From an uncultured Rikenellaceae bacterium (GTDB taxonomy: Bacteria; Bacteroidota; Bacteroidia; Bacteroidales; VadinHA17): a DNA stretch of 64,000 bases. The notes under the pieces were generated by a model. The model made no database searches, was not told the DNA's origin, and was given only the letters and a program-made list of their open reading frames with translations. The DNA lies in contig CAYXSM010000009.1 in assembly GCA_964466705.1 (NCBI GenBank), positions 44,308 to 108,307 on the forward strand. The letters are read 5' to 3'. This document shows positions 1 through 64,000 of the stretch, one piece after another. Both the position numbers and the translations under genes were made by a program. The number at the start of each line of letters is the position of its first letter. Position 1 is the stretch's first letter.

Positions 1-1060
1 GATGATGTTCTTCCCCCAGGTTCCATGTGATACCGAGGTGGTGCGAAAACCTGGCAACAAGCTCCCTCAGGTACAGTTTTCGCTGAACATCAAGATAACC
101 GCAGTCGAGCAGACACTCATTCTCGGTTTCCTGCAGGACGAAATGTTTCATTATGCCAAGTCTGTCGGCATGAGAAAACACTATCTCCCACTGGTCGAGC
201 TTACTGCAATCGAAACGATACCTTTCATTCCGGTCAGTGTACGGCCATACATCTTCTCCGTCACCGAGAATGTTCAGGGTCAGGAAATAAAAACTGTTCA
301 TTCTTTTCGACGAGAGGTAATTCAATGCTCCGATGATTCCTTTTCCTTTCCCGTTTTTCCACAGGGGATCCCCATCGTTCCAGTCCTTAATATGTGGTTC
401 ATAAAGATGAAGACCACTGTTGGGAGCTGCTTCTCCGCTTCTGGATACATTGGCGCCGCCGTAATATGTTCCGTCAAATTCCCTGTAAGCCAGAAAATTT
501 TCGGGTGAATCAGCCCCTCCCTTAAGAAAGTTCTCCCCTGTTCCGGCATGCTTAAGATAATGAGTGCCGTTATAAAAAAGCCTTCCTTTTGAACGGAAAT
601 CAGGAGCTTTCTTGTCTGTCTCTTCAACGATTATCGTACCTTCAGTCCCGTCCATAAAACATTTCTCACCCTGGCTTAAATCATCTGCAACAGCTATATT
701 CTTTCCTTTCAGAAAACTAATTTTGTAGCTCCATTCACCATCGAGGGGGGGACAAAAATGAACCCTCCATTTATCCCCGGCCCTTGCAGATGTTTCTGCC
801 GGGTTACCGTCAGCAGCAAAATAGCCTGGAACCATCAATTTTTGGTTGCCCTGTTCAAATTCAACATCGAGCCGGTAATCGGTAAAAGGATTAATCGTGT
901 CATACTCTCTTGTGAATGGCCCGGTAAAAGTTAAAGTAACATTGTGCCATACTTTTGGTTCTCCGCTGACCTGAGGCTGCGAAGGGGAATTGCACGAACA
1001 AACTGCAATACAGACAATTGCCGGGGCAATGATTAACTTAATAAATCCTGTAGGTTTCAT
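1..1060 (-). CDS. Partial lipoprotein (3' end off-window): DUF5060-like N-terminal beta-sandwich followed by a cellulase-like (GH5-type/DUF4038-like) TIM-barrel glycosidase domain
   Basis: Absent from the ORF track because it has no stop in the window. The reverse complement from the ATG at 1060-1058 reads open to position 2. N-terminus MKPTGFIKLIIAPAIVCIAVCSCNSP has a signal peptide and lipobox-like Cys. NPFTDYRLDVEFEQGNQKLMVPGYFAADGNPAETSARAGDKWRVHFCPPLDGEWSYKISF is the DUF5060 hallmark as I recall it. It continues GENFLKGGADSPENFLAY...NSFYFLTLNILGDGEDVWPY. I checked the frame at four positions. The + ORF 2..508 is its shadow. Confidence 0.7.
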   Translation of the reverse strand, partial: MKPTGFIKLIIAPAIVCIAVCSCNSPSQPQVSGEPKVWHNVTLTFTGPFTREYDTINPFTDYRLDVEFEQGNQKLMVPGYFAADGNPAETSARAGDKWRVHFCPPLDGEWSYKISFLKGKNIAVADDLSQGEKCFMDGTEGTIIVEETDKKAPDFRSKGRLFYNGTHYLKHAGTGENFLKGGADSPENFLAYREFDGTYYGGANVSRSGEAAPNSGLHLYEPHIKDWNDGDPLWKNGKGKGIIGALNYLSSKRMNSFYFLTLNILGDGEDVWPYTDRNERYRFDCSKLDQWEIVFSHADRLGIMKHFVLQETENECLLDCGYLDVQRKLYLRELVARFSHHLGITWNLGEEHH

Positions 1061-1469
1061 CGTTTAATAATTTTTATTTTATCTGTCACAAAGAACCCGC
1101 ATTTATTGAAAGCACACATTATTGCTTGTTTGTGACCGATAGTAAATGAGGAGCTGATAATTCGATTTTGATGATTCATTTGTTCTTTGTATATTTTGGA
1201 TCGGTCATTGCTCTGTCCGGAATAATAACATAAAAATAGGATTTAATTCATTTATGATGTTTGTTATGACAGACAAAAAGCTTTTTGATTGTATAATATC
1301 AGAGGGATATATCAATGGACCGGTTCTTATCTGATGGTTTTGTTCACAGATCAGCAGATAAGGTCCATATCCTTATATATTTTTAATTTTAACCTGTAAA
1401 TCAGTGATTATTGCAAAAATAAAACACATTAAAAAAATTGAATTACTATAATATATTTACATAATCTGT

Positions 1470-1477
1470 TAATTTTG
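1470..1477 (+). promoter_or_regulatory. Candidate Bacteroidota -7 promoter box (TAnnTTTG) for proBA
   Basis: TAATTTTG lies 39 nt upstream of the TTG start at 1516, in a 455-bp AT-rich divergent intergenic region. The motif is short and chance matches are expected in AT-rich DNA. Confidence 0.35.
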
Positions 1478-1515
1478 CGACGAAATTAATTTTAAATAGT
1501 TAAAATAATATCAAA

Positions 1516-2655
1516 TTGAAAAACAGTTCTGTCAATTTAAACAGAGTGGCTGTCAAAGTCGGCAGTAATGTAATTACCAAAGATGACGGATCACTGAATG
1601 AGGAAAGAATGCTGCGGATAGTTGAAGATGTAGCAATTCTTTACAAGCAGGGGATGGAGGTGATTTTGATTTCGTCCGGCGCGGTGGCGGCCGGCCGGGG
1701 AGAGATAGTACCGTCAAAAAAGACCAATATGATTGCATCAAAGCAGGTTCTGGCATCAATCGGACAGGTTAAGCTTATGGCAAAATACCAGTTTCTTTTT
1801 GGCAAGTACGGAATTCAGGCAGGGCAGCTCCTGGCAGCCAAAGAGAGCTTCAGAGACCGCAGGCATTATCTTAATATGAAAAACTGTATTATGGCATTGC
1901 TGGAGAACAGGGTTCTCCCTGTTGTTAATGAAAATGATACAGTATCGGTAAATGAGTTGATGTTCACTGATAACGATGAACTTTCAGGGCTTATTTCAGC
2001 GATGATGGATTGTGAATCACTAATCATCCTGACCAATGTAGATGGCATATACAATGCTGCCCCGGGAACCCCGGGAGCTGAGCTTATAAGGGATATCGAT
2101 TACTCTGTCCCTGAGGATCCTGACAGTTTTATCTCTCCCGTGAAATCAGAATTCGGAAGAGGCGGAATGCTTACAAAATATTCAATAGCACGTAAAATAG
2201 CATCTGAGGGCATTGACGTTTATATAGCAAATGGAAACCGCGATTTCATTATTACTGATATTCTGCGGGGGAAAGACATCCCTTGTACCCGGATAGCGGG
2301 AGGTTCAAGGAAGAAAAACGGTGTAAAGAAATGGCTGAACCACTCCGATACATTTGCCAAAGGCGCAGTATATGTAAATGAAGGGGCAAAGCATGCCCTG
2401 GTTCAAAATAAAGCCACAAGCCTGCTGATGATAGGCATCACAAGGATTGATGGAAGCTTCAGGAGCGGAGATATTGTCAGGATACTCGATGAAGGCGGAA
2501 ATATGATCGGGCTTGGCAAATCTCAGTACGAATCTGAAAAGGCCAGGATGATCATCGGAGAAAAGCAGAGCAGACCGTTTATTCATTATGATTACCTGGT
2601 TATTAATGATGGGGTCAGGGAACAGGTAAACAACAGGATCACAGAAGAAAGATAA
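1516..2655 (+). CDS. proB: Glutamate 5-kinase with C-terminal PUA domain
   Basis: 379 aa. VAVKVGSNVIT and ISSGAVAAGR are amino-acid-kinase fold motifs. The C-terminal segment GDIVRILDEGGNMIGLGKSQY is PUA-like. proA follows after 3 nt. Confidence 0.93.
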   Translation: MKNSSVNLNRVAVKVGSNVITKDDGSLNEERMLRIVEDVAILYKQGMEVILISSGAVAAGRGEIVPSKKTNMIASKQVLASIGQVKLMAKYQFLFGKYGIQAGQLLAAKESFRDRRHYLNMKNCIMALLENRVLPVVNENDTVSVNELMFTDNDELSGLISAMMDCESLIILTNVDGIYNAAPGTPGAELIRDIDYSVPEDPDSFISPVKSEFGRGGMLTKYSIARKIASEGIDVYIANGNRDFIITDILRGKDIPCTRIAGGSRKKNGVKKWLNHSDTFAKGAVYVNEGAKHALVQNKATSLLMIGITRIDGSFRSGDIVRILDEGGNMIGLGKSQYESEKARMIIGEKQSRPFIHYDYLVINDGVREQVNNRITEER

Positions 2656-2658
2656 AGC

Positions 2659-3906
2659 ATGGATATCAAGCCCTTGTTGAAAAAAGCACTGGAAGCCGGC
2701 CGTTCCCTTAATGTAACGGATCCGCAGAAGATTATTGATGCCTTACTGGTTATTGCTGAAGATGCCCTGTCGAATACGGAATATATTCTGTCAGAGAACA
2801 GGAAAGACCTGGCTTTGATGAAGGAGTCAGATCCCAGATATGACCGGCTTCTTCTTAATCCTCAACGTATTGAAGGCATTGCCTCGGATATTAAAAATGT
2901 AACATGCATGCCTTCACCGCTGGGAAGGATCCTTTCAGAGAACCGAAGACCTAACGGGCTCCTGATATCCAGAATATCAGTTCCCTTCGGAGTAATTGGT
3001 GTGATTTATGAGGCCAGACCAAATGTTACATTTGACGTATTCTCCCTGTGTCTTAAATCTGGCAATGCATGTATACTTAAAGGAGGAAGTGACGCAATTC
3101 ATTCGAACACAGCCATTGTAAGTATTATAAAAAATGCTCTTCGCAGATCCGGTATTTGCGAGGATATTGTTACCCTGCTTCCGGCCGGAAGAGATGAAAC
3201 AGCCCAGTTGCTAAAAGCCCGGGAATATGTAGATCTTATCATCCCAAGGGGAAGCCGTGAACTTATCGATTTTGTAAGAGATAACTCATCCATCCCCGTT
3301 ATCGAAACCGGTGCAGGAATATGCCATACATATTTTGATGAATTTGGTGACAGGGAAAAGGGGAAAAAAATAGTTAACAATGCAAAAACACGCAGGGTAA
3401 GCGTATGCAATGCACTTGACTGTCTTATAATTCATGAAAACAGACTTGATGATCTGAGCTACATTGTTGAACTTTGCAAAGATTCTGATGTTGTAATATA
3501 TGCGGACAATAGTTCTTACAGGGCTTTAAAAGGCAGCTACCCGGATGAATTATTGAAAAAAGCCAACCGGGAGTCATTTGGAACAGAATTTCTTTCTTAC
3601 AAAATGGCAGTAAAAACAGTCAGATCAGTACAGGACGCAATAGAACATATAAATATTTACGGATCACGGCACAGCGAAGCCATTATATCAGAAAATGATG
3701 ATAATATACATCTGTTTGAAAGTCTGGTTGATGCATCTTCAGTATATTCAAACACTTCAACGGCTTTTACCGACGGAGCAGAATTCGGGCTGGGATCAGA
3801 AATAGGAATTTCGACACAGAAGCTTCATGCAAGAGGCCCGATGGCTCTTGAAGCTTTGACAACATACAAATGGATTATTGCCGGAAACGGCCAGATAAGG
3901 AAATGA
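2659..3906 (+). CDS. proA: Gamma-glutamyl phosphate reductase
   Basis: 415 aa. [24 protein letters not shown] (catalytic Cys region) and [13 protein letters not shown] are typical of ProA. Adjacent to proB. Confidence 0.93.
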
Positions 3907-3925
3907 CAGAATCAATCCTGAATAA

Positions 3926-6199
3926 ATGACATCTGATATCGGACACATCAAGTTATTCTATGAACATCTGGAAGCCAGGAGCCTTAAGATTAAGGAAAGA
4001 GCCGGCCGGCCACTGACACTTGCAGAAAAGCTTCTTTTCCTCCATCTTTCTGAAGAGATAAATCCGCTTCCCTCCGGCAAAAATCGGGGATATTATGATT
4101 TCTCACCCGACAGGGTGGCCATGCAGGATGCAACAGCACAAATGGCTTTGCTTCAGTTCATGGTGACGGGAAATCTTCGCTCAGCGGTTCCTTCGTCCGT
4201 TCATTGTGACCATCTTATAACCGCTGCTGACGGTGCTGACAACGACCTGAAACTCGCCCTTGAAGCAAACAGGGAAGTTTATGATTTTCTAAGATCAGCA
4301 TGCATTAAGTATGGTATTGATTTCTGGGAACCCGGCTCGGGAATAATACACCAGATCATTCTGGAAAACTATGCTTTCCCGGGGGGAATGATCATCGGTT
4401 CAGATTCACATACTCCCAATGCCGGAGGATTGGGAATGATGGCAATAGGCGTCGGAGGTGCAGACGTTATGGATGTAATGGCGGGAATGAACTGGGAGCT
4501 GAAATTACCTTCGGTCACAGGAGTAAAACTTAACGGAAAACTTGGCGGGTGGACTTCTGCAAAGGATATAATATTGAAAATAAACGGATTATTTACGGTC
4601 AGGGGTGGCACCGGCCATATTATTGAGTACTTTGGAGAGGGAGCTGAACACCTGTCATGTACAGGCAAGGCCACAATCTGCAATATGGGTGCTGAAACAG
4701 GAGCCACATCGTCAGTTTTTGGATTCGACAGCTCAATGTCAGAGTATCTGAAAGTAACAGGCAGAGAAGAGGTTGCCGCTCTTGCTGAAGCTAATTCAAT
4801 GTTTCTCGTCGCTGATCCGGAAGTCCATGAAAATCCTGGAAAGTATTACGACAGGTTCATTGAAATAAACCTCTCTGATCTGGAACCATACATCAACGGA
4901 CCTTTTACCCCTGACAGGGCAATACCTGTCTCCCGGATGAAAAGTGAGGCTGAAAAGAACGGATGGCCGGTAAAGGTTGAGACCGGTCTTATAGGTTCCT
5001 GTACCAATTCATCTTATGAAGATATGACCCGCTCAGCTTCTGTGGTAAGGCAGGCCATATCGCTTGATCTTGTATTCAAATCAGAATTCAAGATAACTCC
5101 GGGGTCTGAACAAATCAAAACACTGGCAGAAAAAGACGGACTTATAGCTCTCTTCAGGTCAGCGGGAGGAGATGTGCTGGCAAATGCATGCGGCCCCTGC
5201 ATAGGTCAGTGGAAGAGAAAAAGATCGGCAGCAACGGATCCAAATACCATTATACATTCATTCAACAGAAATTTCTCGGGAAGAGCCGACGGTAACCCGA
5301 ACACTCATGCATTCGTGGCCTCACCAGAAATGGTTACGGCTATATCTCTTGCCGGAAAACTTACTTTTAATCCCCTTACTGACTATATTGAGAACACAAA
5401 TGGTGAAAAAGTGAGGTTGTCTGAACCGGCAGGAAAAAGTCTGCCTGCGGAAGGCTTTCCCGGGACTGCCCGAAAGGAAAAACCTCTGTCATACATTGAT
5501 AGTGTGGAAATTCTTATTAGTCCGGAGTCTGAAAGGCTGCAGAAACTCACTCCCTTCCCTGAATGGGAGGGATCAGACCTTTTAAATATGCCTCTTTTAA
5601 TTAAAGCGGGCGGTAAGTGTACAACTGACCATATTTCGATGGCAGGCCCGTGGCTAAGGTACCGCGGACATCTGAAGAATATTTCCCGCAATTATATGAT
5701 AGGAGCCCGAAATTTTTTCAACGGTAAGGAAAACACCATTCTTAATCAGCTAACGGGAACATACGGAGCTGTGCCGGATATTGCAAAGATCTATCGCGAT
5801 GTTGGATTAGGGTCAGTGGTTGTGGGAGAAGATAATTTTGGCGAGGGTTCATCCCGTGAGCATGCCGCGATGGAGCCCAGGTTCTTGGGTGTCAGAGTGG
5901 TACTGGTAAAATCTTTTGCCAGAATACATGAGACAAACCTGAAAAAGCAGGGGATTCTTACTCTTACTTTTACAGATAATGCTGACTATGACAGGATAAG
6001 GGAAACAGACAGGATGGATGTTACGGGGCTCACAGAGTTTGCTCCGGGAAAACCTCTGGTTGTCAGGTTGCATCACCAGGACGGTACAGGTGAAGAATTC
6101 ATGGCCGATCACTCATATAATGAGGCGCAGATCTCATGGTTTAAAGCCGGAAGTGCCTTAAACCTTATCAGGAAATATAAAAATGAAGGTTATGGCTGA
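3926..6199 (+). CDS. acnA: Aconitate hydratase (about 750-aa type)
   Basis: 757 aa. Fe-S ligand motifs [25 protein letters not shown] and [10 protein letters not shown] are present, plus swivel-domain [15 protein letters not shown]. Confidence 0.93.
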
Positions 6200-7454
6200 A
6201 AAAATAAAAATTTGCCAGGGCAAGCTCCAGGTTTCTGACAATCCGCTGATCCCGTTTATTGAGGGTGACGGTACCGGTCCGGATATCTGGAACGCCTCTG
6301 TGCGCGTTTTCGATGCCGCAGTAGGTAAGGCTTACAGTGGCAAAAGGAAAATAGTATGGAAAGAGGTTTTTGCAGGTGAGAAATCATTTAATATTACAGG
6401 AAACTGGCTGCCTGATGAAACCCTGGATTCTTTCAGGGAGTGTCTGGTGGGAATTAAGGGACCTCTCACAACACCGGTGGGAGGCGGAATGCGTTCCCTG
6501 AACGTAGCTTTGAGGCAGGAACTGGATCTTTATACATGTTACCGGCCTGTACGTTATTTTAAAGGTGTCCCCGGACCTGTAAAAAATCCTGAAAAGGTCA
6601 ATATGCATATTTTCAGGGAAAATACCGAGGATATTTATGCCGGAATTGAATATATGCATGGGTCTCCCGAGACAGACAAACTAAAGAGGTTCCTGATCGA
6701 CGAAATGGGGGTGAAATCCATACGCTTCCCGGGAACATCCTCATTAGGGATCAAACCTGTGTCGGTCGAAGGAACAGAGCGCCTTGTCAGGCAGGCTGTT
6801 AAATTTGCGGTTGAACGATACCTTCCTTCAGTCACTCTGGTTCACAAGGGTAACATCATGAAATATACTGAAGGAGCTTTTATGAAATGGGGCTATGCTC
6901 TTGCCGGGAGGGAATTTGGCAACAGGGTATTCACCTGGATGCAATATAAAAACATATCTCTGGAAAAAGGGGAAAAAATTGCAAACGAAGCGCTTCAGAA
7001 TGCATCTGCTGAAGGCAAAGTAATCATAAAGGATGTCATCGCCGATGCATTTTTGCAGCAAATACTTACCCGGCCATCGGAATATTCGGTAATAGCTACT
7101 CTCAACCTCAACGGCGATTACATATCTGATGCTCTTGCCGCCATTGTCGGAGGCATAGGAATAGCTCCGGGTGCGAACATTAATTTTGAGACAGGACATG
7201 CGATATTTGAAGCCACACACGGCACTGCTCCGAAATATGCAAATCTGGATAAGGTAAATCCCGGATCTCTTATATTGTCAGGAGCTCTTATGCTGGAATA
7301 TATCGGATGGAATGAGGCTGCGGAAAAAATTTACAAAGGCCTTGAAGATACTATCCGGAGCGGCCGGGTTACTTATGATTTTCACAGGCTGATGAACAAC
7401 GCTACACTTCTTAAAACATCTGAATTTGCTGATGCTGTTATCTTAAATATGTAA
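6183..7454 (+). CDS. icd: NADP-dependent isocitrate dehydrogenase
   Basis: 423 aa. Motifs [39 protein letters not shown] and [13 protein letters not shown]. The start overlaps the acn stop by 17 nt; an alternative Met at 6192 also overlaps. Confidence 0.93.
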
Positions 7455-7464
7455 TACTTCATTT

Positions 7465-8820
7465 ATGGAAGACGACGCTTTCTTTTCAAGACTGGAAAAT
7501 CTGGTAACCGATGCCTGCAGGATTGACAATGACTTGTTTGAAAAATATGACGTTAAACGAGGTCTGAGAAACAATGACCGTACCGGTGTACTGGTGGGGT
7601 TGACAAATATAGGAGATGTTGTTGGTTACACTAAAGAGAACAACAAAATCACAGCCGTGCCGGGAAGACTGTTATACCGCGGCATAAGTATTGATGAAAT
7701 AACCCATGGATTCCAGAGGGAACAAAGGCATGGATTTGATGAAACGATATATCTTTTGCTGACAGGCATGCTGCCGGACAGACAAGAACTTGAAGATTTT
7801 TCAGCACATCTTGCTTCCCTCAGATCGTTGCCTGACAGTTTTATCAATGATATGATATTGTCACTCAAAGGAAAAGATGTGCTTAACATGCTTGCACGTT
7901 CAGTACTCGGCCTGTACACTCTCGACAATGCTCCTGATGATATTTCAGTTGGTAATATGATAAGGCAGTCATTGAACCTGATAGCCAAATTTCCTGCTAT
8001 AGTTGCATATGCATATCAGGCACTCAGGCATGCATATCACAGAAAAACACTTTCCATCCGTCATCCGGATACCAGCCTTACGACTGCCGAAAATTTTCTT
8101 CATCTCATAAAAGGAGAGGGTTCTTATACCAGACTTGAAGCCGACCTTATTGATCTCTCCCTTGTGCTTCATGCCGAACACGGTGGTGGTAACAATTCCA
8201 CTTTCACTATGAGAGTTACGAGCTCAACGGAAACAGATATCTATTCGGCTGTGACCTCAGCAATCGGCTCGTTAAAAGGTCCTCTGCATGGCGGTGCTAA
8301 CCTGAGGGTGCTGGAGATGATGGAAAATATCAAGAAAAATGTAAGGGACTGGAACGACAGGGATGAAATCGAAAGGTACCTTTTAAGGATCCTGAATAAA
8401 GATGCCAATGATAATTCAGGTAAGATCTATGGTATCGGGCATGCTGTATATACTATTTCCGATCCAAGAGCCATACTGCTGAAGGAAAAGGCCAGGGAAC
8501 TGGCAATGGAAGAGGGAAGATCAGAAGAGTTCAACCTTTACTCATTGGTGGAAGAGGCCACTCCTGAGGTGTTCAGAAAGTTCAAGGGAGAACAATCCAC
8601 CAAAATTGTATGTATTAATGTTGATTTTTATTCGGGATTTGTATACTCCTGTATTGGTATCCCGAAAGAACTTTATACGCCTCTCTTCGCACTGGCAAGA
8701 GTGGCAGGGTGGTGTGCACACCGTATAGAGGAACTCACATTCCCGGCAAAAAGAATAATCAGACCGGCATTCAAGAATGTTTATGGACGAAAGGATTATA
8801 TTCCCTTACTTAACAGGTGA
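7465..8820 (+). CDS. gltA: Citrate synthase
   Basis: 451 aa. Citrate synthase motifs LVLHAEHGGGNNSTF, GPLHGGAN, GIGHAVY and NVDFYSG. Third gene of the acn-icd-cs string. Confidence 0.92.
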   Translation: MEDDAFFSRLENLVTDACRIDNDLFEKYDVKRGLRNNDRTGVLVGLTNIGDVVGYTKENNKITAVPGRLLYRGISIDEITHGFQREQRHGFDETIYLLLTGMLPDRQELEDFSAHLASLRSLPDSFINDMILSLKGKDVLNMLARSVLGLYTLDNAPDDISVGNMIRQSLNLIAKFPAIVAYAYQALRHAYHRKTLSIRHPDTSLTTAENFLHLIKGEGSYTRLEADLIDLSLVLHAEHGGGNNSTFTMRVTSSTETDIYSAVTSAIGSLKGPLHGGANLRVLEMMENIKKNVRDWNDRDEIERYLLRILNKDANDNSGKIYGIGHAVYTISDPRAILLKEKARELAMEEGRSEEFNLYSLVEEATPEVFRKFKGEQSTKIVCINVDFYSGFVYSCIGIPKELYTPLFALARVAGWCAHRIEELTFPAKRIIRPAFKNVYGRKDYIPLLNR

Positions 8821-9158
8821 GGTTGCATAACCAGGATATTTTGTTACTGTATCAGTCCCGTTTTATCAGGTATACTACTTTTTTACACGCCGTCCTCAGG
8901 AATTATAAAACCACTTTCCTGATTGCTTTAAGCTGCAATAATAAAGCCCTGAACGATTATGACTAAGATCCACAACCTGTCAAATTGTTTGGTTATTATC
9001 AGAAAAGACCATGGTTGATCACTTTTCTGTAAAATCAGCTCCATTCCACAAATAAAGTTTAAGATATAAAGTTGGCATTCAGCCTTGAATTGCCTAATTT
9101 TAATATCTGATTGGACCATTCCCGGATCAGTCAGATTTATTTAACCTGCTACCTGAAA

Positions 9159-10460
9159 ATGAGATCCTTCCGGTTGTGCCTGATCCCCCTGTTATTGATT
9201 GGTTTCTCCGCATGTCATAACAAAAGAGGCAGCTTGTTTATTTTTTTGGAATCTGAACAGGGGGTCAGTCTTTATGAAAGAGGGAAGCCGGTGTATTTTT
9301 ATCAGAAAACACCCAAAACTCTTCATAATGAGTACATCTGCAATAATTACCTCCATCCTTTGTATTCGCCGGGAGGTGACACTTTAACTGAAGAATCGCC
9401 TGGCGACCATCCATATCACAGGGGTATTTTCTGGGCGTGGCATCAGGTATATGTTGATGACATAAGTGTTGCTGACGGGTGGATAATGCAGGATCTTTCC
9501 CTTGAAGTTGCCAAAATTACAACCGATATCACCGGGTCTTCTGCAGGCCTGAATGCCGAAGTTCTGTGGAAATCACCCAACTGGCAGTATAATAAGCCTT
9601 TCGTCAGGGAAAATACCATTATCACCGTTAATAAAAGTAATAAAAACAGCCGCCGGATTGATTTTGAAATAAGGCTCAGGGCGCTTGTGCCGGATGTTAC
9701 CATTGGTGGATCGGATGATGAAAAGGGATATGGCGGATTGTGCTTCAGGATCAAAATGCCTGATGACCTGGTATTTAGTTCCGAGACGGGACAGGTTGAG
9801 CCTCAGACCGGACAGGTCACGGCCGGATCATGGATGGATATGTCGGGTTCTTTTGGCAGAGGCGGAGAAAAATACGGCATAACAATTTTTTGCAATCCCC
9901 TGACACCAAATTTTCCTGCACCATGGATCCTGCGCCAGACAGGAAGCATGCAGAATATAGTCTTCCCGGGCCGCCAGAGGGTTGTTGTACCCGTTGACAG
10001 GGATCTTGTTCTAAAATACCAGATGCTGATTCATAAAGGAGATAAAGCGTATATCAAAACAGTTAATCCGGCTGACGTTGTTTCTGTTGATGATGTGATC
10101 GACATTACTAATCGTATGAATCCGGAAGGTATCCTGGCATGGAATCCGCCTGAAGGAAACCGGGAAATATTACGGACAGGTTATACTGCCACCATGGCAC
10201 AGAACGCACCAGCCACTTCAGCAGGAAGAGGGCTTGAATGCGACAAAATGGATACAGCTGAGCTTATAGAAGAATATTATTACAGTCACTTTGGTCAACT
10301 CTGCAGGCGGAACGGAATAAGATCTCATGCAGAAGTGATCTGTGGCGGAACAGGATATCCTCCTCTCGATATCCTGAGATCCAATAATTATTTTGATGTC
10401 CCGATGTTTGAATTCCGGGCCAGACAAGACAATGAGACAGGCATGGTCAGCCCTGTATAA
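9159..10460 (+). CDS. PmoA-like/DUF6807 lipoprotein carrying an in-frame C-terminal fragment of a large glycosyl hydrolase
   Basis: The track ORF starts at 9111. I prefer Met at 9159 (MRSFRLCLIPLLLIGFSACHNK, signal plus lipobox). NNYLHPLYSPGGDTLTEESPGDHPYHRGIFWAWHQV matches my recollection of DUF6807/PmoA-family proteins. The domain seems to end near LIHKGD (about 10043). The last 130 aa or so look foreign (see findings). Confidence 0.6.
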   Translation: MRSFRLCLIPLLLIGFSACHNKRGSLFIFLESEQGVSLYERGKPVYFYQKTPKTLHNEYICNNYLHPLYSPGGDTLTEESPGDHPYHRGIFWAWHQVYVDDISVADGWIMQDLSLEVAKITTDITGSSAGLNAEVLWKSPNWQYNKPFVRENTIITVNKSNKNSRRIDFEIRLRALVPDVTIGGSDDEKGYGGLCFRIKMPDDLVFSSETGQVEPQTGQVTAGSWMDMSGSFGRGGEKYGITIFCNPLTPNFPAPWILRQTGSMQNIVFPGRQRVVVPVDRDLVLKYQMLIHKGDKAYIKTVNPADVVSVDDVIDITNRMNPEGILAWNPPEGNREILRTGYTATMAQNAPATSAGRGLECDKMDTAELIEEYYYSHFGQLCRRNGIRSHAEVICGGTGYPPLDILRSNNYFDVPMFEFRARQDNETGMVSPV

Positions 10461-10502
10461 TATTGGCTGTGATGATTAAATTACTGAATTGAGGACCTGG
10501 CA

Positions 10503-12272
10503 ATGAGAGAATTTTTAAATATCGTCATAACTGTCGGATCAACTTTTATGATACTTTTATATTCTTGTAGTTCAGCTAATAATACTGACATGATACTTCA
10601 TAACGGAAAGATCATTACGGTTGATGATTCTTTTTCTATAGCACAGGCTGTCGCGATTGAGAATGCCAGGATCATTGCTGTAGGGACAGATGCTGAAATA
10701 GGTAAGCTTGCAAGAAAAACTACAAAGATTATAGACCTCGGGGGCAGAAGTGTAATCCCGGGACTGATTGACGCACATCTTCATCCTGAATCGGCTTCAC
10801 TGAGTGAACTTGACGATGCAATTCCTGATCTTCATTCAATAGCAGATTTGCTGGACTGGATAAAAAAGCAGACTGAAATAAGGGATAAGAACGAATGGAT
10901 CATTCATCCCAAGCTTTTTTTTACCCGTCTGCGCGATATGAGACAACCCGGTCTTGAAGAGCTTGATGAAGCTGCACCTGAAAATCCCGTATTCCTGAAC
11001 GGGTCATTTGGCGGGATGATCAACTCTCGGGCAATGGAGATTTCAGGCATTGATGAAAAAATAAATCATCCCGGCATTATCCGCAATATGGAGACCGGCC
11101 GTCTGACCGGTTTTATTAGAGCTTCAGCATTTGATATGCTAAGGCTTCCCCAAAAAAGAATGCTCAAATATGAGCAGAGACTGGATGCTCTTGAGGAAAT
11201 GCTCTGTCGCTATAACCGCCTGGGTATAACCAGTCTGGGTGTGGGGTCGGGCGATCAGCAGACACTGGCTGTTTACCATGACATGCATGAAAGAGGTAAA
11301 CTTACTGTCAGGATTTTTCTGAATATTCTGCTAAGCCCGGGCAAGGAGAACAGCCTTGTACAACTGCTCGATTCACCGGTATTATCAGAGTCCTCAACCG
11401 GCTCAGGTAACGAGTGGGTAAGAACAGGTGCACTCAAGTTGATACTCGACGGAGGAATACTGACAGGAACGGCATATCTCAGCGAACCGTGGGGCGATAA
11501 GGCTGCCAGTATTTTCGGAATTGAAGACAAAACCTACCGCGGCATAATTAATTATTCCCGCGATGAAGTTAAAAGGACGGTGCTTTCAGCTCTTGAAAAT
11601 AACTGGAAATTTACGGCCCACAGTACCGGAAGCGGAGGCGTTGACATGCTTCTGAGTGTCTTTGAGGAAGTGAATATGAAAATCCCGGTAAAAGGGAAAA
11701 GATTTTCCATAATTCATGGGAACTTTTATACAAAAGATGCAATCAGAAAGATGAGTGAGCTTGGTGTCTATGCCGACATGCAGGCAGCCTGGTTCTATAA
11801 AGACGCTGATGCCGTGAAACTGATACTGGGCGACGACCGGCTCAAAAACTTTCATCCTTATAACTCAATGTTTAAAGCTGGTGTCATGATAAACGGAGGA
11901 TCAGATCATATGGTGAAATGGGATGCCAACACATCAATAAATCCTTATAATCCTTTTCTGGCTATGTGGTCGATGATAACACGCACAACAGAAAAAGGAA
12001 CAGTAATTCTTCCGGAGGAGGCAGTCTCCAGGGAAGAAGCCCTGAAAATTTACACTATCAATAACGCATATGCATCCTTCGAGGAAGATATAAAGGGGAC
12101 CATAGAACCAGGCAAACTTGCAGACATGGCTGTGCTTTCAGAAGATATCCTTACCTGCCCGGCCGGCCAGATAAAAAATATAGTCTCTGAACTGACAATT
12201 ACCGGAGGAAGGATTGTATATTCTTCCGGTAAACTTCAAAGTGGCTCGTCAAATTCATCGAAGACTTTTTAA
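10503..12272 (+). CDS. Amidohydrolase family protein (YtcJ-like, Amidohydro_3), lipoprotein
   Basis: 589 aa. N-terminus MILLYSCSS is lipobox-like, GLIDAHLHP is the HxH metal site, and GGSDH occurs near the C-terminus. Length and layout are typical of YtcJ-like metal-dependent hydrolases. Confidence 0.85.
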   Translation: MREFLNIVITVGSTFMILLYSCSSANNTDMILHNGKIITVDDSFSIAQAVAIENARIIAVGTDAEIGKLARKTTKIIDLGGRSVIPGLIDAHLHPESASLSELDDAIPDLHSIADLLDWIKKQTEIRDKNEWIIHPKLFFTRLRDMRQPGLEELDEAAPENPVFLNGSFGGMINSRAMEISGIDEKINHPGIIRNMETGRLTGFIRASAFDMLRLPQKRMLKYEQRLDALEEMLCRYNRLGITSLGVGSGDQQTLAVYHDMHERGKLTVRIFLNILLSPGKENSLVQLLDSPVLSESSTGSGNEWVRTGALKLILDGGILTGTAYLSEPWGDKAASIFGIEDKTYRGIINYSRDEVKRTVLSALENNWKFTAHSTGSGGVDMLLSVFEEVNMKIPVKGKRFSIIHGNFYTKDAIRKMSELGVYADMQAAWFYKDADAVKLILGDDRLKNFHPYNSMFKAGVMINGGSDHMVKWDANTSINPYNPFLAMWSMITRTTEKGTVILPEEAVSREEALKIYTINNAYASFEEDIKGTIEPGKLADMAVLSEDILTCPAGQIKNIVSELTITGGRIVYSSGKLQSGSSNSSKTF

Positions 12273-12343
12273 ATGTTGCTATTGGACCTCTTAAAAAGTA
12301 TTAGATTACCCCTTAAAAGAATAGCATCCAGACTGTCAATAAG

Positions 12344-12364
12344 TCTCCCCAACGGGGGATTTTG
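12344..12364 (+). terminator. Weak intrinsic terminator candidate after the amidohydrolase gene
   Basis: TCCCC-AACG-GGGGA followed by TTTTG, about 70 nt after the stop at 12272. The stem is only 5 bp. Confidence 0.3.
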
Positions 12365-12830
12365 TAGTTAAAAAAAGTATTTAATTTTTTCAACACTCTG
12401 ATTTAAAAGCTCCTGGTTTCGATTATAGCATAAATCACTTTTCACGGAGTTCATACCCCGGAGAACCATTTAACGGCATTCTTGTATCAGATCTTTATAA
12501 TAACCTCTCAGGACAGCTTCAATCTTTTAAATTCTCCTTTAAGTTCCAATGAAGGCATTATTGAATCAGTTGCAAGGAATTTCCAGTCGTGCATCCCGAT
12601 CGAATGGACTTCTGCCTTCTCCTTTTCAGCCTCGTGGGATGTGTTTCTCCCACTATCTCTATGCCGGCATCAAAAGAAGGTCTGATATCAATTTCATCGA
12701 CCAGGCAGTCATTTTCTGCCTTAATCCTTATCCGGTACTTCCCTGCAGGCAGGTTATTGAGGTATGCAAACACAAATCCTTCCCCAGGCCGGGCATCCCT
12801 GCGACAGATATCTAATGCATCATGGCCGGT

Positions 12831-13829
12831 TTATGTCCCTGCGTAGACCAGAAGGGCAAGTCCTGCAAGATAGAAAAGGAACATCAGGAATATCAGGGTA
12901 TTCACTTTTCCGGTAGCTCCTTTAAATTCTTTCCATATAAAAACCCCCCATAATGCAGCTATAAGCGTGGCGCCCTGACCCAGCCCGTATGAAATGGCAA
13001 ATCCTGCCTTACCGGCAGCAATTATGCTCATAGCCATACCGATATTCCAGATTATACCTCCCAGAATGCCGGTAAAATGTACGCCAATACTGCCTTTAGC
13101 ATAATCTTTGAAGGAAAGCGGTTTCCCTTCAAAGGGCTTCTTCATAATGATGTAGTTGAACAGCAGGTTGCTTATAAAGACACCTGTTGCGAAAAAGAAA
13201 ACAGCAGAGTAGGGGGTAAGCTTTCCTGCTTCGGGGTTTGCAAAATCAGTGGCCATGGAACTGGCAACGAAGCGGTAAAAGAGTGACATAAGAACACCTG
13301 CTGCAACAGACAGCATAATACCCTTTCCAGATACTTTTTTTAATGAAGTGCTGTGTTTTTTATAGGCCAGCGCATCGGTTAATATTGCTGCTACAACCAG
13401 TCCTACTCCGGTAAAAAGCAACACCGGATCGCCTTTTGGTACAGCAATATAGTTGATAATTACCCCTAAAGCCAACGCAATGCCGACACCAACGGGAAAT
13501 GCCAGCGCCATGCCGGCTATGGCCATGGCTGCAACGAGGAGTATGTTTGATGCGTTGAAGATTACTCCTCCCAGAAACGCGTTAAGGATATTACCTGATT
13601 CGGCCTGGGAGATGTCCCTGACAAAACCCCTCCCTTCTTCCCCTGTACTTCCCAGGGTGAAGCCGAGTATAAGAGAGAACAAAAGGATGCCTGCGACATA
13701 GTCCCAGTAATAAAGCTCAAACCTCCAGGTTTTGCCTGACAGCTTCTGGGTATTGCCCCACGATCCCCAGCATAGCATTGTGACTATACAGAGAATTACA
13801 GCGAATGAATAGGTCTGCGGAATAAACAT
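12831..13829 (-). CDS. GRP-family (GlcU/RbsU-like, DMT superfamily) sugar uptake permease
   Basis: 332 aa and very hydrophobic, about 10 TM segments. The N-terminus TMLCWGSWGNTQKL is typical of GRP sugar transporters. It is the last gene of the rbsK-ARH-transporter string. Confidence 0.75.
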   Translation of the reverse strand: MFIPQTYSFAVILCIVTMLCWGSWGNTQKLSGKTWRFELYYWDYVAGILLFSLILGFTLGSTGEEGRGFVRDISQAESGNILNAFLGGVIFNASNILLVAAMAIAGMALAFPVGVGIALALGVIINYIAVPKGDPVLLFTGVGLVVAAILTDALAYKKHSTSLKKVSGKGIMLSVAAGVLMSLFYRFVASSMATDFANPEAGKLTPYSAVFFFATGVFISNLLFNYIIMKKPFEGKPLSFKDYAKGSIGVHFTGILGGIIWNIGMAMSIIAAGKAGFAISYGLGQGATLIAALWGVFIWKEFKGATGKVNTLIFLMFLFYLAGLALLVYAGT

Positions 13830-14027
13830 ATTTTTTAAATTAGAAGATAAAATTTCGTGATAGCTATGTTAAGTATGTCTGATGATTATGTTCAGGATCA
13901 ATCGCAAGGCCTGTTATCAAATACCAATTCCTTTCAAATGAACTGATTTCTTGTTTCACTTTATGTCGCGAAGATCAAGGAGCATTTTGCAAAAGACATT
14001 ACCGATCCCTGTCTGCTGAATTATAAA

Positions 14028-15644
14028 TTAATTTTCAAAGGAAAATCTGAAGTTTTCATTCTTCTTAGGTTCAGTTTTAAATATTGTTGCAGAGGTGATA
14101 TAAACCCTTGTTCCTTCAGATTCCGGGCGTTTTTCGCCCCTGACAACAATTTTTACAGTATGATTACCTGGCTCAAGGTTCATTATATGCCAGATACTTT
14201 CCGTATGTTGCTGGCCTGCAAAATAATAATATGTATCGATGGTGCGGTGAAAGATACCATCGACATAGATATCAGCCTTTCCACCGTCCTTGTACCAGTT
14301 GCCTGTAAGCGAAACGCCTGTCCCTGAAAATGATAATTCCAGCTCGTCGCCCTTCTTTTCAGCATATAAAGACTGTTTTCTTACCCTGTTATCATTTCCG
14401 GTTACTTCATATGCTTTCCATCCGCCTTTAAAGGACCATGGTCCTTTTTCAAACACCGGGATTTTTCTGTCAAATACCGTGTTGGGAAAAGACACTTTAA
14501 GCGGTGGCGGAACCGGAAGCTGTGTTTGTATATTTATCTTATCCCCACGTATTTTGCCGCCATCAGCACGAATCAGCTCCAATGCATAGTCATAAGTGCT
14601 GCTTACTGCTGTATTAAAAGAATAAGTTGTATTAATGAACAATGAATCACCAATCGAGGCAACAGCCTCCTGCATTTCTGCAGGCAGCCCTGTCAGCCCT
14701 TTTATAACACCCAGAACGGCCATGGCGTTCGAAGGATTACAGTCTGAATCCTGGCCGCACCGTGTTGACACCTCAAGTGTTTTCACCGGGTCTCCATCAC
14801 CGTAGAGGAGTCCCATCAGGATATAGGCACCGTTTAACTTTGCATCAATGTTGAAAGGATCTCCAGCGCCGCATATGTCAACATCTCCCCATTTATTTTC
14901 AAGTTCCTGCCATGCGGCTCTCCAATCATCCGGATAATGACCGTGAAGTTTCAGGACGTCAGTCAGGATGCTGTAATAATCACTTCCTGCAGGCAGGGAC
15001 AACAATGCTTTTTCAACAATTTTCCTGATGTCCGACTCAAAAAAAGCTTCGGAATACAGAGCAGCCACAAATACTCCCCCGTAAACGCCATCCCCATAAT
15101 TCATAATATGCCCGATTCTTTCAGCTATTTCCGTAGCTGTGGCCGGCATGCCCGGACACATGAATCCGATATAGTCAGCTTCTATCTGAAAGTCAATATC
15201 ATCAGCGTGGATATTGTATTCCGGATTTCCTGAAAGAGGAGCGAATATGCTGTCGTAATAGTTTTTTCTTGCCTGCATATTTGCATGCCACAACGGATAG
15301 CCTGCTTTGGCGAACATTTCGTGGATTTTTTTTACGGGTGCATCAATTCCGTATTTGTCCATAGCCATAAGAAATGTGAGCTGTACGTAAATATCATCCT
15401 GCCAGAGGCTCCCTCTGATGTCCGAAGGCTTCCAGTTTATCGGATCCTCGTAAGTTGTCCCGCGGGCCCGGAATTCTGTCGGGGCACCATAAGTGACACC
15501 AATCATTTTGCCTGCCCAGCCTCCGGCAATTTTATCCCTTAGGACATCAGCCTTAATGGTTTTGACCTCATCAGGTCGCGGTTTGCATCTGGCAAAGGCA
15601 ATGCACGAAAGGGCAAGAATGAGAATTATTGTAACTTTTTTCAT
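14028..15644 (-). CDS. ADP-ribosylglycohydrolase-family protein, exported, with a C-terminal beta-sandwich extension
   Basis: 538 aa. Signal/lipobox MKKVTIILILALSCIAFARC. GGWAGKMIGVTYGAPTEF and the CGQDSDCNPSNA Asp cluster are typical of the ARH fold. The last 150 aa or so (NWYKDGGKADIYVDG...GNHTVKIVVRG) look like a carbohydrate-binding-type sandwich. Confidence 0.8.
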   Translation of the reverse strand: MKKVTIILILALSCIAFARCKPRPDEVKTIKADVLRDKIAGGWAGKMIGVTYGAPTEFRARGTTYEDPINWKPSDIRGSLWQDDIYVQLTFLMAMDKYGIDAPVKKIHEMFAKAGYPLWHANMQARKNYYDSIFAPLSGNPEYNIHADDIDFQIEADYIGFMCPGMPATATEIAERIGHIMNYGDGVYGGVFVAALYSEAFFESDIRKIVEKALLSLPAGSDYYSILTDVLKLHGHYPDDWRAAWQELENKWGDVDICGAGDPFNIDAKLNGAYILMGLLYGDGDPVKTLEVSTRCGQDSDCNPSNAMAVLGVIKGLTGLPAEMQEAVASIGDSLFINTTYSFNTAVSSTYDYALELIRADGGKIRGDKINIQTQLPVPPPLKVSFPNTVFDRKIPVFEKGPWSFKGGWKAYEVTGNDNRVRKQSLYAEKKGDELELSFSGTGVSLTGNWYKDGGKADIYVDGIFHRTIDTYYYFAGQQHTESIWHIMNLEPGNHTVKIVVRGEKRPESEGTRVYITSATIFKTEPKKNENFRFSFEN

Positions 15645-15675
15645 AGGGTAAATAGGTTATAATGTTTACATATGA

Positions 15676-16575
15676 TCACTGAATTTCATTTCTGTAGGGT
15701 GCTGACGCCTGAGCCCCCATACGTGTTACTGATATTGAGGCAGCCCTGTTTGCAAAATCTACCGCACTCGCGAGATCTTTTCCTTCAGCAACGGCAACAG
15801 CAAGGGCTCCGTTAAATACATCTCCTGCAGCCGTTGTGTCAACTGCTTTAACAGGCACGACAGGCATCATCAACGAAGTATCCTGATTAAGCAGGAAGGC
15901 ACCGGATGCCCCCATGGTAATGATCACGTTCTTAACACCCTTCTCGAGAAGTTTCTCGGCTGCCTTGTGAGCCGATAAGACATTTTCCACTTTTATGCCT
16001 GTAAGTATCTCAGCTTCAACTTTATTCGGGGTAAGAGCGAAGATGGTTTGAAGCAGGTCAGGGCTCAGTTGTTTTGCCGGAGCAGGATTAAGTATAACCC
16101 TGTTCCCTTTTTCATTTGCTTTTTCTGCAACGAACTCAACAGTGCTGACCGGTATCTCAAGCTGCATGAGATAAACGTCGTTCTCACCGGCAAGATATAC
16201 ATCATCATTGATATCATATGCTGAAAGTGTTGCATTCGAACCGGGAGCTACTACGATACAGTTTTCCCCGTTTTCATCGACAGTGATCAAAGCCACTCCT
16301 GAAGGATTATTTTTATCCTTGATGATAAATCTGGTATCGATGCCCTCCTTTTCAAAAAGAGACTTTGCCTGTTCCCCGAAGAGATCATTGCCTGTTTTTG
16401 TAACAAATGTTACATTTCCATTAAGTCTTGCAGCAGCAACGGCCTGATTAGCTCCTTTTCCGCCGGGATTCATAAGGAAAATGCCCCCGAGTATAGTTTC
16501 TCCGGGAGAGGGTATCCTTTTGGATTTTACGACCATATCGGTGTTTGAGCTTCCGATGACAATGATTCTGTTCAT
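15676..16575 (-). CDS. rbsK: Ribokinase
   Basis: 299 aa. IVIGSSNTDMV, GGKGANQAVAAARL and DTTAAGDVFNGALA are PfkB/ribokinase signatures. Confidence 0.9.
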   Translation of the reverse strand: MNRIIVIGSSNTDMVVKSKRIPSPGETILGGIFLMNPGGKGANQAVAAARLNGNVTFVTKTGNDLFGEQAKSLFEKEGIDTRFIIKDKNNPSGVALITVDENGENCIVVAPGSNATLSAYDINDDVYLAGENDVYLMQLEIPVSTVEFVAEKANEKGNRVILNPAPAKQLSPDLLQTIFALTPNKVEAEILTGIKVENVLSAHKAAEKLLEKGVKNVIITMGASGAFLLNQDTSLMMPVVPVKAVDTTAAGDVFNGALAVAVAEGKDLASAVDFANRAASISVTRMGAQASAPYRNEIQ

Positions 16576-16643
16576 GGGTTTTCAAATGGTTTGCTTTCAG
16601 ATTCTAAGATAGAATTTTCCTTTTGACTTTTTCCCGCCGGAAT

Positions 16644-16680
16644 AAAAAAAAGCTGCTGTAAAAATTAATTCACAGCAGCC
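16644..16680 (-). terminator. Rho-independent terminator ending the KDG operon
   Basis: The minus strand reads GCTGCTGT-gaattaattttt-ACAGCAGC followed by TTTTTTTT, about 25 nt after the stop of the YhcH-family gene (16703). Confidence 0.7.
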
Positions 16681-16702
16681 GGTTCAAATACCAGAAATTT
16701 TA

Positions 16703-17158
16703 TCAGTCGATCCTTACTTTGACCACCACTTTTTTCACCGGACCCGGCTTATCTTCCGGAGCTACTTTTGGCTGATGAGCATCCTCCGGGAAGAAGATAC
16801 TGTACGAACCTTTTGTAAGGGTAACATAATCGCCTGTACCGCTAAGGATTGCAACATCTTTTTCAGGATTATACTCTGTAAGTACCTGCATGTTATCAAT
16901 ATGGGTAAAGCCAATTTTCTCAATCCCCTCTGCTATATACTGAATATCAATATAATTGCGGTGGCATTCCCACTTTCCCTTTTCTTTTGGCACTGAATCA
17001 TATTCCTGGACAAGGACAAACAGGTTGATTCCGTCCAGTTCAATACGTCCCGGCTCCATTGAAGAAAAATCTGTTCCTGCAATAAAGTCGAGAGCAGTTT
17101 TTATCCTGGGAGAAATTGCTCCATAGATTTTCCTGTTTTTGATCACATCTGCTATCAT
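16703..17158 (-). CDS. YhcH/YjgK/YiaL (DUF386, EbgC-like cupin) family protein
   Basis: The track ORF (to 17254) overlaps eda by 47 nt. Met at 17158 (MIADVIKNRKIYG) gives 151 aa, the usual size. WECHRNYIDIQYIAEGIE and IFFPEDAHQP are typical of this family. Confidence 0.8.
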   Translation of the reverse strand: MIADVIKNRKIYGAISPRIKTALDFIAGTDFSSMEPGRIELDGINLFVLVQEYDSVPKEKGKWECHRNYIDIQYIAEGIEKIGFTHIDNMQVLTEYNPEKDVAILSGTGDYVTLTKGSYSIFFPEDAHQPKVAPEDKPGPVKKVVVKVRID

Positions 17159-17207
17159 CTTACTGTGTTTTTGGTTATCTACTAACTTTACGGGACTGAA
17201 GCAGCAG

Positions 17208-17897
17208 TTAAATCCTCGAAGGGTACTGCTGTCTGAGCCTTCTGACAAGTGCAACGGCCTCTTTTACGTCCTGTTCAATTTGTTTGAAATCCTTTGCCTT
17301 AACAAGTTCTGATTTGATAAGCTTTGATCCCATTCCAACACATACGGCTCCAGCCTTGAACCATTCCGTGAGGTTTGACTCCGTTGGTTCAACACCACCT
17401 GTTGGCATTATTTGTGTCCAGGGCATGGGGCCTTTAATGGCTGCCACAAATTTAGGTCCGCCAACCTGCGATCCCGGGAATATTTTTACTATTTCGGCGC
17501 CAAGCGCTTCGGCCCGGGATATTTCTGAAGCAGACCCGCAGCCGGGAGACCATAATACCTTCCTTCTGTTAAGCACGTCAGCCATTTCTTCATTCAATAT
17601 CGGAGAAACAATAAAGTTTGACCCCAGTTGAACATAGAGAACAGCTGTCGGGGCATCAATTACTGATCCTGTTCCCAGGATCATATCCGGGAATTCCGCA
17701 GCGGCAAACTTGTTTATCTGCTCAAACACTACATGAGCATAATCACCTCTGTTGGTGAATTCGAACAACCTTATGCCTCCATTGTAACATGCTTCGAGCA
17801 CTTTTTTGCATACTTCCGCATCGCTGTTGAAAAAGACCGGGATCATCCCCTCTTCTGCCATTCTAAGGGCAACCTGTATTCTTGTAAATCTTGCCAT
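17208..17897 (-). CDS. eda: Bifunctional KHG/KDPG aldolase
   Basis: 229 aa. GGIRLFEFTNR, VKIFPG and MPTGGV are characteristic of class I Eda aldolases. Adjacent to kdgK. Confidence 0.9.
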   Translation of the reverse strand: MARFTRIQVALRMAEEGMIPVFFNSDAEVCKKVLEACYNGGIRLFEFTNRGDYAHVVFEQINKFAAAEFPDMILGTGSVIDAPTAVLYVQLGSNFIVSPILNEEMADVLNRRKVLWSPGCGSASEISRAEALGAEIVKIFPGSQVGGPKFVAAIKGPMPWTQIMPTGGVEPTESNLTEWFKAGAVCVGMGSKLIKSELVKAKDFKQIEQDVKEAVALVRRLRQQYPSRI

Positions 17898-17967
17898 CCT
17901 CGAGTGTATTATTTTTTTACAGAGTTAAAATTCAAATAAAGTAATTTCCGGTTTAAGAGTGCTTTGT

Positions 17968-19005
17968 CTATCTGGAAACACGTCCGGAAGCATCTCCTCC
18001 CATCAGATTTTCAACCTCTTTGACAGTAACAAGGTTGAAATCACCGTTTATGGTATGCTTAAGACATGATGCAGCCACTGCAAAATTCAAAGCACGCTGA
18101 TCATCTCCGGGGTAAGTTATAAGTCCGTATATCAGTCCGCCCATAAAACTGTCACCCCCGCCTACCCTGTCAACTATATGTGTTATATCATACAGAGGAG
18201 CTTCGTAAAGCCTGTTGCCGTCAAACAGAACACCTGACCATGTGTTATGGTTGGCATTTATTGAACCGCGAAGTGTGATGATAACCTTACTGGCCTTGGG
18301 AAATTTCTTCATAAGCTGTCGGCATACCGATTCATAGGCGGCAGCCTCAACATGTCCCTTTGTTACGTCCACTCCTTCCGGGTGAATTCCGAATACCTTT
18401 TCGGCATCTTCTTCATTCCCCAGGATGATATCACAGCCTGATACCAGATCGGGCATGACCTCAGGGGCCTTTTTACCCCATTTCCAGAGATTTTTCCTGA
18501 AATTCAAATCAGTGGATACTGTTATTCCCTTTTTATTAGCGGCATCAATTGCCTCTTTGCATACAAGGGCTGCCCCTTCAGATATTGCGGGAGTAATGCC
18601 TGTCCAGTGAAACCATGTCACATCAGCAAAAACCGAATCCCAGTTTATCATTCCTGGCTTTATCTCGGCTATAGCTGAATTTGCCCGGTCGTAAATAACT
18701 TTGCTTGGACGGGCAACAGCTCCGGTTTCGAGATAATAAATACCAACGCGGCTCCCTCCGTAAATGATTTTTTCGGTGCCAACGTTATATCTGCGCAGGT
18801 CCATTACACATGCGTTTGCAATGTCATTTTCAGGCAGACGGGTAACATAATCAACCTTGAGGCCGAAATTAGCCAGAGATACCGCAACATTTGCTTCTCC
18901 TCCTCCAAATGAGGCATTAAACTGCTTTATCTGGCTGAAACGCTCAAACCCCGGAGTGGCAAGTCTGAGCATAATCTCACCGAATGTTACTATTCTGTTT
19001 TCCAT
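17968..19005 (-). CDS. kdgK: 2-dehydro-3-deoxygluconokinase (PfkB family)
   Basis: 345 aa. FGEIMLRL, FGGGEANVAVSLANFG and the C-terminal VGGGDSFMGGLIYG PfkB signature. Layout is typical of Bacteroidota KdgK. Confidence 0.88.
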   Translation of the reverse strand: MENRIVTFGEIMLRLATPGFERFSQIKQFNASFGGGEANVAVSLANFGLKVDYVTRLPENDIANACVMDLRRYNVGTEKIIYGGSRVGIYYLETGAVARPSKVIYDRANSAIAEIKPGMINWDSVFADVTWFHWTGITPAISEGAALVCKEAIDAANKKGITVSTDLNFRKNLWKWGKKAPEVMPDLVSGCDIILGNEEDAEKVFGIHPEGVDVTKGHVEAAAYESVCRQLMKKFPKASKVIITLRGSINANHNTWSGVLFDGNRLYEAPLYDITHIVDRVGGGDSFMGGLIYGLITYPGDDQRALNFAVAASCLKHTINGDFNLVTVKEVENLMGGDASGRVSR

Positions 19006-19045
19006 ATATATATGTTTTTGTAAATAATATTAAAGCTTATAATGG

Positions 19046-20383
19046 TTACTGCTTTGCGACTACAGGTTCTGTTCCGGCAGCTTCAGCGGCAGCCCTGGCT
19101 TCCGCCATTTCTTCCCTGGTAGGCCTGGTTCTCCACCAGCTTGCAAGTGTTGAACCGGTAACATTCATCAGTGGTCCGTAAATGGCAGGAGCAAGTCCTA
19201 TAGTTGCAATATTACCCATTGTCAGGGCGAGGCCGGAAGCTAAACCTCCGTTTGACATACTTACCTCGAAAGCAAGTGTTCTGCAATCCTTTTCAGGTAA
19301 TCTGAAGAGCCGGCCGGCATTGTATCCGAAGAAATAACCACCCAGGTTCTGCAAGGTGACAACAAGTAAAAGCAATGCCCCTACTGCCAGAAGACTTTCC
19401 TGTCCGGCGGCAGTAATAACTGTTACTATCACTGCAATTCCGACCATGGAAAGAAGCGAAAGGATCTTTTTCTGAAGCTTTACGTCCCCTTTAAGAAAAT
19501 GACGGAAAAGCATCGCGGCGACTATCGGAAGAACGATCCACAGGGCAAGCGATTTGGCTGAGGCGATTAAATATCCAGAAAAGCCAACCTGATTGACTTT
19601 AAGATAGATAAGGTTACAGAGCAGGATTGTTACGGCATATGCCAGGAGCTGTATGTTCCTCGAACGTCTGGTTTTGTCACCTGCATTTATCATATTGAAG
19701 ATAAAGCCTGCAATGATCGGGAATATCATCATGTTTATTATATCCATCATCATGCTCCATATATTTATTGCAACATACTGACCTCCAATGATTTTCATCA
19801 AGAATGGTGTAACAACCGGAGCTACAATGGTCGTTACGGCGCTTACGGCAACTGCAAGCACCAGGTTAGCATTACACAGCAATGACATTACATTTGAGGC
19901 AAGACCGTTGGGAACACAGCCTACAAGGATTATACCTGCAGCAATTTCGGGAGGGAAATGAAAGACTTTTACAATCAGCAGTGCTGTCAGAGGCATTATG
20001 GTGTAATGTCCGAAAAAACCGACCAGAACCCCTTTCGGCACTTTTATTACCCCTGCAAAATCATCAAAACTCATTTGTGAACCCATTCCAAACATAATTA
20101 TCTGAAGCAACGGTACTATCAGGGCAGTTGTTTTAAAATTTCCATACGAAAGAAATAGCTGGGGATAGAACATTGCGGCAGCTACGGCTGTAAACATCCA
20201 CATGGTGAAGGATAATCCCTTTGTAGCCTGAAATCCCTTGACTGCAAATGATAGTATTATGAACATTAATATGAGCAATGGTCCTGAGGCTCCGCCTTTA
20301 CCGGCAATTGCCATACCAATCACAATTAAAAGCAACAGCAGGGCAACTCCAAGACCTGCCTTGTAAAAATTGATTTTTTTCAT
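19046..20383 (-). CDS. Bile acid:sodium symporter (BASS/SBF-like) family transporter
   Basis: 445 aa with 10 or more TM segments. GCVPNGLASNVMSLLCNANLVLAVAVSAVTT resembles the BASS core motif. It has an Ala/Glu-rich cytoplasmic tail and is the first gene of the kdgK-eda operon. Confidence 0.7.
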   Translation of the reverse strand: MKKINFYKAGLGVALLLLLIVIGMAIAGKGGASGPLLILMFIILSFAVKGFQATKGLSFTMWMFTAVAAAMFYPQLFLSYGNFKTTALIVPLLQIIMFGMGSQMSFDDFAGVIKVPKGVLVGFFGHYTIMPLTALLIVKVFHFPPEIAAGIILVGCVPNGLASNVMSLLCNANLVLAVAVSAVTTIVAPVVTPFLMKIIGGQYVAINIWSMMMDIINMMIFPIIAGFIFNMINAGDKTRRSRNIQLLAYAVTILLCNLIYLKVNQVGFSGYLIASAKSLALWIVLPIVAAMLFRHFLKGDVKLQKKILSLLSMVGIAVIVTVITAAGQESLLAVGALLLLVVTLQNLGGYFFGYNAGRLFRLPEKDCRTLAFEVSMSNGGLASGLALTMGNIATIGLAPAIYGPLMNVTGSTLASWWRTRPTREEMAEARAAAEAAGTEPVVAKQ

Positions 20384-20485
20384 TTCAGGTTTTTTAGTAA
20401 TTTAAGTTGAATGATTTTCACAGGTGAGATAATATTGTCTGGTATCACAAATGATCAGTTATTTCAAGTATTTCCATGGATCAGA

Positions 20486-20493
20486 CAAATATA
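20486..20493 (-). promoter_or_regulatory. Candidate -7 box (TATATTTG on minus strand) for the BASS-kdgK-eda operon
   Basis: CAAATATA on the plus strand, about 100 nt upstream of the ATG at 20383. Short motif, weak evidence. Confidence 0.3.
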
Positions 20494-20654
20494 ATTTTTG
20501 GTTTTATAATAGCCTAATTTAACCGTCATTTACTTTCTGATTTTAAATTTTTTTAATATATAATGAAGCCTGGATTGCTGATATTTCGTATCTTCCGTAA
20601 TAAGACAAATGCCTTGTGGTAACCTGATCTTTAATATCAAAATTCATAGAGATA

Positions 20655-21905
20655 ATGTTAAGAAGGAATTTTCTGCGAACTTCTTCTGCAGGCATCCTGG
20701 GGCTTATGAGCCATGATATCAGGAATGTACTGGAGAACCCTGACCTGCCGGCAATACCGAAGCTGACAATAACGGGAATTGAAACGGTCCGCTTCAGGAA
20801 TGCTAACTGGATGTGGCTCAGATTGCATACCAGTGAAGGTATTACCGGAACGGGAGAGACTTATCCCTTCAACGAAGCAAATTCCGGGGTTATTAAGGAC
20901 CTCGAATGGCACAGCTGGGCAGGCAGATTGCTTGGATCAGATCCCCTTGAAATTGAACAGATCTGGGAAAGGGTATTCCGGCAAAATGCATTCCACGGAA
21001 CAGGCGGTGCCGAAATGAGGGCTCTGTCGGCTGTTAATATCGCACAGTGGGACATCCTGGGGCAGGTTGCCAATATGCCTTTATACCAGTTACTCGGCGG
21101 TTCATACAATAAGGAAATCAGAGTATACAACACGTACACTAACTCTCGTGCCATTAACGGATGGTCCCTGGAAAATGATATGGAAACAATTGCAGGATTC
21201 CTTGTTGGTCAGGGTATCAAAGCAATAAAGATCTGTCCGTTTGATAAAGTGGCTGCCAGGAATAATGGTGAATATATAAGCAGAATTGATATTGAGGAAA
21301 GTCTTGACTGGATCCGCAGGATAAGGGATTCTGTCGGGTTTGAGCTGGAAATTGGTTGTGAATTCCACAGCATGTGGAACCTTCCGTCGGCTGTACGTAT
21401 AGCAAGAGCTCTGGAGCCATATGAAATACTTTTTCTTGAAGACATGCTTTTACAGGATAATATCCAGGCCTACGTCAGTCTTAATAATGAATCACCGATC
21501 CCTCTCGTTATAAGTGAACGGCTGGCTACACGCTTCGGATTCAGGGAGATGTTTGAAGCTAAAGCAGGTTCTATAGTCATGTATGATCTTACATGGTGCG
21601 GTGGAATCAGCGAAGGAAAGAAAATTTCAGACCTGGCGAATACTTACTATATACCCACCATGATGCATACTGCAGGAGGACCTGTCCTGTGGTACGCATC
21701 AGCACATCTGGCTGCAGCCATAACCAATCTCTTCTACGTGGAAAGTGTTTTCCCGACATGGCACGACCGCGACTTCCTTTACTTCGAAAATCCTCCCCAG
21801 GTACGGGGAGGCCTGATAAAACCACCATGCCTGCCAGGTCTTGGCCTTCAGTTCCGGAAAGAAGTGTTCGATCACAAAAATAGCATTGTTGAGAGAATCG
21901 CATGA
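20655..21905 (+). CDS. Enolase-superfamily (mandelate racemase/muconate lactonizing, acid-sugar dehydratase type) protein with Tat signal
   Basis: 416 aa. The N-terminus MLRRNFLRTSSAGILGLMS has a twin-arginine motif. Capping-domain GITGTGETYP and barrel motifs EIGCEFHSMWN, ILFLEDML and VISERLA are present. Confidence 0.85.
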   Translation: MLRRNFLRTSSAGILGLMSHDIRNVLENPDLPAIPKLTITGIETVRFRNANWMWLRLHTSEGITGTGETYPFNEANSGVIKDLEWHSWAGRLLGSDPLEIEQIWERVFRQNAFHGTGGAEMRALSAVNIAQWDILGQVANMPLYQLLGGSYNKEIRVYNTYTNSRAINGWSLENDMETIAGFLVGQGIKAIKICPFDKVAARNNGEYISRIDIEESLDWIRRIRDSVGFELEIGCEFHSMWNLPSAVRIARALEPYEILFLEDMLLQDNIQAYVSLNNESPIPLVISERLATRFGFREMFEAKAGSIVMYDLTWCGGISEGKKISDLANTYYIPTMMHTAGGPVLWYASAHLAAAITNLFYVESVFPTWHDRDFLYFENPPQVRGGLIKPPCLPGLGLQFRKEVFDHKNSIVERIA

Positions 21906-21946
21906 TATCTGCGACAACTAAACAGATTATCATACCTTATCATCCT

Positions 21947-23080
21947 CTAGCCTTCAGCAATCACCCGTTCTACGAGTGCTTTCATATAACCTATGGAAAA
22001 GGCAGTTCCCGTATATGGCCCGTAAACCATCGAAGGAATGTGATCGGCAATTATCACCCCGTCAAAATCAACATCTTTCAGAGCTTTGAGTATTTTGTAC
22101 ATATCGGCATATCCGTCATCAAGGAATGTCTCGACAAAATGAGGAAGAGGCTGGTTGACATTACGGAAATGGACCTTGAAGATCTTTTTTCTTTCACCGA
22201 AATACCTGATGGTCTCAATGACATCTTCGCCCATAAGATCTCCGCCTTCAAGCCAGCATCCTACGCACAGGCAAATTCCCACGTTTGGACTGTCAGCAAT
22301 TTCAAGAGCACGTTTGTATCCATCGAAACTGCTGAATATACACCTTGGTATTCCTCCCAGTTCAGGAACAGGGGGGTCATCGGGATGAATGCCGATTTTA
22401 ACATTTTCCTCCTCTGCCACGGGTGCAGCCTGACTGATGAAATATTTATAATTTTCCCACAGTTCATCATCAGTATATTTACGTCCGTGAGTTAGCGATC
22501 CTTCGTAGGTTTTTCCGTGCCAGTAACCGGCTACTGCACTGTCAAGGTTGAATGCCCGGGCTGAAGCTCCACCGCGTGTCGTTTCTCTTTCCGTGCTCCA
22601 GATGCCGTTAGCCATATGGGCATATGTTGTGTATGGTATACCTGCTTTTCCCAGATTACGTAAATGAGTTATATACTCTTTAATTTTGGAATCCCTTCCG
22701 GGCAGGTTCAGGGTAATGGCATCCTGGTTATGGACATCCCAGTTACCGAAACCGAAAACTTTTATTCCGGCTTCTTCAAACAGCAGACGCCTGCTGTTGT
22801 AATATTCGAAACCTGCCTTTCGGGCATCTGTCCACAGCACAACATGGTCAATACCCATCTGATGCATAAACCTGATATCATCTTCGGAAGGTTCAGGGGA
22901 AGCCTGCAGTGCAATTTTGATACAGGGCTCCTGAGGAGGATATTCTGAAGGATCTTTAATATAGCTTTCAACGGTTTCTTCAGAAGCGGATACATTGTTC
23001 CTGCATGAACTCAGCCCGGCAATCGAAAATGCTGCCAGGGCAGAGCCTTTTTTTATGAACTCTCTTCGGTTATCTTTCAT
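21947..23080 (-). CDS. Mannonate dehydratase (UxuA) family protein with Tat signal and lipobox
   Basis: The track ORF starts at 23161 and overlaps the upstream gene by 50 nt. Met at 23080 gives MKDNRREFIKKGSALAAFSIAGLSSC. IGIHPDDPP, FKVHFRNV and VIIADHIP are UxuA-type motifs as I recall them. Confidence 0.72.
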   Translation of the reverse strand: MKDNRREFIKKGSALAAFSIAGLSSCRNNVSASEETVESYIKDPSEYPPQEPCIKIALQASPEPSEDDIRFMHQMGIDHVVLWTDARKAGFEYYNSRRLLFEEAGIKVFGFGNWDVHNQDAITLNLPGRDSKIKEYITHLRNLGKAGIPYTTYAHMANGIWSTERETTRGGASARAFNLDSAVAGYWHGKTYEGSLTHGRKYTDDELWENYKYFISQAAPVAEEENVKIGIHPDDPPVPELGGIPRCIFSSFDGYKRALEIADSPNVGICLCVGCWLEGGDLMGEDVIETIRYFGERKKIFKVHFRNVNQPLPHFVETFLDDGYADMYKILKALKDVDFDGVIIADHIPSMVYGPYTGTAFSIGYMKALVERVIAEG

Positions 23081-23111
23081 ATTGTAAATTTTCGATGTTT
23101 GATTATTCTGA

Positions 23112-24893
23112 TTATTTTCCTGCCTTTCTGCCGGAAGATCCTTTGTAAGCTGACTTTTCATTCTTTACCAGAGTGTCAGGAAAAGAAACGAGTTCAATGC
23201 CTTTGTTGTATCCCAGGTTTCTAGAGTATTGCTTCTTCTCCGGGTCATTCCAGTGTTCATGTACACCAAGACTGGGGATTGGCTTACCGCTGTTATCAGG
23301 GTCATAGATAATTCCCTCCGGCCAGTTTGATTTATCGGCTGCCTGGTGAAGATAGTCATCCACTCCGTTAATGTTGGGTCTGTCTTCTGCTGCGTTATTG
23401 GCAGGATCATGTTTGTTGATCCCGTTCCATTCGGTCCGGAGAAAGTCAAAACATACCGATTCAAGAGCAACCTGATCCTGTGAGACAAAAATTGAGTTGC
23501 ACCAATCATCGTTGAAAGGTGGCATAAAGTACTTAACCGGTGCCCTGGTTTCGCTTGCACCCCCCCCAAAAAGACCGTCAACCAGGTATAATACCGTATT
23601 TTGACCAAGGTATTTGCTTCCCATCAGATCCACAAGGTTTCTGTATTTCCTGTAGCCGGTGTTTGTAGGACGTCCTCCAATGGGTATCACAAGGGCATTG
23701 TGCAGATGGATTGCATTCTCTCTGGCATGAGATCCGAAATGATTTTTTGCCGTCAGCGAGATGCCTGCCGACATATGAGGTTTGAGATTCGCAACATTTA
23801 TCAGGTAGTCGGCATTCTCTATCACGTCATAAAGCTTATCGGTCTGGGCTTTGTCGGAATAAAAGATAAGGTCTTTACTGGTAGGATAAATGAGCGTTCT
23901 TCCGTTTTCTGATGAGAATTTGCCAGTATAAACAACATCAGGAAATTCTGAAAACCATACATCATAATTATGACCACAGATATCAGTCATCGGATCACCG
24001 ACGACGATGTCAGCCTGATTGACTCCAACCTCATATACCAGTTCTTTCAAAAGCTCCAGGACAACATACGGCCCTGCCTCGGTTGCTCCGAAAACGGGTT
24101 TTCTCCGCTCTTCGCCCGGTTTCAGGGTTGTGGGATAATAGAATCCTTTTTCTTTTTCCTCAACATTCAGTCCAAGTCTTGATGTACCCTGGTTAATTTT
24201 GATTAGTATCTTTTCCCCTTTTCTGTAGCCTGCCTTTATGTTATGCTTTTTATGGTTGTGATACCGGAACAGGACATCCCATGAACGGGCAATTGTTTTT
24301 TCCCCGGTAAGTCCCGTAAGGGAGGATCTTATCATATCCCTTACCACTTCCCTGTTTGTATTCTCCGGCTTAAAGAACCAGTCCTGTGTATCGAAACAGG
24401 TTACACAGTTTTCATTTGTAGCTTCCGGATTCCACACCCAGACGACACGACCCGGATGGACTCCCTGTTCCACACCAGAGGGCTGGTTCGGGCCATCATC
24501 GGGGCCTGTTGCCGGAAGAGCTGCAGCATAAACGTCTTTAGCGCTGTTGGTCATGGAAATAATCAGTCCGGCAAGTGCGGCAACAATAAATAAAGCTGCG
24601 GCCACATAACGCGAACGGATAAGATTTTGTTTCGCTTTTCGGAAAGCCAGCAGGCTTCCTCCAAGCGAGAGAAGGTAGACAACAAAGCCTGACATGAGCG
24701 GTGCTGCCACTTTCATGCAGGGGTATGTGGCCCTGGATGGTTTTGGTATAACCCGGATTAAAAACCATATAGTAGAGATATCTCCGGTAAGTGCAAAAAG
24801 AAGCCGGGGAGGGATGTTGCGGCCAGGCATCCAGGCATTAATTTCCCCGATCTTTCTCTTAAGCTTTAATGCATCAAATCTGTATTTTCTCAT
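23112..24893 (-). CDS. Membrane-anchored DUF362 domain protein (paralog 1)
   Basis: 593 aa. Three predicted N-terminal TM helices include the conserved IWFLIRVIPKPSRATYPCMKVAAPLMSGFV. DUF362-like ILIKINQGT and LINVANLKPHMSAGISLTAKNHFGS are present. About 60% identical by eye to 27619..29358. Confidence 0.65.
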   Translation of the reverse strand: MRKYRFDALKLKRKIGEINAWMPGRNIPPRLLFALTGDISTIWFLIRVIPKPSRATYPCMKVAAPLMSGFVVYLLSLGGSLLAFRKAKQNLIRSRYVAAALFIVAALAGLIISMTNSAKDVYAAALPATGPDDGPNQPSGVEQGVHPGRVVWVWNPEATNENCVTCFDTQDWFFKPENTNREVVRDMIRSSLTGLTGEKTIARSWDVLFRYHNHKKHNIKAGYRKGEKILIKINQGTSRLGLNVEEKEKGFYYPTTLKPGEERRKPVFGATEAGPYVVLELLKELVYEVGVNQADIVVGDPMTDICGHNYDVWFSEFPDVVYTGKFSSENGRTLIYPTSKDLIFYSDKAQTDKLYDVIENADYLINVANLKPHMSAGISLTAKNHFGSHARENAIHLHNALVIPIGGRPTNTGYRKYRNLVDLMGSKYLGQNTVLYLVDGLFGGGASETRAPVKYFMPPFNDDWCNSIFVSQDQVALESVCFDFLRTEWNGINKHDPANNAAEDRPNINGVDDYLHQAADKSNWPEGIIYDPDNSGKPIPSLGVHEHWNDPEKKQYSRNLGYNKGIELVSFPDTLVKNEKSAYKGSSGRKAGK

Positions 24894-25018
24894 TATACTC
24901 CAGGCTGGTTAAAAATAATATATTATGATATTTCAGTTGTTTTTTATAATTATCTGAGTATTTAATAATTAATGTTCTTCATCTGCTCTCTTTACATTCA
25001 AAAGTACTTATTTTTAAT

Positions 25019-25047
25019 AAAAAAAGGGGCTTGTATCCACCCCTTTT
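25019..25047 (-). terminator. Intrinsic terminator candidate between the enolase paralog and DUF362 paralog 1
   Basis: The minus strand reads AAAAGGGG-tggatacaag-CCCC followed by TTTTTTATT, about 25 nt after the stop at 25069. Confidence 0.45.
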
Positions 25048-25068
25048 CTTATAAAAAATATCATGTGA

Positions 25069-26544
25069 TCAACTCCACAACCGGTCATGGGAACGCTTCT
25101 GATCCCATTCAGGTGTGGGTTCAAACCATGTCGAGCCTTTGCGCATATATTTTTTGCACACTTCCTCGTTCAGCTCAATGCCGAGTCCGGGAGAGTCAAG
25201 CGGTACATTGGCAAATCCTTTCTCTATCATGGGTTTGGAGCCGGTCATTCTGACAAGGTCGTTATAATAAGGTGTATCCACGTTATGATGCTCCAGTGAA
25301 AGGAAGTTTTGAGTTGCGGCTGCGCAGTGCACATTTGCCATCAGGCATACCGGCGATCCTGCCATATGCATGGCCATGGCAATTCCGTGCTCTTCGGCAT
25401 AATCACCGATCCTTTTGGTCTCCAGAAGACCTCCTGAGCTTCCAAGATCGGGATGAATAATGTCTATTGCCTGGGCATCAATGAGAGGTTTGAAACCATC
25501 CTTGAGCAGATAGATATCCTCTCCTGTCAATACAGGTGTTTCGAGAGCTTCGGTAAGGATCTTGTTCTTGTGTACATCGAACCATGGCACCATATCTTCA
25601 AGCCATGCCAGACGGTATTTTTCCATAGCCCGCCCGAATCGTATTGCATTGTTCACATCAAAGTGTCCGAAATGGTCGGCACAGAGGGGCATTTCATACC
25701 CGACCCCGTCTCTCACCTTTTCAACGTATTCTGCAAGTCCTGCGAGTCCTTTGTCCGTTATCTGTACCTGTGTGAAAGGATGAAGGGTGTTGCCGTAACC
25801 CATATAGGTTCTCAGATCGTACTGTCCTGTGGCTCCGTCCCAGAATTTTGAATTTACTAGTGTGTCCGGCTGCTTTGCAACGACATGTATTCCAAGATCC
25901 ATCTTTAGCCAGGTAAATCCCTGTTCTTCAACTCTTTTCTTCATCACTTCTGCAAATCTGACCGGATCGTCGGCACCCGGAGTGTCAGCATAGAGCCGCA
26001 CTTTGTCGCGGTACCTTCCTCCAAGAAGCTGCCAGGCCGGAACATTGTAAGCCTTTCCTGTCAGATCCCACAGAGCCATTTCAACAGCACAAACGCCCCC
26101 TCCCTGGCGGCCATGGTAGCCAAATTGCCTTATTATTTTAAAAATCATTTCAACATTGCAGGGATTAAGGCCCAGTATTCTGCTTTTAAGGAAAAGAGCA
26201 TAACGCACATCGGCACCGTCTCTTACTTCGCCAAGTCCGTAAATTCCCTGGTTGGTGTCAATCCTAATGATATGCTTGTTCATGATAGTGGCGTAGCGCA
26301 TATCGGTGATCTTAAGATCAGAAGGATTTGATGCCCTGTTGACCTGAGATGTGGTATGTGCTATAGTGTCTTCCAATGACAGGTGCATAAGACCGCCCAG
26401 GGCAATACCCCCGAAAGCGGCTTTTTTCAGGAAGCTCCGGCGATCATTGTCCTGATGAGGCGAATCAATGATCAGGGATTTATTTACTTCTTCCTTTTCC
26501 CTGGTCTTTTCTTTTTCAATAATCTTCTTCAATGATTCTTTCAT
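25069..26544 (-). CDS. Enolase-superfamily acid-sugar dehydratase-like protein with Tat signal
   Basis: 491 aa. A long n-region precedes DRRSFLKKAAFGGIALGG. GIYGLGEV, CADHFGHFD, AWLEDMVPW and LTGEDIY match D/E/E metal-ligand contexts of the MR subgroup. Confidence 0.85.
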   Translation of the reverse strand: MKESLKKIIEKEKTREKEEVNKSLIIDSPHQDNDRRSFLKKAAFGGIALGGLMHLSLEDTIAHTTSQVNRASNPSDLKITDMRYATIMNKHIIRIDTNQGIYGLGEVRDGADVRYALFLKSRILGLNPCNVEMIFKIIRQFGYHGRQGGGVCAVEMALWDLTGKAYNVPAWQLLGGRYRDKVRLYADTPGADDPVRFAEVMKKRVEEQGFTWLKMDLGIHVVAKQPDTLVNSKFWDGATGQYDLRTYMGYGNTLHPFTQVQITDKGLAGLAEYVEKVRDGVGYEMPLCADHFGHFDVNNAIRFGRAMEKYRLAWLEDMVPWFDVHKNKILTEALETPVLTGEDIYLLKDGFKPLIDAQAIDIIHPDLGSSGGLLETKRIGDYAEEHGIAMAMHMAGSPVCLMANVHCAAATQNFLSLEHHNVDTPYYNDLVRMTGSKPMIEKGFANVPLDSPGLGIELNEEVCKKYMRKGSTWFEPTPEWDQKRSHDRLWS

Positions 26545-26586
26545 AATGTATTTATTAATGATTTAATTGGATTAACATTTTTCTGA

Positions 26587-27519
26587 TTACCAGTTACGAT
26601 CCTTGAAATAATTATCCAGCTCCTCCTGTGTCATGGGCAGTTTGCCGGGGTAATTTTTCAGCCAGCTGAGAAAATCATTTCTGATTTCTTCTGACCAGCG
26701 GGTATCTATCTGTCCGGGTTTATACCTGCCTTCACGCAGTCTCTGATGTCCGAATTCATCACGCAGGGCTGTTACTTCGCCGTTGATGACAAGATCCTTA
26801 ACAAGGTATGCGGGAATGAAAATCACTCCGTATTTTTTTGCGAGCACCACATCACCAGGAAAAACGGTTGCATTGCCGATTCTTACCGGGGCATTAATCG
26901 AAGTCAGCATCATATTGGTAATCCACGATGGGTCCGAACCCAGAAACCAGGCATTGAACCCTTCTATTTCCGCCAGACCTTCCTCGTCCCTTATTGAACC
27001 ATAGAACACAACCCCTCTTTTGGATTTACTGTAGATTGAGTTACCCAGATTATCTCCGATAAGAGTTCCATCCACTATTTTCCCGTATCCATCAGCAACA
27101 TATACATCACCATCTACAAGAATATCTATGGGCCATGAGTTGGTCCCTCCCTCCTGGGTCCGGTCCTCCTGTTTTCCCAATTCACGTATGTATTTGTCAT
27201 AATCAGGGCGTGAGGGCATGTATTGGGCTGTGACAACTCTCCCTGTCATTGTTTCTTCAGGATGAAGGATCTCCCATTTCCTCTCGAACTGATTATGATA
27301 GCCTCTGGCACGAAGGAAGGCATAAGCTTCCTCCACAGAGATATTCTTCAGTCTTTCAAGATATGAATCTGAAACTTTGGGTCTCCCGTCAGCAAAGCGT
27401 TCACCGGTCCATTCCGAAGTAATGGATTTAATGTATCCGGGGGTGGAATTTATTCGCTGAGGCAGGGCAATGGCGCTTATTCCAAACAAACTGGCAAGCA
27501 GAAATAATCTTCTGTACAT
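26587..27519 (-). CDS. RraA-family (HMG/CHA aldolase-like) protein with N-terminal signal peptide
   Basis: 310 aa. Signal MYRRLFLLASLFGISAIALPQ. GDVYVADGYGKIVDGTLIGDNLG, RGVVFYGSIRD and PVRIGNATVFPGDVVLAKKYGVIFIP resemble the RraA/DlpA fold. Confidence 0.72.
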   Translation of the reverse strand: MYRRLFLLASLFGISAIALPQRINSTPGYIKSITSEWTGERFADGRPKVSDSYLERLKNISVEEAYAFLRARGYHNQFERKWEILHPEETMTGRVVTAQYMPSRPDYDKYIRELGKQEDRTQEGGTNSWPIDILVDGDVYVADGYGKIVDGTLIGDNLGNSIYSKSKRGVVFYGSIRDEEGLAEIEGFNAWFLGSDPSWITNMMLTSINAPVRIGNATVFPGDVVLAKKYGVIFIPAYLVKDLVINGEVTALRDEFGHQRLREGRYKPGQIDTRWSEEIRNDFLSWLKNYPGKLPMTQEELDNYFKDRNW

Positions 27520-27618
27520 AATGTATGGGTTTAGATTTTAAGTAAGCTGATCGTAAGTTAAGTCTCGGTTACAAAAATGGCTCAAAGTTACCTTTATGGT
27601 ACGTTGGGATTCTTTAGA

Positions 27619-29358
27619 TTACCTCCTGGATATTGCCAGAGTATCAGGCACAGAGACCAGCTCTATGCCATATGGGCGCCCCAGATTACGGGAATACTGC
27701 TTCTGCACTGCATTATTCCAGTGCTCATGAATGCCCAGGCTCGGAAGGGGCCTGCCGCTGCCGTCAGGATCATATACAATACCCTCAGGCCAGCTGGCCG
27801 GAACAGCAGCCTGATGAAGATAATCGTCGACTCCGTTTACATTTGGAATGTCCTCATAAGAATTGTTGGCCGGATTATGTGAGTATGTTCCGTTCCATTC
27901 TGCCCTCAGGAAATCATAACATACCGATTCAAGTGCAACCTGGTCCTGCGATACAAATATCGAATTGCACCAGTCGTTGTTAAAAGGCTGCATAAAATAT
28001 TTAACCGGGACTTTTGTCTCATTTGACCCTCCCCCGAACAATCCGTCAACGACAAAAAGCAGCGTATTTCTGCCAAGATAACGGCTTCCCATTATGTCTA
28101 CCATTACCCGGTATTTACCGTATCCGTTGTTGGTTGGTCTTCCCAGTGAGACCGGAGAAATTAAAGAAGCATGAAGATGAACAGCAGATTGTCTTCCATG
28201 TGATCCGAAATGATTTTTTGCGGTCAGTGAGATTCCGGCTCTTCCGTGAGGTTTCAGATTTGCCACATTGATAAGGTAATCAGCATCCTCAAAGACATCA
28301 TATAGCCTGTCTCTCAGCTTTCCGTCAGAGTAAATGACAAGTTCATTTTCTGACGGCTTTGTAAGCGTCCGGCCAAACTTGTCAGACGATCTGTCAACAT
28401 ACACCACATCAGGGAATTCCCTGGCCCACACTTCATGATTATGTCCGAATATGTGGCTCATAGGGTCACCAATGGCAATATTCTTCTGATCTACCCCGGC
28501 TTTGTTGACAAGCTGTCTCAGGATTTCAAGGACCACGTTGGGATATGTCTCGCATGTTCCCGTCAGGCCATTTCTGGCATGTTCACTGTCAGTTACTTCT
28601 GCAGGAATGTAGAAGCCATTTTCTATCTCTCTTTTTCTCAGCTTTGCATTGGCAGTTCCCTGGTTTATCTTGATAAAGATCTTTTCTCCTTTTTTATATC
28701 CTCTTTTTTTATTGTATTTCTGATAATTAAACGACCGGAAAAGAGCATCCCATGATCTCTCGAGGGTTGATTTGCCTGTGAGCTTCAATATTGCATCTTC
28801 CATCATTTTGCTCACGACGTCCTGATCTGTGTTGCCGGGTTTGTGTAAATCAAAACTGTTAATGCAATTTTCATTGGTAGCTTCCGGGTTCCAGACCCAT
28901 ACAACACGGCCCGCATTGATGCCGGCAGGTTCTCCCATTGGCTGGTTAGGCCCGTCCGAAGGTCCCGTTAAAATGTTTCCTTCAGTTATATCGTTACCGG
29001 ATGTAGCCGGATCAACTGTGTTGCTGAAGCTGAATAATGCGGTAAACAACAGGAACAGGGTTGATATAAACCTGACCCTGTGAATTCCATTACGTGTTTT
29101 TCTGAAGAGAAGTGTAAGCCCTCCCACAGACAGAATATATATCACGAAGCCTGACATCAGTGGCGCTGCCACACGCATACAGGGATATGCAGCCCTGGAA
29201 GGTTTTGGCATTACTCTGATGATGAACCAGATTGTTGATACGATACCAGGAACCAGGAAAATCAGAAGGGGAGGGATTTTAAAATATTTCATCTTCTCCC
29301 TGATTCTGCCCGGCCATCCTTTTAATTTAGAAATGCCAAATCTCTGAAATTCAGCCAT
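27619..29358 (-). CDS. Membrane-anchored DUF362 domain protein (paralog 2)
   Basis: 579 aa. It shares IWFIIRVMPKPSRAAYPCMRVAAPLMSGFV, GRVVWVWNPEATNENC, LINVANLKPHGRAGISLTAKNHFGSH and NDWCNSIFVSQDQVALESVCYDFLR with paralog 1. Confidence 0.65.
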   Translation of the reverse strand: MAEFQRFGISKLKGWPGRIREKMKYFKIPPLLIFLVPGIVSTIWFIIRVMPKPSRAAYPCMRVAAPLMSGFVIYILSVGGLTLLFRKTRNGIHRVRFISTLFLLFTALFSFSNTVDPATSGNDITEGNILTGPSDGPNQPMGEPAGINAGRVVWVWNPEATNENCINSFDLHKPGNTDQDVVSKMMEDAILKLTGKSTLERSWDALFRSFNYQKYNKKRGYKKGEKIFIKINQGTANAKLRKREIENGFYIPAEVTDSEHARNGLTGTCETYPNVVLEILRQLVNKAGVDQKNIAIGDPMSHIFGHNHEVWAREFPDVVYVDRSSDKFGRTLTKPSENELVIYSDGKLRDRLYDVFEDADYLINVANLKPHGRAGISLTAKNHFGSHGRQSAVHLHASLISPVSLGRPTNNGYGKYRVMVDIMGSRYLGRNTLLFVVDGLFGGGSNETKVPVKYFMQPFNNDWCNSIFVSQDQVALESVCYDFLRAEWNGTYSHNPANNSYEDIPNVNGVDDYLHQAAVPASWPEGIVYDPDGSGRPLPSLGIHEHWNNAVQKQYSRNLGRPYGIELVSVPDTLAISRR

Positions 29359-29555
29359 AGAGAATGAAAAGGAATTTATACGCAGTTAATTATACCACAA
29401 GGTTTATCAAAAAGATTTATGTGATTAAACATATGCAGTTTTTTCCTCAGAAAAAATCCGCATAATGAAAAAATCAAAAAATTTAACATTTTTTAAGATA
29501 TGCCACGGCAAATTCCCTGAGAAACTGATTTAAACCAGAGTACGTATGTCGGATA

Positions 29556-31202
29556 CTAATTATACCTGAATGCAACAAGGCTTCTTGGCGGGAGGTTTTT
29601 TACCGCTATGGTGTTCCCATTCCTGCCGAGCGTGGCTTTTGCATCGTAGGGCAGGGATAATATCTGTTTGGCATCTGTCACTGCCGGTAAAGTAAGGCTT
29701 ACATCAACCGGTTCATTGTTAAAATTCTCTATTACGCAACAATCGTCACCATATAGATATAGTCCGACTTTGTTGGGAGCGTCAAATTTCATTCCGAGAG
29801 GTGCCAGCAGTTTATCCCGCATGGGATTAAGTTCTTCCCGGGTAAGCTTGAGAAGGCTTTTAGGTTCTCCCGAGACCTTCAGCGATGACAGGTTCTTATG
29901 CTGCAGGAGATCCTGGTCAGTAAGCCTTATTGCAAGTGCGTCGGTAACAAGCACACTGTTCCCGTTGTTAAGCATGCGCCTCAGTATTTCTGAGAATCCC
30001 GGCTGCTTGAGCATATGCACGGTAAATACGGAAACTTTTGCCAGTTCATTTACCTGGTGTGTTGGCAGCAACGGGAGTCCCAGCATGCCTATGTAACTGT
30101 AAACATAAGGCTCTTCGTAGGGGTGGCTGGCAGGCAGTTTTGGCATATTTATTCCCTTAAGAGGTTTATTGCGCACGATCCTTGCCAGATCGAACAGATG
30201 AGGGAGTTCCTTTCTGAATGCTTCAACATTGGCTACACCGGTGCCTTCCCATCCGTCATATTTATTTGATGGCGAAATTAGATTGCTGTAACAGAACAGC
30301 ATGAGTTCCTTTGCATCTGCCAGTACCGTTTGCCGTGCCTGCTCAAGATATGTGTCGGATGTGGTTCCCAGTGCATCAAACCAACCTCCTCCGGTTTTGT
30401 CACCGCCAAGGCCGCCAAGCCAGCGCATAATGAAATATGCATTATATTGTACCGTACCTCCCGGCCTTATATCAAAATCGTAGTCGCGTGTCTCTGTGCC
30501 GACATATATGTGATCAAAATCTTCAGTTTGCCGGTCCACTACATATCCACGGTCATGAAACCTGTCATACCATAGAGGATATTTTATTATTATCCTTGCG
30601 TTGGGGTTCACGGCTTTTGAAGCCTTCAGTATTCGCTCACGGCTCACTTTGACCATCAGGTCGCTGTAATAATCGGACCATTGCTGATGACCTTTTGCAT
30701 TATAGCATTCTTCACAGGTGCAGTCGGTGAACAGAAAGTCATCTACCATTATCTCATCGAACATTGAGGCTGTGTATTCAAATATCTTCTGAAGCTCTTC
30801 CTGTGTCCCCCTATTTGTATAACAGGAAATAACATTCCACCCCCCGGCTGAAATTTTAGCAATCTGGGTGGGAGTAACACATCCTGAAACCTCAAAACCC
30901 TCACTGAGAAAACGGTCTCTGGCAGTTACAAGATCTTCACGTGTGGCATAATAGTTATTTCTGAACGATTCAATATATACTTTTGTAATGCCTGTCTTTT
31001 TGCACCAGTCAACAGCGAAATCAAGCCCGTCAGGCTTGGAAAGGTGGTCTCTTACGTTCTGGGCCGTAAATAATGTGGTTACTGTCAGGATGTCCTTGTT
31101 TTTCCTGGCAATGTCCAGGAGTGATTGTGATAAGGCTGGTACCTGAACGAGAAAAATGGCTGCAATTACCATAACAGCACCGAATGATAATTTCTTTGTC
31201 AT
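29556..31202 (-). CDS. Secreted protein of unknown function; possible glycoside-hydrolase-like TIM barrel
   Basis: 548 aa. Sec signal MTKKLSFGAVMVIAAIFLVQVPALSQ. Coding status is clear: a long ORF with no competing frame. I do not recognise a named family. VDDFLFTDCTCEECYNAKG is loosely reminiscent of GHL-type TIM barrels. Confidence 0.5.
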   Translation of the reverse strand: MTKKLSFGAVMVIAAIFLVQVPALSQSLLDIARKNKDILTVTTLFTAQNVRDHLSKPDGLDFAVDWCKKTGITKVYIESFRNNYYATREDLVTARDRFLSEGFEVSGCVTPTQIAKISAGGWNVISCYTNRGTQEELQKIFEYTASMFDEIMVDDFLFTDCTCEECYNAKGHQQWSDYYSDLMVKVSRERILKASKAVNPNARIIIKYPLWYDRFHDRGYVVDRQTEDFDHIYVGTETRDYDFDIRPGGTVQYNAYFIMRWLGGLGGDKTGGGWFDALGTTSDTYLEQARQTVLADAKELMLFCYSNLISPSNKYDGWEGTGVANVEAFRKELPHLFDLARIVRNKPLKGINMPKLPASHPYEEPYVYSYIGMLGLPLLPTHQVNELAKVSVFTVHMLKQPGFSEILRRMLNNGNSVLVTDALAIRLTDQDLLQHKNLSSLKVSGEPKSLLKLTREELNPMRDKLLAPLGMKFDAPNKVGLYLYGDDCCVIENFNNEPVDVSLTLPAVTDAKQILSLPYDAKATLGRNGNTIAVKNLPPRSLVAFRYN

Positions 31203-31455
31203 TTTTTATGGTTTTAGTGTGGTTTAATCAAAATTCAATGTAAATTTTAAGAAAATAATTTGAATTTTGCAACTTCCGGCACATAAGGATGCATGGGTCT
31301 TGAAGACCGGATCCTTAATGTTTTCATGGATAAGGAGCCATAAAAATCAGGATCATGTTTTTCCGGCTCCTCTTTTAATTACAGATTTTAAAATTCAAAA
31401 AAAATTTATTAACTTTAATATAATGAACCCTTTTAATCCGGAAGTAAAAGCACCC

Positions 31456-32643
31456 ATGAAAAGAAATCTCTTAATAATGTCATTGTCAGCCCTGCTGATC
31501 TGTTATTCCTGCACTTCACAAAAGCCAATGGAGGATATCATTAATGAATCGTTATCATTTGCAGTAAAGCAATATGGACTGATGACTGATGTGATCAGGG
31601 AAATACCCGATGAACTGCCCAGGACCCTGGATGACCAGGGAAACCTTATCACTGTCAGGTCCGGCTGGTGGACAAGTGGTTTTTTCCCCGGAAGCCTGTG
31701 GTACCTTTATGAATTTACGGCTGATCAGCAGCTGAAAGATGACGCCATCCTGATAAGTTCGCGGGTGGAAAGGGAAAAATATACTACAAACAATCATGAT
31801 GTAGGATTTATTCTTTACTGCAGCTACGGAAACGGATTGAGGCTCACCGGCGAAGAGAGCTACACTGAAGTTCTTCTTACGGGTGCAAGGTCTCTGAGCA
31901 AGCGGTTCAGACCAAACATTGGAACCATACAGTCGTGGGCGGCCACACCCGCATGGCAATGCCCGGTTATTGTTGACAACATGATGAACCTCGAGCTTCT
32001 TATGTGGGCTTTCAAGAAATCGGGCGACTCGTCATTTTATAAAATAGCCGTAAAACATTCTGACACAACGATGAAGAATCATTACAGACCAGATCACAGT
32101 GCATATCATGTGGTATCATATGACACAATCACGGGTCAGGTTGAAGCTAAACAGACCCATCAGGGTTTTTCGGACGAGTCAGACTGGGCGCGCGGTCAAA
32201 GCTGGGGTCTTTATGGTTTTGTGATGATGTACAGGGAAACGGGACTGTACAGGTATCTCGAGCACGCGATAAATATTGCAGATTTTCTTACGGGTCACCC
32301 GGGCATGCCGGATGATATGATACCTTACTGGGACTACGATGCACCCGGTATCCCTGATGCAAAAAGAGATGCCTCAGCCGGGGCAATAATGGCATCTGCG
32401 CTTACTGAACTTGGCGGATATGTTGATAATGACAGGAAAAGCAGGTATCTTGAGGTTGCCGGAAAACAGTTGCGAAGCCTTTCTTCACCCGCGTACCGGG
32501 CAGGCCCTGGAGAAAACGGAAACTTCATCCTGAAACACAGTGTGGGGTCACTTCCTGCCGGCAGCGAAGTTGATGTGCCGCTTACCTACGCCGATTATTA
32601 TTACATAGAAGCATTGCTGAGGTACAGAAAACTATTGCGATAA
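31456..32643 (+). CDS. Glycoside hydrolase family 88 (unsaturated glucuronyl/galacturonyl hydrolase), lipoprotein
   Basis: The track ORF starts at 31267. Met at 31456 gives MKRNLLIMSLSALLICYSC; 31423 is also possible. WWTSGFFPGSLWYLYEFT, NNHDVGFILYCSYGNG, VIVDNMMNLELLMWA and WARGQSWGLYGF are GH88 hallmarks. Confidence 0.85.
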   Translation: MKRNLLIMSLSALLICYSCTSQKPMEDIINESLSFAVKQYGLMTDVIREIPDELPRTLDDQGNLITVRSGWWTSGFFPGSLWYLYEFTADQQLKDDAILISSRVEREKYTTNNHDVGFILYCSYGNGLRLTGEESYTEVLLTGARSLSKRFRPNIGTIQSWAATPAWQCPVIVDNMMNLELLMWAFKKSGDSSFYKIAVKHSDTTMKNHYRPDHSAYHVVSYDTITGQVEAKQTHQGFSDESDWARGQSWGLYGFVMMYRETGLYRYLEHAINIADFLTGHPGMPDDMIPYWDYDAPGIPDAKRDASAGAIMASALTELGGYVDNDRKSRYLEVAGKQLRSLSSPAYRAGPGENGNFILKHSVGSLPAGSEVDVPLTYADYYYIEALLRYRKLLR

Positions 32644-32663
32644 GCCTTCAGGGCAAAAGCATA

Positions 32664-33698
32664 TTAGAAATCAACCAATGCCTTCATAACTCCGTCACCG
32701 TAATCTGCTACGAGGTCAAATGCTTTTCTTGTGTCAGCAAAAGAGAATCTGTGGGTGATCATATTTTTTACACTGACTCTTCCTGAATTCATCAGTTCCA
32801 GGGCGGTTTCCACACAATCTACCTGTCTTCTGACAAATTGTATCTCAATTTCCTTGCGGCGTGTAAGGTCAACATTAAAAGACCAGTTCTCAAATCCGGG
32901 GATTCCCACCACCATCAGTCTGCCGCCCGGCTTCAGCAGCTCGATCGACTGATCCGCAGCTTCCTGCTTGCCACAGCATTCAAAGACTATATCAAGGCCT
33001 GAAGGCACCTTGTTTAATATACTTTCAACAATGTTTTCATTGTCAGGGTTTCCGGCCCAGGAGACCTTTTCACGCTCCGCAATTGATAACCTCTCTTTAA
33101 TCCTGTCAGTAACATAAATATGTCCTGCGCCTGACGCTGCGGCTGCCAGCATTACACTCATGCCTATAGGTCCAAAGCCGAGGATGGCTGTATCGGCATT
33201 TTTAATTTTACCGGATTTCTTGACTGCATACACTCCTATGGCAAGCGGTTCAGATATGGCACCATGATCCGTATTAAGATGGCAGCTGAGAGGAAAACAG
33301 CTTTCTTCAGGCATAACAATATACTCCATAAGGCATCCCTCAGCCTGTCCGGGGCAGCCAAGAAATTTCAGGTGCCGGCAGGTATGATGTCTTCCCGAAA
33401 GGCACTGGTCACACTTCCAGCATGGCATTGCCGGTTCAACGGCAACCCGATCGCCGGGCCTGACCCTGGTGACCGAAGATCCGGTTTCGGTAACCACGCC
33501 CGCCCCTTCATGTCCTGCTGCAAACGGGTATGTGACAACCTGGGAACCGATTTTCCCTTTAGTGTAATAGTGTATGTCTGAGCCGCATATACCGACCACC
33601 GACATTTTGATTTTTACATCACCGGGGCGCTTTAACTCAGGTTCAGGAATGTCACTCATTTCCATCTGTCTGATCCCTGTCAGCCTCATTGCCTTCAT
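32664..33698 (-). CDS. Zn-dependent MDR alcohol/polyol dehydrogenase (sorbitol/threonine dehydrogenase-like)
   Basis: GICGSDIHYY, GHEGAGVV, the CxxCxxC-like CWKCDQCLSGRHHTC structural Zn site and the Rossmann GFGPIGMS. I prefer the start at Met 33698 (MKAMRLTG) over 33728. No signal peptide. Confidence 0.85.
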   Translation of the reverse strand: MKAMRLTGIRQMEMSDIPEPELKRPGDVKIKMSVVGICGSDIHYYTKGKIGSQVVTYPFAAGHEGAGVVTETGSSVTRVRPGDRVAVEPAMPCWKCDQCLSGRHHTCRHLKFLGCPGQAEGCLMEYIVMPEESCFPLSCHLNTDHGAISEPLAIGVYAVKKSGKIKNADTAILGFGPIGMSVMLAAAASGAGHIYVTDRIKERLSIAEREKVSWAGNPDNENIVESILNKVPSGLDIVFECCGKQEAADQSIELLKPGGRLMVVGIPGFENWSFNVDLTRRKEIEIQFVRRQVDCVETALELMNSGRVSVKNMITHRFSFADTRKAFDLVADYGDGVMKALVDF

Positions 33699-33760
33699 CG
33701 TGTCCTGTTTTATATTGTATTTGAACAAATATAATTATTAAGGATGATATTCACATCTGT

Positions 33761-35089
33761 TCAGTTACGGGGCCTGTCATATCTGCCTGGTATAAAGGGG
33801 AATTTTTTCGCTGCGTCATCTATCATTTCGACCCCGAATCCTGGTTTATCAGGCAATTCGATATAACCGTTCACGGGAACCAGCGGTTCTTTGAACAATT
33901 CTGTCCGCAAAGGATTGAAGGTCTGGTTTGACTCAAGCATTACCAGGTTGGGAATGCCTGCCGCAAGGGTGGCGTTGGAAACTGTAAGCAGTGCCCCGTG
34001 CCAGTTATGAGGAGCACATAATTGTCCCTGCAGATGGGCCATCCGTGATACATACCATGCTTCAGTGAGACCCATGACCCCTGCATCCGGCTGGACAATA
34101 TCCATGGCGTTACGGTCGATCCATTCCTTGTAATGGAACCGGTTGTCCATCACATCTCCGCCGTAGGAGAGCTTCACGTCTCTCAGGTTGTCCTTGATTT
34201 TCCTGTAATTATCCCTTGCCTGAGGCCCGAGGCGCTCGACAGGGTCCTCAATCCAGATCAGCTTCATCTTTTCAGCCTCAGGAATAAACTGCATTGTCTG
34301 TTCCATATTCCACTGTGCGTTGCACTCCTGGATCAACCCGAAGTCAGTGCCGACAGCTTCCCTTATTTTCCACACCCCGTCAATATATTTTGTCATTGTC
34401 ATTCCACTGACTGACCAGTGGGTTCCCGGCCTGAATTTGTAAGCCCCGAATCCTTTTTGCTTAAGTTCAAGGGCCTCACTGATAAGATTATCGGGCCAGA
34501 TATCACCGTCATACATTTCTCCGGCACTGGCATATACAGGGATTTTTGTCGCAGGTTTATGATCAACCGCCAGAAATTCATAAACAGGCCTGCCTTTTAC
34601 TTTCCCTATAATGTCCCAGAGGGCAGAGTCAACTCCTGCCCACCCAACCATCGGCCCCCTTACTCTTACCCCGCATGTAAGAAACTCTATGTCAAAAGGA
34701 TTCTTTCCTTTTATGGCAGGTCGTATTACTTCTTCAAGGTATTGTTTTACGACGTCCGGGCCCCCATATTGCGTGGCTCCTCCTATACCTGTAATTCCTT
34801 TGTCGGTGAATATTTCCACCAGTATGCTGTCTGTTTTCCAGGCCTTGTACCTCTCAGGGATCCAGTCCAGGTACCATTGCTCCTCTGGTGGCAGTTCATA
34901 TGAAAGCAAAGTAACTTTAAGATCAGTTATTCTGATATTTTCCCTTTCGACACCATCCAGAGGATGATTTCTTGATTTTTCTGACAACCCTGATCCTGTA
35001 TCTGTTCCGCAGGCAGAAAGTCCGGCTGCAGTGCCCAGGCCTGCAAGTGTACCGGTACTTATGAATTTTCGTCTCGACAGTGATTTCAT
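33761..35089 (-). CDS. Enolase-superfamily protein with Tat signal and lipobox
   Basis: 442 aa. N-terminus MKSLSRRKFISTGTLAGLGTAAGLSAC. GITGIGGATQ, LIQECNAQWN and IWIEDPV are MR_MLE-type barrel motifs. Confidence 0.85.
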   Translation of the reverse strand: MKSLSRRKFISTGTLAGLGTAAGLSACGTDTGSGLSEKSRNHPLDGVERENIRITDLKVTLLSYELPPEEQWYLDWIPERYKAWKTDSILVEIFTDKGITGIGGATQYGGPDVVKQYLEEVIRPAIKGKNPFDIEFLTCGVRVRGPMVGWAGVDSALWDIIGKVKGRPVYEFLAVDHKPATKIPVYASAGEMYDGDIWPDNLISEALELKQKGFGAYKFRPGTHWSVSGMTMTKYIDGVWKIREAVGTDFGLIQECNAQWNMEQTMQFIPEAEKMKLIWIEDPVERLGPQARDNYRKIKDNLRDVKLSYGGDVMDNRFHYKEWIDRNAMDIVQPDAGVMGLTEAWYVSRMAHLQGQLCAPHNWHGALLTVSNATLAAGIPNLVMLESNQTFNPLRTELFKEPLVPVNGYIELPDKPGFGVEMIDDAAKKFPFIPGRYDRPRN

Positions 35090-35403
35090 GATATAAATTG
35101 TTTGATTGGAAATTATTTAATGTTCCGGTGGAAAATTTTAAATATTAACACTGTATAAAATATTATTTACAACGTTCATTTCTTGTATCTTAAGGGAAGA
35201 ACGCACACTTCCGGGTATGACGACTGAAAAAACCACCTGATTCAAAAATCATGGAAAAAAAAGGAAATCATTCAGTTGGTCGTCCATATTATTATATTTA
35301 CGGCAATTCCTGTCTTATAAAATTAATCAAAGACTTCATATCCCTGCCCATGAAAAGCTTTTACTTTTATGCGGAGGGTAAAATTTCGTATATTCACTTC
35401 GTA

Positions 35404-35961
35404 ATGAAGATGACAGGAATGAGAATTATAAAGGAAGATTCTGCTGCAATATTGATTGACATTCAGGAGAAACTGTTTCCCCACATGGCGGATGGAGACA
35501 ATCTCAGGAAGAATTGTCTGAAACTTATTGACGGGTTGCAGGCCCTTTCAGTGCCGATTCTGGTGACACAGCAGTACACAAAAGGTCTGGGGCCTACCAT
35601 TGGGCCGATTGCAGTCAGATTTGCCGAATTCAGCTTTTCTGAAAAGATATCTTTCAGCTGCTGCGATGATCCCGGAATAAATGAGAAGATTCTCAGGCTG
35701 CAAAGAAAAAATATTGTTCTCTTTGGCATTGAAGCACATGTATGTGTCCTTCAGACCTGCATAGATTTGCTGGAGAGAGACCTCATGCCCGTTATTGTGG
35801 AAGACTGTATTTCTTCGCGGAACCTGAATGACAAAAGAACAGCTGTCGGAAGAATGAGCAGGGAGGGAGCTGTTGTGACAACTGCCGAGAGCCTGCTTTT
35901 TGAGCTGACCCGGCAGGCCGGCAGTGAAACATTCAAAAAAATTTCTGGTATAGTAAAATAA
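35404..35961 (+). CDS. Isochorismatase-family cysteine hydrolase
   Basis: The track ORF starts at 35251. Mets at 35404, 35410 and 35419 give the usual 180-185 aa. AILIDIQEKLF, VLFGIEAHVCVLQT (catalytic Cys) and the family length fit. Confidence 0.8.
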   Translation: MKMTGMRIIKEDSAAILIDIQEKLFPHMADGDNLRKNCLKLIDGLQALSVPILVTQQYTKGLGPTIGPIAVRFAEFSFSEKISFSCCDDPGINEKILRLQRKNIVLFGIEAHVCVLQTCIDLLERDLMPVIVEDCISSRNLNDKRTAVGRMSREGAVVTTAESLLFELTRQAGSETFKKISGIVK

Positions 35962-35970
35962 AAGTCAGCA

Positions 35971-36897
35971 ATGAGAAAAATATATGCAATCGGCGAAACA
36001 GTATTCGACATAATCTTTAAAAATGACCAGCCCCGGGCCGCAAAGCCTGGGGGCGCAATGCTTAACAGTGCTGTGTCACTGGGCAGAATAGGATTGCCTG
36101 TCTCATTTATAAGTGAATACGGTGATGACAATGTCGGAAGCCTTATCGACAGATTTCTGAATGACAATGGTGTGAATACGTCGCACATCGATCACTTTAC
36201 CGAAGGAAAAACAGGCTTGGCTCTCGCCTTCCTTGATGAAAAGAATGATGCAAGCTATACTTTCTATAAAAATTATCCGGACAGGAGGCTTGAGATCCAA
36301 TTTCCCGATATTTTAAAGGACGACCTGATATTATGCGGCTCCATTTATGCGATAACCCCTGATATCAGGACAAAGTTCAGGTCTTTTACGGAAAAATCGG
36401 CCACGAACGGGGCAATAGTTGTTTATGATCCCAATTTCCGCAAGGCGCATTCTTCGGACCTGGAGAAGCTGTTGCCCCTGATGATCGAAAACATGCAGGT
36501 TGCTTCGATAGTCAGAGGATCGGATGAGGATTTCAGGAATATCTGCGGAGCCGCTACACCCGATGAAGCCTGGGCATTTGTTAGTAAATTCTCCGGCTGC
36601 CTGGTATATACTGCCAGCTCCGAAGGTGTTTATGTGAGGACCGTAAACTTCAGCGGAAAATTCCCGGTCAGACAGATAGATCCTGTCAGTACGATAGGGG
36701 CCGGGGATAATTTTAACGCCGGCATGATAGCTGCAATTTATCTTAATGGAATATCCGCAGAACAGATCGATAAGATGGGAGAGGAAAAATGGTCGAAGGT
36801 TATTTTCATGGGGGTGGATTTTGCAACCGACGTTTGCATGAGCTATGAGAATTATGTTTCAGCAGAGTTTGCCGCCGGAATGAGAGCGAACAATTAA
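35971..36897 (+). CDS. PfkB-family carbohydrate kinase (fructokinase-like)
   Basis: 308 aa. IGETVFDIIF, PGGAMLNSAVSLGRIG and the C-terminal TIGAGDNFNAGMI signature. Confidence 0.85.
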   Translation: MRKIYAIGETVFDIIFKNDQPRAAKPGGAMLNSAVSLGRIGLPVSFISEYGDDNVGSLIDRFLNDNGVNTSHIDHFTEGKTGLALAFLDEKNDASYTFYKNYPDRRLEIQFPDILKDDLILCGSIYAITPDIRTKFRSFTEKSATNGAIVVYDPNFRKAHSSDLEKLLPLMIENMQVASIVRGSDEDFRNICGAATPDEAWAFVSKFSGCLVYTASSEGVYVRTVNFSGKFPVRQIDPVSTIGAGDNFNAGMIAAIYLNGISAEQIDKMGEEKWSKVIFMGVDFATDVCMSYENYVSAEFAAGMRANN

Positions 36898-37031
36898 AAG
36901 CCAGGCATGAGACAAAAATAACCGGCATTTGTCATTAGATCAGGAAGATTTATTTATAGTATCTGCAGCGTTCCATTTGGGTCATTCCCTGAGTTGCTTT
37001 ACGGTCAGTTACTTTCTTGCCCCGGCCGGAT

Positions 37032-38294
37032 TCATATCGGCATTGCATTGGCAAGAAGATATTTTTCCGCTTCCATGTTCCAGATGTAGTCATTCTTTTC
37101 AACTATCTCATTCAGATCAGCGTAGAACGGATCATCTTTCCCTTTTTCCTTTAACCCGTGCAGAGAAGTCAGGGGCATTGATATATTTGTATATATCAGC
37201 TTTTTACCACCTGGGATATGCGGCAGGTTGAGCGTGGTCTCAATCACAGAGTCAAGTCCGCCGATATGTGTAACCATTACCGCAGGATTTATTTTATTTT
37301 CAGCCATCAACCTGAGCGACTCGCGCATATCATCTGTATTTCCTCCCGAGGTTCCCATAACATGAGTGAAACCGTAATGAACATTATAAAAATTCAGTTC
37401 GGCATGAAACCCGGGATCTGTAGGTCCTGCGAAGAAGTTCAGGCATCCGTCAAAGCCCAGAATGGCATCACCCTGTTCCACAACCTGCCGGACCGGGGCA
37501 AAAACAAACACATCGTCAAAACCTGTTCCCCCGCTCAGCTCACGAAGGTGGCGAACCGGTTCCTTTACTTTTCCGGTGTTGACATAAACCAGTTTAACGC
37601 CTTCTTTCTCTGCCTGTTCCGGAGTGAATATACACGCAGCCCTGGCAAGCCTGCTGTCATCTATATCGGTAACGACAAGCAAAGAGGGCCTGCGTGACTG
37701 ATGAAGGGCATAGTCTATGGCTCCGAGGCCCATCGGGCCCACCCCGGCAAGGAGAGCCATTTTCCCTCCTTTTCTGATCCCCATATCGTGTTTGTATGTC
37801 CCGGGAGGTACATGATAGCTGGCGTTGAACGCTCCGATTATACATGACATGGGCTCTGACAGGGAGGCCGGGAAAAATGCTTCTCCCTCGTATGGAAGCA
37901 GACAGTCAGCTTCCATGACAATGTCAGGTATAATGATCAAGGTGGCGTTTCCTCCCGTAAACCTGTAGGAGTAACCTGGGGCATCCAGCGTACCGGTGTG
38001 AGCCATGGCCGGTTGTATGGAGAACTTCTGTCCCGGGCTGAATTTGTGTTTCCATTTCTTTCCCACATCGAGCAGCACCCCGGCAAATTCGTGTCCTATA
38101 ATGGTGGGATTTATGTTTACATCATCAGGGACCCTTTTATGATCTGCTCCCTGCAATGCAGCCTTGTGTGATGACATGCATATGCTGTCGGAGACGACCC
38201 TGGCCAGAATCTCATCTTCCCCGATCCCGGGCAGTTCAAACTCTTCAAGCCGAAGGTCCTTTTTGCCGTATAATCTGACTGCTTTTGTTTTCAT
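37032..38294 (-). CDS. MDR Zn-dehydrogenase, about 420-aa type resembling ketose-1-phosphate (sorbose-1-P) reductases
   Basis: 420 aa. VVSDSICMSSHKAALQGADHKRVP, IGHEFAG and the Rossmann LAGVGPMGLG. The subfamily guess rests on my recollection of the N-terminal pattern only. Confidence 0.7.
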   Translation of the reverse strand: MKTKAVRLYGKKDLRLEEFELPGIGEDEILARVVSDSICMSSHKAALQGADHKRVPDDVNINPTIIGHEFAGVLLDVGKKWKHKFSPGQKFSIQPAMAHTGTLDAPGYSYRFTGGNATLIIIPDIVMEADCLLPYEGEAFFPASLSEPMSCIIGAFNASYHVPPGTYKHDMGIRKGGKMALLAGVGPMGLGAIDYALHQSRRPSLLVVTDIDDSRLARAACIFTPEQAEKEGVKLVYVNTGKVKEPVRHLRELSGGTGFDDVFVFAPVRQVVEQGDAILGFDGCLNFFAGPTDPGFHAELNFYNVHYGFTHVMGTSGGNTDDMRESLRLMAENKINPAVMVTHIGGLDSVIETTLNLPHIPGGKKLIYTNISMPLTSLHGLKEKGKDDPFYADLNEIVEKNDYIWNMEAEKYLLANAMPI

Positions 38295-38362
38295 GTTTCT
38301 TCATCAATAGCATCATCATCAATTTGTAAATCCTGTATTTATGACATTACATTACTGTGAGA

Positions 38363-40336
38363 TCAGCCCAACATAACCTGTCCCCCTGTCACAGGCACTG
38401 CCTGCCCGGTCTCATATTCCTGATCAATTATGTAAAGAATTGCCTTAAAAACATCTTCAAGCCTGCACCCGCGTTTCATCGGAACCTGGTCCTCGTAAAA
38501 CTTTCTGACATCATCAATGGTTTTTGCCCCGGGGACCTTGCCGGCTTTAAGGTATTGAATGAATAGGCCGTTTGCCGGATCCGACCATAAGGGGCCTTCA
38601 TAAAAATTTCCCGGACAAACTGAATTCACCTTTATCCTGTGCGGTGCCAGTTCGAGCGCAAATGACTGGGTAAGACCTATGCCCCCGAACTTGGACCCGG
38701 CATATGCAAAATTCCTGTTTGAGCCCCTGAGACCCGATTTTGAATTGATCTGGATAATATCGGTATAATAATTTTCTCTTTCCTGGTTCTGCAACCTCAT
38801 TATCTCTGAAGCATATTTTGCACAATGAAAGTAGCCGTTGTAATTAACGCCGGTGGTTGAAGCAAAAACTGCAGGATCCATTTCGTCGAGACCACCTGCC
38901 CTGAGCACTCCTGCATTGCTTATCAAAATGTCGAGTCCTCCGAAATGACCTGTAGCGGTATTTACCAGTTCCCTGACCGATTCCGGATCTGATACGTCAG
39001 CTTTTATGAAAACAGCTTTATTTGCTGTTTTCTTTTCATTAAGTCTGTCAGCCAGATCGTTTCCTTCCTTCTCGTTAAGATCAGCAATAACAACATTTGC
39101 AGAATGGTTGAAGAGATGTTCCGCTATGCCGGCGCCAAACCCTCTTGCTCCTCCTGTGACTATTGCTATTCTGCCGGAGATCTTACTCCGGTCCTTAACC
39201 GACAACGCTACTTCCCTTCTGTAGTTTTCAACTTCCCATTTATCTATGAAATCAGACTGTTCTCTTGTGAGGAATCTGGGACCACCACATTCTGCAGTAT
39301 AATGCCTGATCCTGATGAGATCTTCATAAATGTCAAGGACCGCGTCAGCCGCTGTTACAGAATTTTCAGCCGAGATTATGCCGACGTCCCTGACAACAAT
39401 TACTTTTGGCATATAACCATGTTCGGCGATAAAACGGGGAAGCTGTTGCCTGAACGACTCAAGGATTTTATGTGGTGTTTCCGATTGCTCTATGTAAAGG
39501 TAGCGGGATTTGCAGTATACAATAATATCAGGAGTAAGGGGCAGGGATATTTTGTGAAATTCCTGCCGGCTTTTATAATATTCGGCAATAAGGGTATTAT
39601 GCCTGAACCTGAGAACTTTTACCCGTTCCTCCGAAAGCATCATTCTCATCACAGGCAATATTCCGGCAATTTCAGGATCAGATGGGAGCTGTTTAATTTC
39701 AGGAATGCTCTGAACTCTTTCTCCGGAAAGGGAAATAATTGCCCTGTAAGTTTCCCTGACCTCCTCTGTGGTGTCAGCGCTGACGAATACACCGTGGTTT
39801 TCAAGAAAAATGATCCCGGGATCATGCATGTGTTTCTCACGAAATCTGATGATCTCTTTCTCAAGGCTTTTAAAAAGCGTATATCCCGGATCGGTGTAAG
39901 GCACAAATAAAGCTTTCTCCCCAAAAAGTTCGTATGTCAGCTGTTTTGCATGTCTGCTGCAAAGTATCCCGTTGATTACAGCCGGATGTAAGTGTACTAC
40001 AAAACTGTAACGTATGATCTCATGCAATGATGTCTCGACAGACGGGCGTTTTTTACCTTCAGGATCAATTATGCTGCTCATCAGGTCGATCCTGACCTGG
40101 TCTTCCCTTATTACAGGGTCGTCCGAATAAGTTCTCTCGGCAATGACCCGCAATCTTTCCCTGTCAAGGGCAACAAGTCCGGTTTCATCAAGGGTGGCAA
40201 GCGGATATCCGCTTGCCTTGATCCAGATTGTTTTGTCATCCTTATATGAGGTATTTCCTCCCCCGGCTATGACATAGTCCCTGTTTGTGCCGTAATATCG
40301 TGATATTTCAATAAGTTCACCGATTTCCTTTTTCAT
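38363..40336 (-). CDS. Bifunctional class II aldolase/short-chain dehydrogenase (RhaEW/YuxG-like)
   Basis: 657 aa. The N-terminal half has an aldolase_II-like fold (VIAGGGNTSYK, HLHP). The C-terminal SDR has IAIVTGGARGFGAGIA and YAGSKFG (YxxxK). Confidence 0.88.
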   Translation of the reverse strand: MKKEIGELIEISRYYGTNRDYVIAGGGNTSYKDDKTIWIKASGYPLATLDETGLVALDRERLRVIAERTYSDDPVIREDQVRIDLMSSIIDPEGKKRPSVETSLHEIIRYSFVVHLHPAVINGILCSRHAKQLTYELFGEKALFVPYTDPGYTLFKSLEKEIIRFREKHMHDPGIIFLENHGVFVSADTTEEVRETYRAIISLSGERVQSIPEIKQLPSDPEIAGILPVMRMMLSEERVKVLRFRHNTLIAEYYKSRQEFHKISLPLTPDIIVYCKSRYLYIEQSETPHKILESFRQQLPRFIAEHGYMPKVIVVRDVGIISAENSVTAADAVLDIYEDLIRIRHYTAECGGPRFLTREQSDFIDKWEVENYRREVALSVKDRSKISGRIAIVTGGARGFGAGIAEHLFNHSANVVIADLNEKEGNDLADRLNEKKTANKAVFIKADVSDPESVRELVNTATGHFGGLDILISNAGVLRAGGLDEMDPAVFASTTGVNYNGYFHCAKYASEIMRLQNQERENYYTDIIQINSKSGLRGSNRNFAYAGSKFGGIGLTQSFALELAPHRIKVNSVCPGNFYEGPLWSDPANGLFIQYLKAGKVPGAKTIDDVRKFYEDQVPMKRGCRLEDVFKAILYIIDQEYETGQAVPVTGGQVMLG

Positions 40337-41576
40337 CGTATGTTTTGTTGTTTAAGAAGTATTCGATGACCATCTTACCCAGGTATGCAAGTTCTTTTTT
40401 CTGAACAGCACTTGGGTCCCCGTTTGGCAGAACATATCCCTGTCTCCCGTTTGCCCTCAGATATTGATGAGCCGCAATAACACAAATTCCTTCCCAGGAA
40501 ACTGCCTTTAGATCATTATCAAGAGGCCTTCCTCCTCTTGATGCCACTGTTAGTGGAAGCATTTCAGGCGTGTTGTGCTCTGTTCCGAAAGTAATCACAT
40601 AATTCTTTGAATAAAAAAATTCAACAAATTCCCTGAGTATATTGTGATCATTCCGTCCCGGGATCAGTTCGATACAGCCGACTTTCATTGCTGAAAGTGA
40701 ATGATGCAGCTGTTCCGGATCTTTTTCAAATTCAGTATAATTACCTGCCGGATCATCCAGAAGAACAGGATAACAGGGAATGCCGCCCGCGCTGATTATT
40801 ATCTTTATGATTTGCTCCAGGGGCAGGAATGAGTCTTCATTTTCTTCAACGAAAGCAGCACCTCCCTTTTTGAGGAGGTTTGACCGGATTTCATTTTCAA
40901 GGGCAGAAGGGTCAGAAAGACCGGCTGCTGATTTTTTACCGCCATACAGTGATTCGATAAAATGTAACTGTTTTTCCGGTTCCCTGAGCTTTTCAGATGC
41001 AAGGACCCTTATGGCTTTGGCCAGATGCCTTTCCCGGACGAGCTCGTTTGCATAACTTCTCTTTATACTTTCGTATGTGAATGAAAAACCATCTCCGTAA
41101 GGTACCATAAGGTTGTTAAGCAATTTAATCATTTCCCTTATCTGGAACTGGCTTTCTTTTTTTATTCTGTTAAGCTTCAGTTTGTTCAAAAGCCCCGGGG
41201 AGAATGGAAAATCCAATCCCTTTCCGCTGAAATAGATCCGTCCCGGATTATTGGGGTCATTTATTCTGATTCCATCTTTCTGCTTCTCTTTGACCAGTCC
41301 GATGAATTCGATATTGAAAACAGGAAAGACTTTGCTTTTCAATGCTTTCTCGTAAAAGGGCCTGTAGCCGTCTGTAACGAAGAAATCATTTATTCCCAGT
41401 GCGGCGATCTGTTCATTGCCTGCCGCAGTAAAGACAGAATCGAGATCGGGGAATGCACTAAACGAGAATGGCGTGTGTATATGTCCATTCACTTCCCTGA
41501 ATTCAGGCAGGGGGTTATCCTTTAGTTTGCGGATAAGTATATCTGGCTCAGGAAAATTTCGAAGGAAATAGGTCAT
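40317..41576 (-). CDS. Hypothetical protein, possibly a PHP-like metal-dependent phosphoesterase
   Basis: 419 aa. The N-terminal NGHIHTPFSFSAF...ALGINDF and C-terminal FGTEHNT resemble the first and last metal motifs of PHP or amidohydrolase-like folds. Weak assignment. The stop overlaps the downstream start by 20 nt. Confidence 0.4.
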   Translation of the reverse strand: MTYFLRNFPEPDILIRKLKDNPLPEFREVNGHIHTPFSFSAFPDLDSVFTAAGNEQIAALGINDFFVTDGYRPFYEKALKSKVFPVFNIEFIGLVKEKQKDGIRINDPNNPGRIYFSGKGLDFPFSPGLLNKLKLNRIKKESQFQIREMIKLLNNLMVPYGDGFSFTYESIKRSYANELVRERHLAKAIRVLASEKLREPEKQLHFIESLYGGKKSAAGLSDPSALENEIRSNLLKKGGAAFVEENEDSFLPLEQIIKIIISAGGIPCYPVLLDDPAGNYTEFEKDPEQLHHSLSAMKVGCIELIPGRNDHNILREFVEFFYSKNYVITFGTEHNTPEMLPLTVASRGGRPLDNDLKAVSWEGICVIAAHQYLRANGRQGYVLPNGDPSAVQKKELAYLGKMVIEYFLNNKTYDEKGNR

Positions 41577-41649
41577 GTATTTATTGTTGTTTCTACATAT
41601 TTATTAATAGGGACATTGGCACCAGGCCGGAAGCTTTGCTTTATTATGC

Positions 41650-42300
41650 TTATGTCCTGAATAATCTGTTCAACTCGGAGACCTGCGATCCTGTTAGGGG
41701 CTTTTTTTTACCGGCCAGTCCTGTAATAAAAGTCATCCTCGCAGCATTTTCAACGACCTCAAGCCGGTCGAACGCCTGAAGCAATGATTTTCCCACAGCC
41801 AGAACCCCATGGTTCTCGAGCAGAAGTATTTCTGATTTAAGAATGCTTTCTGCTGCAAGATGTGCAAGTTCTTTCGTTCCCATAAGTGCATAGGGTACAA
41901 GTACGGGGTCACCGCAAATGGCTTTTGCTTCAGCTGTAAGATCAGTGTCAATCGTGAGGTTCATGGCTGTAAATGCTGATGCAAAGACAGGATGGGCATG
42001 AACAATTGCCCTGATATCAGTTTTTTTTCTGTATATCAGAAGATGCATCCCTGATTCAATTGATGGTTTAAGTTCAGGAGTGAGATTTTCTCCTGAGATG
42101 CTCATCAATCCCACCTCTCTCCAGCGCATCGTTCCCTTGTCGGTTGCAGAGGGAGTGATTGCTATTACATTATCAGAGACTCTGTGGCTGATGTTTCCTC
42201 CTGAAGTAGTTGTCAGTCCCTGATTGTAGAGACGCCGCATGAATCTTGCAACCTCCTTTCGTTCTTCTTTATATTCAAGATAATCAGGTTTTTCCATCAT
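41650..42300 (-). CDS. Class II aldolase/adducin-family protein (fuculose-1-P aldolase / ribulose-5-P epimerase-like)
   Basis: 216 aa. TTSGGNISHR, AIVHAHP and LLENHGVLAVG are canonical aldolase_II motifs. Confidence 0.88.
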   Translation of the reverse strand: MMEKPDYLEYKEERKEVARFMRRLYNQGLTTTSGGNISHRVSDNVIAITPSATDKGTMRWREVGLMSISGENLTPELKPSIESGMHLLIYRKKTDIRAIVHAHPVFASAFTAMNLTIDTDLTAEAKAICGDPVLVPYALMGTKELAHLAAESILKSEILLLENHGVLAVGKSLLQAFDRLEVVENAARMTFITGLAGKKKPLTGSQVSELNRLFRT

Positions 42301-43082
42301 TGAATAAGATTTATTACACCATCGAGGACATAATGGGGTTTGTAAGGAAAGTTATCGATTTCAGCTTTATTTGTGATTCCGCTGAGCACGAGCAGCGTAT
42401 CAATTTCTGATTCAAGTCCGCAGCGCACATCCGTATCCATCCTGTCTCCGATGACTATTGCCTCTTCTCTTTTTACTCCCAGCTTTTTCAGGGCGATACG
42501 CATCATAAGAGGATTGGGTTTTCCTACAAAATAAGCTTTTTTCCCGGAGGCAATCTCTATGGGTGCTATCAGGGCCTTGGTTGAAGGAGCGACACCATTT
42601 TCAACCGGGCCGCTGACATCCGGATTGGTTCCTATCAGCCTGGCACCGCGCAGGACAAGATTAACCGCCATCTGGATATTTTCAAAATTATAACCATGGG
42701 TATCGCCTACAACAACATAATCGGGATTTACATTATTTATGGAATATCCTATGCTGTACAACGCATGTATCAATCCGGCATCGCCAATTATATAAGCGCT
42801 TCCGTTTGGTTTCTGACTTGCAAGAAATCCTGCCGTGGCAAGTGCACTCGTATAAAAATGATCTTCTCCAACCTCAATCCCCAGCCTTTTTAATTTTTCA
42901 TGAAGCTCCCTGGGAGTTCTTTCGCTGGAATTGGTCAGGAAGAGGTACTTTTTACCAGACTCCTCCAGCCATCGCAGAAAGTCATTGACGCCAGGCAAAA
43001 GCTTGTTCCCATGATAAATAACACCATCCATGTCAATGATGAAACCTGACTTACCCCTTATCTTTTCAATTATATCTTCCAT
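42297..43082 (-). CDS. HAD-IIA (NagD-like) sugar-phosphate phosphatase
   Basis: 261 aa. IIDMDGVIYHG (DxD nucleophile motif), FLTNSS and GDRMDTD. ATGA overlap with the downstream aldolase gene. Confidence 0.85.
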   Translation of the reverse strand: MEDIIEKIRGKSGFIIDMDGVIYHGNKLLPGVNDFLRWLEESGKKYLFLTNSSERTPRELHEKLKRLGIEVGEDHFYTSALATAGFLASQKPNGSAYIIGDAGLIHALYSIGYSINNVNPDYVVVGDTHGYNFENIQMAVNLVLRGARLIGTNPDVSGPVENGVAPSTKALIAPIEIASGKKAYFVGKPNPLMMRIALKKLGVKREEAIVIGDRMDTDVRCGLESEIDTLLVLSGITNKAEIDNFPYKPHYVLDGVINLIQ

Positions 43083-43160
43083 AGTGTTCCTGTATGCTGT
43101 AAAGATACCAAATGGGCCTGTAAAATACCTTTGCCCGTCCGGTTAATTTGAGAAAGAAAG

Positions 43161-45629
43161 TTATACTCCTTTTTTATTCAGATTTATAAGCTTTTCATCA
43201 GAAAAGTCAAGTACGGGTACATGACCCTCAAGCGGAATTATTTTCTGATGAATGGCATCAATAATCCATTCGGGCTGCGGGAAGAAAAACTGTTCCATCT
43301 CGTATGCTGGAGTGATCCAGTTCCTGGATCCGACTACAACAGGAGGCGCATCCAGTACATCGAATGCCAGTTCGGTAATTGTATGGGCAACTTCTTTCAG
43401 AAAAGATCCCCGGGATGATGCGTCACTGGCAAGAACTATCCTGCCTGTCTTTTTTAATGATTCGATAACCGGCAGGTAGTTAAACGGAACAAGGGTTCTG
43501 GCATCAATTATCTCGGCCTTCAGGCCGTATTTCTTATCCAGAATATCTGCTGCCTTCATCACTGTATAAAGGGTTGCCCCTATTGAAATAATCGTGATAT
43601 CGCTTCCGGGTAGCTTAATATCTGGTTCACCGATGGGAATTTCGTAATATCCTTCAGGGACACCGGGCGTATGGAACATCTCTCCGACATCATAGATACG
43701 CTGACTTTCAAAGAATATTACCGGGTCTGTTCCCTGCAACGCACTGTTCATTAAACCTTTAGCATCATATGGGGTGGCCGGGAAAACTACTTTCAAACCG
43801 GGAATATGAGCCACCAGCGAAGACCAGTCCTGTGAATGCTGGGCTCCGTATTTTGACCCTACAGACACTCTTATAACCACAGGCATTTTTATAATATTTC
43901 CGCTCATTGCCTGCCATTTTGGAAGCTGATTAAATACTTCGTCACCTGAACGCCCCAGAAAATCACAGTACATTATTTCGGCAATAACCCTTCCGCCGCA
44001 CATGCCATAGCCGATGGCTGTGCCTGCTATTGCACCTTCGGATATGGGTGCATTGAAGAGCCTGTGGTAGGGGATCGCTTCTGTAAGACCCCGGTAAACT
44101 GCGAAAGCGCCTCCCCAGTCACGGTTTTCTTCCCCCCACGCCGCCAGAGTAGGGTCTTTATAGAATCTGTCAATCACCGCTTCAAAGATGCCATCCCTGA
44201 GCTGGTAAAGCTTTACTTTTGAGACCAGCTTGCCGTCTGTATCCTTATAAAAACGTTCCTTGTTTTTCAGAGATTTGACGCGCGGATTATCTGAAAAAGG
44301 TATCAGTGTCTCAGGTTCTCCTGAACCCATGCTGTCTGCGGATCCGTTGGAAAACATCATCTGGCCTATCAAATCATGGTCTTTCGTAAGATCCAGATGA
44401 GGAGACACTTTGTCATCAGTGCTTAGTTCCAGTATGTGTGTTATCAGATCGGCACACTCGTGCTTAATCACATCGAGAAGTTCCTTTCCTGCAACACCTT
44501 CTGCAACAAGGTCTTTCCCATACGACTCTATGGAATCCTCATTTATCCAGGCTTCCAGTTCTTCCTTTGATCTGTAAGAAGATGCGTCGGAAGGTGAATG
44601 GCCACTGATTCTGTAGGTCAGAGTATCCAGAAGGACAGGGCCTCTTTTCTCTTCAATGATCTTCCTCTTACGACGGAATGCGTCGATCACGGCAAGCGGA
44701 TTATATCCGTCAATTCTTTCAGCATGCATCATTTCAGGATTCACACCGGCCCCGACCCGGGCAAGTATACCATAACCCATGGTTTCACCGGTGGTTTGTC
44801 CGCCCATGCCGTACTGATTGTTCATGAAATTGAAAATGAGGGGAAGTCCGCCGTTATATTCACCTTCCCACAATGTATGATACTGGTCCATCGTGGCAAA
44901 TGCAATGCCCTCCCACACCGGTCCACATCCCATTGATGCATCACCTATATTGCAGACCACCATGCCTGATTTTTTGTTTATCTTCTTGTATAATGCGGCA
45001 CCTACGGAAATATCGCCTGAGCCTCCGACGATTGCATTATTCGGATATATACCGAACGGAGTAAAAAATGCATGCATGGAACCTCCAAGACCCTTGTTGA
45101 ATCCGTTCTCCCGTGCAAAGATCTCTGCAAGCGCACCATACAGCAGGAAATGTATTCCCAGCTCCCTGATTGTTCCGCGGAAATCTTTCTCAACCACTCT
45201 CAGGGCAGAGCCTCCGAAATATGTGCTCATGATTGTGTAGAGGGAATCCTCGTCAAGCTTCCTTATGGCTGACAGACCTTTTGCCAGGATCTCACCGTGA
45301 CTTCTGTGAGAGCCAAAAATATAATCATCACAGTCAAGGGTGAAAGCCATACCGACTGCTGCAGCTTCCTGACCTATCGACAGATGTGCGGGACCGGGAT
45401 GATTGTATCTTATGCCCCGGTACTCATTGGTCGTTTTTATAAGGTTAAGCATTGATTCGAATTCACGTACCAGAACCATATCATGGTAGATGCTGATGAA
45501 TTCTTCAACGGTAAAATTTCCTTTCTCCTCACCTATGGATCTGTTGTACTGGTTTACAGGGATCGTTCCAAATTCCAGGAAGCCTGATCTCCTTACAATT
45601 TTTGGATCAATATTTTGACTTTTAGGCAT
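43161..45629 (-). CDS. Fused E1 alpha/beta component of a TPP-dependent 2-oxoacid (or acetoin-type) dehydrogenase
   Basis: 822 aa. The N-terminal half has VREFE...GPAHLSIGQEAAAVG and the TPP-binding GDASMGCG...NN. The C-terminal half is transketolase-like (EGAIAGTAIGYGMCGGR) with a C-terminal E1-beta domain. Confidence 0.88.
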   Translation of the reverse strand: MPKSQNIDPKIVRRSGFLEFGTIPVNQYNRSIGEEKGNFTVEEFISIYHDMVLVREFESMLNLIKTTNEYRGIRYNHPGPAHLSIGQEAAAVGMAFTLDCDDYIFGSHRSHGEILAKGLSAIRKLDEDSLYTIMSTYFGGSALRVVEKDFRGTIRELGIHFLLYGALAEIFARENGFNKGLGGSMHAFFTPFGIYPNNAIVGGSGDISVGAALYKKINKKSGMVVCNIGDASMGCGPVWEGIAFATMDQYHTLWEGEYNGGLPLIFNFMNNQYGMGGQTTGETMGYGILARVGAGVNPEMMHAERIDGYNPLAVIDAFRRKRKIIEEKRGPVLLDTLTYRISGHSPSDASSYRSKEELEAWINEDSIESYGKDLVAEGVAGKELLDVIKHECADLITHILELSTDDKVSPHLDLTKDHDLIGQMMFSNGSADSMGSGEPETLIPFSDNPRVKSLKNKERFYKDTDGKLVSKVKLYQLRDGIFEAVIDRFYKDPTLAAWGEENRDWGGAFAVYRGLTEAIPYHRLFNAPISEGAIAGTAIGYGMCGGRVIAEIMYCDFLGRSGDEVFNQLPKWQAMSGNIIKMPVVIRVSVGSKYGAQHSQDWSSLVAHIPGLKVVFPATPYDAKGLMNSALQGTDPVIFFESQRIYDVGEMFHTPGVPEGYYEIPIGEPDIKLPGSDITIISIGATLYTVMKAADILDKKYGLKAEIIDARTLVPFNYLPVIESLKKTGRIVLASDASSRGSFLKEVAHTITELAFDVLDAPPVVVGSRNWITPAYEMEQFFFPQPEWIIDAIHQKIIPLEGHVPVLDFSDEKLINLNKKGV

Positions 45630-45665
45630 ATACTGTATTGTTTTTAATTATCTCTGCTTTTATTT

Positions 45666-46895
45666 TTAGTAGCTGAACGTCTCAATCTCATTTTTGATCT
45701 CTCTCAGAAACAATGTTGCAGGGCCGCCGTCAACAGCCCTGTGGTCATACGTCAGAGATAATCCGATATATGGCACAAAACCCATGATGTTGTTCCCGAG
45801 ATCAGCAGGCCGGTTCGTTATCGTACATACTCCAAGGATGGCAGTCTGGGGGAGATTTATCACAGGCGTGAACATTTCCACTCCGTAATTGCCAAGGTTT
45901 GATACAGTGAAAGACGCTGAAGTACTCTTCAGAAGCTCAGGATTTATATTGCCTTTTCTGGATGCTGCCGCTGCATCCCTCAATTCCCCTGAAAGCATTT
46001 CCAGGCTCATCCTGTCAGCGTTTTTTACCACAGGAACCATTAGTCCCCTGGCTGTATCGACAGCAGATCCCAGGTTAACACCTTTGAAGATCCTGATCCT
46101 GTCATCCAGATAATGACTGTTGAGAGCAGGGTGCTTTTTCAGTGCCTGAACAACACACCAGCATATTATGTCGTTTAACGTAATATCCTGATTCAGTGAC
46201 TTTTTTATGATATTGTCCTTGATTTTGCGTCTGGCATCAAGGATTTTTCTGGCATCAGCACTCAAATGATGGGTAAGCTGGGCTGAATTCATGAGAGATG
46301 CATGCATGGCGGTGGCAATGAGCCTTCTTATATTTGATACGGGCTGGTCAGAATATTGTTCTGCTTCTGCTTTTGTTTCCTTACTGCCGGACGATAATGC
46401 CAATGCAGACATAACATCCCGGTAAACGATTCTTCCCTGAGGGCCTGATCCGGTTATGCCTGAATAATCCAGCCCCTTTGCTTCCGCAAGCTTTCTGGCC
46501 CTGGGAGATACCCTTGTCTTTCCATGCCGGCTCACCGGCTTCGCAGCTCTCTCCTCAAAAGGGGAAGCCGGCATGCCCTCGCCGGTATCACTGGCCCCGG
46601 CAGGTATCCCTGATGGAGGCGGGACGACAGGCTGGCTGATAAAGGTTGCTTCCTCCCCTTCCTTTCCCAGGAAGGCAACATTGGATAAAACAGGCACTTC
46701 ATCTCCTTCATTGTAAAGTATTTCCAGGAGAATTCCATCGGCCGGTGATTCAAAATCAAACGTCGCTTTGTCAGTCTCATAGGAAAAAAGGACATCCCCT
46801 TCTTTTATCGAATCTCCTTTCTTCCTGAACCATCTGGTTATGATACAGGTCTCTACCGACTGACCCTGTCTGGGCATTATTAACGGGGTTGACAT
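45666..46895 (-). CDS. Dihydrolipoamide acyltransferase (E2) component
   Basis: 409 aa. Lipoyl domain with SYETDKATFDFESP, subunit-binding domain SPRARKLAEAKGLDYSGITGSGPQGRI, and catalytic domain ending LSLTYDHRAVDGG. Confidence 0.9.
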   Translation of the reverse strand: MSTPLIMPRQGQSVETCIITRWFRKKGDSIKEGDVLFSYETDKATFDFESPADGILLEILYNEGDEVPVLSNVAFLGKEGEEATFISQPVVPPPSGIPAGASDTGEGMPASPFEERAAKPVSRHGKTRVSPRARKLAEAKGLDYSGITGSGPQGRIVYRDVMSALALSSGSKETKAEAEQYSDQPVSNIRRLIATAMHASLMNSAQLTHHLSADARKILDARRKIKDNIIKKSLNQDITLNDIICWCVVQALKKHPALNSHYLDDRIRIFKGVNLGSAVDTARGLMVPVVKNADRMSLEMLSGELRDAAAASRKGNINPELLKSTSASFTVSNLGNYGVEMFTPVINLPQTAILGVCTITNRPADLGNNIMGFVPYIGLSLTYDHRAVDGGPATLFLREIKNEIETFSY

Positions 46896-46968
46896 ATGAT
46901 TCTCAGATTAATGGTTTGTATTTTGTTTGCTGCGATCAGATATTTGATGTTTCATTCCGTTAGGACGA

Positions 46969-46998
46969 CTTGTTAATATAAGTGAGTATAATAACAAG
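46969..46998. promoter_or_regulatory. Imperfect inverted repeat CTTGTTAaTAT-N8-ATAaTAACAAG (operator or leader hairpin candidate)
   Basis: Arms of 11 bp with one mismatch, in the 205-bp divergent region between the E2 gene and the GntR gene. It shares the CTTGT half-site with the palindrome at 47052. Confidence 0.4.
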
Positions 46999-47034
46999 AA
47001 TTCTCAGTCATAGTGTATTAATATTCAGCTGTTA

Positions 47035-47042
47035 CAAAAATA
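47035..47042 (-). promoter_or_regulatory. Candidate -7 box (TATTTTTG on minus strand) for the E2-led operon
   Basis: CAAAAATA on the plus strand, about 140 nt upstream of the E2 ATG (46895). The 47052 palindrome would sit over the -33 region. Confidence 0.3.
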
Positions 47043-47051
47043 ATGCAATCA

Positions 47052-47067
47052 ACTTGTATTTACAAGT
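47052..47067. promoter_or_regulatory. Perfect palindrome ACTTGTA-TT-TACAAGT, candidate GntR/HutC operator
   Basis: Arms of 7 bp. The core TTGTATTTACAA fits the generic GntR-family GT-N(x)-AC pattern. It lies 34 nt upstream of the GntR start codon. Confidence 0.45.
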
Positions 47068-47100
47068 ATTTATTGATATATTTACGGTAAAATATCACCT

Positions 47101-47817
47101 ATGGTATCCGGCAGATCTTTGCCACAGTACAGGAAACTTTACGGGATCCTCCGTAAGCACATAACAGACGGCATATACGGTGAGGGGGATTTACTGCCTT
47201 CGGAGAATGAACTTTGTCAGCTTTACGGGATGACTCGTCCGACTGTGCGGCAGGCATTGAGCGTTCTGGCAAATGACGGGTACATAAAAAAGTATCAGGG
47301 GAAAGGAAGCCTCGTGCATACACTTCCAAGGGAGATCGGCATTTTATCAGTTTCCGGAACTACGACGGCTGTCGGCAACAGGAAACTCAAGACTGTAATA
47401 ATTGTAAAACCTGTTTTGAGACCATGGCCGGATGAATTCATGTTTCCCTTAACGGATCTGGAGAAAGAGTCGGGCTGTGTTTATATGGAAAGGCTCAGGC
47501 TTCTGGAAAATGATCCGATATTTTATGACATCAGCTACCTTCCAAATATTAATCTTCCGAGGATTACGGCAAGGAAATTTGAGGACAGGTCGCTTTTCAG
47601 GATTTTGCGTGAACACTATCGTATTGAGATCAAGGGAGGGGAGCAGAGAATCAGGGCAGTGCAGGCATCCCTGGAGGTGAGCAAGCTTCTCAGGCTTTCG
47701 AAAGGACAGGCTGTCCTTCATCTCGAGAGAAAAATAGAAACAAGTGTTAACGGCCTCTTTTTGTATTCATCTATTTACTGCAATACAGGAAAATATTCCA
47801 TATTTGGCAGATTCTGA
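47101..47817 (+). CDS. GntR-family transcriptional regulator, HutC subfamily (UTRA effector domain)
   Basis: 238 aa. Winged-helix LPSENELCQLYGMTRPTVRQALSVLANDGYI, with a UTRA-like C-terminal half. Confidence 0.9.
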   Translation: MVSGRSLPQYRKLYGILRKHITDGIYGEGDLLPSENELCQLYGMTRPTVRQALSVLANDGYIKKYQGKGSLVHTLPREIGILSVSGTTTAVGNRKLKTVIIVKPVLRPWPDEFMFPLTDLEKESGCVYMERLRLLENDPIFYDISYLPNINLPRITARKFEDRSLFRILREHYRIEIKGGEQRIRAVQASLEVSKLLRLSKGQAVLHLERKIETSVNGLFLYSSIYCNTGKYSIFGRF

Positions 47818-47936
47818 GAGTAATATTGTTTTGATTTGGAAGAAAAAAGTATAATTTTATAACTGATTTAAAGCACATATACCTTTCAGACTATTTTTTT
47901 TGAACTATTTAAACTAACCAAAACTAGAAAAGACTT

Positions 47937-49262
47937 ATGAAAGATCAAAAGAATCTATGGTCAAGGCGCCGTTTCCTCGGTTCGGCAGCTGCAGGAATGG
48001 CAGGAATGGTTGTTGTTCCGCATATTATAACTTCCTGCAAAAGCGCACCTGATTCAGACATTAAGCTTGGATTTATAGGCCTGGGCCGCCAGGCTATGTT
48101 CCTTCTCAATGGTTTCATGCAGATCCCCGGTGTAGTGGCAGTTGCCGGATGTGATGTGTATGCCGTGAAACGTACCCGGTTTGAAAGAAGGGTGAACAGG
48201 TTTTATGCCGAAGCAGGGAAAAAGGTCAGGGTTGAAACATACGAAAGATTTCAGGATCTTCTGGCACGCCCGGATATTGACGCAGTAGTGATTGCGGTTC
48301 CTGATCATTACCATGCGATCATTGCGATTGCTGCCTGCAATGCAGGCAAGGATGTATACCTTGAAAAACCAATGACTCTGACCATTAAAGAGGGGCAGGA
48401 GCTGAAAAAAGCTGTCCGCAACAATAACCGAATACTTGGCATTGGGAGCCAGCAGCGTTCAGACCCGAATTTCCAGCATGCAGTCAATCTGGTCCGGACA
48501 GGGGCACTTGGTAAAATCAGTCTGGTAAATGCATACGTCGGAGCACCGCCTGTACCTTATGATCTTCCGGAGGAACCGATTCCTGAAGGTCTTAACTGGG
48601 ATTTATGGCTTGGCCCGCTACCCGGAGATATTCATTTCAACAATGAGCTCAATCCTCCTATTTCGCTTGATCCGGAGCAGGACGAGCAATTCTGGGGAGG
48701 ATGGCGCTGGTATAAGGAAATGGGCGGAGGTTTCACTACCGACTGGGGCGCTCACATGTTTGATATAGCCCAGTGGGGACTTGGGATGGACAATAGTGGT
48801 CCGGTCGAAATCTCACCCATCGGAGATGGAACAGAATTTATAACATTTAAATATGCAAACGGTGTCATCATGACCTCGGAGCCGTTTGACGAAAAGCTTA
48901 CCAAAGGTGTTAAATTCCTGGGTGACGCAGGGTGGATAGAGGTATCACGTGAGTCGTACAATGCTTCTGATCCCGGATTTCTCCCTCCGCCTTCAGCAGC
49001 GACTGATGAAGATATACCCTATGAAACAAAGATCCCTCATCAGGTTAATTTCATTGAAGCAGTGAAATCAAGGCAGGATCCCGTTGTGCCTGTGGAAATA
49101 GGGCACAGCAGCTGTACGGTTTGTACGCTTGGAAATATCGCCTGCGATCTGCTTCGGACAATTAACTGGGATCCGTTAACTGAAACTTTTATCGATGATG
49201 TTGACGGGGCAGCAACGAAAAAGTTGCACTATGAATATCGCAGTCCCTGGAAACTTGTGTAA
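47937..49262 (+). CDS. Gfo/Idh/MocA-family oxidoreductase with Tat signal and lipobox
   Basis: 441 aa. WSRRRFLGSAAAGMAGMVVVPHIITSC, the Rossmann LGFIGLGRQA and the EKP motif (VYLEKPM). Confidence 0.88.
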   Translation: MKDQKNLWSRRRFLGSAAAGMAGMVVVPHIITSCKSAPDSDIKLGFIGLGRQAMFLLNGFMQIPGVVAVAGCDVYAVKRTRFERRVNRFYAEAGKKVRVETYERFQDLLARPDIDAVVIAVPDHYHAIIAIAACNAGKDVYLEKPMTLTIKEGQELKKAVRNNNRILGIGSQQRSDPNFQHAVNLVRTGALGKISLVNAYVGAPPVPYDLPEEPIPEGLNWDLWLGPLPGDIHFNNELNPPISLDPEQDEQFWGGWRWYKEMGGGFTTDWGAHMFDIAQWGLGMDNSGPVEISPIGDGTEFITFKYANGVIMTSEPFDEKLTKGVKFLGDAGWIEVSRESYNASDPGFLPPPSAATDEDIPYETKIPHQVNFIEAVKSRQDPVVPVEIGHSSCTVCTLGNIACDLLRTINWDPLTETFIDDVDGAATKKLHYEYRSPWKLV

Positions 49263-49280
49263 TAATATTCTGAAAAACAA

Positions 49281-49314
49281 AAAAGGAGGCTCTGTATACA
49301 AAGCCTCCTTTTGA
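49281..49314. terminator. Bidirectional intrinsic terminator between the convergent Gfo-family and csp genes
   Basis: AAAAGGAGGCT-ctgtataca-AGCCTCCTTTT: an 11-bp stem flanked by an A-run and a T-run, so it can serve both strands. Confidence 0.75.
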
Positions 49315-49333
49315 TAATAAAACAGTTTCTGTT

Positions 49334-49531
49334 CTATTCTACACGTTTTACCTTGATGGCAACAGGGCCTTTTTCACGCATTTCAATCTCAAACTCAACT
49401 GCCTGGCCTGCCTCAAGTTCGGTGTGGGAAATCTCAAGACCGGACCTGTGAATGAAAATGTCTTTCTGATCCTCGGTCTGCAGAAATCCGTAACCTTTAA
49501 CTCTGTCATACCATTTAACAGTACCTTTCAT
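49334..49531 (-). CDS. Cold-shock protein (CspA family)
   Basis: 65 aa. GTVKWYDRVKGYGFL (RNP-1-like) and DIFIH (RNP-2-like). Confidence 0.92.
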   Translation of the reverse strand: MKGTVKWYDRVKGYGFLQTEDQKDIFIHRSGLEISHTELEAGQAVEFEIEMREKGPVAIKVKRVE

Positions 49532-49552
49532 GATTGTTGATTTAAGATTTTC

Positions 49553-49870
49553 CTACCTGTAATTGTCCCTTCTGTTGCCTCCACCCCTGCGGTCATGATC
49601 ACCACCTCTGAAATTGCCTCTGCGTTCAGTTCTTTCTATTGATTCGTTAACTATAATTTTCCTGCCCTGTATTTCTGAACCATTAAGTACTTCAATGGCT
49701 TTCTTTGCTTCGGCTTCGTCAGGCATCTCAACGAAACCAAATCCTTTACTTTTTCCTGAGTATTTGTCAAAAATGATCTTGGCGGATGTTACTTCACCAT
49801 ACTCTTCAAATAATTCTCTTAGTTCTGCTTCATTCATTTTAAAATGAAGGCTTCCACAATAAATGTTCAT
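49553..49870 (-). CDS. RRM-type RNA-binding protein with an Arg/Gly-rich tail
   Basis: 105 aa. RNP-2 IYCGSL, RNP-1 KGFGFVEM and an RGG-rich C-terminus. It sits 21 nt upstream of csp. Confidence 0.9.
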   Translation of the reverse strand: MNIYCGSLHFKMNEAELRELFEEYGEVTSAKIIFDKYSGKSKGFGFVEMPDEAEAKKAIEVLNGSEIQGRKIIVNESIERTERRGNFRGGDHDRRGGGNRRDNYR

Positions 49871-50166
49871 AATTCAGTTGTTAAAAAATATTAATACATT
49901 GACAAAGGTCATACTATTTTTTGAGAAGTAAAAATAAAACGGCATAATATATTGTATTTTAATAACTTTTTAGAAAAACCGGCCAAAATATTCCATATTT
50001 TAAAATTGAATCCTGTTTTTATGAATCCGTAACAGTTTATGGCATATCTTTACAAAAAATGTTCATGAACAGAATTGAAATTAAAAACCGCCGGACGCCT
50101 TACTCATTATTCACATCTGCCACATTGGCCGTTTGACCAGTCAGTATTTCTTTCAAAAACAGGCTC

Positions 50167-50182
50167 TGTGAATAATTTCACA
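50167..50182. promoter_or_regulatory. Perfect CRP/FNR-type palindrome TGTGA-N6-TCACA
   Basis: TGTGAATAATTTCACA (arms extend to CTGTGAA/TTCACAG) in the 441-bp intergenic region. It lies 130 nt upstream of the THX-like gene and about 300 nt upstream of the RRM-csp pair. Confidence 0.35.
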
Positions 50183-50257
50183 GACCGTGCGGTGCAAAAG
50201 GGGGGAAGTTCCGTGATTTGAAAGTCTTAAACTGAGTTTGTAAATAAAGAATATTAT

Positions 50258-50265
50258 TAACTTTG
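50258..50265 (+). promoter_or_regulatory. Candidate -7 box (TAACTTTG) for the THX-like gene
   Basis: Matches TAnnTTTG, 47 nt upstream of the ATG at 50312. Confidence 0.35.
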
Positions 50266-50311
50266 TCAGATCCGTGAAAAAGGATTATCAAAACAACCTA
50301 ATTTTATTGTT

Positions 50312-50767
50312 ATGGGAAAAGGTGATAAAAAGTCAAGAAGGGGAAAAATAATTCTTGGTACCTATGGTGTCAGACGTCTCAGAAAAAAATCCGGGAAGCC
50401 AAAGGTTAAACAACGGGTGGAATCATCAAAAGATAACGATCTCAGGGATAAAAAACTTAAAAAAGCAAAACAGAAGGCTGAAGAGCAGGCAGAAAAAACT
50501 ATAATAAGGGAAGAGAAAAAGGTTGTGGTGGCAGATGAAGCATCAGGACCATCAGAAGTCACCGCCGCTGCTGAGCAGAAAAAAACGGAAGCAAAACCTG
50601 CCAGGGCTGCAAAAAAGAAAAGGACAACAGAAAGCACGGGAACACCTGAAAAGGCATCGCGGACAAGGCTGAAGGAATCGCCTGTTGAGAAGAAGAAGCC
50701 GGGAACGAAGGATAAACAGGGTGAAAAACAAGAGGTAGTGCCTGAAGAGCATAAAAAGGTTAAGTAA
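50312..50767 (+). CDS. 30S ribosomal protein THX homolog with a 124-aa Lys/Glu/Ala-rich C-terminal extension
   Basis: The N-terminus MGKGDKKSRRGKIILGTYGVRRLRKK is near-identical in pattern to Thermus THX ([25 protein letters not shown], from memory). The rest is low-complexity charged sequence. The stop overlaps the convergent TPP-enzyme stop by 8 nt. Confidence 0.6.
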   Translation: MGKGDKKSRRGKIILGTYGVRRLRKKSGKPKVKQRVESSKDNDLRDKKLKKAKQKAEEQAEKTIIREEKKVVVADEASGPSEVTAAAEQKKTEAKPARAAKKKRTTESTGTPEKASRTRLKESPVEKKKPGTKDKQGEKQEVVPEEHKKVK

Positions 50768-52370
50768 GCTCGGGCGCTTCAGTTCTTTTTATCAGCCATT
50801 TGTAATCATCAGGTTCAATACGTGCATCAATAATGACAGGTTCCGACAAAGCGAATGATGTCCTTACGGCCTTTCGCAATTCATCTTCGCATCCTGCAGC
50901 AAGAACTCTTATTCCCAGGAACCTGTCCGATCCGAATAAATCACCAGAATAAAGAATTGTGCCGTATGGAGATTTATTCTGCCAGCTCTTTTTTAATCTT
51001 ATGAGGTTAAGTTCTCCGTCGCTTAATACTACGATTATTACAGGCAGGTTATATCTCCGTGCAGTTGCAATTTCTCCTGCTGTCATGAGGAAACCTCCGT
51101 CGCCGGTGATACAGACAACCGGTTTAAAGGGGTTTATCATGCAGGCTGCCAGAGCTGCCGGAATCCCGAAGCCCATCCCCGACCACCCGTTGGTCATCAG
51201 AATTTTCTGCCGTCCGGATGTATTCCAGAACTGGCCAATGAGGTGAAGGTGTGATCCCACATCAGCAGTGACGATTGTTTCCGGGGGAATCTCTTCCTGA
51301 AGAACCCTGAGAGCAGTGACGGGGCCGAAATGACCGGTAAATCCCTGGAAAACCCTGGTAACTTCCTCTCTGACTTTTGTGATTTCCTCAGGTATTGATA
51401 ACCGGGGAGGCCAGGCGGCTTTCCTGAGAACCGAGAACCATTCTTCGGGAGGGCCGATGAACTGTGCACTTTTAATATTTTCCGGTAAATCTGTCCATCT
51501 TGTGTTAAAATGCAACAGCGGAACATCAGGCATCCACGATTCGTAATTATACTCGACAGGATCGTAACCAAGTCCGATGATAAGATCGCATTTTTCGACA
51601 ATGTCGTCAAGATATTCGCTCAGTGCATGAAACAACACACCTGCGTAACACGGGTGATTTTCGGGAATAACTCCTTTAGCCATGGGAGTAAGAACTACAG
51701 GAATTTCTGCTTGTGTTAGAAATGTAATAAGCTTTTGTCCCGCAGAAAGACGGGCCAGTGTCAGACCTGCAGCTATAAGAGGCTTTTTTGTATTATTCAG
51801 TATATTAAAAATAATGTCAGTATCGTTGCTGACGATTTCTTCCTTTTTCTGTTTTGCAGCAGGCTGTATGGTCAATGCTTCCTGTGATGCAATGTCTGCC
51901 GGCAGACCGAGGTGAACAGGTCCGGGATACTCTTCGCGGCACTTTTTCAAAGCCATTTCAACCACCTCCGCGGTATGCTGAGGAGTTAGCCTGAAAGTAG
52001 CTTTTGTTATCGGCTTGAAAAGTTCCTGATGATTTATGTTCATCTGGGTGGTCCTGTTTATCATTGCCGAATCCGTTTCGCACGTCAGGACAACGACAGG
52101 CAATCTGTCAAGCAGGGCGACGCCACAACCGGTCGTTATGTTTGTGGCACCCGGACCTGTAGTAGCATGGCAGACACCGGTGACTCCGGTCAGTCTTGCC
52201 GTAACCCCGGCCATTATTCCGGCAGAGGCTTCGTGTGAGGTAAGTACAAACTCAATTCCTGCAGCCCTGAATGCTTCAATATACGGGATAGATGATCCTC
52301 CGGGGACCCCGAAGATGTATCTGACACCTGATCTGAAAAGAGCGCTGGCAATATATTCAGCAACAACCAT
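50760..52370 (-). CDS. Thiamine pyrophosphate-binding protein (acetolactate synthase large-subunit-like)
   Basis: 536 aa. IFGVPGGSSIPY, HEASAGIMA and the TPP-binding motif GDGGFLMTAGE...NN-like. Confidence 0.85.
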   Translation of the reverse strand: MVVAEYIASALFRSGVRYIFGVPGGSSIPYIEAFRAAGIEFVLTSHEASAGIMAGVTARLTGVTGVCHATTGPGATNITTGCGVALLDRLPVVVLTCETDSAMINRTTQMNINHQELFKPITKATFRLTPQHTAEVVEMALKKCREEYPGPVHLGLPADIASQEALTIQPAAKQKKEEIVSNDTDIIFNILNNTKKPLIAAGLTLARLSAGQKLITFLTQAEIPVVLTPMAKGVIPENHPCYAGVLFHALSEYLDDIVEKCDLIIGLGYDPVEYNYESWMPDVPLLHFNTRWTDLPENIKSAQFIGPPEEWFSVLRKAAWPPRLSIPEEITKVREEVTRVFQGFTGHFGPVTALRVLQEEIPPETIVTADVGSHLHLIGQFWNTSGRQKILMTNGWSGMGFGIPAALAACMINPFKPVVCITGDGGFLMTAGEIATARRYNLPVIIVVLSDGELNLIRLKKSWQNKSPYGTILYSGDLFGSDRFLGIRVLAAGCEDELRKAVRTSFALSEPVIIDARIEPDDYKWLIKRTEAPELT

Positions 52371-52390
52371 TATCTATATTTTCATCCTGA

Positions 52391-52398
52391 CAAATCTA
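52391..52398 (-). promoter_or_regulatory. Candidate -7 box (TAGATTTG on minus strand) for the TPP-enzyme gene
   Basis: CAAATCTA on the plus strand, 21 nt upstream of the ATG at 52370, which implies a very short leader. Confidence 0.3.
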
Positions 52399-52645
52399 TT
52401 AAATTATATCAATCTGGCAGTCAGGAATCACCGATTACTTATCATACCTGTTCTGTAGAAAGATATTTATAGGATTAACCAAAAACTTAATACCTAATGC
52501 CATTACTTAATGAAGAAAAAATTTTTGATATTTGCGGCCAGATAACTTTATTATTCAAAAACCAGGAGAAGCGCAAACTTCACTGCAATAATAGCATGTT
52601 TGTTATGGTCAACACCATATGCAGAAATAAAACTCGGGCTGGAAT

Positions 52646-52780
52646 ATGAAACCCCGTTGCAATTATGCCGGCATACGGTTCATGATGTCAGGACTGATAA
52701 TTATTTCTGCTTCGCTCCTGATTTTCTATCATAACGGCGGAAAAAAGACTCAGGAAATACTTAAAAATTTGAAAAGATGA
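52646..52780 (+). CDS. Candidate small membrane protein (44 aa), below the ORF-track size cut-off
   Basis: MKPRCNYAGIRFMMSGLIIISASLLIFYHNGGKKTQEILKNLKR has one hydrophobic helix. Its TGA overlaps the ATG of the LTA-synthase-like gene (ATGA at 52777-52780). There is no homology evidence. Confidence 0.25.
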   Translation: MKPRCNYAGIRFMMSGLIIISASLLIFYHNGGKKTQEILKNLKR

Positions 52781-54612
52781 GAAACAGATTAAAAGCGATC
52801 CTGATATATGCACTTTTCTGGCTGGTTTTTTTCTTTTTTGCCAGGCTTTTTTTTATTCTTACACATCACTCTGAAGCTTTTCAGTCTGGTTTTCCAACAC
52901 TTGCCGCATCGTTCTGTCACGGGCTTAAGCTGGATATATCGGCTGCAGCTTATCTTCTGGTGCTGCCCGTGCTGTTTATGATTCCGGCATTATGGATCAG
53001 AGGTCCCTGGTTCGGAAAAGCAGTGAAATGGTATACTTGTATTTTTATCTTCGTTGCTTCATCCATTACAGTTGCTGATACCATACTGTATAAGTACTGG
53101 GGATTCAGAATGGATTACACACCTCTTCTTTATCTCAGGACACCTCAGGAAGCAGCAGCTTCAGTGACTACCATCCGGTTGATGATCATGATTATTTCTG
53201 TTATACTTATTGCAGTTTTATTTATTTTTATTTACAGCAGGCTGGCAGACAAATTCTTCAGAGGATTTGAGAAGGTCAGACACAGATTGCCGCTTGCACT
53301 CCTGTTTCTGATTATTTGGGGATCCCTCATCATACCCATCCGGGGAGGTATTGGTATCGCGCCGATAAATGCCGGAACGGTTTATTTCGGCAACGATATG
53401 TTTGCCAACCATGCTGCCGTAAATGTTTTCTGGAATGTCGGCAGCTCTGCTTTCAACCACAGGCCTGTATCCAACCTGTATGAATACTGCGATCATGAGG
53501 AAGCCAGGTTAATAACAGATTCCCTGACGCTTGGAAAAGGTGTTTCGCGGAAGGTACTGAATAATTTAAGGCCAAATATTTTACTTATAGTACTTGAAAG
53601 TTTTGGAAATACACTTATAGGACCACTGGGCGGAGACTCACTCACGACACCTAGTCTGAACAGATATGCAGAAGAAGGCATCCTGTTTACTAATTTCTAC
53701 GCCTCAGGCAACCGTACCGATAAGGCACTCCCGGCAATCCTGAGCGGATATCCGTCGCAGCCTGCCGTTTCGATAATCAAGGAGCCCAGAAAGACCCAGT
53801 CGCTTAAATCCATCACAAATACCCTTAACTCCCTTAACTACAAAAGTTCTTTCTGGTATGGCGGAGATATCAATTTCGCGAATTTCAAATCTTACATAAT
53901 CGCATCAGGTTTTGACCAGATTGTAACCATGGAAGATTTTGATCCTGAACATTACAATTCGAAATGGGGAGTGCATGATCATATATTGTTCAATGCATTG
54001 AAAGAATCGATGAAAGACATTAATGAACCCTTTTTCAGGACAGTTCTCACACTTTCGAGCCACGAACCCTTTGAAGTGCCCATGGAGCCGGTATTTGAGG
54101 GCAGGGATGACCTGACACGTTTCAAAAATTCGGTTTATTACACCGACCGGATACTGGGTGAGTTCCTAGACTGGGCAAAAGGAGAATACTGGTGGAATAA
54201 TACTTTGATTATCCTTGTTGCTGATCACTGCCGCAGAAATTCACCTGAGGTTCTTGTATACTCGGAGGAGATATTCAGGATACCGATGTTGTGGACCGGA
54301 GGTGCCGTAAACGAAAGAGGCGTCAGGATCAGTAAGTACGGAAGCCAGGTTGACATGGCTCTTACACTTTGTAACCAGATGGGCATTGAATGTGATTATT
54401 ATTTTGCCAAGGATATGCTTTCAGATGAATCGAACTCATTTGCTTTCTATACTTTTAATGAAGGTTTTGCTTTTATAACGGATACATCCGCGATAATATA
54501 TGATCATAAGCTAGGAAAACCGGTCTATTCTGCGGGAAGCAATCCGGAGCTTACAGAAAAAACAGGAAAGGCATACCTTCAGATCCTTTTTGATGATTAT
54601 CTGAAAAGATAA
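52777..54612 (+). CDS. LTA synthase / phosphoglycerol-transferase family protein (sulfatase-fold, alkaline phosphatase superfamily)
   Basis: 611 aa. Five N-terminal TM helices precede an extracytoplasmic sulfatase-like domain (LIVLESFG, NFYASGNRTDKALPA, SSHEPF, ILVADH). Confidence 0.85.
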   Translation: MRNRLKAILIYALFWLVFFFFARLFFILTHHSEAFQSGFPTLAASFCHGLKLDISAAAYLLVLPVLFMIPALWIRGPWFGKAVKWYTCIFIFVASSITVADTILYKYWGFRMDYTPLLYLRTPQEAAASVTTIRLMIMIISVILIAVLFIFIYSRLADKFFRGFEKVRHRLPLALLFLIIWGSLIIPIRGGIGIAPINAGTVYFGNDMFANHAAVNVFWNVGSSAFNHRPVSNLYEYCDHEEARLITDSLTLGKGVSRKVLNNLRPNILLIVLESFGNTLIGPLGGDSLTTPSLNRYAEEGILFTNFYASGNRTDKALPAILSGYPSQPAVSIIKEPRKTQSLKSITNTLNSLNYKSSFWYGGDINFANFKSYIIASGFDQIVTMEDFDPEHYNSKWGVHDHILFNALKESMKDINEPFFRTVLTLSSHEPFEVPMEPVFEGRDDLTRFKNSVYYTDRILGEFLDWAKGEYWWNNTLIILVADHCRRNSPEVLVYSEEIFRIPMLWTGGAVNERGVRISKYGSQVDMALTLCNQMGIECDYYFAKDMLSDESNSFAFYTFNEGFAFITDTSAIIYDHKLGKPVYSAGSNPELTEKTGKAYLQILFDDYLKR

Positions 54613-54742
54613 CATTGGCATTAAACTATTACGTAATCAGGGATTTCTCATACTGAAGCAGTAAATCGCCTCAAAAATACAAACCCGCCTCAAAGCATTT
54701 ATCAGACTGGATTTTAATCATTAATTTGACTAAATTTGATCA

Positions 54743-56041
54743 ATGGAACTCAGGCCGGTAAAGATATATTCACAGGGCAGCGCAGCCCGTCTAAATTACA
54801 TGGCAGAAGTAATTCTTCATGATATCCTTGGTCTTTCATATGAAATAATCACTGACAGACGCAGGATCGGTAAAAACCCGGCAATCAACTATTCGTCAGG
54901 TAAAGTTCCTGGTGCTCTCAAGATGAGCCCTGATTCACTTTTATTCGAAGATGACATAAAACCGCGTAATCTGATTGTTGAAGATTGGGATGGCCTTCCG
55001 GGATTTTTCCCTACTAGCCCCGATTCAGATTTTCCTTTCGATATCTTTGCTTCGTCCTTTTATCTGATAACCCGGTATGAAGAATACCCCGAATATGGTA
55101 AATGCGACGAATCTGGTTGTTTTATTGCACCATCTTCACTGGCTTACCGTAAGGGTTTTCTGAATATTCCCGTTATCGAGCTCTGGGCGAAAAGATTTGC
55201 CAGGGCAATGGCCGGTATGTTCTATGGAATGGCCTTTAAAGCAGGCAATTATAAATCAATGATGATCTTTTGCACAGGTAATCCGTTTTCCGTACATGGT
55301 AAAAACCTTCTTGGCAATATTACATATCTGCTGAAAGAAATAACAGGTGCAAAAGAACAGCATAAAGATTCTGACAGGGATAAGGATGATGCATCTATGT
55401 TCTTTGTTTATCTTAAAAATAGTTTGTCTGCATTCTCGTCTGAAGCAAAAATGTTTTTCTCAGCAGCAGACTCCTTCCATGGTGAAAGTCATCATCAATG
55501 GAGAAATTCTGATTACAGGGCACTTATCAGAAGCACCTCCTTAAAACATGATGCCGGAATATATCTTACGGGTGATTCTGCAACTTCATTAAAATCGGTC
55601 AGGAAGGAAATTCTAAGGCTCGCACCGCTCATAAGTCAGGATATCCTTAAAAGTTGTACTGATCCCTCAGCCCTTGTCATACCGGAATCCTGCAGGGTTC
55701 TTTGTGACGCAGGAATAAAGGAAGATTATTCCATGGGTTATCCGGAGGACCCGGGCTTCAGAGCCGGCATATCAAGGCCATTCAGATTCTTTGATCTCAG
55801 GAACAACAGGGTAACAGGGTTGCTCATCATACCTTATCAAATGACAGACATCGCGCTGGCAAAATATAATAGAACAAATATCGGGGCATTCAGGAAAATT
55901 GTTGAAGGGATGATAAATGTAACCAGAGAGTCAGGAGGCCATTTTGTAAGCCTGTGGCACGAAACTTCTTTAACGGATGCCTGCGATGACGGGGAATGGA
56001 AGGAAATCTTTGAATTCGTACTTGACAGACAGGCTTGGTGA
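54743..56041 (+). CDS. Hypothetical protein, possibly polysaccharide-deacetylase-like
   Basis: 432 aa clean ORF. I only vaguely recognise the N-terminal pattern (SARLNYMAEVILHDILGL) from Bacteroidota proteins annotated as polysaccharide deacetylase family. Confidence 0.4.
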   Translation: MELRPVKIYSQGSAARLNYMAEVILHDILGLSYEIITDRRRIGKNPAINYSSGKVPGALKMSPDSLLFEDDIKPRNLIVEDWDGLPGFFPTSPDSDFPFDIFASSFYLITRYEEYPEYGKCDESGCFIAPSSLAYRKGFLNIPVIELWAKRFARAMAGMFYGMAFKAGNYKSMMIFCTGNPFSVHGKNLLGNITYLLKEITGAKEQHKDSDRDKDDASMFFVYLKNSLSAFSSEAKMFFSAADSFHGESHHQWRNSDYRALIRSTSLKHDAGIYLTGDSATSLKSVRKEILRLAPLISQDILKSCTDPSALVIPESCRVLCDAGIKEDYSMGYPEDPGFRAGISRPFRFFDLRNNRVTGLLIIPYQMTDIALAKYNRTNIGAFRKIVEGMINVTRESGGHFVSLWHETSLTDACDDGEWKEIFEFVLDRQAW

Positions 56042-56061
56042 AATTGTGATGCCATGAACAT

Positions 56062-56778
56062 TCAGAGAGACTCCAGCTCGATCTCTTCATCATTATTTAC
56101 CTCGGTTAGTTTTCCATTATCGCACCTGACGGTTCTTGACGGGTACTTTTTAAGGATGGTGTGGTTATGTGTGGCCACCATGACAGCCCGCCCTGATGTG
56201 CTTATATCCTTGAGCAGTTTGATAATGCCTTCCGAAGTTTCAGGATCAAGATTGCCCGTTGGTTCATCTGCAAGTATTATTTCAGGATCGTTCAGGAGTG
56301 CCCGTCCGATAACAACGCGCTGCTGCTCGCCTCCTGAAAGCTGGTGGGGAAGCTTATAGCCTTTCAGATTAAGTCCTACCTTATCAAGAACATCCTTTAT
56401 TTTCATTTCAATGTCTTTTTTGTTCTTCCAACCGGTAGCCCTTAGAACAAATTCAAGATTTTCATTGACAGGTCTGTCTGTCAGCAGCTGAAAATCCTGA
56501 AATACAATTCCGATCTTTCTCCTCAGATACGGAATATCGCGGGATTTGATTGAGGAAAGGTCATATCCTGCAACTTTGCCGGTGCCCTCTTTTAACGGAA
56601 GCTGTGCATTGAGCGTTTTGATCAGGCTGGTTTTACCACTGCCAACCTTGCCGACAATGTACAGGAATTCACTCCTGTCGACAGTCAGGTTTACATTGGT
56701 AAGCACGAGGTGGTCCTGTTGCCAGATATCACAGTTCTTAAGCTCAATTATTTTGTCGGAAATGTTGTTATCAGACAT
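56062..56778 (-). CDS. ftsE: FtsE-like ABC transporter ATP-binding protein
   Basis: 238 aa. Walker [10 protein letters not shown], signature LSGGEQQR and Walker [12 protein letters not shown]. Size and pattern fit Bacteroidota FtsE. No ftsX is adjacent. Confidence 0.8.
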
Positions 56779-57010
56779 GACGATAGTGTTTGAGCTGCAA
56801 ATTAATGAAAGAAATGATAATTAACATTTGGATGTTGATAAAATGCGTAATAAAGGCCGGCAGCCCCCCGTTTAATAATTGTAATTTTACCCTTTGATAC
56901 AAGAAATAAAAGTAATCGGATATTGTTAATTATTAATCTGTTATGAATACAGGTATGTTTCTTGTGAATTTCAGTTGCAGAGAATCCGATACCTAATAAA
57001 CATATTAGTT

Positions 57011-60000
57011 ATGAACATAAAGACTCAAGTCTTGATAATAAGCCTTTTTATTGCCATTCTTTCCGATAGTTTGGCTCAGGTTTCCTTTGCGGGCCGGGAA
57101 CTTGAATCGGAATATAACAGGGCTTTGGATCTGTTTAACAAACAGAAATATCCCGCTGCTATCAGGCTTTTTGATTCATATGTTAAACAAAACGACGGGA
57201 TTGAATCCATTAATGCTTCGGAGGCTGAATATTACGCAGCACTTTCGGCGCTTAAACTGTTCAATCCTGACGCAGAATACAGGATGGTTGTATACCTGAA
57301 AAACCATCCGGAAAGCCCCAGAGCCAATGAAGCCAATATTGAACTCGCTGATTATTTCTTCCAGAATAAAAATTACAGAAAAGCTGTAACATATTACCAG
57401 GCTGTAAACAGACACGAACTTGATAAAGAAAAACTTCCCGAGTTTTTTTTCAGATATGGCTATTCCCTGTATGTCAGGGGTGACAAGGAAAACGCTCAGG
57501 TAATGTTCTCCGAGATAAAGGATGTCGACACAGAATATTCTGCTCCTGCTGTTTACTATTTCTCCCAGATAGCCTACGAACAGAAAATGTATCAGACAGC
57601 AATGGACGGATTCATGAGACTTGTTGATGATGAAACATTTGGAGACATAGTTCCCTTTTACATAGTGCAAATGCTTTATCTGCAAAAAGATTACGACGGA
57701 ATACTCAAAATGGCTCCGGATCTTCTGGCGTCAGCTCCGAAGGACAGGGCTGTTGAACTATACAGGTTTATAGGGGATGCTTATTACAACCGGCAGGATT
57801 ACAAGTCGGCTTTGCCGTATCTCGAACAATACGCTTCAACGGCAGCAGCAAGTGCGAGGGAAGATAAGTACATGCTGGGATATTCCTATTATATGACCGG
57901 TGATATTGACAATGCCATAAAGGTTCTTCTGGAAATCGGTGCAAGGACAGACATCATAAGTCAGAATATCTGGTTTGTTCTGGGTGACTGTTATCTTAAA
58001 AAGAATGACAAGAAACGGGCACAGCTGGCATTCGGCCAGGCGTCAAAAATGGATTTTGATCAGAAGATCAGGGAAGAAGCACTGTTCAATTATGCCAAGC
58101 TGACCTATGAAACATCATATTCTCCTTTTGGTGAAGCAATTGCAGCATTCCAGGAATATATCAATCTCTATCCCGGATCAGATAAAATTGACGAGGCTTA
58201 CAATTACCTTGTTTCCACACTTCTTGAGATCAGGAATTATAATGCCGCACTCGCAGCTCTCGACAGGATAAGGAACAAGGACGGCCGTCTTGAAGAAGCT
58301 TATCAGAGGGTAACATTTTACAGAGGCCTGGAGCTGTTTAAGAATATGGAGATAGAGGCTTCTTTGAACATGTTCAACAGGTCACTTCAGTATGAGAAGT
58401 ACAACAGAGAGATAGCGGCCAGGACATTTTACTGGAGAGGGGAGGCGAATTACAGACTGGGCCGGTTTGCAGAATCAGCTGCTGATTACCGAAAGTTTTC
58501 CGGACTGCCTGCTTCTGCAATGCTGGAAGAAAAAAATCTTCTTCATTATAACCTGGGATATGCTTTGTTCAATCTGAAGGACTACGATGCGGCACTGAAC
58601 AATTTCAGAATATTTGAGTCAACTGCTTCAGGCATCGGTCAGGATATTATCCATGATGCCAGGCTGAGGATAGCTGACTCTTATTTTATCAGCACCAGGT
58701 ATACTCAGGCCATAACCTATTACGACAAAGTGATAGAGAACGGCAATGCCGGTACTGATTATGCCATGTATCAGAAAGGCTTCTGCATGGGACTGATGAA
58801 TAACCAGCAGGGGAAAATAGATATATTATCACAGCTTCTTAACAGATATCCGTCATCATCACTGGCAGCAAATGCACTGTATGAACGGGGCAGGGCCTTT
58901 CTGGTCCTTGAAAACCACATGCGTGGCGAAGCAGACTTTATTAACGTGATAGCGAATTATAACACAAGTCCGTTTGTTCCACGCGCCATTGTTCAGCTAG
59001 GCCTTCTATATTACAATCAGGGCGATAATACCAGGTCGGTTGAGCAGTTTAAGAAAGTGATTGAGAATTACAGCTCCACTCCGGAGGCTAGATATGCCAT
59101 GACAGGCCTTAAAAATGCATATGTTGACATGAATGATGTTGAGGGATATTTTGCCTATGTTAATACAAAGGGGTACGGTGATGTCAGCCTTGCCGAGAAA
59201 GATTCACTGCTTTATGCATCAGGCGAGAACCTCTATATTTCCGGGAATTGTGCCAGAGCCAAAGAAGTATTCAGAAACTACCTCGGTGAGTTCGTGAACG
59301 GCAGCTTCAGATTAAATGCCCAATTTTATCTTGCGGAATGCCTTAATTCGGAAGGGAAGCCGGATGAAGCCCTGAATTATTACATGGGAGTGATCAGGGT
59401 GCCAAATAATCAGTTCATGGAGCAGGCGCTGATAACTGCTTCTTCAATTTTATACAGTAAGGAAGATTATTCTGCTGCTTCAGAATATTATGACCAGCTT
59501 GAGAAAATCTCTGCTACCTCAAGGATAAGGATTATTGCACTGGGAGGTCAGTTGAGATCCGCATACCAGTCCGGAGATGCTCAGAAAACCATAAATGCTG
59601 CCATAAAAATCAGCAATTCGGCGGAAATACCTGAAGAATTGAGAAGAGAAGCCGTTTTTATGAAAGGTAAAGCGCACTACAGCCTGAATGAGTTTGAACA
59701 GGCGCTGAGTGAATTCAGAAAGGTGGCAACAGAAGTCTCCAGCTTTGAGGGGGCTGAATCAAAATACAGGGTGGCCGAATTATTATATAGAAAAGGATCA
59801 TCTGCCGAGTCGGAAAAGATAATAACAGAATTCATTGACCAGAACACACCTCACCAATACTGGATGGCAAAGATGTTTTTGCTTCTGGCCGACATAAGCA
59901 TTGATAAAGGCGATATGCTGCAGGCCAGGGCAACATTGCAGAGCCTTAAGGAATATTATTCTGTAAAGGATGACGGAATAATTGACGAGGTAAATATAAA

Positions 60001-60022
60001 ACTGGCTTCTCTTGACAAGTAG
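57011..60022 (+). CDS. Large tetratricopeptide-repeat protein with signal peptide
   Basis: I prefer Met at 57011 (MNIKTQVLIISLFIAILSDSLAQ). About 1000 aa of repeated A/Y/L-rich 34-residue TPR-like units run throughout. Confidence 0.85.
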   Translation: MNIKTQVLIISLFIAILSDSLAQVSFAGRELESEYNRALDLFNKQKYPAAIRLFDSYVKQNDGIESINASEAEYYAALSALKLFNPDAEYRMVVYLKNHPESPRANEANIELADYFFQNKNYRKAVTYYQAVNRHELDKEKLPEFFFRYGYSLYVRGDKENAQVMFSEIKDVDTEYSAPAVYYFSQIAYEQKMYQTAMDGFMRLVDDETFGDIVPFYIVQMLYLQKDYDGILKMAPDLLASAPKDRAVELYRFIGDAYYNRQDYKSALPYLEQYASTAAASAREDKYMLGYSYYMTGDIDNAIKVLLEIGARTDIISQNIWFVLGDCYLKKNDKKRAQLAFGQASKMDFDQKIREEALFNYAKLTYETSYSPFGEAIAAFQEYINLYPGSDKIDEAYNYLVSTLLEIRNYNAALAALDRIRNKDGRLEEAYQRVTFYRGLELFKNMEIEASLNMFNRSLQYEKYNREIAARTFYWRGEANYRLGRFAESAADYRKFSGLPASAMLEEKNLLHYNLGYALFNLKDYDAALNNFRIFESTASGIGQDIIHDARLRIADSYFISTRYTQAITYYDKVIENGNAGTDYAMYQKGFCMGLMNNQQGKIDILSQLLNRYPSSSLAANALYERGRAFLVLENHMRGEADFINVIANYNTSPFVPRAIVQLGLLYYNQGDNTRSVEQFKKVIENYSSTPEARYAMTGLKNAYVDMNDVEGYFAYVNTKGYGDVSLAEKDSLLYASGENLYISGNCARAKEVFRNYLGEFVNGSFRLNAQFYLAECLNSEGKPDEALNYYMGVIRVPNNQFMEQALITASSILYSKEDYSAASEYYDQLEKISATSRIRIIALGGQLRSAYQSGDAQKTINAAIKISNSAEIPEELRREAVFMKGKAHYSLNEFEQALSEFRKVATEVSSFEGAESKYRVAELLYRKGSSAESEKIITEFIDQNTPHQYWMAKMFLLLADISIDKGDMLQARATLQSLKEYYSVKDDGIIDEVNIKLASLDK

Positions 60023-60080
60023 CTGAAGAGGAGGTCAAAGCACTGGTTTATTGCTTGGAAAACGAAAAAATAATAATGAC

Positions 60081-61820
60081 ATGATTAAAAAGATTTTCAC
60101 ACTGATATATCTGACAATCTTGATATGCCCGTCGTTCAGCCAGGAAAGAGGTGAAGAGCCCTCACTCAGAAGGGAGGTAACTCTTTACAATCCATATATA
60201 CCTTCCATTCCCGATGTCAGGAAGAAAGGCTTTCTTCCTGATATTGTTGATACGCTGACACTCAGGCCGTCATTTAATTACCAGATAATCCCTGTTCAGT
60301 ATTCACCGGAATACAGCATAAGTCCGATCAGGCCGGCCGCACTTCTTCCCGATCCCCTTCCCAGGTTGTATAAAAGCTATGTGAAGCTCGGACTTGGCAA
60401 CAACAACACTCCTCTGGCGGAACTTAGCATCACAAATGAACGCTCAAAAAAAGGCGCACTGGGCCTCTATGCGAGACATTATTCATCAAATGGAAAGGTG
60501 CCCCTGGAAAATAAGCAGAAAGTATACGCGGGATTCATGGATAACGAAGCATCTCTTTTCGGCAAAAAATTCTTCAGGAGAAGCCTTCTGGATGCCTCGT
60601 TTGACTTTAACCAAAAGACAAGATATGCCTACGGATACGATACTGAGATCGGATTGTATGAACCTGACAGAAAAGATATCAGGCTCGACTATTATAACAT
60701 GGGAGGCGGAATCTCATATTCCTCCACTACAACTGATTCATCGGATTTTCTCTACAATTTCGGCATCTATTACAACTACTTTAACCACAAGCCAAAAAAA
60801 TCCATGAACCATATTGCTTTCAATGGATCTCTGGCAACTCTTTTCGAAGGATTTTATCTGGGATCTGACATCAGGCTCGACAGTTACACTATGTCTGATA
60901 CTCTCAACCTTGAACCCGAATATGTTTTTTCTGTCTCACCTTTTGTGAAGAAAAGTTCCGGGCAATGGAACTTTGATCTTGGGTTGGAATTACTGCTTGA
61001 TAAAAATCTGAGTACATCGCCGTCGTTCCATGTTTACCCTGATGTTAACTTCGGATTTACCGTTATACCAGAGTACATGAGCTTTTTTGCCGGACTTGGG
61101 GGCAAGCTTTTACAAAATAATCCTTTAAGCGTGATAAAGGAAAATCCATACCTTGTCCCCGATGATGCCACTCTTTTCAGGCTTCCTAATACAAGCCATA
61201 CAATCTCGATAAAAGCCGGACTGAAAGGAAATAACGGAATAAAAGGCAATTACCTGGCATCAGTCGAATACTCGAAATTTGAAAATATGCTGTTTTATGG
61301 TAATGTGGTTTTTCCGGATACTGCTTCCAGAATAGAGAGGGGCAACCATTTTTTGCCTGTTACCAGCAACGGAGACCTGCTTAATGTACACGGTGAACTC
61401 ACAGGGTCAATAACAAAGAGGCTTCGCTTTAACGCTGCCGCAAATTATTACAACTACACATTCTTGAAAAATGAAGATCCGATAATCAGTGATTTCGCAT
61501 GGAACAAACCTGAATGGGATGTAAAACTCGGATTAAATTATAATCTGAGAGACAAGATATTGGCTACGGCTGAAGTAACAGCGACGGGCCCCAGGAAGTT
61601 GCTCACCAGGAAGAGTGCTACCGGATGGCTCACTACCGCTTCACATCCGGTGGACCAGCCGGCGCATGTCAACCTCGGCATAGGAGCTGAATACAGATAT
61701 ACCAAAATTCTTTCACTGTGGGCGAAAGTGAACAACATATCCTATCAGCGATATTATGAATGGGCATTTTACCCATCGCAGATGTTCAATTTCCTGGTCG
61801 GATTTACGTACAGCCTGTGA
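60081..61820 (+). CDS. Predicted outer-membrane beta-barrel protein of unknown function
   Basis: I prefer Met at 60081 (MIKKIFTLIYLTILICPSFSQ). It has alternating amphipathic beta-strand-like segments rich in Y/G/N, and a C-terminal FLVGFTYSL resembling an OMP terminal strand. Confidence 0.55.
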   Translation: MIKKIFTLIYLTILICPSFSQERGEEPSLRREVTLYNPYIPSIPDVRKKGFLPDIVDTLTLRPSFNYQIIPVQYSPEYSISPIRPAALLPDPLPRLYKSYVKLGLGNNNTPLAELSITNERSKKGALGLYARHYSSNGKVPLENKQKVYAGFMDNEASLFGKKFFRRSLLDASFDFNQKTRYAYGYDTEIGLYEPDRKDIRLDYYNMGGGISYSSTTTDSSDFLYNFGIYYNYFNHKPKKSMNHIAFNGSLATLFEGFYLGSDIRLDSYTMSDTLNLEPEYVFSVSPFVKKSSGQWNFDLGLELLLDKNLSTSPSFHVYPDVNFGFTVIPEYMSFFAGLGGKLLQNNPLSVIKENPYLVPDDATLFRLPNTSHTISIKAGLKGNNGIKGNYLASVEYSKFENMLFYGNVVFPDTASRIERGNHFLPVTSNGDLLNVHGELTGSITKRLRFNAAANYYNYTFLKNEDPIISDFAWNKPEWDVKLGLNYNLRDKILATAEVTATGPRKLLTRKSATGWLTTASHPVDQPAHVNLGIGAEYRYTKILSLWAKVNNISYQRYYEWAFYPSQMFNFLVGFTYSL

Positions 61821-61946
61821 GCATTTGGATACTATTTTCCAGCATCATTCCGAGTGACATTTTAAGGAGGGATAATGTGTTAATTTCTTTATGAAATTGT
61901 GCATTACTTTTAATGATTCCTTAACATTTCGGAAAGTAAAAACAGC

Positions 61947-61954
61947 TATCTTTG
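61947..61954 (+). promoter_or_regulatory. Candidate -7 box (TATCTTTG) upstream of gyrB
   Basis: Matches TAnnTTTG but would imply a leader of about 215 nt. Weak. Confidence 0.2.
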
Positions 61955-62160
61955 TGACTAAAATTAAGACACTAGTTTTCAGTTGTTTATTGCAGAAAAG
62001 TGGAGTTGGAAAGGATAGGCAGCAATCAGGAAATTTTCATCGGTTTTTCCCCGGAAAACATTTCAAATTGTCTCGGCTGAGAAGAATGTTGATTCATCAG
62101 GATTTTCTGATAGTATTCCTGTTATCTGACTTGTATGCAACAGAGTTGTGAATATATTAA

Positions 62161-64000
<1,840 letters not shown>

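Follow-up and report, generated by a model that had tools for sequence, protein, structure and literature searches.

A recurrent gene module of uncultured Bacteroidales in which sugar-acid dehydratases of cytoplasmic type are very probably exported

The oxidative routes of sugar breakdown (De Ley-Doudoroff, Weimberg/Dahms, L-rhamnose and L-fucose acid) are non- or semi-phosphorylative and cytoplasmic: an aldose 1-dehydrogenase, often of the Gfo/Idh/MocA type, and a lactonase are followed by an enolase- or UxuA-type dehydratase and then by a 2-keto-3-deoxy-acid aldolase, or by a kinase and an aldolase. Acid-sugar enzymes of these families are cytoplasmic in textbook organisms; the enolase superfamily includes the glucarate and talarate/galactarate dehydratases. 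Periplasmic sugar oxidation is represented by the GFOR of Zymomonas with its gluconolactonase and by the conversion of glucose to gluconate and ketogluconate in Pseudomonas and Gluconobacter. To our knowledge it stops at the aldonate or ketoaldonate, and it is not known to include an exported dehydratase, an RraA-fold lyase or a DUF362 protein. Unsaturated uronates are catabolized through a lyase, GH88, KduI/KduD or DEHU reductase, KdgK and Eda. In the Bacteroides periplasm, Tat-exported Gfo/Idh/MocA and xylose-isomerase-like TIM-barrel enzymes reportedly split glycosides non-hydrolytically (Nasseri et al., Nature 2024, cited in PMC11949833).

We analyzed a window of 64,000 nucleotides from an uncultured Rikenellaceae bacterium, in which an initial annotation had delimited a ten-gene island (20655-35089). 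Pfam and NCBIfam searches found the expected domains in all ten genes: three enolase-superfamily proteins (ENO1-3), a UxuA homolog (UXUA), an RraA-like protein (RRAA), two DUF362 proteins (DUFa and DUFb), a GH88, an MDR dehydrogenase and a 548-aa protein (GHX), now assigned to GH_cat/GH_C. Six of them form a minus-strand run that starts with GHX, in the order GHX-DUFb-RRAA-ENO2-DUFa-UXUA. The original observation is confirmed and its interpretation is partly supported. Literature searches found no characterized system with this composition, in agreement with the initial annotation, which knew of no such extracytoplasmic pathway. Uncultured Bacteroidales share a recurrent, uncharacterized module, of which the island is one instance; the carriers come mostly from anaerobic-reactor and sediment-type samples. 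The conserved core of the module is predicted to be a membrane DUF362 protein with Tat-exported enolase and UxuA-like dehydratases and a Sec-exported RraA-like partner.

In enzyme logic and superfamilies the island resembles the oxidative sugar routes. Those routes are cytoplasmic, whereas here Tat or Sec signals are found on the dehydratases and the lyase (and, in sister loci, on the dehydrogenase, mutarotase and lactonase), and a membrane DUF362 protein is a constant partner. None of ENO1-3, UXUA and RRAA reaches any NCBIfam equivalog cutoff, and their substrates cannot be named. With periplasmic sugar oxidation the system would share acids made outside the cytoplasm, a Tat-exported, cofactor-loaded Gfo/Idh/MocA enzyme and subsequent import of the acid product. 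The 3-keto-glycoside pathway of Bacteroides (BT2156-BT2160) is alike in its Tat-exported enzymes of cytoplasmic type and its non-hydrolytic periplasmic sugar chemistry, but it works by C3 oxidation and then elimination on glycosides, and it has no enolase, UxuA, RraA or DUF362 protein. GH88, a KDG-type kinase and a KDPG aldolase, together with the lyase of sister loci, recall uronate catabolism, but KduI, KduD and DEHU reductase are absent from the island.

The N-termini are as originally read, with four twin-arginine motifs (LRRNFLR, DRRSFLKK, SRRKFIS and NRREFIKK) and a lipobox Cys in UXUA, ENO3 and GH88. ENO1 (20655-21905, plus strand; Pfam MR_MLE_C, E = 5e-49, and MR_MLE_N), a protein of the acid-sugar dehydratase type transcribed divergently from the SBF transporter gene, has a Tat-type N-terminus that begins MLRRNFLR, and its catalytic domain begins at about residue 37 by comparison with PDB 2pod/4dx3. 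An ortholog with 77% identity (L088) retains MKRRNF and AMA/VAP, and the twin arginine is also found in two relatives in L096. The signal of ENO2 (25069-26544, minus strand; MR_MLE_N and MR_MLE_C) consists of a charged n-region of about 33 aa followed by the canonical DRRSFLKK and a Gly-rich h-region, and comparison with PDB homologs puts the start of the domain near residues 75-90; S/D-R-R-x-F-L-K-K is retained in 119 of the 120 best homologs (78-86% identical, about 492 aa). ENO3 (33761-35089, minus strand; MR_MLE_N and MR_MLE_C) has a Tat signal with a lipobox (SRRKFIS...LSAC). Of the ENO3-clade relatives, 13 extend over the N-terminus; all of these retain the twin arginine, and seven have the lipobox Cys; the adjacent clade (33-41% identical, about 385 aa) begins at ENO3 residue 53, without a signal. 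The three proteins are longer at the N-terminus than solved cytoplasmic homologs, by about 35, 70 and 55 residues. Each retains the metal ligands, the Asp/His dyad and the strand-8 Glu, and all three are predicted from these residues to be catalytically competent.

UXUA (21947-23083, minus strand; Pfam UxuA, E = 1.4e-41; E = 5e-28 to the mannonate dehydratase PDB 3ban) is a dehydratase homolog of the xylose-isomerase-like TIM-barrel type that bears a Tat signal together with a lipobox Cys. Its open reading frame spans 21947-23161; the start at 23161 was replaced, from homolog N-termini, by one at 23083, where the protein begins MKDNRREFIKK. N-R-R-x-F-[IL]-K-K is retained in 117 of the 120 best homologs, the lipobox Cys occurs in a subset only while the twin arginine stays, and the latter is also present in paralogs about 30% identical.

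RRAA (26587-27519, minus strand; Pfam RraA-like, E = 3.9e-17) has the fold of HMG/CHA aldolases or FlDet-type lyases; its nearest PDB entries are 5x15 and 3noj, and alignment to 5x15 shows that the R-D motif is retained. Its Sec signal, which the initial annotation had noted together with one on GHX, is seen in orthologs as divergent hydrophobic N-termini that end in A-x-A/QN ahead of a conserved SPEYIK. The gene lies directly upstream of ENO2 in L005, L068, L085, L086, L092 and L170, and directly downstream in L094. The RraA fold had been taken to imply pyruvate-aldolase-type chemistry; the fold stands, but an aldolase is not necessary, since FlDet, an RraA-like enzyme proven in uronate-derived acid metabolism by the oxidative DEHU route, dehydrates and decarboxylates 2-keto-3-deoxy-hexarate, and its gene adjoins that of an exo-alginate lyase (PMC8563752). 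FlDet is cytoplasmic, whereas RRAA bears a Sec signal and its enolase-type partner is Tat-exported.

The secreted 548-aa GHX (29556-31202, minus strand) had been called an orphan, a label that no longer applies: it matches the new Pfam families PF28584 (GH_cat) and PF28585 (GH_C), has more than 2,500 homologs and an invariant CxCxxC motif, and has an N-terminus that varies as far as a conserved SQxLWD. The best Foldseek match of its AF2 model (pLDDT 87) is a GH164 beta-mannosidase (E = 6e-14, TM 0.65), followed by GH42 and GH167, and the model predicts a GH164/GH42-like glycosidase with three domains and a (beta/alpha)8 barrel. The lipoprotein GH88 (31423-32643, plus strand; Pfam GH88), an unsaturated glucuronyl hydrolase, matches PDB 3wiw with E = 6.6e-107; within its reading frame (31267-32643) the start was moved from 31267 to about 31423-31456, and the lipoprotein Cys is retained in orthologs.

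DUFa (23112-24893, minus strand) scores 41 bits with the Pfam DUF362 model, for which the cutoff is 24. It immediately precedes UXUA in the run, and this order is repeated in L089, L094 and L170. Its paralog DUFb (27619-29358, minus strand; 43.6 bits; orthologs in L005, L068 and L170) is 59% identical to it by alignment. The three transmembrane helices predicted ahead of each DUF362 domain correspond to hydrophobic segments at residues 31-50, 59-85 and 90-119 of one paralog and 25-52, 59-86 and 94-115 of the other, and the DUFa membrane motif RVIPKPSRATYPC is invariant from Bacteroidales to Planctomycetota. The domain is predicted to face outside because its fusion partners elsewhere are CBM9, a T9SS sorting domain, and beta-helix or propeller repeats; DUF362-CBM9-dockerin proteins have been reported (PMC5742341). 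Six loci encode DUF362 fused to an SMP-30/gluconolactonase domain, and a seven-bladed lactonase lies no more than two genes from DUF362 in L092, L096 and L102. One Pfam clan holds both DUF362 and the N-terminal domain of LarA, whose superfamily includes gluconate/mannonate 2-epimerases (PMC11770544). Among these, GntE interconverts gluconate and mannonate, the latter being the substrate of UxuA (PMC11770544), and the pairing of DUF362 with a UxuA-like gene parallels that logic. DUF362 lies outside the LarA family and, unlike GntE, has no known activity and a predicted outward-facing domain on a three-helix anchor; no nickel-pincer cofactor genes of the LarA type were seen. The predicted DUF362 structure has a pLDDT of 30 and no PDB relative was found, and we infer the function of the domain only from its fusions and clan membership.

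An enolase and/or UxuA-like gene lies within a few kb of DUF362, mostly as its immediate neighbor, in 16 of 29 metagenome loci with a DUF362 of at least 57% identity, and the twin arginine is present in 25 of the 26 enolase or UxuA-like neighbors with an intact N-terminus; co-occurrence of this kind had been suggested as a check. The exported dehydratases are accompanied most constantly by DUF362 rather than by GH88, and the link once drawn to unsaturated uronates released by GH88 is one option only, though the GH88 itself is genuine. L170 has the gene order of the window with a lyase replacing GHX, and a Hepar_II_III lyase occupies the same slot in L085 and L086. SusC/SusD genes lie within the module operon of L005, and the module of L096 is in a SusC/SusD/FecR locus. 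The absence of SusC/SusD, lyase and regulator had been given as a property of the island; it is correct within the island, and SusC/SusD are absent from the whole 64 kb by Pfam search, but since these five loci have SusC/SusD or a lyase, and a candidate GntR/UTRA regulator of the wider locus is encoded at 47101-47817 (plus strand; Pfam, NCBIfam), such absences are accidents of this genome. Sister loci add genes for exported mutarotase, Gfo/Idh/MocA dehydrogenase and lactonase beside the core; L118 has a run of mutarotase, Gfo/Idh/MocA, enolase, UxuA-like and DUF362 genes with signals on all.

The MDR dehydrogenase (Zn-ADH family; 32664-33698, minus strand; Pfam ADH_N and ADH_zinc_N; reading frame 32664-33728, called as 344 aa in L001) lacks a signal and is therefore placed in the cytoplasm; it is a conserved flank, outside the exported set, and is retained beside the module in L005, L068, L085, L086, L088 and L170. 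Also on the minus strand, adjacent to the island, lie an SBF/BASS-family transporter (19046-20383; Pfam SBF), whose best named NCBIfam relative is the ketopantoate/pantoate transporter PanS and which is again beside the module in L086, L088, L092, L095 and L170, a KDG-type kinase (17968-19005; Pfam PfkB, best NCBIfam matches KDG/KDGal kinases) and a KHG/KDPG aldolase (17208-17897; Pfam Aldolase), which passes its NCBIfam equivalog (354 against 275 bits). The kinase and aldolase lack signals, and all three are conserved neighbors of the module. A Gfo/Idh/MocA oxidoreductase (47937-49262, plus strand; Pfam, NCBIfam) with a Tat signal and lipobox (SRRRFLGSAAAGMAG...ITSC) is a candidate exported dehydrogenase.

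We propose, at a probability of about one half, that dehydration of sugar acids takes place outside the cytoplasm and that the resulting 2-keto-3-deoxy acids are imported for phosphorylation. The substrates and the role of DUF362 are those we infer. Periplasmic glycosidases would free acidic or oxidizable sugars (sister genomes using a heparinase-II/III-type lyase instead of GHX), and aldonates could come from the exported mutarotase, Gfo/Idh/MocA dehydrogenase and lactonase of sister loci. DUF362, as a LarA-like C2 epimerase or redox isomerase, may catalyze the lactone/aldonate step. Dehydration of sugar acids to 2-keto-3-deoxy acids would fall to the Tat-exported enolase and UxuA-like enzymes, and the ENO2 product might be cleaved or decarboxylated by RRAA, the constant partner of ENO2. 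The neighboring BASS/SBF transporter would then take up the keto acids, and the pathway would be completed in the cytoplasm by the KDG-type kinase and KHG/KDPG aldolase. The initial annotation had placed a non-phosphorylative route wholly outside; the exported dehydratases agree with it, but its ending does not, because the conserved transporter, kinase and aldolase favor phosphorylation inside the cell. Several facts count against our proposal. Net oxidation outside the cytoplasm requires an electron sink, and none was identified; neither lactonase nor mutarotase is found in the island, and the sole exported Gfo/Idh/MocA is 13 kb away; GHX is not obligately linked to the module, since 75 of 80 GHX loci have no island gene at all; and the DUF362 proteins that carry CBM9, a dockerin or a T9SS domain suggest activity on polymers more than on free acids.

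Export itself was tested by the conservation of N-terminal signals in homologs. Were the extensions mis-called starts or membrane tethers, the enzymes would be cytoplasmic and the pathway an ordinary uronate/aldonate one; the short h-region of ENO1 and the below-threshold scores of the Pfam TAT_signal HMM (E = 0.1-0.2 on two island N-termini) fit that idea. We consider it very improbable. The twin arginine and hydrophobic region are kept in hundreds of homologs from several paralogous families while their surroundings vary, so the signals are beyond chance; the twin arginine is constant where the lipobox Cys is variable; signal-less sister clades begin exactly at the mature-domain start; and most ENO2 and UXUA homologs have no internal start codon between motif and domain. 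True starts downstream of the motifs had been named as the finding that would overturn export, yet the UXUA start, moved downstream, retains NRREFIKK. Because Tat and Sec signals are so widely kept, the cytoplasmic-type enzymes are very probably exported, ENO1-3 and UXUA by Tat, and therefore folded and metal-loaded, and GH88, RRAA and GHX by Sec or lipoprotein signals; the kinases, aldolase and MDRs of the same locus have none.

The exported enzymes might instead have terminal acid residues of oligo- or polysaccharides as their substrates, in a non-hydrolytic cleavage or tailoring system in which alpha-proton abstraction of the enolase type on uronate or aldonate residues gives lyase- or epimerase-like outcomes and DUF362 is a new carbohydrate-active catalytic domain. 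The fusions of DUF362 typify polymer-active enzymes (PMC5742341), and the module occurs in SusC/SusD loci and near GH88, lyases, GH28, esterases and sulfatases; the Bacteroides periplasm would offer the reported precedent. We nevertheless hold it unlikely, knowing of no enolase-superfamily or UxuA-family member that acts on glycosides: the lactonase fusions, the mutarotase and a keto-acid-type transporter with a KDG kinase better suit monosaccharide acids, and the Gfo/Idh/MocA of the window falls short of the equivalog cutoff for the BT_2158 family (106 against 750 bits). Less probable still, the ENO2-RRAA pair could form an aldarate branch linked to uronate polymers and fed by oxidized products of the lyase or GH88, in which ENO2 converts a glucarate- or galactarate-like hexarate to 2-keto-3-deoxy-hexarate and RRAA, as FlDet does, dehydrates and decarboxylates it to alpha-ketoglutarate semialdehyde. 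The activity and lyase-linked position of FlDet (PMC8563752), the RRAA-ENO2 pairs adjoining GH88 and the Hepar_II_III lyase in L085, L086 and L170, and weak NCBIfam matches to glucarate and talarate/galactarate dehydratases speak for it. Against it, FlDet lacks a signal peptide (the primer used for its expression codes for MTTLSAST), the island has no uronate, DEHU or alpha-ketoglutarate-semialdehyde dehydrogenase, the ENO2 score to the glucarate dehydratase model is negligible (21.9 bits), and in the compared loci ENO2 adjoins DUF362 more often than GH88.

Extracytoplasmic sugar-acid chemistry is made plausible by the exported mutarotase, Gfo/Idh/MocA dehydrogenase and lactonase of the sister loci and by the DUF362-lactonase fusions. 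The gene set recurs in many uncultured Bacteroidales, and this recurrence suggests an extracytoplasmic sugar-acid pathway that has not been described before.

We define the "island" as ten genes at 20655-35089 of the window, and the "module" as the recurrent set of a DUF362 gene with genes for exported dehydratases. The ten genes and their domains, as read in the initial annotation, were borne out by six-frame ORFs and by Pfam and NCBIfam scans of the window. Three encode enolase-superfamily (MR_MLE) proteins, ENO1 (20655-21905, plus strand), ENO2 (25069-26544, minus) and ENO3 (33761-35089, minus). The others are UXUA, a dehydratase-like protein with a UxuA/xylose-isomerase-like TIM barrel (21947-23083, minus); the DUF362 membrane paralogs DUFa (23112-24893, minus) and DUFb (27619-29358, minus); RRAA, which is RraA-like (26587-27519, minus); GHX, a protein of 548 aa (29556-31202, minus); GH88 (about 31423-32643, plus); and MDR, a Zn-dependent dehydrogenase (32664-33698, minus). 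GHX, DUFb, RRAA, ENO2, DUFa and UXUA form a single minus-strand run with intergenic gaps of 28-197 bp.

Two conserved sides frame the island, which is itself a variable cassette. One side consists of the BASS-family transporter SBF, a KDG-type kinase, a KHG/KDPG aldolase and a YhcH-like gene; the other carries the MDR gene, isochorismatase, PfkB, a 420-aa MDR, aldolase-II/SDR and a PHP-like gene. The nearest genomes to the window are uncultured Bacteroidales MAGs. An Rfam scan of the window returned no RNA families, and a scan for sigma-70 promoters and terminators gave counts no higher than the shuffle level, the sole convincing terminator lying 3' of the YhcH-like gene (about 16651-16680).

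The surroundings hold several further features. The PHP-like gene (40317-41576) encodes a 419-aa protein with a weak PHP-domain match and no NCBIfam family; it keeps its place beside the bifunctional aldolase-II/SDR gene in the related loci L001, L086 and L088. Flanking the locus at 12831-16575 are a ureide-permease-like sugar permease, a secreted ADP-ribosylglycohydrolase-family protein of 538 aa that bears a signal peptide, and a ribokinase equivalog, a trio that is also conserved in L085 and L086 and that in relatives gains a nucleoside hydrolase and a DUF5060 protein. Upstream of the sugar locus (3926-8820) are genes for aconitase, isocitrate dehydrogenase and citrate synthase, and a fused E1 (alpha-beta) and E2 2-oxoacid dehydrogenase pair lies downstream (43161-46895). 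The initial annotation had reported no regulator inside the island; a GntR regulator is found at 47101-47817, beside a Tat-lipoprotein Gfo/Idh/MocA gene. This plus-strand pair (47101-49262) encodes a GntR/UTRA protein followed by a Gfo/Idh/MocA protein that bears both a Tat motif and a lipobox (SRRRFLGSAAAGMAG...ITSC); the latter only weakly resembles the BT_2158 glycoside 3-dehydrogenase family (106 vs 750 bits).

ENO1-3 and RRAA retain the catalytic residues of their families. In ENO1-3 the MR_MLE_N capping and MR_MLE_C barrel domains all score above the Pfam gathering score, and PDB homologs are matched at E values of 1e-34 to 1e-74. A three-way alignment shows an invariant Glu (LED/IED), Asp311, His338 and Glu363; the first metal ligand reads E/D/E across the three, and the third is E in the other two and probably D in ENO3. 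As judged from the alignment only, the residue set of the acid-sugar-dehydratase type (three acidic ligands on strands 3-5, an Asp/His dyad on strands 6 and 7 and the strand-8 Glu) is present in all three. Against NCBIfam equivalogs for galactonate, mannonate, gluconate, rhamnonate, arabinonate, talarate and glucarate dehydratase, all three fall far below cutoff, the best score being 202 bits for galactonate dehydratase (cutoff 311). UXUA scores 142.9 bits with Pfam UxuA (cutoff 23.7) and matches PDB 3ban (E 5e-28); its equivalog match is limited to residues 125-387 and lies below cutoff for TIGR00695 (80.6 vs 199.55) and PRK03906 (120.6 vs 191). RRAA scores 63.3 bits with Pfam RraA-like (cutoff 24.5), and its IRD motif, which aligns with the RD motif of PDB 5x15, supplies the catalytic Arg-Asp pair; the NCBIfam equivalogs for CHA/HMG aldolase and RraA are all below cutoff (e.g., LigK/PcmE, 44.4 vs 304.5). 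The GH88 protein, which matches PDB 3wiw at E 6.6e-107 and the Bacillus and Streptococcus UGLs at 1e-48 to 1e-53, is by homology a genuine member of the GH88 unsaturated glucuronyl hydrolase family. In the protein searches, source entries went by no names other than "mannonate dehydratase", "mandelate racemase family" and "hypothetical".

Several lines of evidence indicate that these cytoplasmic-type enzymes very probably leave the cytoplasm. Export was judged by the conservation of N-terminal features across homologs, with a Tat signal taken as an N-terminal S/T-R-R-x-F-L-K consensus ahead of a mildly hydrophobic h-region. Relative to solved structures of cytoplasmic enolase-superfamily proteins, the catalytic domains start at about residue 37 in ENO1, 75-90 in ENO2 and 50-88 in ENO3, and thus the three carry roughly 35, 70 and 55 extra N-terminal residues. 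Among the 120 best homologs of ENO2 (78-86% identity, length about 492 aa), all but one truncated entry, or 119, have S/D-R-R-x-F-L-K-K together with a Gly-rich h-region and "EDTIAQTT". The true start of UXUA is MKDNRREFIKK, and the RR motif is found in 117 of its 120 best homologs, the other three being truncated. A lipobox Cys occurs in a subset of these homologs only; an RR that stays fixed while the lipobox comes and goes is what one would expect if the signal is real and its lipid anchor dispensable. Paralogs of UXUA that are about 30% identical also bear the RR. A HMMER search of 1.84 billion cluster representatives found only 117 relatives of ENO3 at E < 1e-30; of these, 13 include the N-terminus, and every one has the RR, seven with the lipobox Cys. 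For ENO1, the RR recurs in an ortholog and in two relatives at a greater distance. In orthologs of RRAA the hydrophobic N-termini diverge but end in A-x-A|QN ahead of a conserved "SPEYIK", the lipoprotein Cys is kept among GH88 orthologs, and the N-terminus of GHX is variable as far as a conserved "SQxLWD". Kinases, the KDPG aldolase and MDR dehydrogenases from the same locus served as controls and have no signals. A weak point is that the Pfam TAT_signal HMM, which proved insensitive on isolated N-termini, stayed below threshold (E 0.11 for ENO1, 0.2 for ENO3, no match for the others).

The initial annotation had itself raised the objection that the true starts might lie downstream of the RR motifs, in which case mis-called start codons would make the signals artefactual. 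This explanation was rejected, since sister clades that lack a signal have their first residue precisely where the mature domain starts. The clade next to ENO3 (33-41% identical, about 385 aa) is signal-less and opens with "MKITD" at a position equivalent to ENO3 residue 53; the ENO3 signal is therefore a clade-specific add-on. We consider the export of the island's cytoplasmic-type enzymes, as originally proposed, very likely. Residues 1-33 of ENO2 and its homologs (P0121-P0240) form a charged, probably helical n-region of about 33 aa before the RR, conserved in length and variable in sequence, a feature that recalls Tat signals recognised by dedicated chaperones.

The two DUF362 paralogs, DUFa and DUFb, score 41 and 43.6 bits with Pfam PF04015 (gathering cutoff 24), and each has three hydrophobic segments; the strongly basic N-terminus and the loop between helices 2 and 3 predict that the DUF362 domain faces outward. 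Between helices 1 and 2, the motif RV[IV]PKPSRA.YPC is invariant from Bacteroidales to Planctomycetota. In six loci DUF362 is fused to an SMP-30/gluconolactonase domain, and in other fusions the partner is CBM9 plus a T9SS sorting domain, a beta-helix or propeller repeats; DUF362-CBM9-dockerin proteins have been reported before (PMC5742341). DUF362 and the LarA N-terminal domain share one Pfam clan, and D-gluconate/D-mannonate 2-epimerases belong to the LarA superfamily (PMC11770544). PDB sequence and profile searches with DUF362 returned no matches, and an AF2 model built from two sequences was unusable (pLDDT 30). Some DUF362 proteins (L120, L121 and L128) combine the three-helix module with a C-terminal T9SS sorting domain, with or without CBM9. 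The topology is puzzling: anchoring in the inner membrane and secretion at the outer membrane ought to exclude each other, unless cleavage occurs in helix 3.

The protein called an "orphan" in the initial annotation proved to have a large family. GHX, which has no match in the local Pfam copy, matches the newer families PF28584/PF28585 (GH_cat/GH_C) and has more than 2,500 homologs, with 488 relatives among GTDB species representatives (Bacteroidales and Planctomycetota). A PDB sequence search gave no matches. Its AF2 model (pLDDT 87) has three domains including a (beta/alpha)8 barrel, and Foldseek ranks GH164 beta-mannosidase best (E 6e-14, TM 0.64-0.66), followed by GH42 and GH167; the predicted fold is a clan GH-A-like glycosidase fold of GH164/GH42 architecture. 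Clan GH-A enzymes have a catalytic Glu pair on strands 4 and 7 and usually carry N-E directly after strand 4. Directly past barrel strand 4 of the model, residues 154-166 of GHX contain an invariant D154-D155 and then C161-x-C163-x-x-C166, a region that may be a metal site or may support chemistry other than that of a classical glycosidase. We also considered GHX as the core of the module, using it as a synteny anchor in GTDB genomes. This was ruled out, since the island is shared by only two of the 80 loci examined (L005 and L068) and a DUF362 gene is nearby in three, all from Planctomycetota; 75 have no island gene at all. At least five GHX-family paralogs (P0012, P0015, P0019, P0026 and P0028) are probably on one 153,814-bp ENA contig, which suggests a lineage-specific expansion.

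To follow the module itself, JGI metagenome contigs were scanned with an alignment of three-helix-module DUF362 proteins, yielding at least 589 relatives. Among the matches listed, an enolase and/or UxuA-like gene lies within a few kb in 16 of 29 DUF362 loci at identities of at least 57%, mostly as the immediate neighbor of DUF362, and an RR motif is present in 25 of the 26 enolase/UxuA-like neighbors with an intact N-terminus. DUF362/enolase/UxuA-like triads recur, with members drawn from paralog families that share only 25-31% identity with those of the window. RRAA and ENO2 are adjacent in every locus showing both genes, and DUF362 is again followed by UXUA in L089, L094 and L170.

The description of the island as "Sus-less" holds in that no SusC-like/SusD-like pair, the mark of a canonical Bacteroidota polysaccharide utilisation locus, occurs in the 64-kb window, but it does not extend to relatives: in the closest genome (L005), SusC-like and SusD-like genes stand between DUFb and RRAA in the same operon, and in L096 the module sits within a SusC/SusD/FecR locus. 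Likewise the island lacks a lyase, as stated, but L085, L086 and L170 have a Hepar_II_III-type lyase at the GHX slot. L170 otherwise mirrors the window, with the order ENO, MDR, lyase, GH88, DUF362, RRAA, ENO2, DUF362, UXUA and, farther on, SBF and KdgK. Neighbors with Sec or Tat signals include a seven-bladed lactonase (L092, L096, L102), an aldose 1-epimerase (L110, L118) and Gfo/Idh/MocA proteins (L092, L097, L117, L118). The run in L118 reads esterase, mutarotase, Gfo/Idh/MocA, ENO, UxuA-like, DUF362. Beside DUF362/ENO/UxuA-like modules in L091, L092 (1549-2520) and L097 (6385-7347) we also noted a conserved secreted protein of about 320 aa that has no Pfam match and carries the motif EISNGLI.A.IYLPD...GYY..TRFDWSG.

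Some neighbors are redox proteins. L105 encodes, at 955-2019, an aldo/keto reductase whose N-terminus bears a twin-arginine signal (MENRREFIKKAGAAAALAF); its gene shares an operon with those for an enolase and a long DUF362-propeller protein. In L171 the same operon position (4618-5640) is held by an aldo/keto reductase gene. Cytochrome-c proteins are found near UXUA homologs. In L117 (8098-13469) a NapC/NirT-type multihaem cytochrome forms one protein with an FGE-sulfatase domain, with two Gfo/Idh/MocA genes within about 4 kb after it, all near an ENO/UxuA-like/DUF362 triad. This cytochrome could be an electron outlet for periplasmic dehydrogenases; together with the L105 reductase and the cytochrome-c proteins, it gives the only hints of how a net periplasmic oxidation might be balanced.

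Domain identities, conserved signals, retained catalytic residues and recurrent gene order are the observed basis for a candidate pathway. GH88, GHX or a lyase would release periplasmic sugars or sugar acids to be handled outside the cytoplasm. In loci having a mutarotase, Gfo/Idh/MocA and lactonase, these would generate aldonates; the window island has neither lactonase nor mutarotase. DUF362 would act at the lactone/aldonate step, for which we prefer a LarA-like C2 epimerase or redox isomerase feeding stereospecific dehydratases; alternatively, it may be a reducing-end oxidoreductase or a polymer-active enzyme. The Tat-exported enolase and UxuA-like enzymes would form 2-keto-3-deoxy acids. 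The ENO2 product would pass to RRAA for retro-aldol cleavage or for dehydration and decarboxylation of the type known from the RraA-like 2-keto-3-deoxy-hexarate enzyme FlDet (PMC8563752).

The initial annotation envisaged a non-phosphorylative route lying wholly outside the cytoplasm. The conserved kinase and aldolase argue against this scheme and suggest a pathway that ends inside the cell. Products would be taken up by the BASS/SBF transporter, whose closest named relative is a ketopantoate/pantoate carrier, and would then meet a KDG/KDGal-type kinase and the KHG/KDPG aldolase, which scores above its equivalog cutoff. The most far-reaching reading, distinct from this pathway model, is tentative, with a probability of roughly 35%: DUF362 would be a new extracytoplasmic carbohydrate-active catalytic domain (a lactone, aldonate or reducing-end redox or epimerase enzyme, or a glycan cleaver) which, with Tat enolase/UxuA dehydratases and a Sec RraA-fold lyase, would make up a complete periplasmic Entner-Doudoroff-like oxidative pathway or a glycan-end "oxidise, dehydrate, eliminate" system in anaerobic Bacteroidales.

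The proposed scheme resembles cytoplasmic oxidative sugar pathways in its chemistry, and periplasmic glucose oxidation and the Bacteroides 3-keto-glycoside pathway in its location. The literature searched for exported enolase, UxuA and DUF362 systems yielded no description of the module, no exported enolase or UxuA dehydratase and no role for DUF362, in agreement with the earlier statement that no characterised extracytoplasmic pathway of this composition is known. Given the functions that we infer, the novelty would be that known enzyme families and pathway logic operate on the other side of the membrane, in association with a membrane protein that is uncharacterised. The mature ENO1-3, UXUA and RRAA and the DUF362 ectodomain are clonable targets, so that a proposal likely to surprise specialists is testable with recombinant proteins. 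It would provide a first functional handle on DUF362, which is widespread and also occurs in cellulosomal and T9SS-secreted proteins, and would set apart, as an exported class of their own, thousands of entries that databases label "mannonate dehydratase" or "mandelate racemase family". If the dehydratase steps are truly extracytoplasmic, the site of carbon commitment in Bacteroidota glycan use changes, and diverse sugar acids would be funnelled into a few 2-keto-3-deoxy acids before uptake.

Follow-up and report, generated by a model that had tools for sequence, protein, structure and literature searches.

A pair of DUF362 genes whose products share a conserved N-terminal hairpin ahead of a predicted extracytoplasmic domain

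The gene pair and its neighbours

Two related genes are located on the minus strand of the window, the whole stretch of 64,000 nucleotides analysed here, and are termed copy A (DUF362-A, 23112..24893, encoding a pre-protein of 593 aa) and copy B (DUF362-B, 27619..29358, 579 aa). Both reading frames had been described in the earlier note as a paralogous DUF362 pair aligning end to end at about 60% identity, and they were recovered as such: BLASTP gave 338/579 identities (58%, E = 0), and Pfam DUF362 (PF04015), belonging to clan CL0471 or "DUF362-like superfamily", was matched above its gathering threshold of 24 bits by copy A (41.0 bits) and copy B (43.6 bits). The match, spanning residues ~271-483 in both proteins, is genuine and modest (41-44 bits), only ~130-210 of the ~470 domain residues being covered, and in contrast with canonical DUF362 proteins, which are described with associated or nested 4Fe-4S motifs, copies A and B are devoid of any. 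Every motif quoted previously was found in both copies, including PKPSRA(T/A)YPCM (residues 50-60 in copy A and 51-61 in copy B), GRVVWVW, ADYLINVANLKPH..GISLTAKNHFGSH, SQDQVALESVC and LG(V/I)HEHWN. DUF362 had been said to lack an established function, and no characterisation was found in the literature searched.

At the nucleotide level, the copies share 61% identity (codon alignment), and the longest aligned stretch, allowing up to 2 mismatches, is 32 nt, close to the ~31 nt with 2 mismatches estimated formerly. Orthologues of each copy occur in related MAGs at 72-78% identity and in the same gene order; because only 58% identity is left between copies A and B, the duplication is old, as had been proposed. 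In the database, copy A is represented by gene call P0001 (527 aa; 100% identical at 89% coverage), which is 66 residues short of it, consistent with a start called later, at Met67, without the hairpin described below.

Each copy is the first gene in an operon of exported enzymes, and the claimed gene order holds. Directly downstream of copy A lies a gene (21947..23080, minus strand) for a UxuA-like, xylose-isomerase-type TIM barrel (Pfam UxuA, 142.9 bits), which probably begins at its second Met, giving the N-terminus MKDNRREFIKKG.. with a twin-arginine motif and then LSSC. Copy B is directly followed by an RraA-like gene of the aldolase/decarboxylase family (26587..27519, minus strand; Pfam RraA-like, 63.3 bits) with a hydrophobic N-terminus, and the final gene of its operon encodes an enolase-superfamily dehydratase (25069..26544, minus strand; MR_MLE_C and MR_MLE_N matches), which bears the twin-arginine motif RRSFLKK and scores under the cut-offs of the galactonate and mannonate dehydratase models. 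A GC hairpin and a T-run are visible by eye after the stop codon of this dehydratase gene. Within two genes of 84 family genes, the enolase superfamily (31), UxuA/xylose-isomerase TIM barrels (23), RraA-like proteins (16), SusC (16), GH88 (11), GFO oxidoreductases (10) and lactonases (7) were encountered, counts taken over the 79 loci nearest the query, which are phylogenetically correlated rather than independent. Twin-arginine (RR) motifs are present in 29/32 of the enolase-type, 28/28 of the TIM-barrel and 10/10 of the GFO neighbours.

The N-terminal module and its fusion partners

In both copies, the motif WF(L/I)IRV(I/M)PKPSRAxYPCM is placed between two hydrophobic helices that are followed by a third. 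The module of copy A is constructed of a basic, predicted cytoplasmic N-tail (residues 1-30, 24804..24893) and a hairpin of TM1, predicted periplasmic loop and TM2 (residues 31-84, 24642..24803), within which lie an ultra-conserved core (residues 37-73, 24675..24785) and the PKPSRATYPCM loop (24714..24746). In copy B, the hairpin (residues 32-85) occupies 29104..29265, its core 29137..29247 and the PKPSRAAYPCM loop 29176..29208, all likewise on the minus strand. Next come the basic loop 2 (RKAKQNLIRSRY), TM3 (residues 97-114) and a c-region-like stretch to ..DVYA (residues 115-123) in copy A (24525..24641, minus strand), and loop 2 (RKTRNGIHRVRF), TM3 and the next stretch (..TVDPATSGNDIT) in copy B (28984..29103, minus strand). 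The three-TM topology put forward before is supported by three hydrophobic segments, whose hydropathy in copy A peaks at 1.75-2.47 (Kyte-Doolittle, 19-residue window), and an AlphaFold (AF2) model gives three continuous helices at the N-terminus. The suggested N-in orientation, with the domain outside the cytoplasm, agrees both with the family-wide mean K+R counts (N-tail 8.3, loop 1 2.3, loop 2 5.0, post-TM3 linker 1.0 with 2.9 D+E) and with the T9SS tails, CBMs and Reg_prop propellers that are fused to the domain in relatives.

As judged by alignment, the hairpin is the best-conserved segment of the whole protein: pairwise identity is 0.75 in its core, compared with 0.42 in the ectodomain, 0.20 in TM3 and 19% in the N-tail, among representatives that were picked with an N-terminal profile and thus carry an ascertainment bias. 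W43, R47, P50, K51, P52, R54, A55, Y57, P58, C59 and P65 are invariant across 83 sequences, and the conservation previously assigned to the Cys is upheld in 143/144 sequences. Within residues 37-73, 30/37 amino acids are identical in copies A and B and 17 of these 30 are encoded by different codons, evidence that purifying selection acts on a translated N-terminal module. No conserved ectodomain Cys able to pair with Cys59 was found, C163 and C481 being variable in the diverse set. The module is not already annotated: it lies outside every Pfam and NCBIfam model, and no paper on it was found. Its reading as a generic anchor did not survive, the hairpin being the most conserved segment of the protein.

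At E <= 1e-3, the hairpin turns up in no fewer than 1,031 clusters of proteins grouped at 50% identity, and in 777 at the stricter E <= 1e-10; all subfamily members that were placed in genomes belong to Bacteroidota. Judging from these sequences, it stands almost always ahead of a DUF362-type domain: such an ectodomain, starting at about residue 100-165, follows in 53/55 hairpin carriers of at least 380 aa, and reciprocally the hairpin precedes all 86 of the full-length ectodomain reading frames in the loci retrieved. Pfam DUF362 itself is matched by 50/53 diverse relatives. Compared with canonical DUF362, the subfamily adds the three-helix membrane module and mostly also T9SS and CBM tails, since the sorting domain Por_Secre_tail occurs in 42 of the 53 long diverse carriers (79%) and CBM9 in 9/53, while CBM6/35, CBM96, BACON, Fn3 or Ig domains are found in others; Reg_prop propellers are joined to some members, and the member P0277 bears a dockerin domain. 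Tailed members adjoin genes for GH2, GH88, heparinase II/III-like, sulfatase and TonB-receptor proteins. In the Pfam scan, the T9SS tail was absent from copies A and B.

Parts of this architecture have known counterparts. Actinobacterial Rieske proteins insert two helices by Sec and then a third by Tat, the ESPR extension of autotransporters is an extended export signal, and SAR (signal-anchor-release) endolysins possess a weakly hydrophobic membrane segment with a functional Cys. All share with the present module a conserved N-terminal element ahead of the segment that carries a domain across the membrane; however, none is known to take the form of a two-helix hairpin around a PKPSRAxYPC loop or to resemble the module in sequence, and no twin-arginine consensus was found before TM3. 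Canonical T9SS cargo consists of a Sec signal peptide, the cargo and a C-terminal sorting domain, of which most relatives share Por_Secre_tail together with CBM, Fn3 or Ig-like domains, whereas the family N-terminus is a ~120-residue three-helix module with an invariant hairpin instead of a simple signal peptide, and copies A and B have no sorting domain. DUF362-CBM9-dockerin proteins have been recorded in beaver and moose gut metagenomes (PMC5742341) and resemble the CBM9-bearing relatives in joining an extracellular DUF362 to CBM9; that report gave the domain combination only, and described no N-terminal hairpin, T9SS link or LarA relationship.

A LarA-like ectodomain

The remainder of copy A (residues 124-593, 23115..24524, minus strand) forms a predicted extracytoplasmic domain of the DUF362 type, modelled by AF2 mostly at pLDDT >90 (mbd6780d28808; mean pLDDT of the whole model 84.8). 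Foldseek retrieved LarA-family structures as all of the best 16 PDB matches, 15 of them with probability 0.69-1.00, while the matches below this set reached at most 0.11. On the model, the domain is thus related in structure, at a distance, to LarA, the lactate racemase with a nickel pincer, the likeness being weak by numbers (Foldseek E 1e-3 to 6e-2, TM-score 0.24-0.40, 10-14% identity). This relationship had been missed in the earlier note. DUF362 and DUF2088 are placed in one Pfam clan (PMC11770544; PMC7955657).

The copy A motif ADYLINVANLKPH373MSAGISLTAK383NH385FGSHARENAIH396LH398 (23700..23813, minus strand) lies in register with LarA 162-200, and copy B holds ADYLINVANLKPHGRAGISLTAKNHFGSHGRQSAVHLH in the same register (28171..28284, minus strand). 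The pattern A-D-x-L-I-x7-H-x2-A-G-x-S-x3-K corresponds to LarA 162-184 and is followed about 15 residues later by an invariant His; the ungapped register gives 12 identities, and H373, K383, H385, H396 and H398 are invariant in 83/83 sequences. The H-x9-K…H motif falls in register with LarA His174, Lys184 and His200, an equivalence by spacing rather than structural superposition. A single local hhalign alignment to LarA recovered the same register, with a non-significant probability of 0.3%. Unlike LarA, neither copy matches Lar_N or DUF2088 in Pfam, and no counterpart of LarA His108 or Arg75 is evident.

Proposed cleavage, destination and function

T9SS effectors are exported by Sec in an unfolded state, fold in the periplasm and need release from the inner membrane (PMC10202324). 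Given that such cargo must leave the membrane and that a small-x-Ala sequence follows helix 3, the N-terminus is probably a cleaved three-helix export or maturation leader, and the description of the pair as membrane-anchored becomes doubtful: T9SS cargo makes up 79% of the diverse relatives that share this N-terminus, and the site is kept by proteins of the window type. An Ala peak occurs 7-9 residues past the TM3 core across the family, and small-x-Ala was counted in 66/71 tailed and 134/156 untailed members (86-93%), in comparison with ~34% in control segments. In copy A, cleavage is proposed after Ala123, and residues 117-127 form a disordered linker in the model (pLDDT < 50). Copies A and B belong to a large DUF362 subfamily; their reading as precursors of extracytoplasmic enzymes that are cut from such a leader, set out in full below, is judged about as likely as not.

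The membrane anchor of the earlier note, taken here as three helices that permanently hold the DUF362 domain at the periplasmic face of the inner membrane, with the hairpin serving structure or oligomerisation, is less likely. TM3 is free in sequence and fixed in length, and its uncharged stretch of ~20 residues exceeds a typical Sec signal-peptide core and looks by length like a stable transmembrane helix; the model keeps three continuous helices, the small-x-small site after TM3 is weaker in copy B, where a clear small-x-Ala is absent, and release is not forced in copies without a T9SS tail. Nor does a leader explain why its conservation tops that of the protein, but a mere anchor would not exceed a catalytic domain in conservation either, the sorting domains and CBMs of 42/53 proteins with the same N-terminus are incompatible with a lasting tether (PMC10202324), and 86% of untailed members retain small-x-Ala. 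A hairpin active in maturation is unlikely. Here a metal or anionic cofactor would be captured at the periplasmic membrane surface by the outward-facing Cys59, Met60 and Met67 together with the basic R47, K51, R54 and K/R61, and passed before release to the His-rich active site of the new domain, the hairpin thereby substituting for the Tat pathway. Precisely the loop-facing residues are extremely conserved, the coupling to one catalytic domain is strict regardless of final destination, invariant His, Asp and Glu abound in the domain, cytoplasmic loading is ruled out by Sec export, and the neighbouring enzymes, but not the hairpin protein, are Tat-exported; the proposal is nevertheless purely inferential, matches no known metal-binding motif, finds no conserved partner Cys in the ectodomain and concerns a loop modelled at a low confidence of ~60.

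Two further readings concern the domain. That it is a true nickel-pincer-nucleotide (NPN) enzyme, a periplasmic or secreted 2-hydroxy-acid (aldonate) epimerase in which Lys383 tethers the cofactor and His398 binds nickel, is improbable. LarA-family structures are its sole PDB matches, the H-x9-K spacing equals that of LarA with the next His 15 rather than 16 residues past the Lys, and copy A stands directly upstream of a mannonate-dehydratase-like gene, gluconate and mannonate being epimerised by some LarA homologues. Against this, LarB, LarE and LarC produce NPN in the cytoplasm, where LarA itself resides, yet the present domain would be exported unfolded; no larB/C/E-type genes occur among the scanned window ORFs of at least 200 aa, and the missing DUF2088 match, Arg75 and His108 equivalents and hhalign significance weigh likewise. 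Least probable is a non-enzymatic periplasmic sensor or regulator of the locus, whose signal the membrane module would relay. Reg_prop propellers, as in Bacteroides hybrid two-component sensors, and an association with PULs would suit it, but the cytoplasmic tail is short and least conserved, an output domain is absent in Pfam, most members are T9SS-secreted with CBMs, and the invariant polar residues cluster like an active site.

According to the preferred reading, the precursor would comprise a basic cytoplasmic tail, a near-invariant hairpin with a 12-residue outward loop, TM3, preceded by a basic loop and followed after 7-9 residues by small-x-Ala, and a ~470-residue catalytic domain. Sec/YidC would insert the three helices and translocate the still unfolded domain, which would fold in the periplasm and be cut off its leader at or near small-x-Ala. 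In most relatives, the freed enzyme with its carbohydrate-binding modules and sorting domain would proceed to the cell surface, while copies A and B, lacking the T9SS tail, are expected to remain periplasmic. In the likeliest chemistry, a sugar acid or oxidised glycan end would be isomerised or epimerised by means of the invariant His373/Lys383/His398 cluster, inherited from a LarA-type active site; the sugar-acid context of both copies is in keeping with LarA homologues that are gluconate/mannonate 2-epimerases. Copies A and B would work beside Tat-exported enolase-type dehydratases, the UxuA-like TIM barrel and the RraA-like aldolase, in a pathway whose products the adjacent SBF symporter would take up for KDG kinase and KDPG aldolase.

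Two old DUF362 paralogues and their neighbours

Copies A and B are encoded on the minus strand at 23112..24893 (593 aa) and 27619..29358 (579 aa), respectively, and the paralogous pair described in the earlier note was recovered in full, since BLASTP aligned the two proteins end to end with 338/579 identities (58%, E = 0). Their assignment to DUF362 was likewise borne out: copy A reached 41.0 bits and copy B 43.6 bits against PF04015, whose gathering threshold is 24 bits, so that both are DUF362 members, and no NCBIfam model matched either copy. At the nucleotide level the two copies are 61% identical, and the longest run with no more than two mismatches measures 32 nt, close to the 31 nt or so read by eye. 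Related Bacteroidales MAGs preserve the gene order and contain an orthologue of each copy (72-78% identity), and the duplication is therefore older than those lineages, as had been proposed. Within residues 37-73 (copy A numbering, used throughout), 30/37 amino acids are the same in both copies and 17 of these 30 are specified by different codons, which indicates that the N-terminal module is really translated. Three family members stand in tandem in one Bacteroidales MAG (L052:8001-9974 and neighbouring ORFs), and at least 4-5 paralogues are spread over separate contigs in several MAGs, La3_metabat2.086 and MFD04716.bin.1.396 among them. A sigma-70 promoter and terminator scan, run with a model ill-suited to Bacteroidota, stayed at chance level.

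The gene order of the earlier note also stands. A UxuA-like TIM-barrel gene directly follows copy A, while downstream of copy B come an RraA-like gene and then an enolase-superfamily dehydratase; further nearby in the window lie two enolase-superfamily genes, GH88, alcohol dehydrogenases, an SBF symporter, KDG kinase and KDPG aldolase. Twin-arginine N-termini are carried by the three enolase-superfamily (MR_MLE) proteins, at 20655..21905 (+), 25069..26544 (-) and 33761..35089 (-), and by the UxuA-like TIM barrel at 21947..23161 (-). The motifs of these four proteins are RRNFLRT, RRSFLKK, RRKFIST and RREFIKK, followed in two cases by a lipobox-like LSSC or LSAC, and the scores of all four against NCBIfam models of known dehydratases fall far short of the cut-offs. 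Immediately upstream of copy B, at 29556..31202 (-), lies a gene for a 548-aa protein with a signal-like N-terminus and no Pfam or NCBIfam match, whose pairing with copy B is kept in two relatives' loci (L043 and L046, 75% identity) and which may act on glycans as an unclassified protein. At 60051..61820 (+), after a 1,015-aa TPR-rich protein, stands a 589-aa ORF without a Pfam match.

A conserved hairpin and its probable removal

Both proteins start with an N-terminal module of three hydrophobic segments, namely a hairpin in which TM1 and TM2 are joined by a PKPSRAxYPCM loop including Cys59, and helix 3 (TM3, residues 97-114), which is preceded by the basic loop 2 and followed by the ectodomain (residues 124-593). 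When 1.84 billion cluster representatives (50% identity level) were searched with a profile of residues 1-118, 1,031 clusters were matched at E <= 1e-3 and 777 at the stricter E <= 1e-10. The coupling to one domain is strict: a DUF362-type ectodomain was found in 53/55 hairpin matches of at least 380 aa, starting at residue 112-139 in nearly all, and the hairpin in 86/86 full-length ectodomain ORFs of the fetched loci. Among diverse representatives the pairwise identity is 0.75 in the hairpin core (residues 40-73), 0.42 in the ectodomain (0.64 in its best 34-residue window), 0.28 in loop 2 and 0.20 in helix 3. W43, R47, V48 and Y57 are constant in 144/144 representatives with a recognisable core, and P50, K51, P52, R54, A55, P58 and C59 in 143/144, these representatives having been picked with the N-terminal profile itself; the same positions are invariant in an 83-sequence alignment picked with the full-length profile. 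The module might have been a common, already annotated anchor, a prospect raised in the earlier note, and no Pfam, NCBIfam or PDB entry matches it. The hairpin is not a generic anchor.

Candidates for stand-alone hairpin genes were rejected, as the short matches resemble fragments or frameshifted reads. Two database proteins, P0129 (501 aa) and P0137 (484 aa), bear the hairpin with Reg_prop repeats only and no DUF362 domain. P0129 was not accepted as a true domain-less carrier, for it resembles an internal deletion in which GPNWPE.. is fused straight to the C-terminal GIELVSIP; in P0137 the Reg_prop region replaces the domain and the loop Cys is substituted (YPS). In the database, copy A is represented by gene call P0001 (527 aa, 100% identical, 89% coverage), which falls short of the ORF by 66 residues. 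This would fit a start at Met67 with the loss of TM1, the conserved loop and Cys59 (residues 1-67, window 24693..24893). Automated gene callers can thus cut off the hairpin, and annotation may be hiding the module.

The distribution of basic residues in 26 homologues, with mean K+R of 8.3 in the N-tail, 2.3 in loop 1, 5.0 in loop 2 and 1.0 in the linker after helix 3 (D+E 2.9), favours a predicted N-in, domain-out topology. The loop 2 sequences of copies A and B are RKAKQNLIRSRY and RKTRNGIHRVRF, respectively; the twin-arginine consensus (S/T-R-R-x-F-L-K) before helix 3 is absent from both and across the family, so that Sec/YidC export would be expected. A third helix inserted by Tat, as in the actinobacterial Rieske proteins, was ruled out on the same absence. 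A lipoprotein signal ending at Cys59 was also rejected, because the residues before it are (T/A/S)-Y-P, with an invariant Pro at -1, and do not form the lipobox [LVI][ASTVI][GAS]C; a disulfide between Cys59 and an ectodomain Cys was dismissed, as C163 and C481 vary in the diverse alignment. Holin-like or SAR-like release was entertained as an analogy only.

The earlier note regarded both proteins as membrane-anchored, and it is the domain architecture of the relatives that speaks against this view. In a Pfam scan of 53 long hairpin carriers, DUF362 was reported in 50 and the T9SS sorting domain Por_Secre_tail in 42, along with CBM9 (9), FlgD_ig (8), Reg_prop and Big_9 (7 each), Fn3 (3), CBM6/CBM35 (2), CBM96 (1) and BACON (1); Pfam finds Por_Secre_tail in neither window protein. 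Sec exports T9SS effectors in the unfolded state, and they fold in the periplasm before passing through the outer membrane (PMC10202324), a route that a protein tethered by three inner-membrane helices could not take. With 42/53 long carriers tailed in this way, a lasting anchor is probably the wrong description for the family, and it is unproven for copies A and B. One relative, P0277 (640 aa), has a precomputed dockerin (PF00404) in place of the T9SS tail and resembles the DUF362-CBM9-dockerin proteins of PMC5742341. At another locus two T9SS-tailed DUF362 genes are adjacent, L080:4164-7454 (1,096 aa, Big_9) and L080:8001-10721 (906 aa, CBM9), next to two GH2 genes, a DoxX protein, a GFO oxidoreductase and a Reg_prop protein with its own T9SS tail.

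Some features around helix 3 are those of a signal peptide. The 12 residues before its core contain 3.7 K+R, and Ala peaks at +7 to +9 after it; a simple rule scan, as distinct from a trained predictor, detected a small-x-Ala site after helix 3 in 72/83 representatives, 66/71 tailed and 134/156 untailed members, against about 34% in control segments. Loop 2 and TM3 together therefore display the basic n-region and the small -3/-1 residues of an SPase I signal peptide but not its short hydrophobic core, the uncharged stretch having a median of 20 residues (interquartile range 20-20, 227 proteins). Sec signal peptides typically possess a core of ~7-15 residues, and 20 residues is the usual length of a helix that spans the membrane. 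The candidate cleavage site of copy A lies between DVYA and AALP, after residue 123, and the AlphaFold2 (AF2) model is disordered at residues 117-127; the site after helix 3 of copy B is weaker. The N-terminus is thus probably a three-helix leader domain that is cut off, and a leader domain is preferred to an extended signal peptide because the uncharged length of helix 3 is constant at about 20 residues. An (R/K)-Y pair is conserved just before helix 3 (copy A 24552..24605), whose free sequence (20% identity) and fixed length of 20 are odd for a signal peptide and a simple anchor alike.

A LarA-like ectodomain and the cofactor question

A first AF2 model of copy A, built on 26 close homologues, had a mean pLDDT of 54.7 and was discarded. 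The second, based on 83 sequences down to 43% identity that were gathered by profile search from diverse representatives, reached a mean pLDDT of 84.8 and a pTM of 0.76, with the ectodomain mostly above 90. The nearest structural family, for which the earlier note had looked to Foldseek, is LarA: nickel-pincer enzymes of this family (9Q3K, 7S91, 8EZF, 2YJG, 9EIA, 6C1W, 5HUQ and 6D6Z) fill the top 16 places against the PDB, 15 of them with a probability of 0.69-1.00 over 240-354 aligned columns and later matches at no more than 0.11. All are weak matches (E 1e-3 to 6e-2, TM-score 0.24-0.40, identity 10-14%). The modelled ectodomain thereby displays similarity to the DUF362-like superfamily/LarA fold (clan CL0471), and Pfam holds DUF362 and DUF2088 in one clan (PMC11770544, PMC7955657). 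On this model the ectodomain is a distant structural relative of LarA.

Sequence comparison did not extend this kinship. Pfam reports DUF362 only, with no Lar_N/DUF2088 match; single-sequence and profile searches of the PDB returned insignificant CD20 and ribosomal uL24 matches and none to LarA; and hhalign against a three-sequence LarA alignment gave a non-significant probability of 0.3%, its alignment serving for register only. As significant sequence-profile similarity was not found, the proteins are not shown to belong to the LarA family, and the kinship suggested by the model is structural only. In that sole local, non-significant alignment, ADYLINVANLKPH373MSAGISLT is set against LarA ADLLISEGFIESH174FFAGFSGG, so that H373 pairs with H174 and, in ungapped register, K383 (invariant in 83/83) falls on K184; H396 and H398 follow the Lys at +13 and +15, and LarA H200 follows K184 at +16, a register by spacing. 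In LarA, K184 tethers the nickel-pincer nucleotide (NPN), H200 is the fourth nickel ligand, H108 and H174 are catalytic, and R75 binds phosphate. Invariant in 83/83 sequences are H373, K383, N384, H385, H396, H398, D300, K232 and N234, and also D473, E478, D483, D513, Q517, E546 and W548. Judged from strand order, the position of the LarA H108 loop may be taken by the invariant G299-D300-P301, without His, and no invariant Arg was found among the 83 sequences at the R75-equivalent loop (K232-x-N234); equivalents of H108 and R75 were not identified. LarA is matched at E = 4.6e-6 by the PDB entry 4NAR, whose title, 'putative uronate isomerase', means that annotation already ties one relative of LarA to uronate chemistry; the entry is not among the top 50 Foldseek matches for the copy A model.

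Whether such a fold would employ the LarA cofactor has to be weighed against its predicted location. LarB, LarE and LarC synthesise NPN in the cytoplasm, and no larB/larE/larC-type gene was found among the scanned window ORFs of at least 200 aa. Predicted Sec export, by which the domain would leave the cytoplasm unfolded, argues against cytoplasmic loading; true NPN dependence is on these grounds unlikely, barring cofactor supply outside the cytoplasm. The outward-facing loop carries a Cys, a Met and four basic residues, all extremely conserved; in view of this conservation and of the strict coupling to one catalytic domain, the hairpin may have a role in enzyme maturation. A far bolder proposal, which we consider a long shot, would make the PKPSRAxYPC hairpin a previously unrecognised cis-acting membrane leader that matures an enzyme of LarA type at the periplasmic side of the inner membrane, e.g. 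by delivering a metal or pincer-type cofactor that could not be loaded in the cytoplasm, after which the enzyme would be cut loose for the periplasm or T9SS. If that were true, LarA/NPN enzymes would here be seen outside the cytoplasm for the first time, and the proteins would form a new carbohydrate-active enzyme family for sugar acids or oxidised glycan ends.

A putative extracytoplasmic acidic-sugar pathway

The surroundings of the window genes recur in relatives. Within two genes of 84 family genes at 79 loci, which are close relatives of the query and hence not independent, enolase-superfamily genes were counted 31 times, UxuA/xylose-isomerase TIM barrels 23, RraA-like and SusC genes 16 each, SBF transporters 12, GH88 11, GFO oxidoreductases 10 and lactonases 7. 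RR motifs are present in 29/32 enolase, 28/28 TIM and 10/10 GFO neighbours, and T9SS-tailed members adjoin GH2, GH88, heparinase II/III-like, sulfatase and TonB-receptor genes. Another recurring neighbourhood of the family (L013:2256-4400, L013:5205-6080 and L013:6141-7649, likewise L014, L019, L022, L026, L029 and L034) comprises a GFO/IDH/MocA oxidoreductase, a xylose-isomerase-like TIM barrel and a molybdopterin aldehyde-oxidase-type subunit, all twin-arginine, which suggests periplasmic sugar oxidation ahead of the sugar-acid steps; 7-bladed lactonases adjoin other family members. The picture offered by these loci is that of a putative periplasmic or surface-located acidic-sugar pathway.

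The function given here for both copies is inferred. Since the LarA homologues include gluconate/mannonate 2-epimerases, the most economical guess, by analogy, is that the ectodomain would be an epimerase or isomerase supplying the adjacent dehydratases. CBM9 binds reducing ends, a hint that the secreted forms with this module may act on glycan chain ends. In the literature searched, no characterisation of DUF362/PF04015/COG2006 proteins was found, nor any description of the hairpin, its link to T9SS cargo or the LarA-register motif; the DUF362-CBM9 combination had already been noticed (PMC5742341).

Sugar-acid dehydration is usually cytoplasmic and Tat-exported sugar-acid dehydratases are unusual, and the present locus suggests that this chemistry takes place in the periplasm by Tat-exported enolase-superfamily and UxuA-like enzymes. 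In the textbook picture T9SS effectors bear a simple Sec signal peptide; should the present reading hold, the hairpin clashes with it and points to an export or maturation step not yet recognised, one that is directly testable because the hairpin is short, invariant and easily mutated. To our knowledge, the LarA-like activity class has not so far been linked to glycan degradation. If the present reading is true, a family of >1,000 clusters in the polysaccharide-utilisation loci of Bacteroidota, often CBM-fused and T9SS-secreted, would be a strong candidate for a new CAZyme family with LarA-like chemistry.

Follow-up and report, generated by a model that had tools for sequence, protein, structure and literature searches.

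Results

Gene content and organization of the locus

The window, that is, the whole stretch of 64,000 nucleotides analysed here from an uncultured Rikenellaceae bacterium, carries a seven-gene minus-strand operon in which the E2 and fused E1 alpha/beta subunits of a lipoamide complex precede aldolases, a phosphatase and dehydrogenases. Its genes, neighbours and predicted control elements are as follows.

32664..33728, minus strand: Zn-MDR dehydrogenase of 354 aa (MDR354), conserved neighbour
35971..36897, plus strand: PfkB sugar kinase facing the 3' end of the operon (convergent), conserved next to it in the main clade
37032..38294, minus strand: 420-aa Zn-MDR dehydrogenase of polyol-dehydrogenase type (MDR420), constant core gene
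38363..40336, minus strand: predicted bifunctional class II aldolase/SDR, RhaEW-like (AldSDR; TIGR02632)
40317..41576, minus strand: predicted PHP-fold metal phosphoesterase, constant core gene (AF2 and Foldseek)
41650..42300, minus strand: class II aldolase, FucA-like (AldII; PF00596)
42297..43082, minus strand: HAD-IIA (NagD-family) phosphatase, accessory (profile matches, E. coli NagD)
43161..45629, minus strand: fused E1 alpha/beta (E1ab), 822 aa, ThDP-dependent (Pfam)
45666..46895, minus strand: E2 dihydrolipoyl acyltransferase, heading the operon (Pfam)
46968..46983, no strand assigned: predicted operator O2, ACTTGTTAATATAAGT, one mismatch, presumably within the 5' leader of the operon that starts with E2
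47035..47042, minus strand: candidate Bacteroidetes -7 promoter element TATTTTTG, fitting TAnnTTTG, 9 nt downstream of O1
47052..47067, no strand assigned: predicted operator O1, ACTTGTATTTACAAGT, perfectly palindromic, 34 nt ahead of the gntR start
47101..47817, plus strand: GntR/HutC-type regulator (wHTH and UTRA; Pfam)
47937..49262, plus strand: exported Gfo/Idh/MocA oxidoreductase (TAT signal and lipobox), 3' of gntR

From E2 to MDR420 the gaps are 36, 78, -4, 73, -20 and 68 nt. Terminator-like sites occur at chance level between 35 and 50 kb (15 found against 14.3 expected), and within the operon the minus strand has just two, both weak 5-bp stems inside coding sequence. The preliminary description of this DNA had reported these seven reading frames with their spacing and domain content, an absence of internal terminators and a divergent HutC-type regulator; all of this was confirmed, the regulator combining GntR and UTRA domains. 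The 64 kb of the window lack E3, any lipoate gene and a second E1/E2 set, as well as fucI, fucK and fucosidase genes. The genes around the operon form a sugar-acid island that encodes three dehydratases of the enolase superfamily along with a UxuA-like enzyme and an aldolase resembling RraA; ENO2 and RraA recur beside MDR354 in related loci.

Identity of the E1/E2 complex

E1ab comprises the Pfam domains E1_dh, Transket_pyr and Transketolase_C. Members of a long family (~820 aa) match it at 540–1187 bits with 39–62% identity, as against 225–335 bits and 32–37% identity, in three separate stretches, for the common fused E1 (~670 aa). A neighbour-joining tree places it as sister to Christensenella proteins, in a clade separate from the short fused E1. 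By sequence, then, E1ab is a member of a distinct 'long' clade and not the common short fused E1 of Bacteroidota, in line with the earlier view that the pair is unlike the ordinary one. The short fused E1 (~650–680 aa) with its E2, found in Bacteroidota and others and usually annotated as branched-chain 2-oxoacid dehydrogenase, has the same domain order and fusion, but the window protein is ~150 aa longer.

E2 carries lipoyl (PF00364, with the DKA lysine), E3-binding (PF02817) and catalytic (PF00198, DHRxxDG) domains. Its best NCBIfam matches are PDH E2 models, every one below cutoff, and PDH-type models likewise give the top match for E1 alpha and E1 beta, again well below cutoffs. Judged by its domains and profile matches, E2 is of the standard 2-oxoacid type and not of the AcoC type. 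The E3 gene noted earlier as lacking is indeed missing from the window but not from the family, since three Bacteroidales operons (L067, L071 and L080) have the order E2-E3-E1ab, with a genuine E3 (478 bits with TIGR01350, cutoff 409). The same order is found in Christensenella (e.g. C. minuta CP029256; E2 45%, E3 47% and E1ab 62–63% identity), where E1ab is of the same long type (822/823 aa). Gene order and identity thus mark E2, E3 and E1ab as a cassette common to the Bacteroidales operons and Christensenella, but the Christensenella version, itself uncharacterised, is freestanding, without sugar genes, GntR or operator. Other long-clade relatives of E1ab (46–51% identity) in some cases lie beside AcoC-like lipoyl and alpha/beta-hydrolase proteins.

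Conservation of the linkage and its predicted control

When loci were collected by the PHP gene, E1ab adjoined it in 46 of the 48 adequately flanked species-level loci, accompanied likewise by AldSDR and MDR420 (46/48). Collected by E1ab, all 46 loci had E2 upstream of it together with GntR, and PHP was present in 34 of 37; in the remaining three the operon resumes past an inserted RND pump. Losses are also joint: AldSDR and E1/E2 are absent together from L052 and L054, where of these parts only an aldo-keto reductase (AKR) remains, and the regulator is lost alongside them in variant loci.

A conserved pair of predicted operators, ACTTGTnnnnACAAGT, is nearly confined to the intergenic region between gntR and E2, which holds 92 of the 94 occurrences counted across 1.36 Mb of related loci when up to one mismatch is allowed. 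The pair is spaced 84–85 bp in 33 loci (84 bp in the window), 86 bp in one and 96–97 bp in three, and is kept across clades whose PHP protein has diverged to ~50% identity. The Bacteroides -7 promoter motif is defined as TAnnTTTG; TATTTTTG, conserved among the related intergenic regions compared, is a candidate -7 element of the E2-led operon. No operator was found upstream of the PfkB kinase.

Because synteny is conserved from both sides and the operon has a dedicated operator, the coupling of E1/E2 to the sugar genes is beyond chance. The preliminary description had tied the pair to sugar-type genes and called for a check of gene order in other genomes: the adjacency is conserved in relatives, under one regulator and one operator.

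Aldolases and the fucose/rhamnose context

AldII matches PF00596 at 147 bits; in both NCBIfam and the PDB it is matched best by L-fuculose-phosphate aldolases, among them B. thetaiotaomicron FucA (BT1274; PDB 2opi). It keeps the Glu, HxH and H motifs (alignment judged by eye), and where FucK and FucI occur in the same locus it is the sole FucA candidate. AldII is therefore a putative L-fuculose-1-phosphate aldolase, which would yield DHAP and L-lactaldehyde.

AldSDR joins Aldolase_II and SDR domains. Over its full length it has the two-domain architecture of RhaEW (B. subtilis YuxG, Chloroflexus Caur_2283), a rhamnulose-1-P aldolase fused to L-lactaldehyde dehydrogenase, and it keeps the zinc-binding His motifs. 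At 253 bits against a TIGR02632 cutoff of 568 it is, however, not an equivalog (AldII also misses its equivalog cutoffs); it has Glu where RhaE reportedly has Asp (alignment judged by eye), and it lies outside rhaA/rhaB loci, except near L073. Its SDR half is nearest to sorbitol-6-P dehydrogenase (5o3z), with further matches to models for acetoin reductase and meso-butanediol dehydrogenase and to an acetoin reductase structure (1geg). We read AldSDR as a putative ketose-1-P aldolase with lactaldehyde dehydrogenase activity. RhaEW activity has been validated, with DHAP and L-lactate as products, and some RhaEW regulons add lactate dehydrogenases, reaching pyruvate (PMC3870299).

Across 14 related loci, this regulator and operon have genes for FucK, FucI and GH29 fucosidases as neighbours. 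L-fuculokinase FucK (503 bits, equivalog cutoff 471) lies directly behind gntR, on the same strand, in five loci, whose regulators are orthologs with 66–72% identity; L-fucose isomerase FucI (1079 bits, equivalog cutoff 775; 62–65% identity to E. coli FucI) occurs in four, and a GH29 fucosidase stands beside gntR in eight, in several of them between the Gfo/Idh/MocA gene and gntR. A rhamnose isomerase, RhaA (51% to E. coli), and a RhaT permease adjoin one minimal operon. The deoxy-sugar origin of the substrate proposed earlier is supported by these neighbours. Most loci have the exported Gfo/Idh/MocA oxidoreductase where the fucose genes would be; it is a frequent but not universal partner (32/46 loci).

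This context suggests a FucR-like regulator. In B. thetaiotaomicron fucRIAKUP, too, a GntR-family protein (FucR, BT1272) heads the locus, which also encodes a FucA-type aldolase of class II, and the products are DHAP and L-lactaldehyde (PMC3878776), as proposed here; FucK and FucI flank the same regulator in loci related to the window. In the window, by contrast, the regulator gene points away from an operon that begins with E2-E1ab and includes PHP, a RhaEW-like fusion and MDR420, and fucI, fucK, fucP and fucU are absent.

Other conserved partners

The protein previously called a PHP-like unknown scores only 21 bits with Pfam. Its AF2 model (pLDDT 84.5) matches the PHP phosphoesterases TrpH/RNase AM, BAD_1165 and Cv1693 (a 3',5'-bisphosphonucleotide phosphatase) in Foldseek searches (E ~4e-10 to 6e-9; TM ~0.7 on target). 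The model indicates a metal phosphoesterase of the PHP fold into which a large helical segment is inserted. HxH is invariant and further candidate ligands are present, but identity to the known enzymes is 12–15%, the insert spans ~130 residues, several of the canonical metal ligands cannot readily be recognised, and the context is sugar catabolism rather than nucleotide metabolism. Its homologs, more than 4664, are all named 'hypothetical'.

MDR420 retains the Cys/His-Glu zinc ligands, shows 73–82% identity in the main clade and is kept even in variants without E1/E2. The HAD phosphatase is NagD-like (E. coli NagD scores 208 bits) and is missing from the distant, minimal clade, whose operons are surrounded by housekeeping genes and have no sugar-acid dehydratases, transporter or kinase. 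The enzyme mix resembles the E. coli ydj cluster (YdjG AKR, YdjH PfkB kinase, YdjI aldolase, YdjJ/YdjL Zn-MDRs): the AKR of fuller operons is closest to YdjG (229 bits, 34% identity) and MDR354 is 31% identical to YdjJ. Yet PfkB and YdjH share only 22% identity, the YdjI aldolase is of FBA type rather than of the Aldolase_II fold, and ydj has neither E1/E2 nor PHP; the resemblance is one of composition, not orthology.

Discussion

We tentatively propose, as a quite possible reading, that the operon is the lower, aldolase-level part of 6-deoxyhexose catabolism (L-fucose, probably L-rhamnose), in which E1/E2 makes acetyl-CoA from a 2-oxoacid. A FucR-like GntR/HutC protein would repress the operon by binding both palindromic operators between the divergent genes, presumably responding to an effector. 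AldII and the aldolase half of AldSDR would cleave fuculose-1-P or rhamnulose-1-P to DHAP and L-lactaldehyde, which the SDR half may oxidise to L-lactate in RhaW-like fashion. Lactate would then be converted to pyruvate, for which MDR420 and an unlinked lactate dehydrogenase are candidates, and the ThDP/lipoamide complex would turn the 2-oxoacid into acetyl-CoA and NADH; its E3 would come from the operon itself in some relatives and act in trans in the case of the window. Acetyl-CoA would permit ATP gain via acetate formation. Where an AKR is present, lactaldehyde might alternatively be reduced to 1,2-propanediol.

Several observations count against this proposal. We identified no lactate dehydrogenase for the pathway, and since MDR420 is retained in variants without E1/E2, it is not simply the missing lactate step. 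Anaerobes normally oxidise pyruvate by PFOR or PFL, so that a sugar-induced PDH looks redundant. The sub-cutoff scores of E1/E2 with PDH models and of AldII and AldSDR with their equivalog models, the lack of fucI, fucK and fucosidase genes from the window, and the prevalence of the Gfo/Idh/MocA gene where fucose genes would be also weigh against it. The AcoC-like neighbours of some long-clade E1ab proteins hint at acetoin-type chemistry, and five conserved genes (PHP, MDR420, HAD, PfkB and MDR354) find no place in the scheme.

Part of this would be relieved if E1/E2 acted like acetoin dehydrogenase on L-lactaldehyde, or a hydroxyketone derived from it, giving an acyl-CoA such as lactoyl-CoA within the same fucose/rhamnose context, a reading that we consider rather unlikely. 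It dispenses with lactate dehydrogenase, and it fits both the AcoC-like neighbours just mentioned and the wide margins by which PDH models were missed throughout. AcoABC(L) itself, which combines a PDH-like E1 alpha/beta with a lipoyl E2, occurs in anaerobes, and the classical lipoamide complexes of strict anaerobes, as in Pelobacter and Clostridium magnum, cleave acetoin. This was the idea of the preliminary description, and the same prediction has been made for Caldicellulosiruptor, where a three-subunit acetoin-dehydrogenase-like enzyme of the rhamnose (RhaR2) regulon, Athe_0702-4, was proposed to consume L-lactaldehyde (PMC8579813). That complex, a prediction only, for which our literature search found no follow-up, is from Firmicutes, with separate subunits and no RhaW or FucO, whereas here, in another phylum, E1 is fused and a RhaW-like domain and extra PHP and MDR genes are present. 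The operon already has this RhaW-like lactaldehyde dehydrogenase domain, and its co-variation with E1/E2 suggests sequential rather than competing steps. Moreover, the catalytic domain of E2 is an ordinary 2-oxoacid one, the regulator is GntR rather than AcoR/sigma-54, acetoin genes are lacking, and the 62%-identical Christensenella E1ab belongs to a context-free E2-E3-E1ab operon. We know of no enzyme of the E1/E2 family for which an aldehyde has been shown to be the physiological donor. Of the earlier hypothesis, then, the link to sugar genes and the deoxy-sugar origin are supported, but acetoin-dehydrogenase-like action is less well supported, E2 not being of the AcoC type and PDH models being the best matches.

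The remaining readings appear less probable. E1/E2 might act on a sugar-level carbonyl, either decarboxylating a 2-keto-3-deoxy-6-deoxy sugar acid or transferring a C2 unit from a ketose (phosphate) to lipoamide in transketolase-like fashion; the sugar acid would come from the neighbouring enolase-superfamily dehydratases. The sugar-acid island, and the set of MDR420, MDR354, SDR, AKR, PHP and two HADs, which suggests more intact-sugar chemistry than a simple fucose pathway requires, speak for this, and E1-like/lipoyl-E2 systems do take a ketose-phosphate C2 unit in quinocarcin and naphthyridinomycin biosynthesis. It is nonetheless improbable: the dehydratases are not controlled by the operator and are not constant neighbours, being absent from the minimal operons among housekeeping genes, and we know of no earlier example of a catabolic complex acting at this level. 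We assign a similarly low probability to the possibility that E1/E2 is a general dehydrogenase for 2-oxoacids (pyruvate or branched-chain) that has no more than a promoter in common with the sugar genes, with no channelling of substrate. A homologous cassette is freestanding in Christensenella, E1ab is annotated by its sources as '2-oxoisovalerate dehydrogenase E1', and it is the most conserved protein of the operon (79–83% identity across species). However, the cassette is promoter-proximal under a sugar-type repressor whose operators are conserved over clades, E1/E2 is lost jointly with AldSDR and the regulator, and a substrate-specific repressor over a housekeeping enzyme in ~95% of sampled species would be unexpected. 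Most improbable of all is an operon for 2,3-butanediol and acetoin, in which MDR and SDR would be the pair of stereospecific butanediol dehydrogenases and E1/E2 a genuine acetoin dehydrogenase. Butanediol dehydrogenases of both MDR and SDR types exist, the SDR half matches the models and 1geg as noted, and minimal operons contain no transporter or kinase. Yet the SDR is much nearer to sorbitol-6-P dehydrogenase and fused to an aldolase domain, the regulator is not of AcoR type, and the FucA-like aldolase, the phosphatases and the FucK/FucI/GH29 context would be left unaccounted for.

In summary, the E1/E2 complex most likely converts a three-carbon product to an acyl-CoA, either from pyruvate, as in the 2-oxoacid scheme that we favour, or directly from an alpha-hydroxy-carbonyl. 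The conserved, repressor-controlled operon would thereby enable uncultured anaerobic Bacteroidales to turn the three-carbon leftover of 6-deoxyhexoses into an energy-rich acyl-CoA, by a route so far uncharacterised.

Operon architecture and conservation

The seven open reading frames lie on the minus strand exactly where the preliminary description had placed them, in the order E2 acyltransferase, fused E1 alpha/beta (E1ab, 822 aa), HAD-IIA phosphatase, FucA-like class II aldolase (AldII), PHP protein, RhaEW-like aldolase/SDR fusion (AldSDR) and 420-aa zinc MDR reductase (MDR420), and the gaps between them were re-measured as 36, 78, -4, 73, -20 and 68 nt. Its domain calls were upheld by Pfam and NCBIfam, including the divergent HutC-type regulator, which has an N-terminal GntR winged helix-turn-helix (PF00392, 59 bits) and a C-terminal UTRA domain (PF07702, 80 bits). 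Terminator-like sites occur at chance level, with none of substance inside the operon, as had been claimed.

The proposed check on gene-order conservation was run from two anchors, and the order is kept from both. With the PHP gene as a pathway-specific marker, 80 loci were retrieved, each representing one species and each coming from a MAG of uncultured Bacteroidales, Rikenellaceae or Bacteroidia; E1ab, AldSDR and MDR420 adjoin PHP in the window's order in 46 of the 48 with enough flank. Reciprocally, with E1ab as the marker on independent metagenome contigs (80 loci, 79-83% identity), E2 and GntR were found upstream in all 46 of 46 E1ab-anchored loci and PHP downstream in 34 of 37, the other 3 continuing past a 5.4-kb insertion. 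A sequence-run search found matches to the window only in DNA runs of sludge metagenomes; homologs of the PHP marker number in the thousands and come from digesters, sediments and fens.

In its fullest form the operon reads E2-E1ab-HAD(IIA)-AldII-HAD(IA)-AKR-PHP-AldSDR-MDR420, where AKR is a YdjG-like aldo-keto reductase, and a minimal form, E2-E1ab-PHP-AldSDR-MDR420, occurs in a more distant clade (PHP ~50% identity), embedded among housekeeping genes. Two related loci (L052 and L054) are without E1/E2, the fusion and the regulator, leaving HAD-(AldII)-AKR-PHP-MDR420, and another (L066) is without E1/E2 and the regulator and keeps a divergent AldSDR fusion at 40% identity. It follows from these variants that E1/E2 largely travels with the RhaEW-like fusion and GntR. 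PHP and MDR420 form the constant pair, kept even in loci that lack E1/E2.

Of 132 loci, 26 (L123, L133, L172 and 23 more) carry a complete tripartite RND efflux system in-line between E1ab and HAD. In L123 (positions 9895-15148 of that locus) it comprises an outer-membrane factor of ~415 aa, a HlyD-type adaptor of ~310 aa and an AcrB-type pump of ~1015 aa, past which the operon resumes normally; the insert may point to a toxic substrate, intermediate or aglycone.

A paired candidate operator

The intergenic regions between E2 and gntR share a 16-bp palindrome, ACTTGTnnnnACAAGT, which is conserved, paired and position-specific and constitutes a candidate operator. The window holds two sites:

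47052-47067: candidate operator O1, a perfect copy of the palindrome
46968-46983: candidate operator O2, one mismatch to the palindrome

Across 1.36 Mb of related loci, 92 of the 94 sites with at most one mismatch fall in the E2/gntR intergenic region. Two sites are present in 37 of 50 loci, spaced by 84-85 bp in 33, by 86 bp in 1 and by 96-97 bp in 3. No site was found upstream of the PfkB sugar kinase gene, which is convergent with the operon end, or of the neighbouring gene for a 354-aa zinc MDR (MDR354), and the variants without E1/E2 have neither the regulator nor the operator. A putative Bacteroidetes -7 element of the TAnnTTTG type can be read downstream of O1 toward E2. Because the operator is conserved, paired and specific to the E2/gntR region, the seven genes probably behave as one repressor-controlled unit with E2-E1ab promoter-proximal, binding of the operator being predicted.

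A separate family of long fused E1 enzymes

The E1 scores above the gathering thresholds of PF00676, PF02779 and PF02780, with a readable GDxS...NN ThDP motif, and the E2 has lipoyl (PF00364), peripheral-subunit-binding (PF02817) and acyltransferase core (PF00198) domains with readable DKA lipoyl-lysine and DHRAVDG motifs. Pyruvate dehydrogenase (PDH) models are the best available matches for E1 alpha, E1 beta and E2, yet these fall far below the curated NCBIfam equivalog cutoffs (TIGR03182, 180 vs 394; NF006667, 221 vs 321; TIGR01349, 244 vs 445). Among PDB structures, the alpha subunit matched branched-chain dehydrogenase (BCKDH) at 52 bits and PDH at 79, with the beta subunits in mixed order; as judged from these alignments, BCKDH is not favoured for E1ab. 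Given the sub-cutoff PDH matches and the PDB comparison, sequence is compatible with either a 2-oxoacid or an alpha-hydroxy-carbonyl substrate, and the literature on E1 active-site residues in 2-oxoacid and hydroxyketone enzymes gives the shared catalytic His only.

A search of the 50%-clustered protein universe revealed a distinct 'long' fused E1 family of ~790-850 aa that aligns with the window E1ab over one continuous stretch (39-62% identity, 540-1187 bits); fused E1 proteins of the common type, ~650-680 aa long, match at 32-37% (225-335 bits). A neighbour-joining tree separates the two, with the window E1ab in the long clade and apart from the short fused E1ab. Chance adjacency was rejected, as was a housekeeping BCKDH, which the preliminary description had already doubted; the grounds are the gene order kept from both anchors, the dedicated operator and a separate clade for E1.

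The window E2, with its PF00198 core, is not of AcoC type, NF011457 matching only its lipoyl part, and the regulator is GntR/HutC rather than the AcoR of an aco locus. Firmicutes AcoC has the ordinary E2 architecture, so E2 type is compatible with an Aco-like function. Other long-clade E1ab genes lie beside genes for a free lipoyl protein and an alpha/beta-hydrolase, or next to other hydrolases, and the lipoyl and alpha/beta-hydrolase neighbours resemble the AcoC-type E2 of acetoin dehydrogenase. One such locus (L084, positions 10001-13593) encodes a long-clade E1ab (51% identity), then an 86-aa free lipoyl protein and an alpha/beta-hydrolase of 259 aa, in effect two genes sharing the parts of an AcoC-type E2. 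The nearest unfused beta subunit is found in a TRAP-SDR-E1a-E1b-E2 operon.

The preliminary description had remarked that an E3 gene was missing. This holds for the window, where no E3, lipoate gene or second E1/E2 was found anywhere in the 64 kb, and does not hold for the operon in general, as in L067, L071 and L080, loci from other genomes, an E3 gene lies between E2 and E1ab (TIGR01350, 478 bits vs a cutoff of 409). Outside the phylum the closest E1ab relatives (62% identity) belong to cultured Christensenella species, which have a bare E2-E3-E1ab operon whose cassette is homologous (E2 45%, E3 47%, E1ab 62-63%). The E3-bearing Bacteroidales operons and the Christensenella cassette together indicate that a complete cassette joined the other genes and that E3 was later dropped in most lineages. 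A literature search on the Christensenella complex found nothing. In Christensenella and in another long-clade locus, P0129, the E2/E1ab genes have an AMP-binding enzyme and a carrier protein of 77 aa encoded only a few kb away (L082, positions 1404-3310, and L086, positions 5144-7073), which may be a recurring association.

Probable links to fucose and rhamnose catabolism

AldII (216 aa) has L-fuculose-phosphate aldolases as its best matches, including FucA of Bacteroides thetaiotaomicron (PDB 2opi; PMC3878776), and scores below the FucA equivalog cutoffs (NF005302, 124 vs 264; TIGR01086, 64 vs 400). AldSDR (657 aa) is a fusion of PF00596 and PF00106 with a C-terminal SDR that aligns with the RhaEW model TIGR02632 over its full length (residues 6-653 on model positions 2-670 of 676) at 253.6 bits vs an equivalog cutoff of 567.75.

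A neighbour-gene census of the unidentified genes over all 160 loci brought out fucose genes. L-fuculokinase lies directly behind gntR on the same strand in 5 loci (TIGR02628, 503 bits vs 471; 42-44% identity to E. coli FucK), L-fucose isomerase just past the operon end in 4 (1079 bits vs 775; 62-65% to E. coli FucI), and a GH29 alpha-L-fucosidase beside gntR in 8. The same operator occurs there in perfect form, alongside an orthologous GntR (66-72% identity), and a typical layout is FucK< GntR< | E2> E1ab> AldII> PHP> AldSDR> MDR420> <PfkB MDR354> <FucI; loci with FucK and FucI thus still have the conserved PfkB kinase and MDR354. In B. thetaiotaomicron the fucose operon fucRIAKUP is likewise under a GntR-family regulator, FucR (PMC3878776). 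None of fucI, fucK or GH29 lies within the 64-kb window, and the fucose link of this genome therefore rests on orthology of the operon and of the regulator.

Rhamnose genes accompany AldSDR in one locus, L073, the only one with rhaA and rhaT close by. Its minimal operon, with the RhaEW-like aldolase as sole aldolase, adjoins genes for an AraC regulator, a RhaT-type permease and an L-rhamnose isomerase that is 51% identical to E. coli RhaA. GntR in this locus has a neighbouring 525-aa gene that was considered as a rhamnulokinase and proved to encode a GH43 protein.

Proposed route and alternatives

Catabolism of fucose and of rhamnose ends in DHAP and L-lactaldehyde, and the operon fits the aldolase-level and post-aldolase steps of 6-deoxyhexose catabolism. 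We tentatively prefer, at somewhat below even probability, an oxidative branch leading from lactaldehyde through lactate and pyruvate to acetyl-CoA. The aldolases would yield L-lactaldehyde, the RhaW-like SDR would oxidize it to L-lactate, a step without an assigned enzyme would give pyruvate, and E1ab/E2 with E3 would convert pyruvate to acetyl-CoA; where present, the YdjG-like AKR would provide a reductive branch to 1,2-propanediol. RhaEW has been shown experimentally to convert rhamnulose-1-phosphate to DHAP and L-lactate, and some RhaEW regulons include lactate dehydrogenases, reaching pyruvate (PMC3870299). An oxidative branch would explain why the fusion and E1/E2 are lost together, why E2 has a standard architecture, why the best matches are PDH-like and why the Christensenella cassette stands alone.

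That a lactate dehydrogenase is missing, that strict anaerobes usually oxidize pyruvate by other enzymes and that some E1ab relatives have AcoC-like partners all speak for the main rival, in which the complex resembles acetoin dehydrogenase, as the preliminary description had proposed, and would use lactaldehyde itself or a hydroxyketone formed from it; we consider this rather unlikely. The same idea has been published as a prediction for a lactaldehyde-consuming, acetoin-dehydrogenase-like complex of Caldicellulosiruptor (PMC8579813), and our literature search found no follow-up of Athe_0702-4 from that genus. Also unlikely, in our estimation, is the specific proposal that E1ab-E2 takes L-lactaldehyde as ThDP donor to CoA, giving lactoyl-CoA (oxidatively) or propionyl-CoA. 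The propionyl-CoA option would involve a phosphoketolase-like dehydration of dihydroxypropyl-ThDP with no net redox change, so that E3 would be dispensable. We give less weight to action of the complex on a sugar-level 2-oxo or ketose intermediate, to a general complex merely co-transcribed with the sugar genes, and to acetoin or butanediol catabolism.

Other pathways were considered and rejected. For inositol, the IolM, IolG and IolC matches are weak and far below cutoff, and no other iol genes were seen. A pentose-bisphosphate or nucleotide reading (NagD-like HAD, nucleotide-type PHP neighbours, Ru1P-aldolase, R1P-kinase) has weak matches, and neither an R15P isomerase nor a nucleoside phosphorylase was found in the loci examined. 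Sulfoquinovose was dropped, as no GH31 sulfoquinovosidase turned up and the operator does not control the neighbouring sulfatase. The E. coli ydj cluster has a similar composition, but its proteins are not orthologous (22-34% identity only, with a different aldolase fold).

PHP protein and accessory genes

An AlphaFold model of the PHP protein built from 40 homologs (pLDDT 84.5, pTM 0.86) matched four PHP enzymes with a Foldseek probability of 1.00, among them RNase AM/TrpH, BAD_1165 and Cv1693 (E ~1e-9 to 1e-10); the modelled protein also contains a large insert of helices. H32 and H34 of the N-terminal HxH metal motif are invariant, and the Pfam score lies below threshold (PF02811, 21.4 bits vs a gathering score of 26.4). 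More than 4,600 homologs belong to the family, every one of them annotated as 'hypothetical'. The HAD-IIA phosphatase resembles NagD (208 bits for the E. coli protein), and MDR420 weakly resembles polyol dehydrogenases. Taken with the PfkB kinase, MDR354, the HADs, the RND pump and an exported Gfo/Idh/MocA oxidoreductase (GFO), PHP and MDR420 suggest that the substrates go beyond plain L-fucose and might include, for instance, modified or related deoxy sugars.

The GFO gene, behind gntR at 47937-49262 (+), encodes a twin-arginine signal and lipoprotein cysteine (MKDQKNLWSRRRFLGS...ITSC), and among solved structures the protein is closest to glycoside and glucuronide 3-dehydrogenases and to C-glycoside DgpA enzymes, which hints at a putative periplasmic glycoside oxidation upstream of the pathway. 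Directly after it, a hairpin at 49281-49312, with a strong 14-bp stem bordered on either side by runs of A and T, resembles a bidirectional terminator that would close the gntR-GFO unit. Beyond lie genes for a small RRM-type RNA-binding protein with an Arg/Gly-rich tail (49553-49870, -), situated between GFO and a Thx-like gene, and for a 151-aa protein (50312-50767, +) with a ribosomal protein Thx motif (residues 1-26) and a Lys/Glu-rich tail of ~125 residues; a 188-aa Thx-like form recurs in 13 related loci (L154, positions 3664-4230). TPP536 (50760-52370, -), a divergent acetolactate-synthase-family ThDP enzyme of 536 aa that scores below cutoff in all models, recurs as a neighbour, with the genes arranged as Sulfatase< TPP> NYN> GFO< GntR<. 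Its homolog in L066, the locus without E1/E2, lies 2.7 kb upstream of the HAD gene; the possibility that it is an IolD- or Xsc-type substitute for E1/E2 was rejected, as it is an acetolactate-synthase-family separate neighbour with an NYN gene between.

A large sugar-acid island (19046-35089) adjoins the operon and may represent a non-phosphorylative deoxy-sugar-acid route. It includes three enolase-superfamily dehydratases (20655-21905, 25069-26544 and 33761-35089), a UxuA-like protein, an RraA-like aldolase, two large DUF362 proteins, an SBF-family symporter, a KDG-kinase-like PfkB (17968-19005), a lipoprotein distantly like GH88 and an unannotatable exported 548-aa protein; many relatives likewise have one of the dehydratases, ENO2, and RraA adjoining the operon. 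Elsewhere in the window are an operon for aconitase, isocitrate dehydrogenase and citrate synthase (3926-8820, +), preceded by proB- and proA-like genes, an oxidative TCA branch typical of anaerobes making 2-oxoglutarate; a DUF6807 protein (9111-10460), a fragment of which resembles GH106 rhamnosidase; and genes for a sugar/ureide-type permease, a 538-aa ADP-ribosylglycohydrolase-family protein and a ribokinase-like PfkB kinase (12831-16575, -). In several loci (L020, L028, L033 and L072) MDR354 is followed downstream, ~13 kb past the start of E1ab, by a gene of inosine-uridine nucleoside-hydrolase type and by a SASA-family carbohydrate esterase.

Implications

Glycans of plants, algae, mucin and bacteria are rich in fucose and rhamnose. 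Lactaldehyde is toxic, and its handling by anaerobes shapes whether propanediol, propionate, lactate or acetate is excreted. To our knowledge it has three known fates, namely reduction to 1,2-propanediol, oxidation by AldA or RhaW, and B12- or glycyl-radical-dependent microcompartment routes after propanediol. A route through a lipoamide complex has been predicted once, for Caldicellulosiruptor in another phylum, and is so far a prediction only; the operon described here would be a widespread version of that predicted route, tightly conserved and with a defined regulator and operator.

Every component of the operon is a member of a known superfamily, and no member of the operon, of the long E1ab clade or of the PHP family has been characterised so far. 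Our results provide a first functional context for the long E1ab clade, including the enzymes of the gut genus Christensenella, and for a large family of 'hypothetical' PHP-fold proteins and the unusual 420-aa MDR. Were E1 to act on pyruvate, the operon would be a modest pathway variant, and were it to act on lactaldehyde, this would be new enzymology for the 2-oxoacid dehydrogenase family. In the latter case anaerobic Bacteroidales would conserve energy from fucose- and rhamnose-derived lactaldehyde independently of B12 and microcompartments, and the PHP phosphoesterase and MDR420 would be further new steps. The operon makes testable how anaerobes without propanediol microcompartments handle lactaldehyde.
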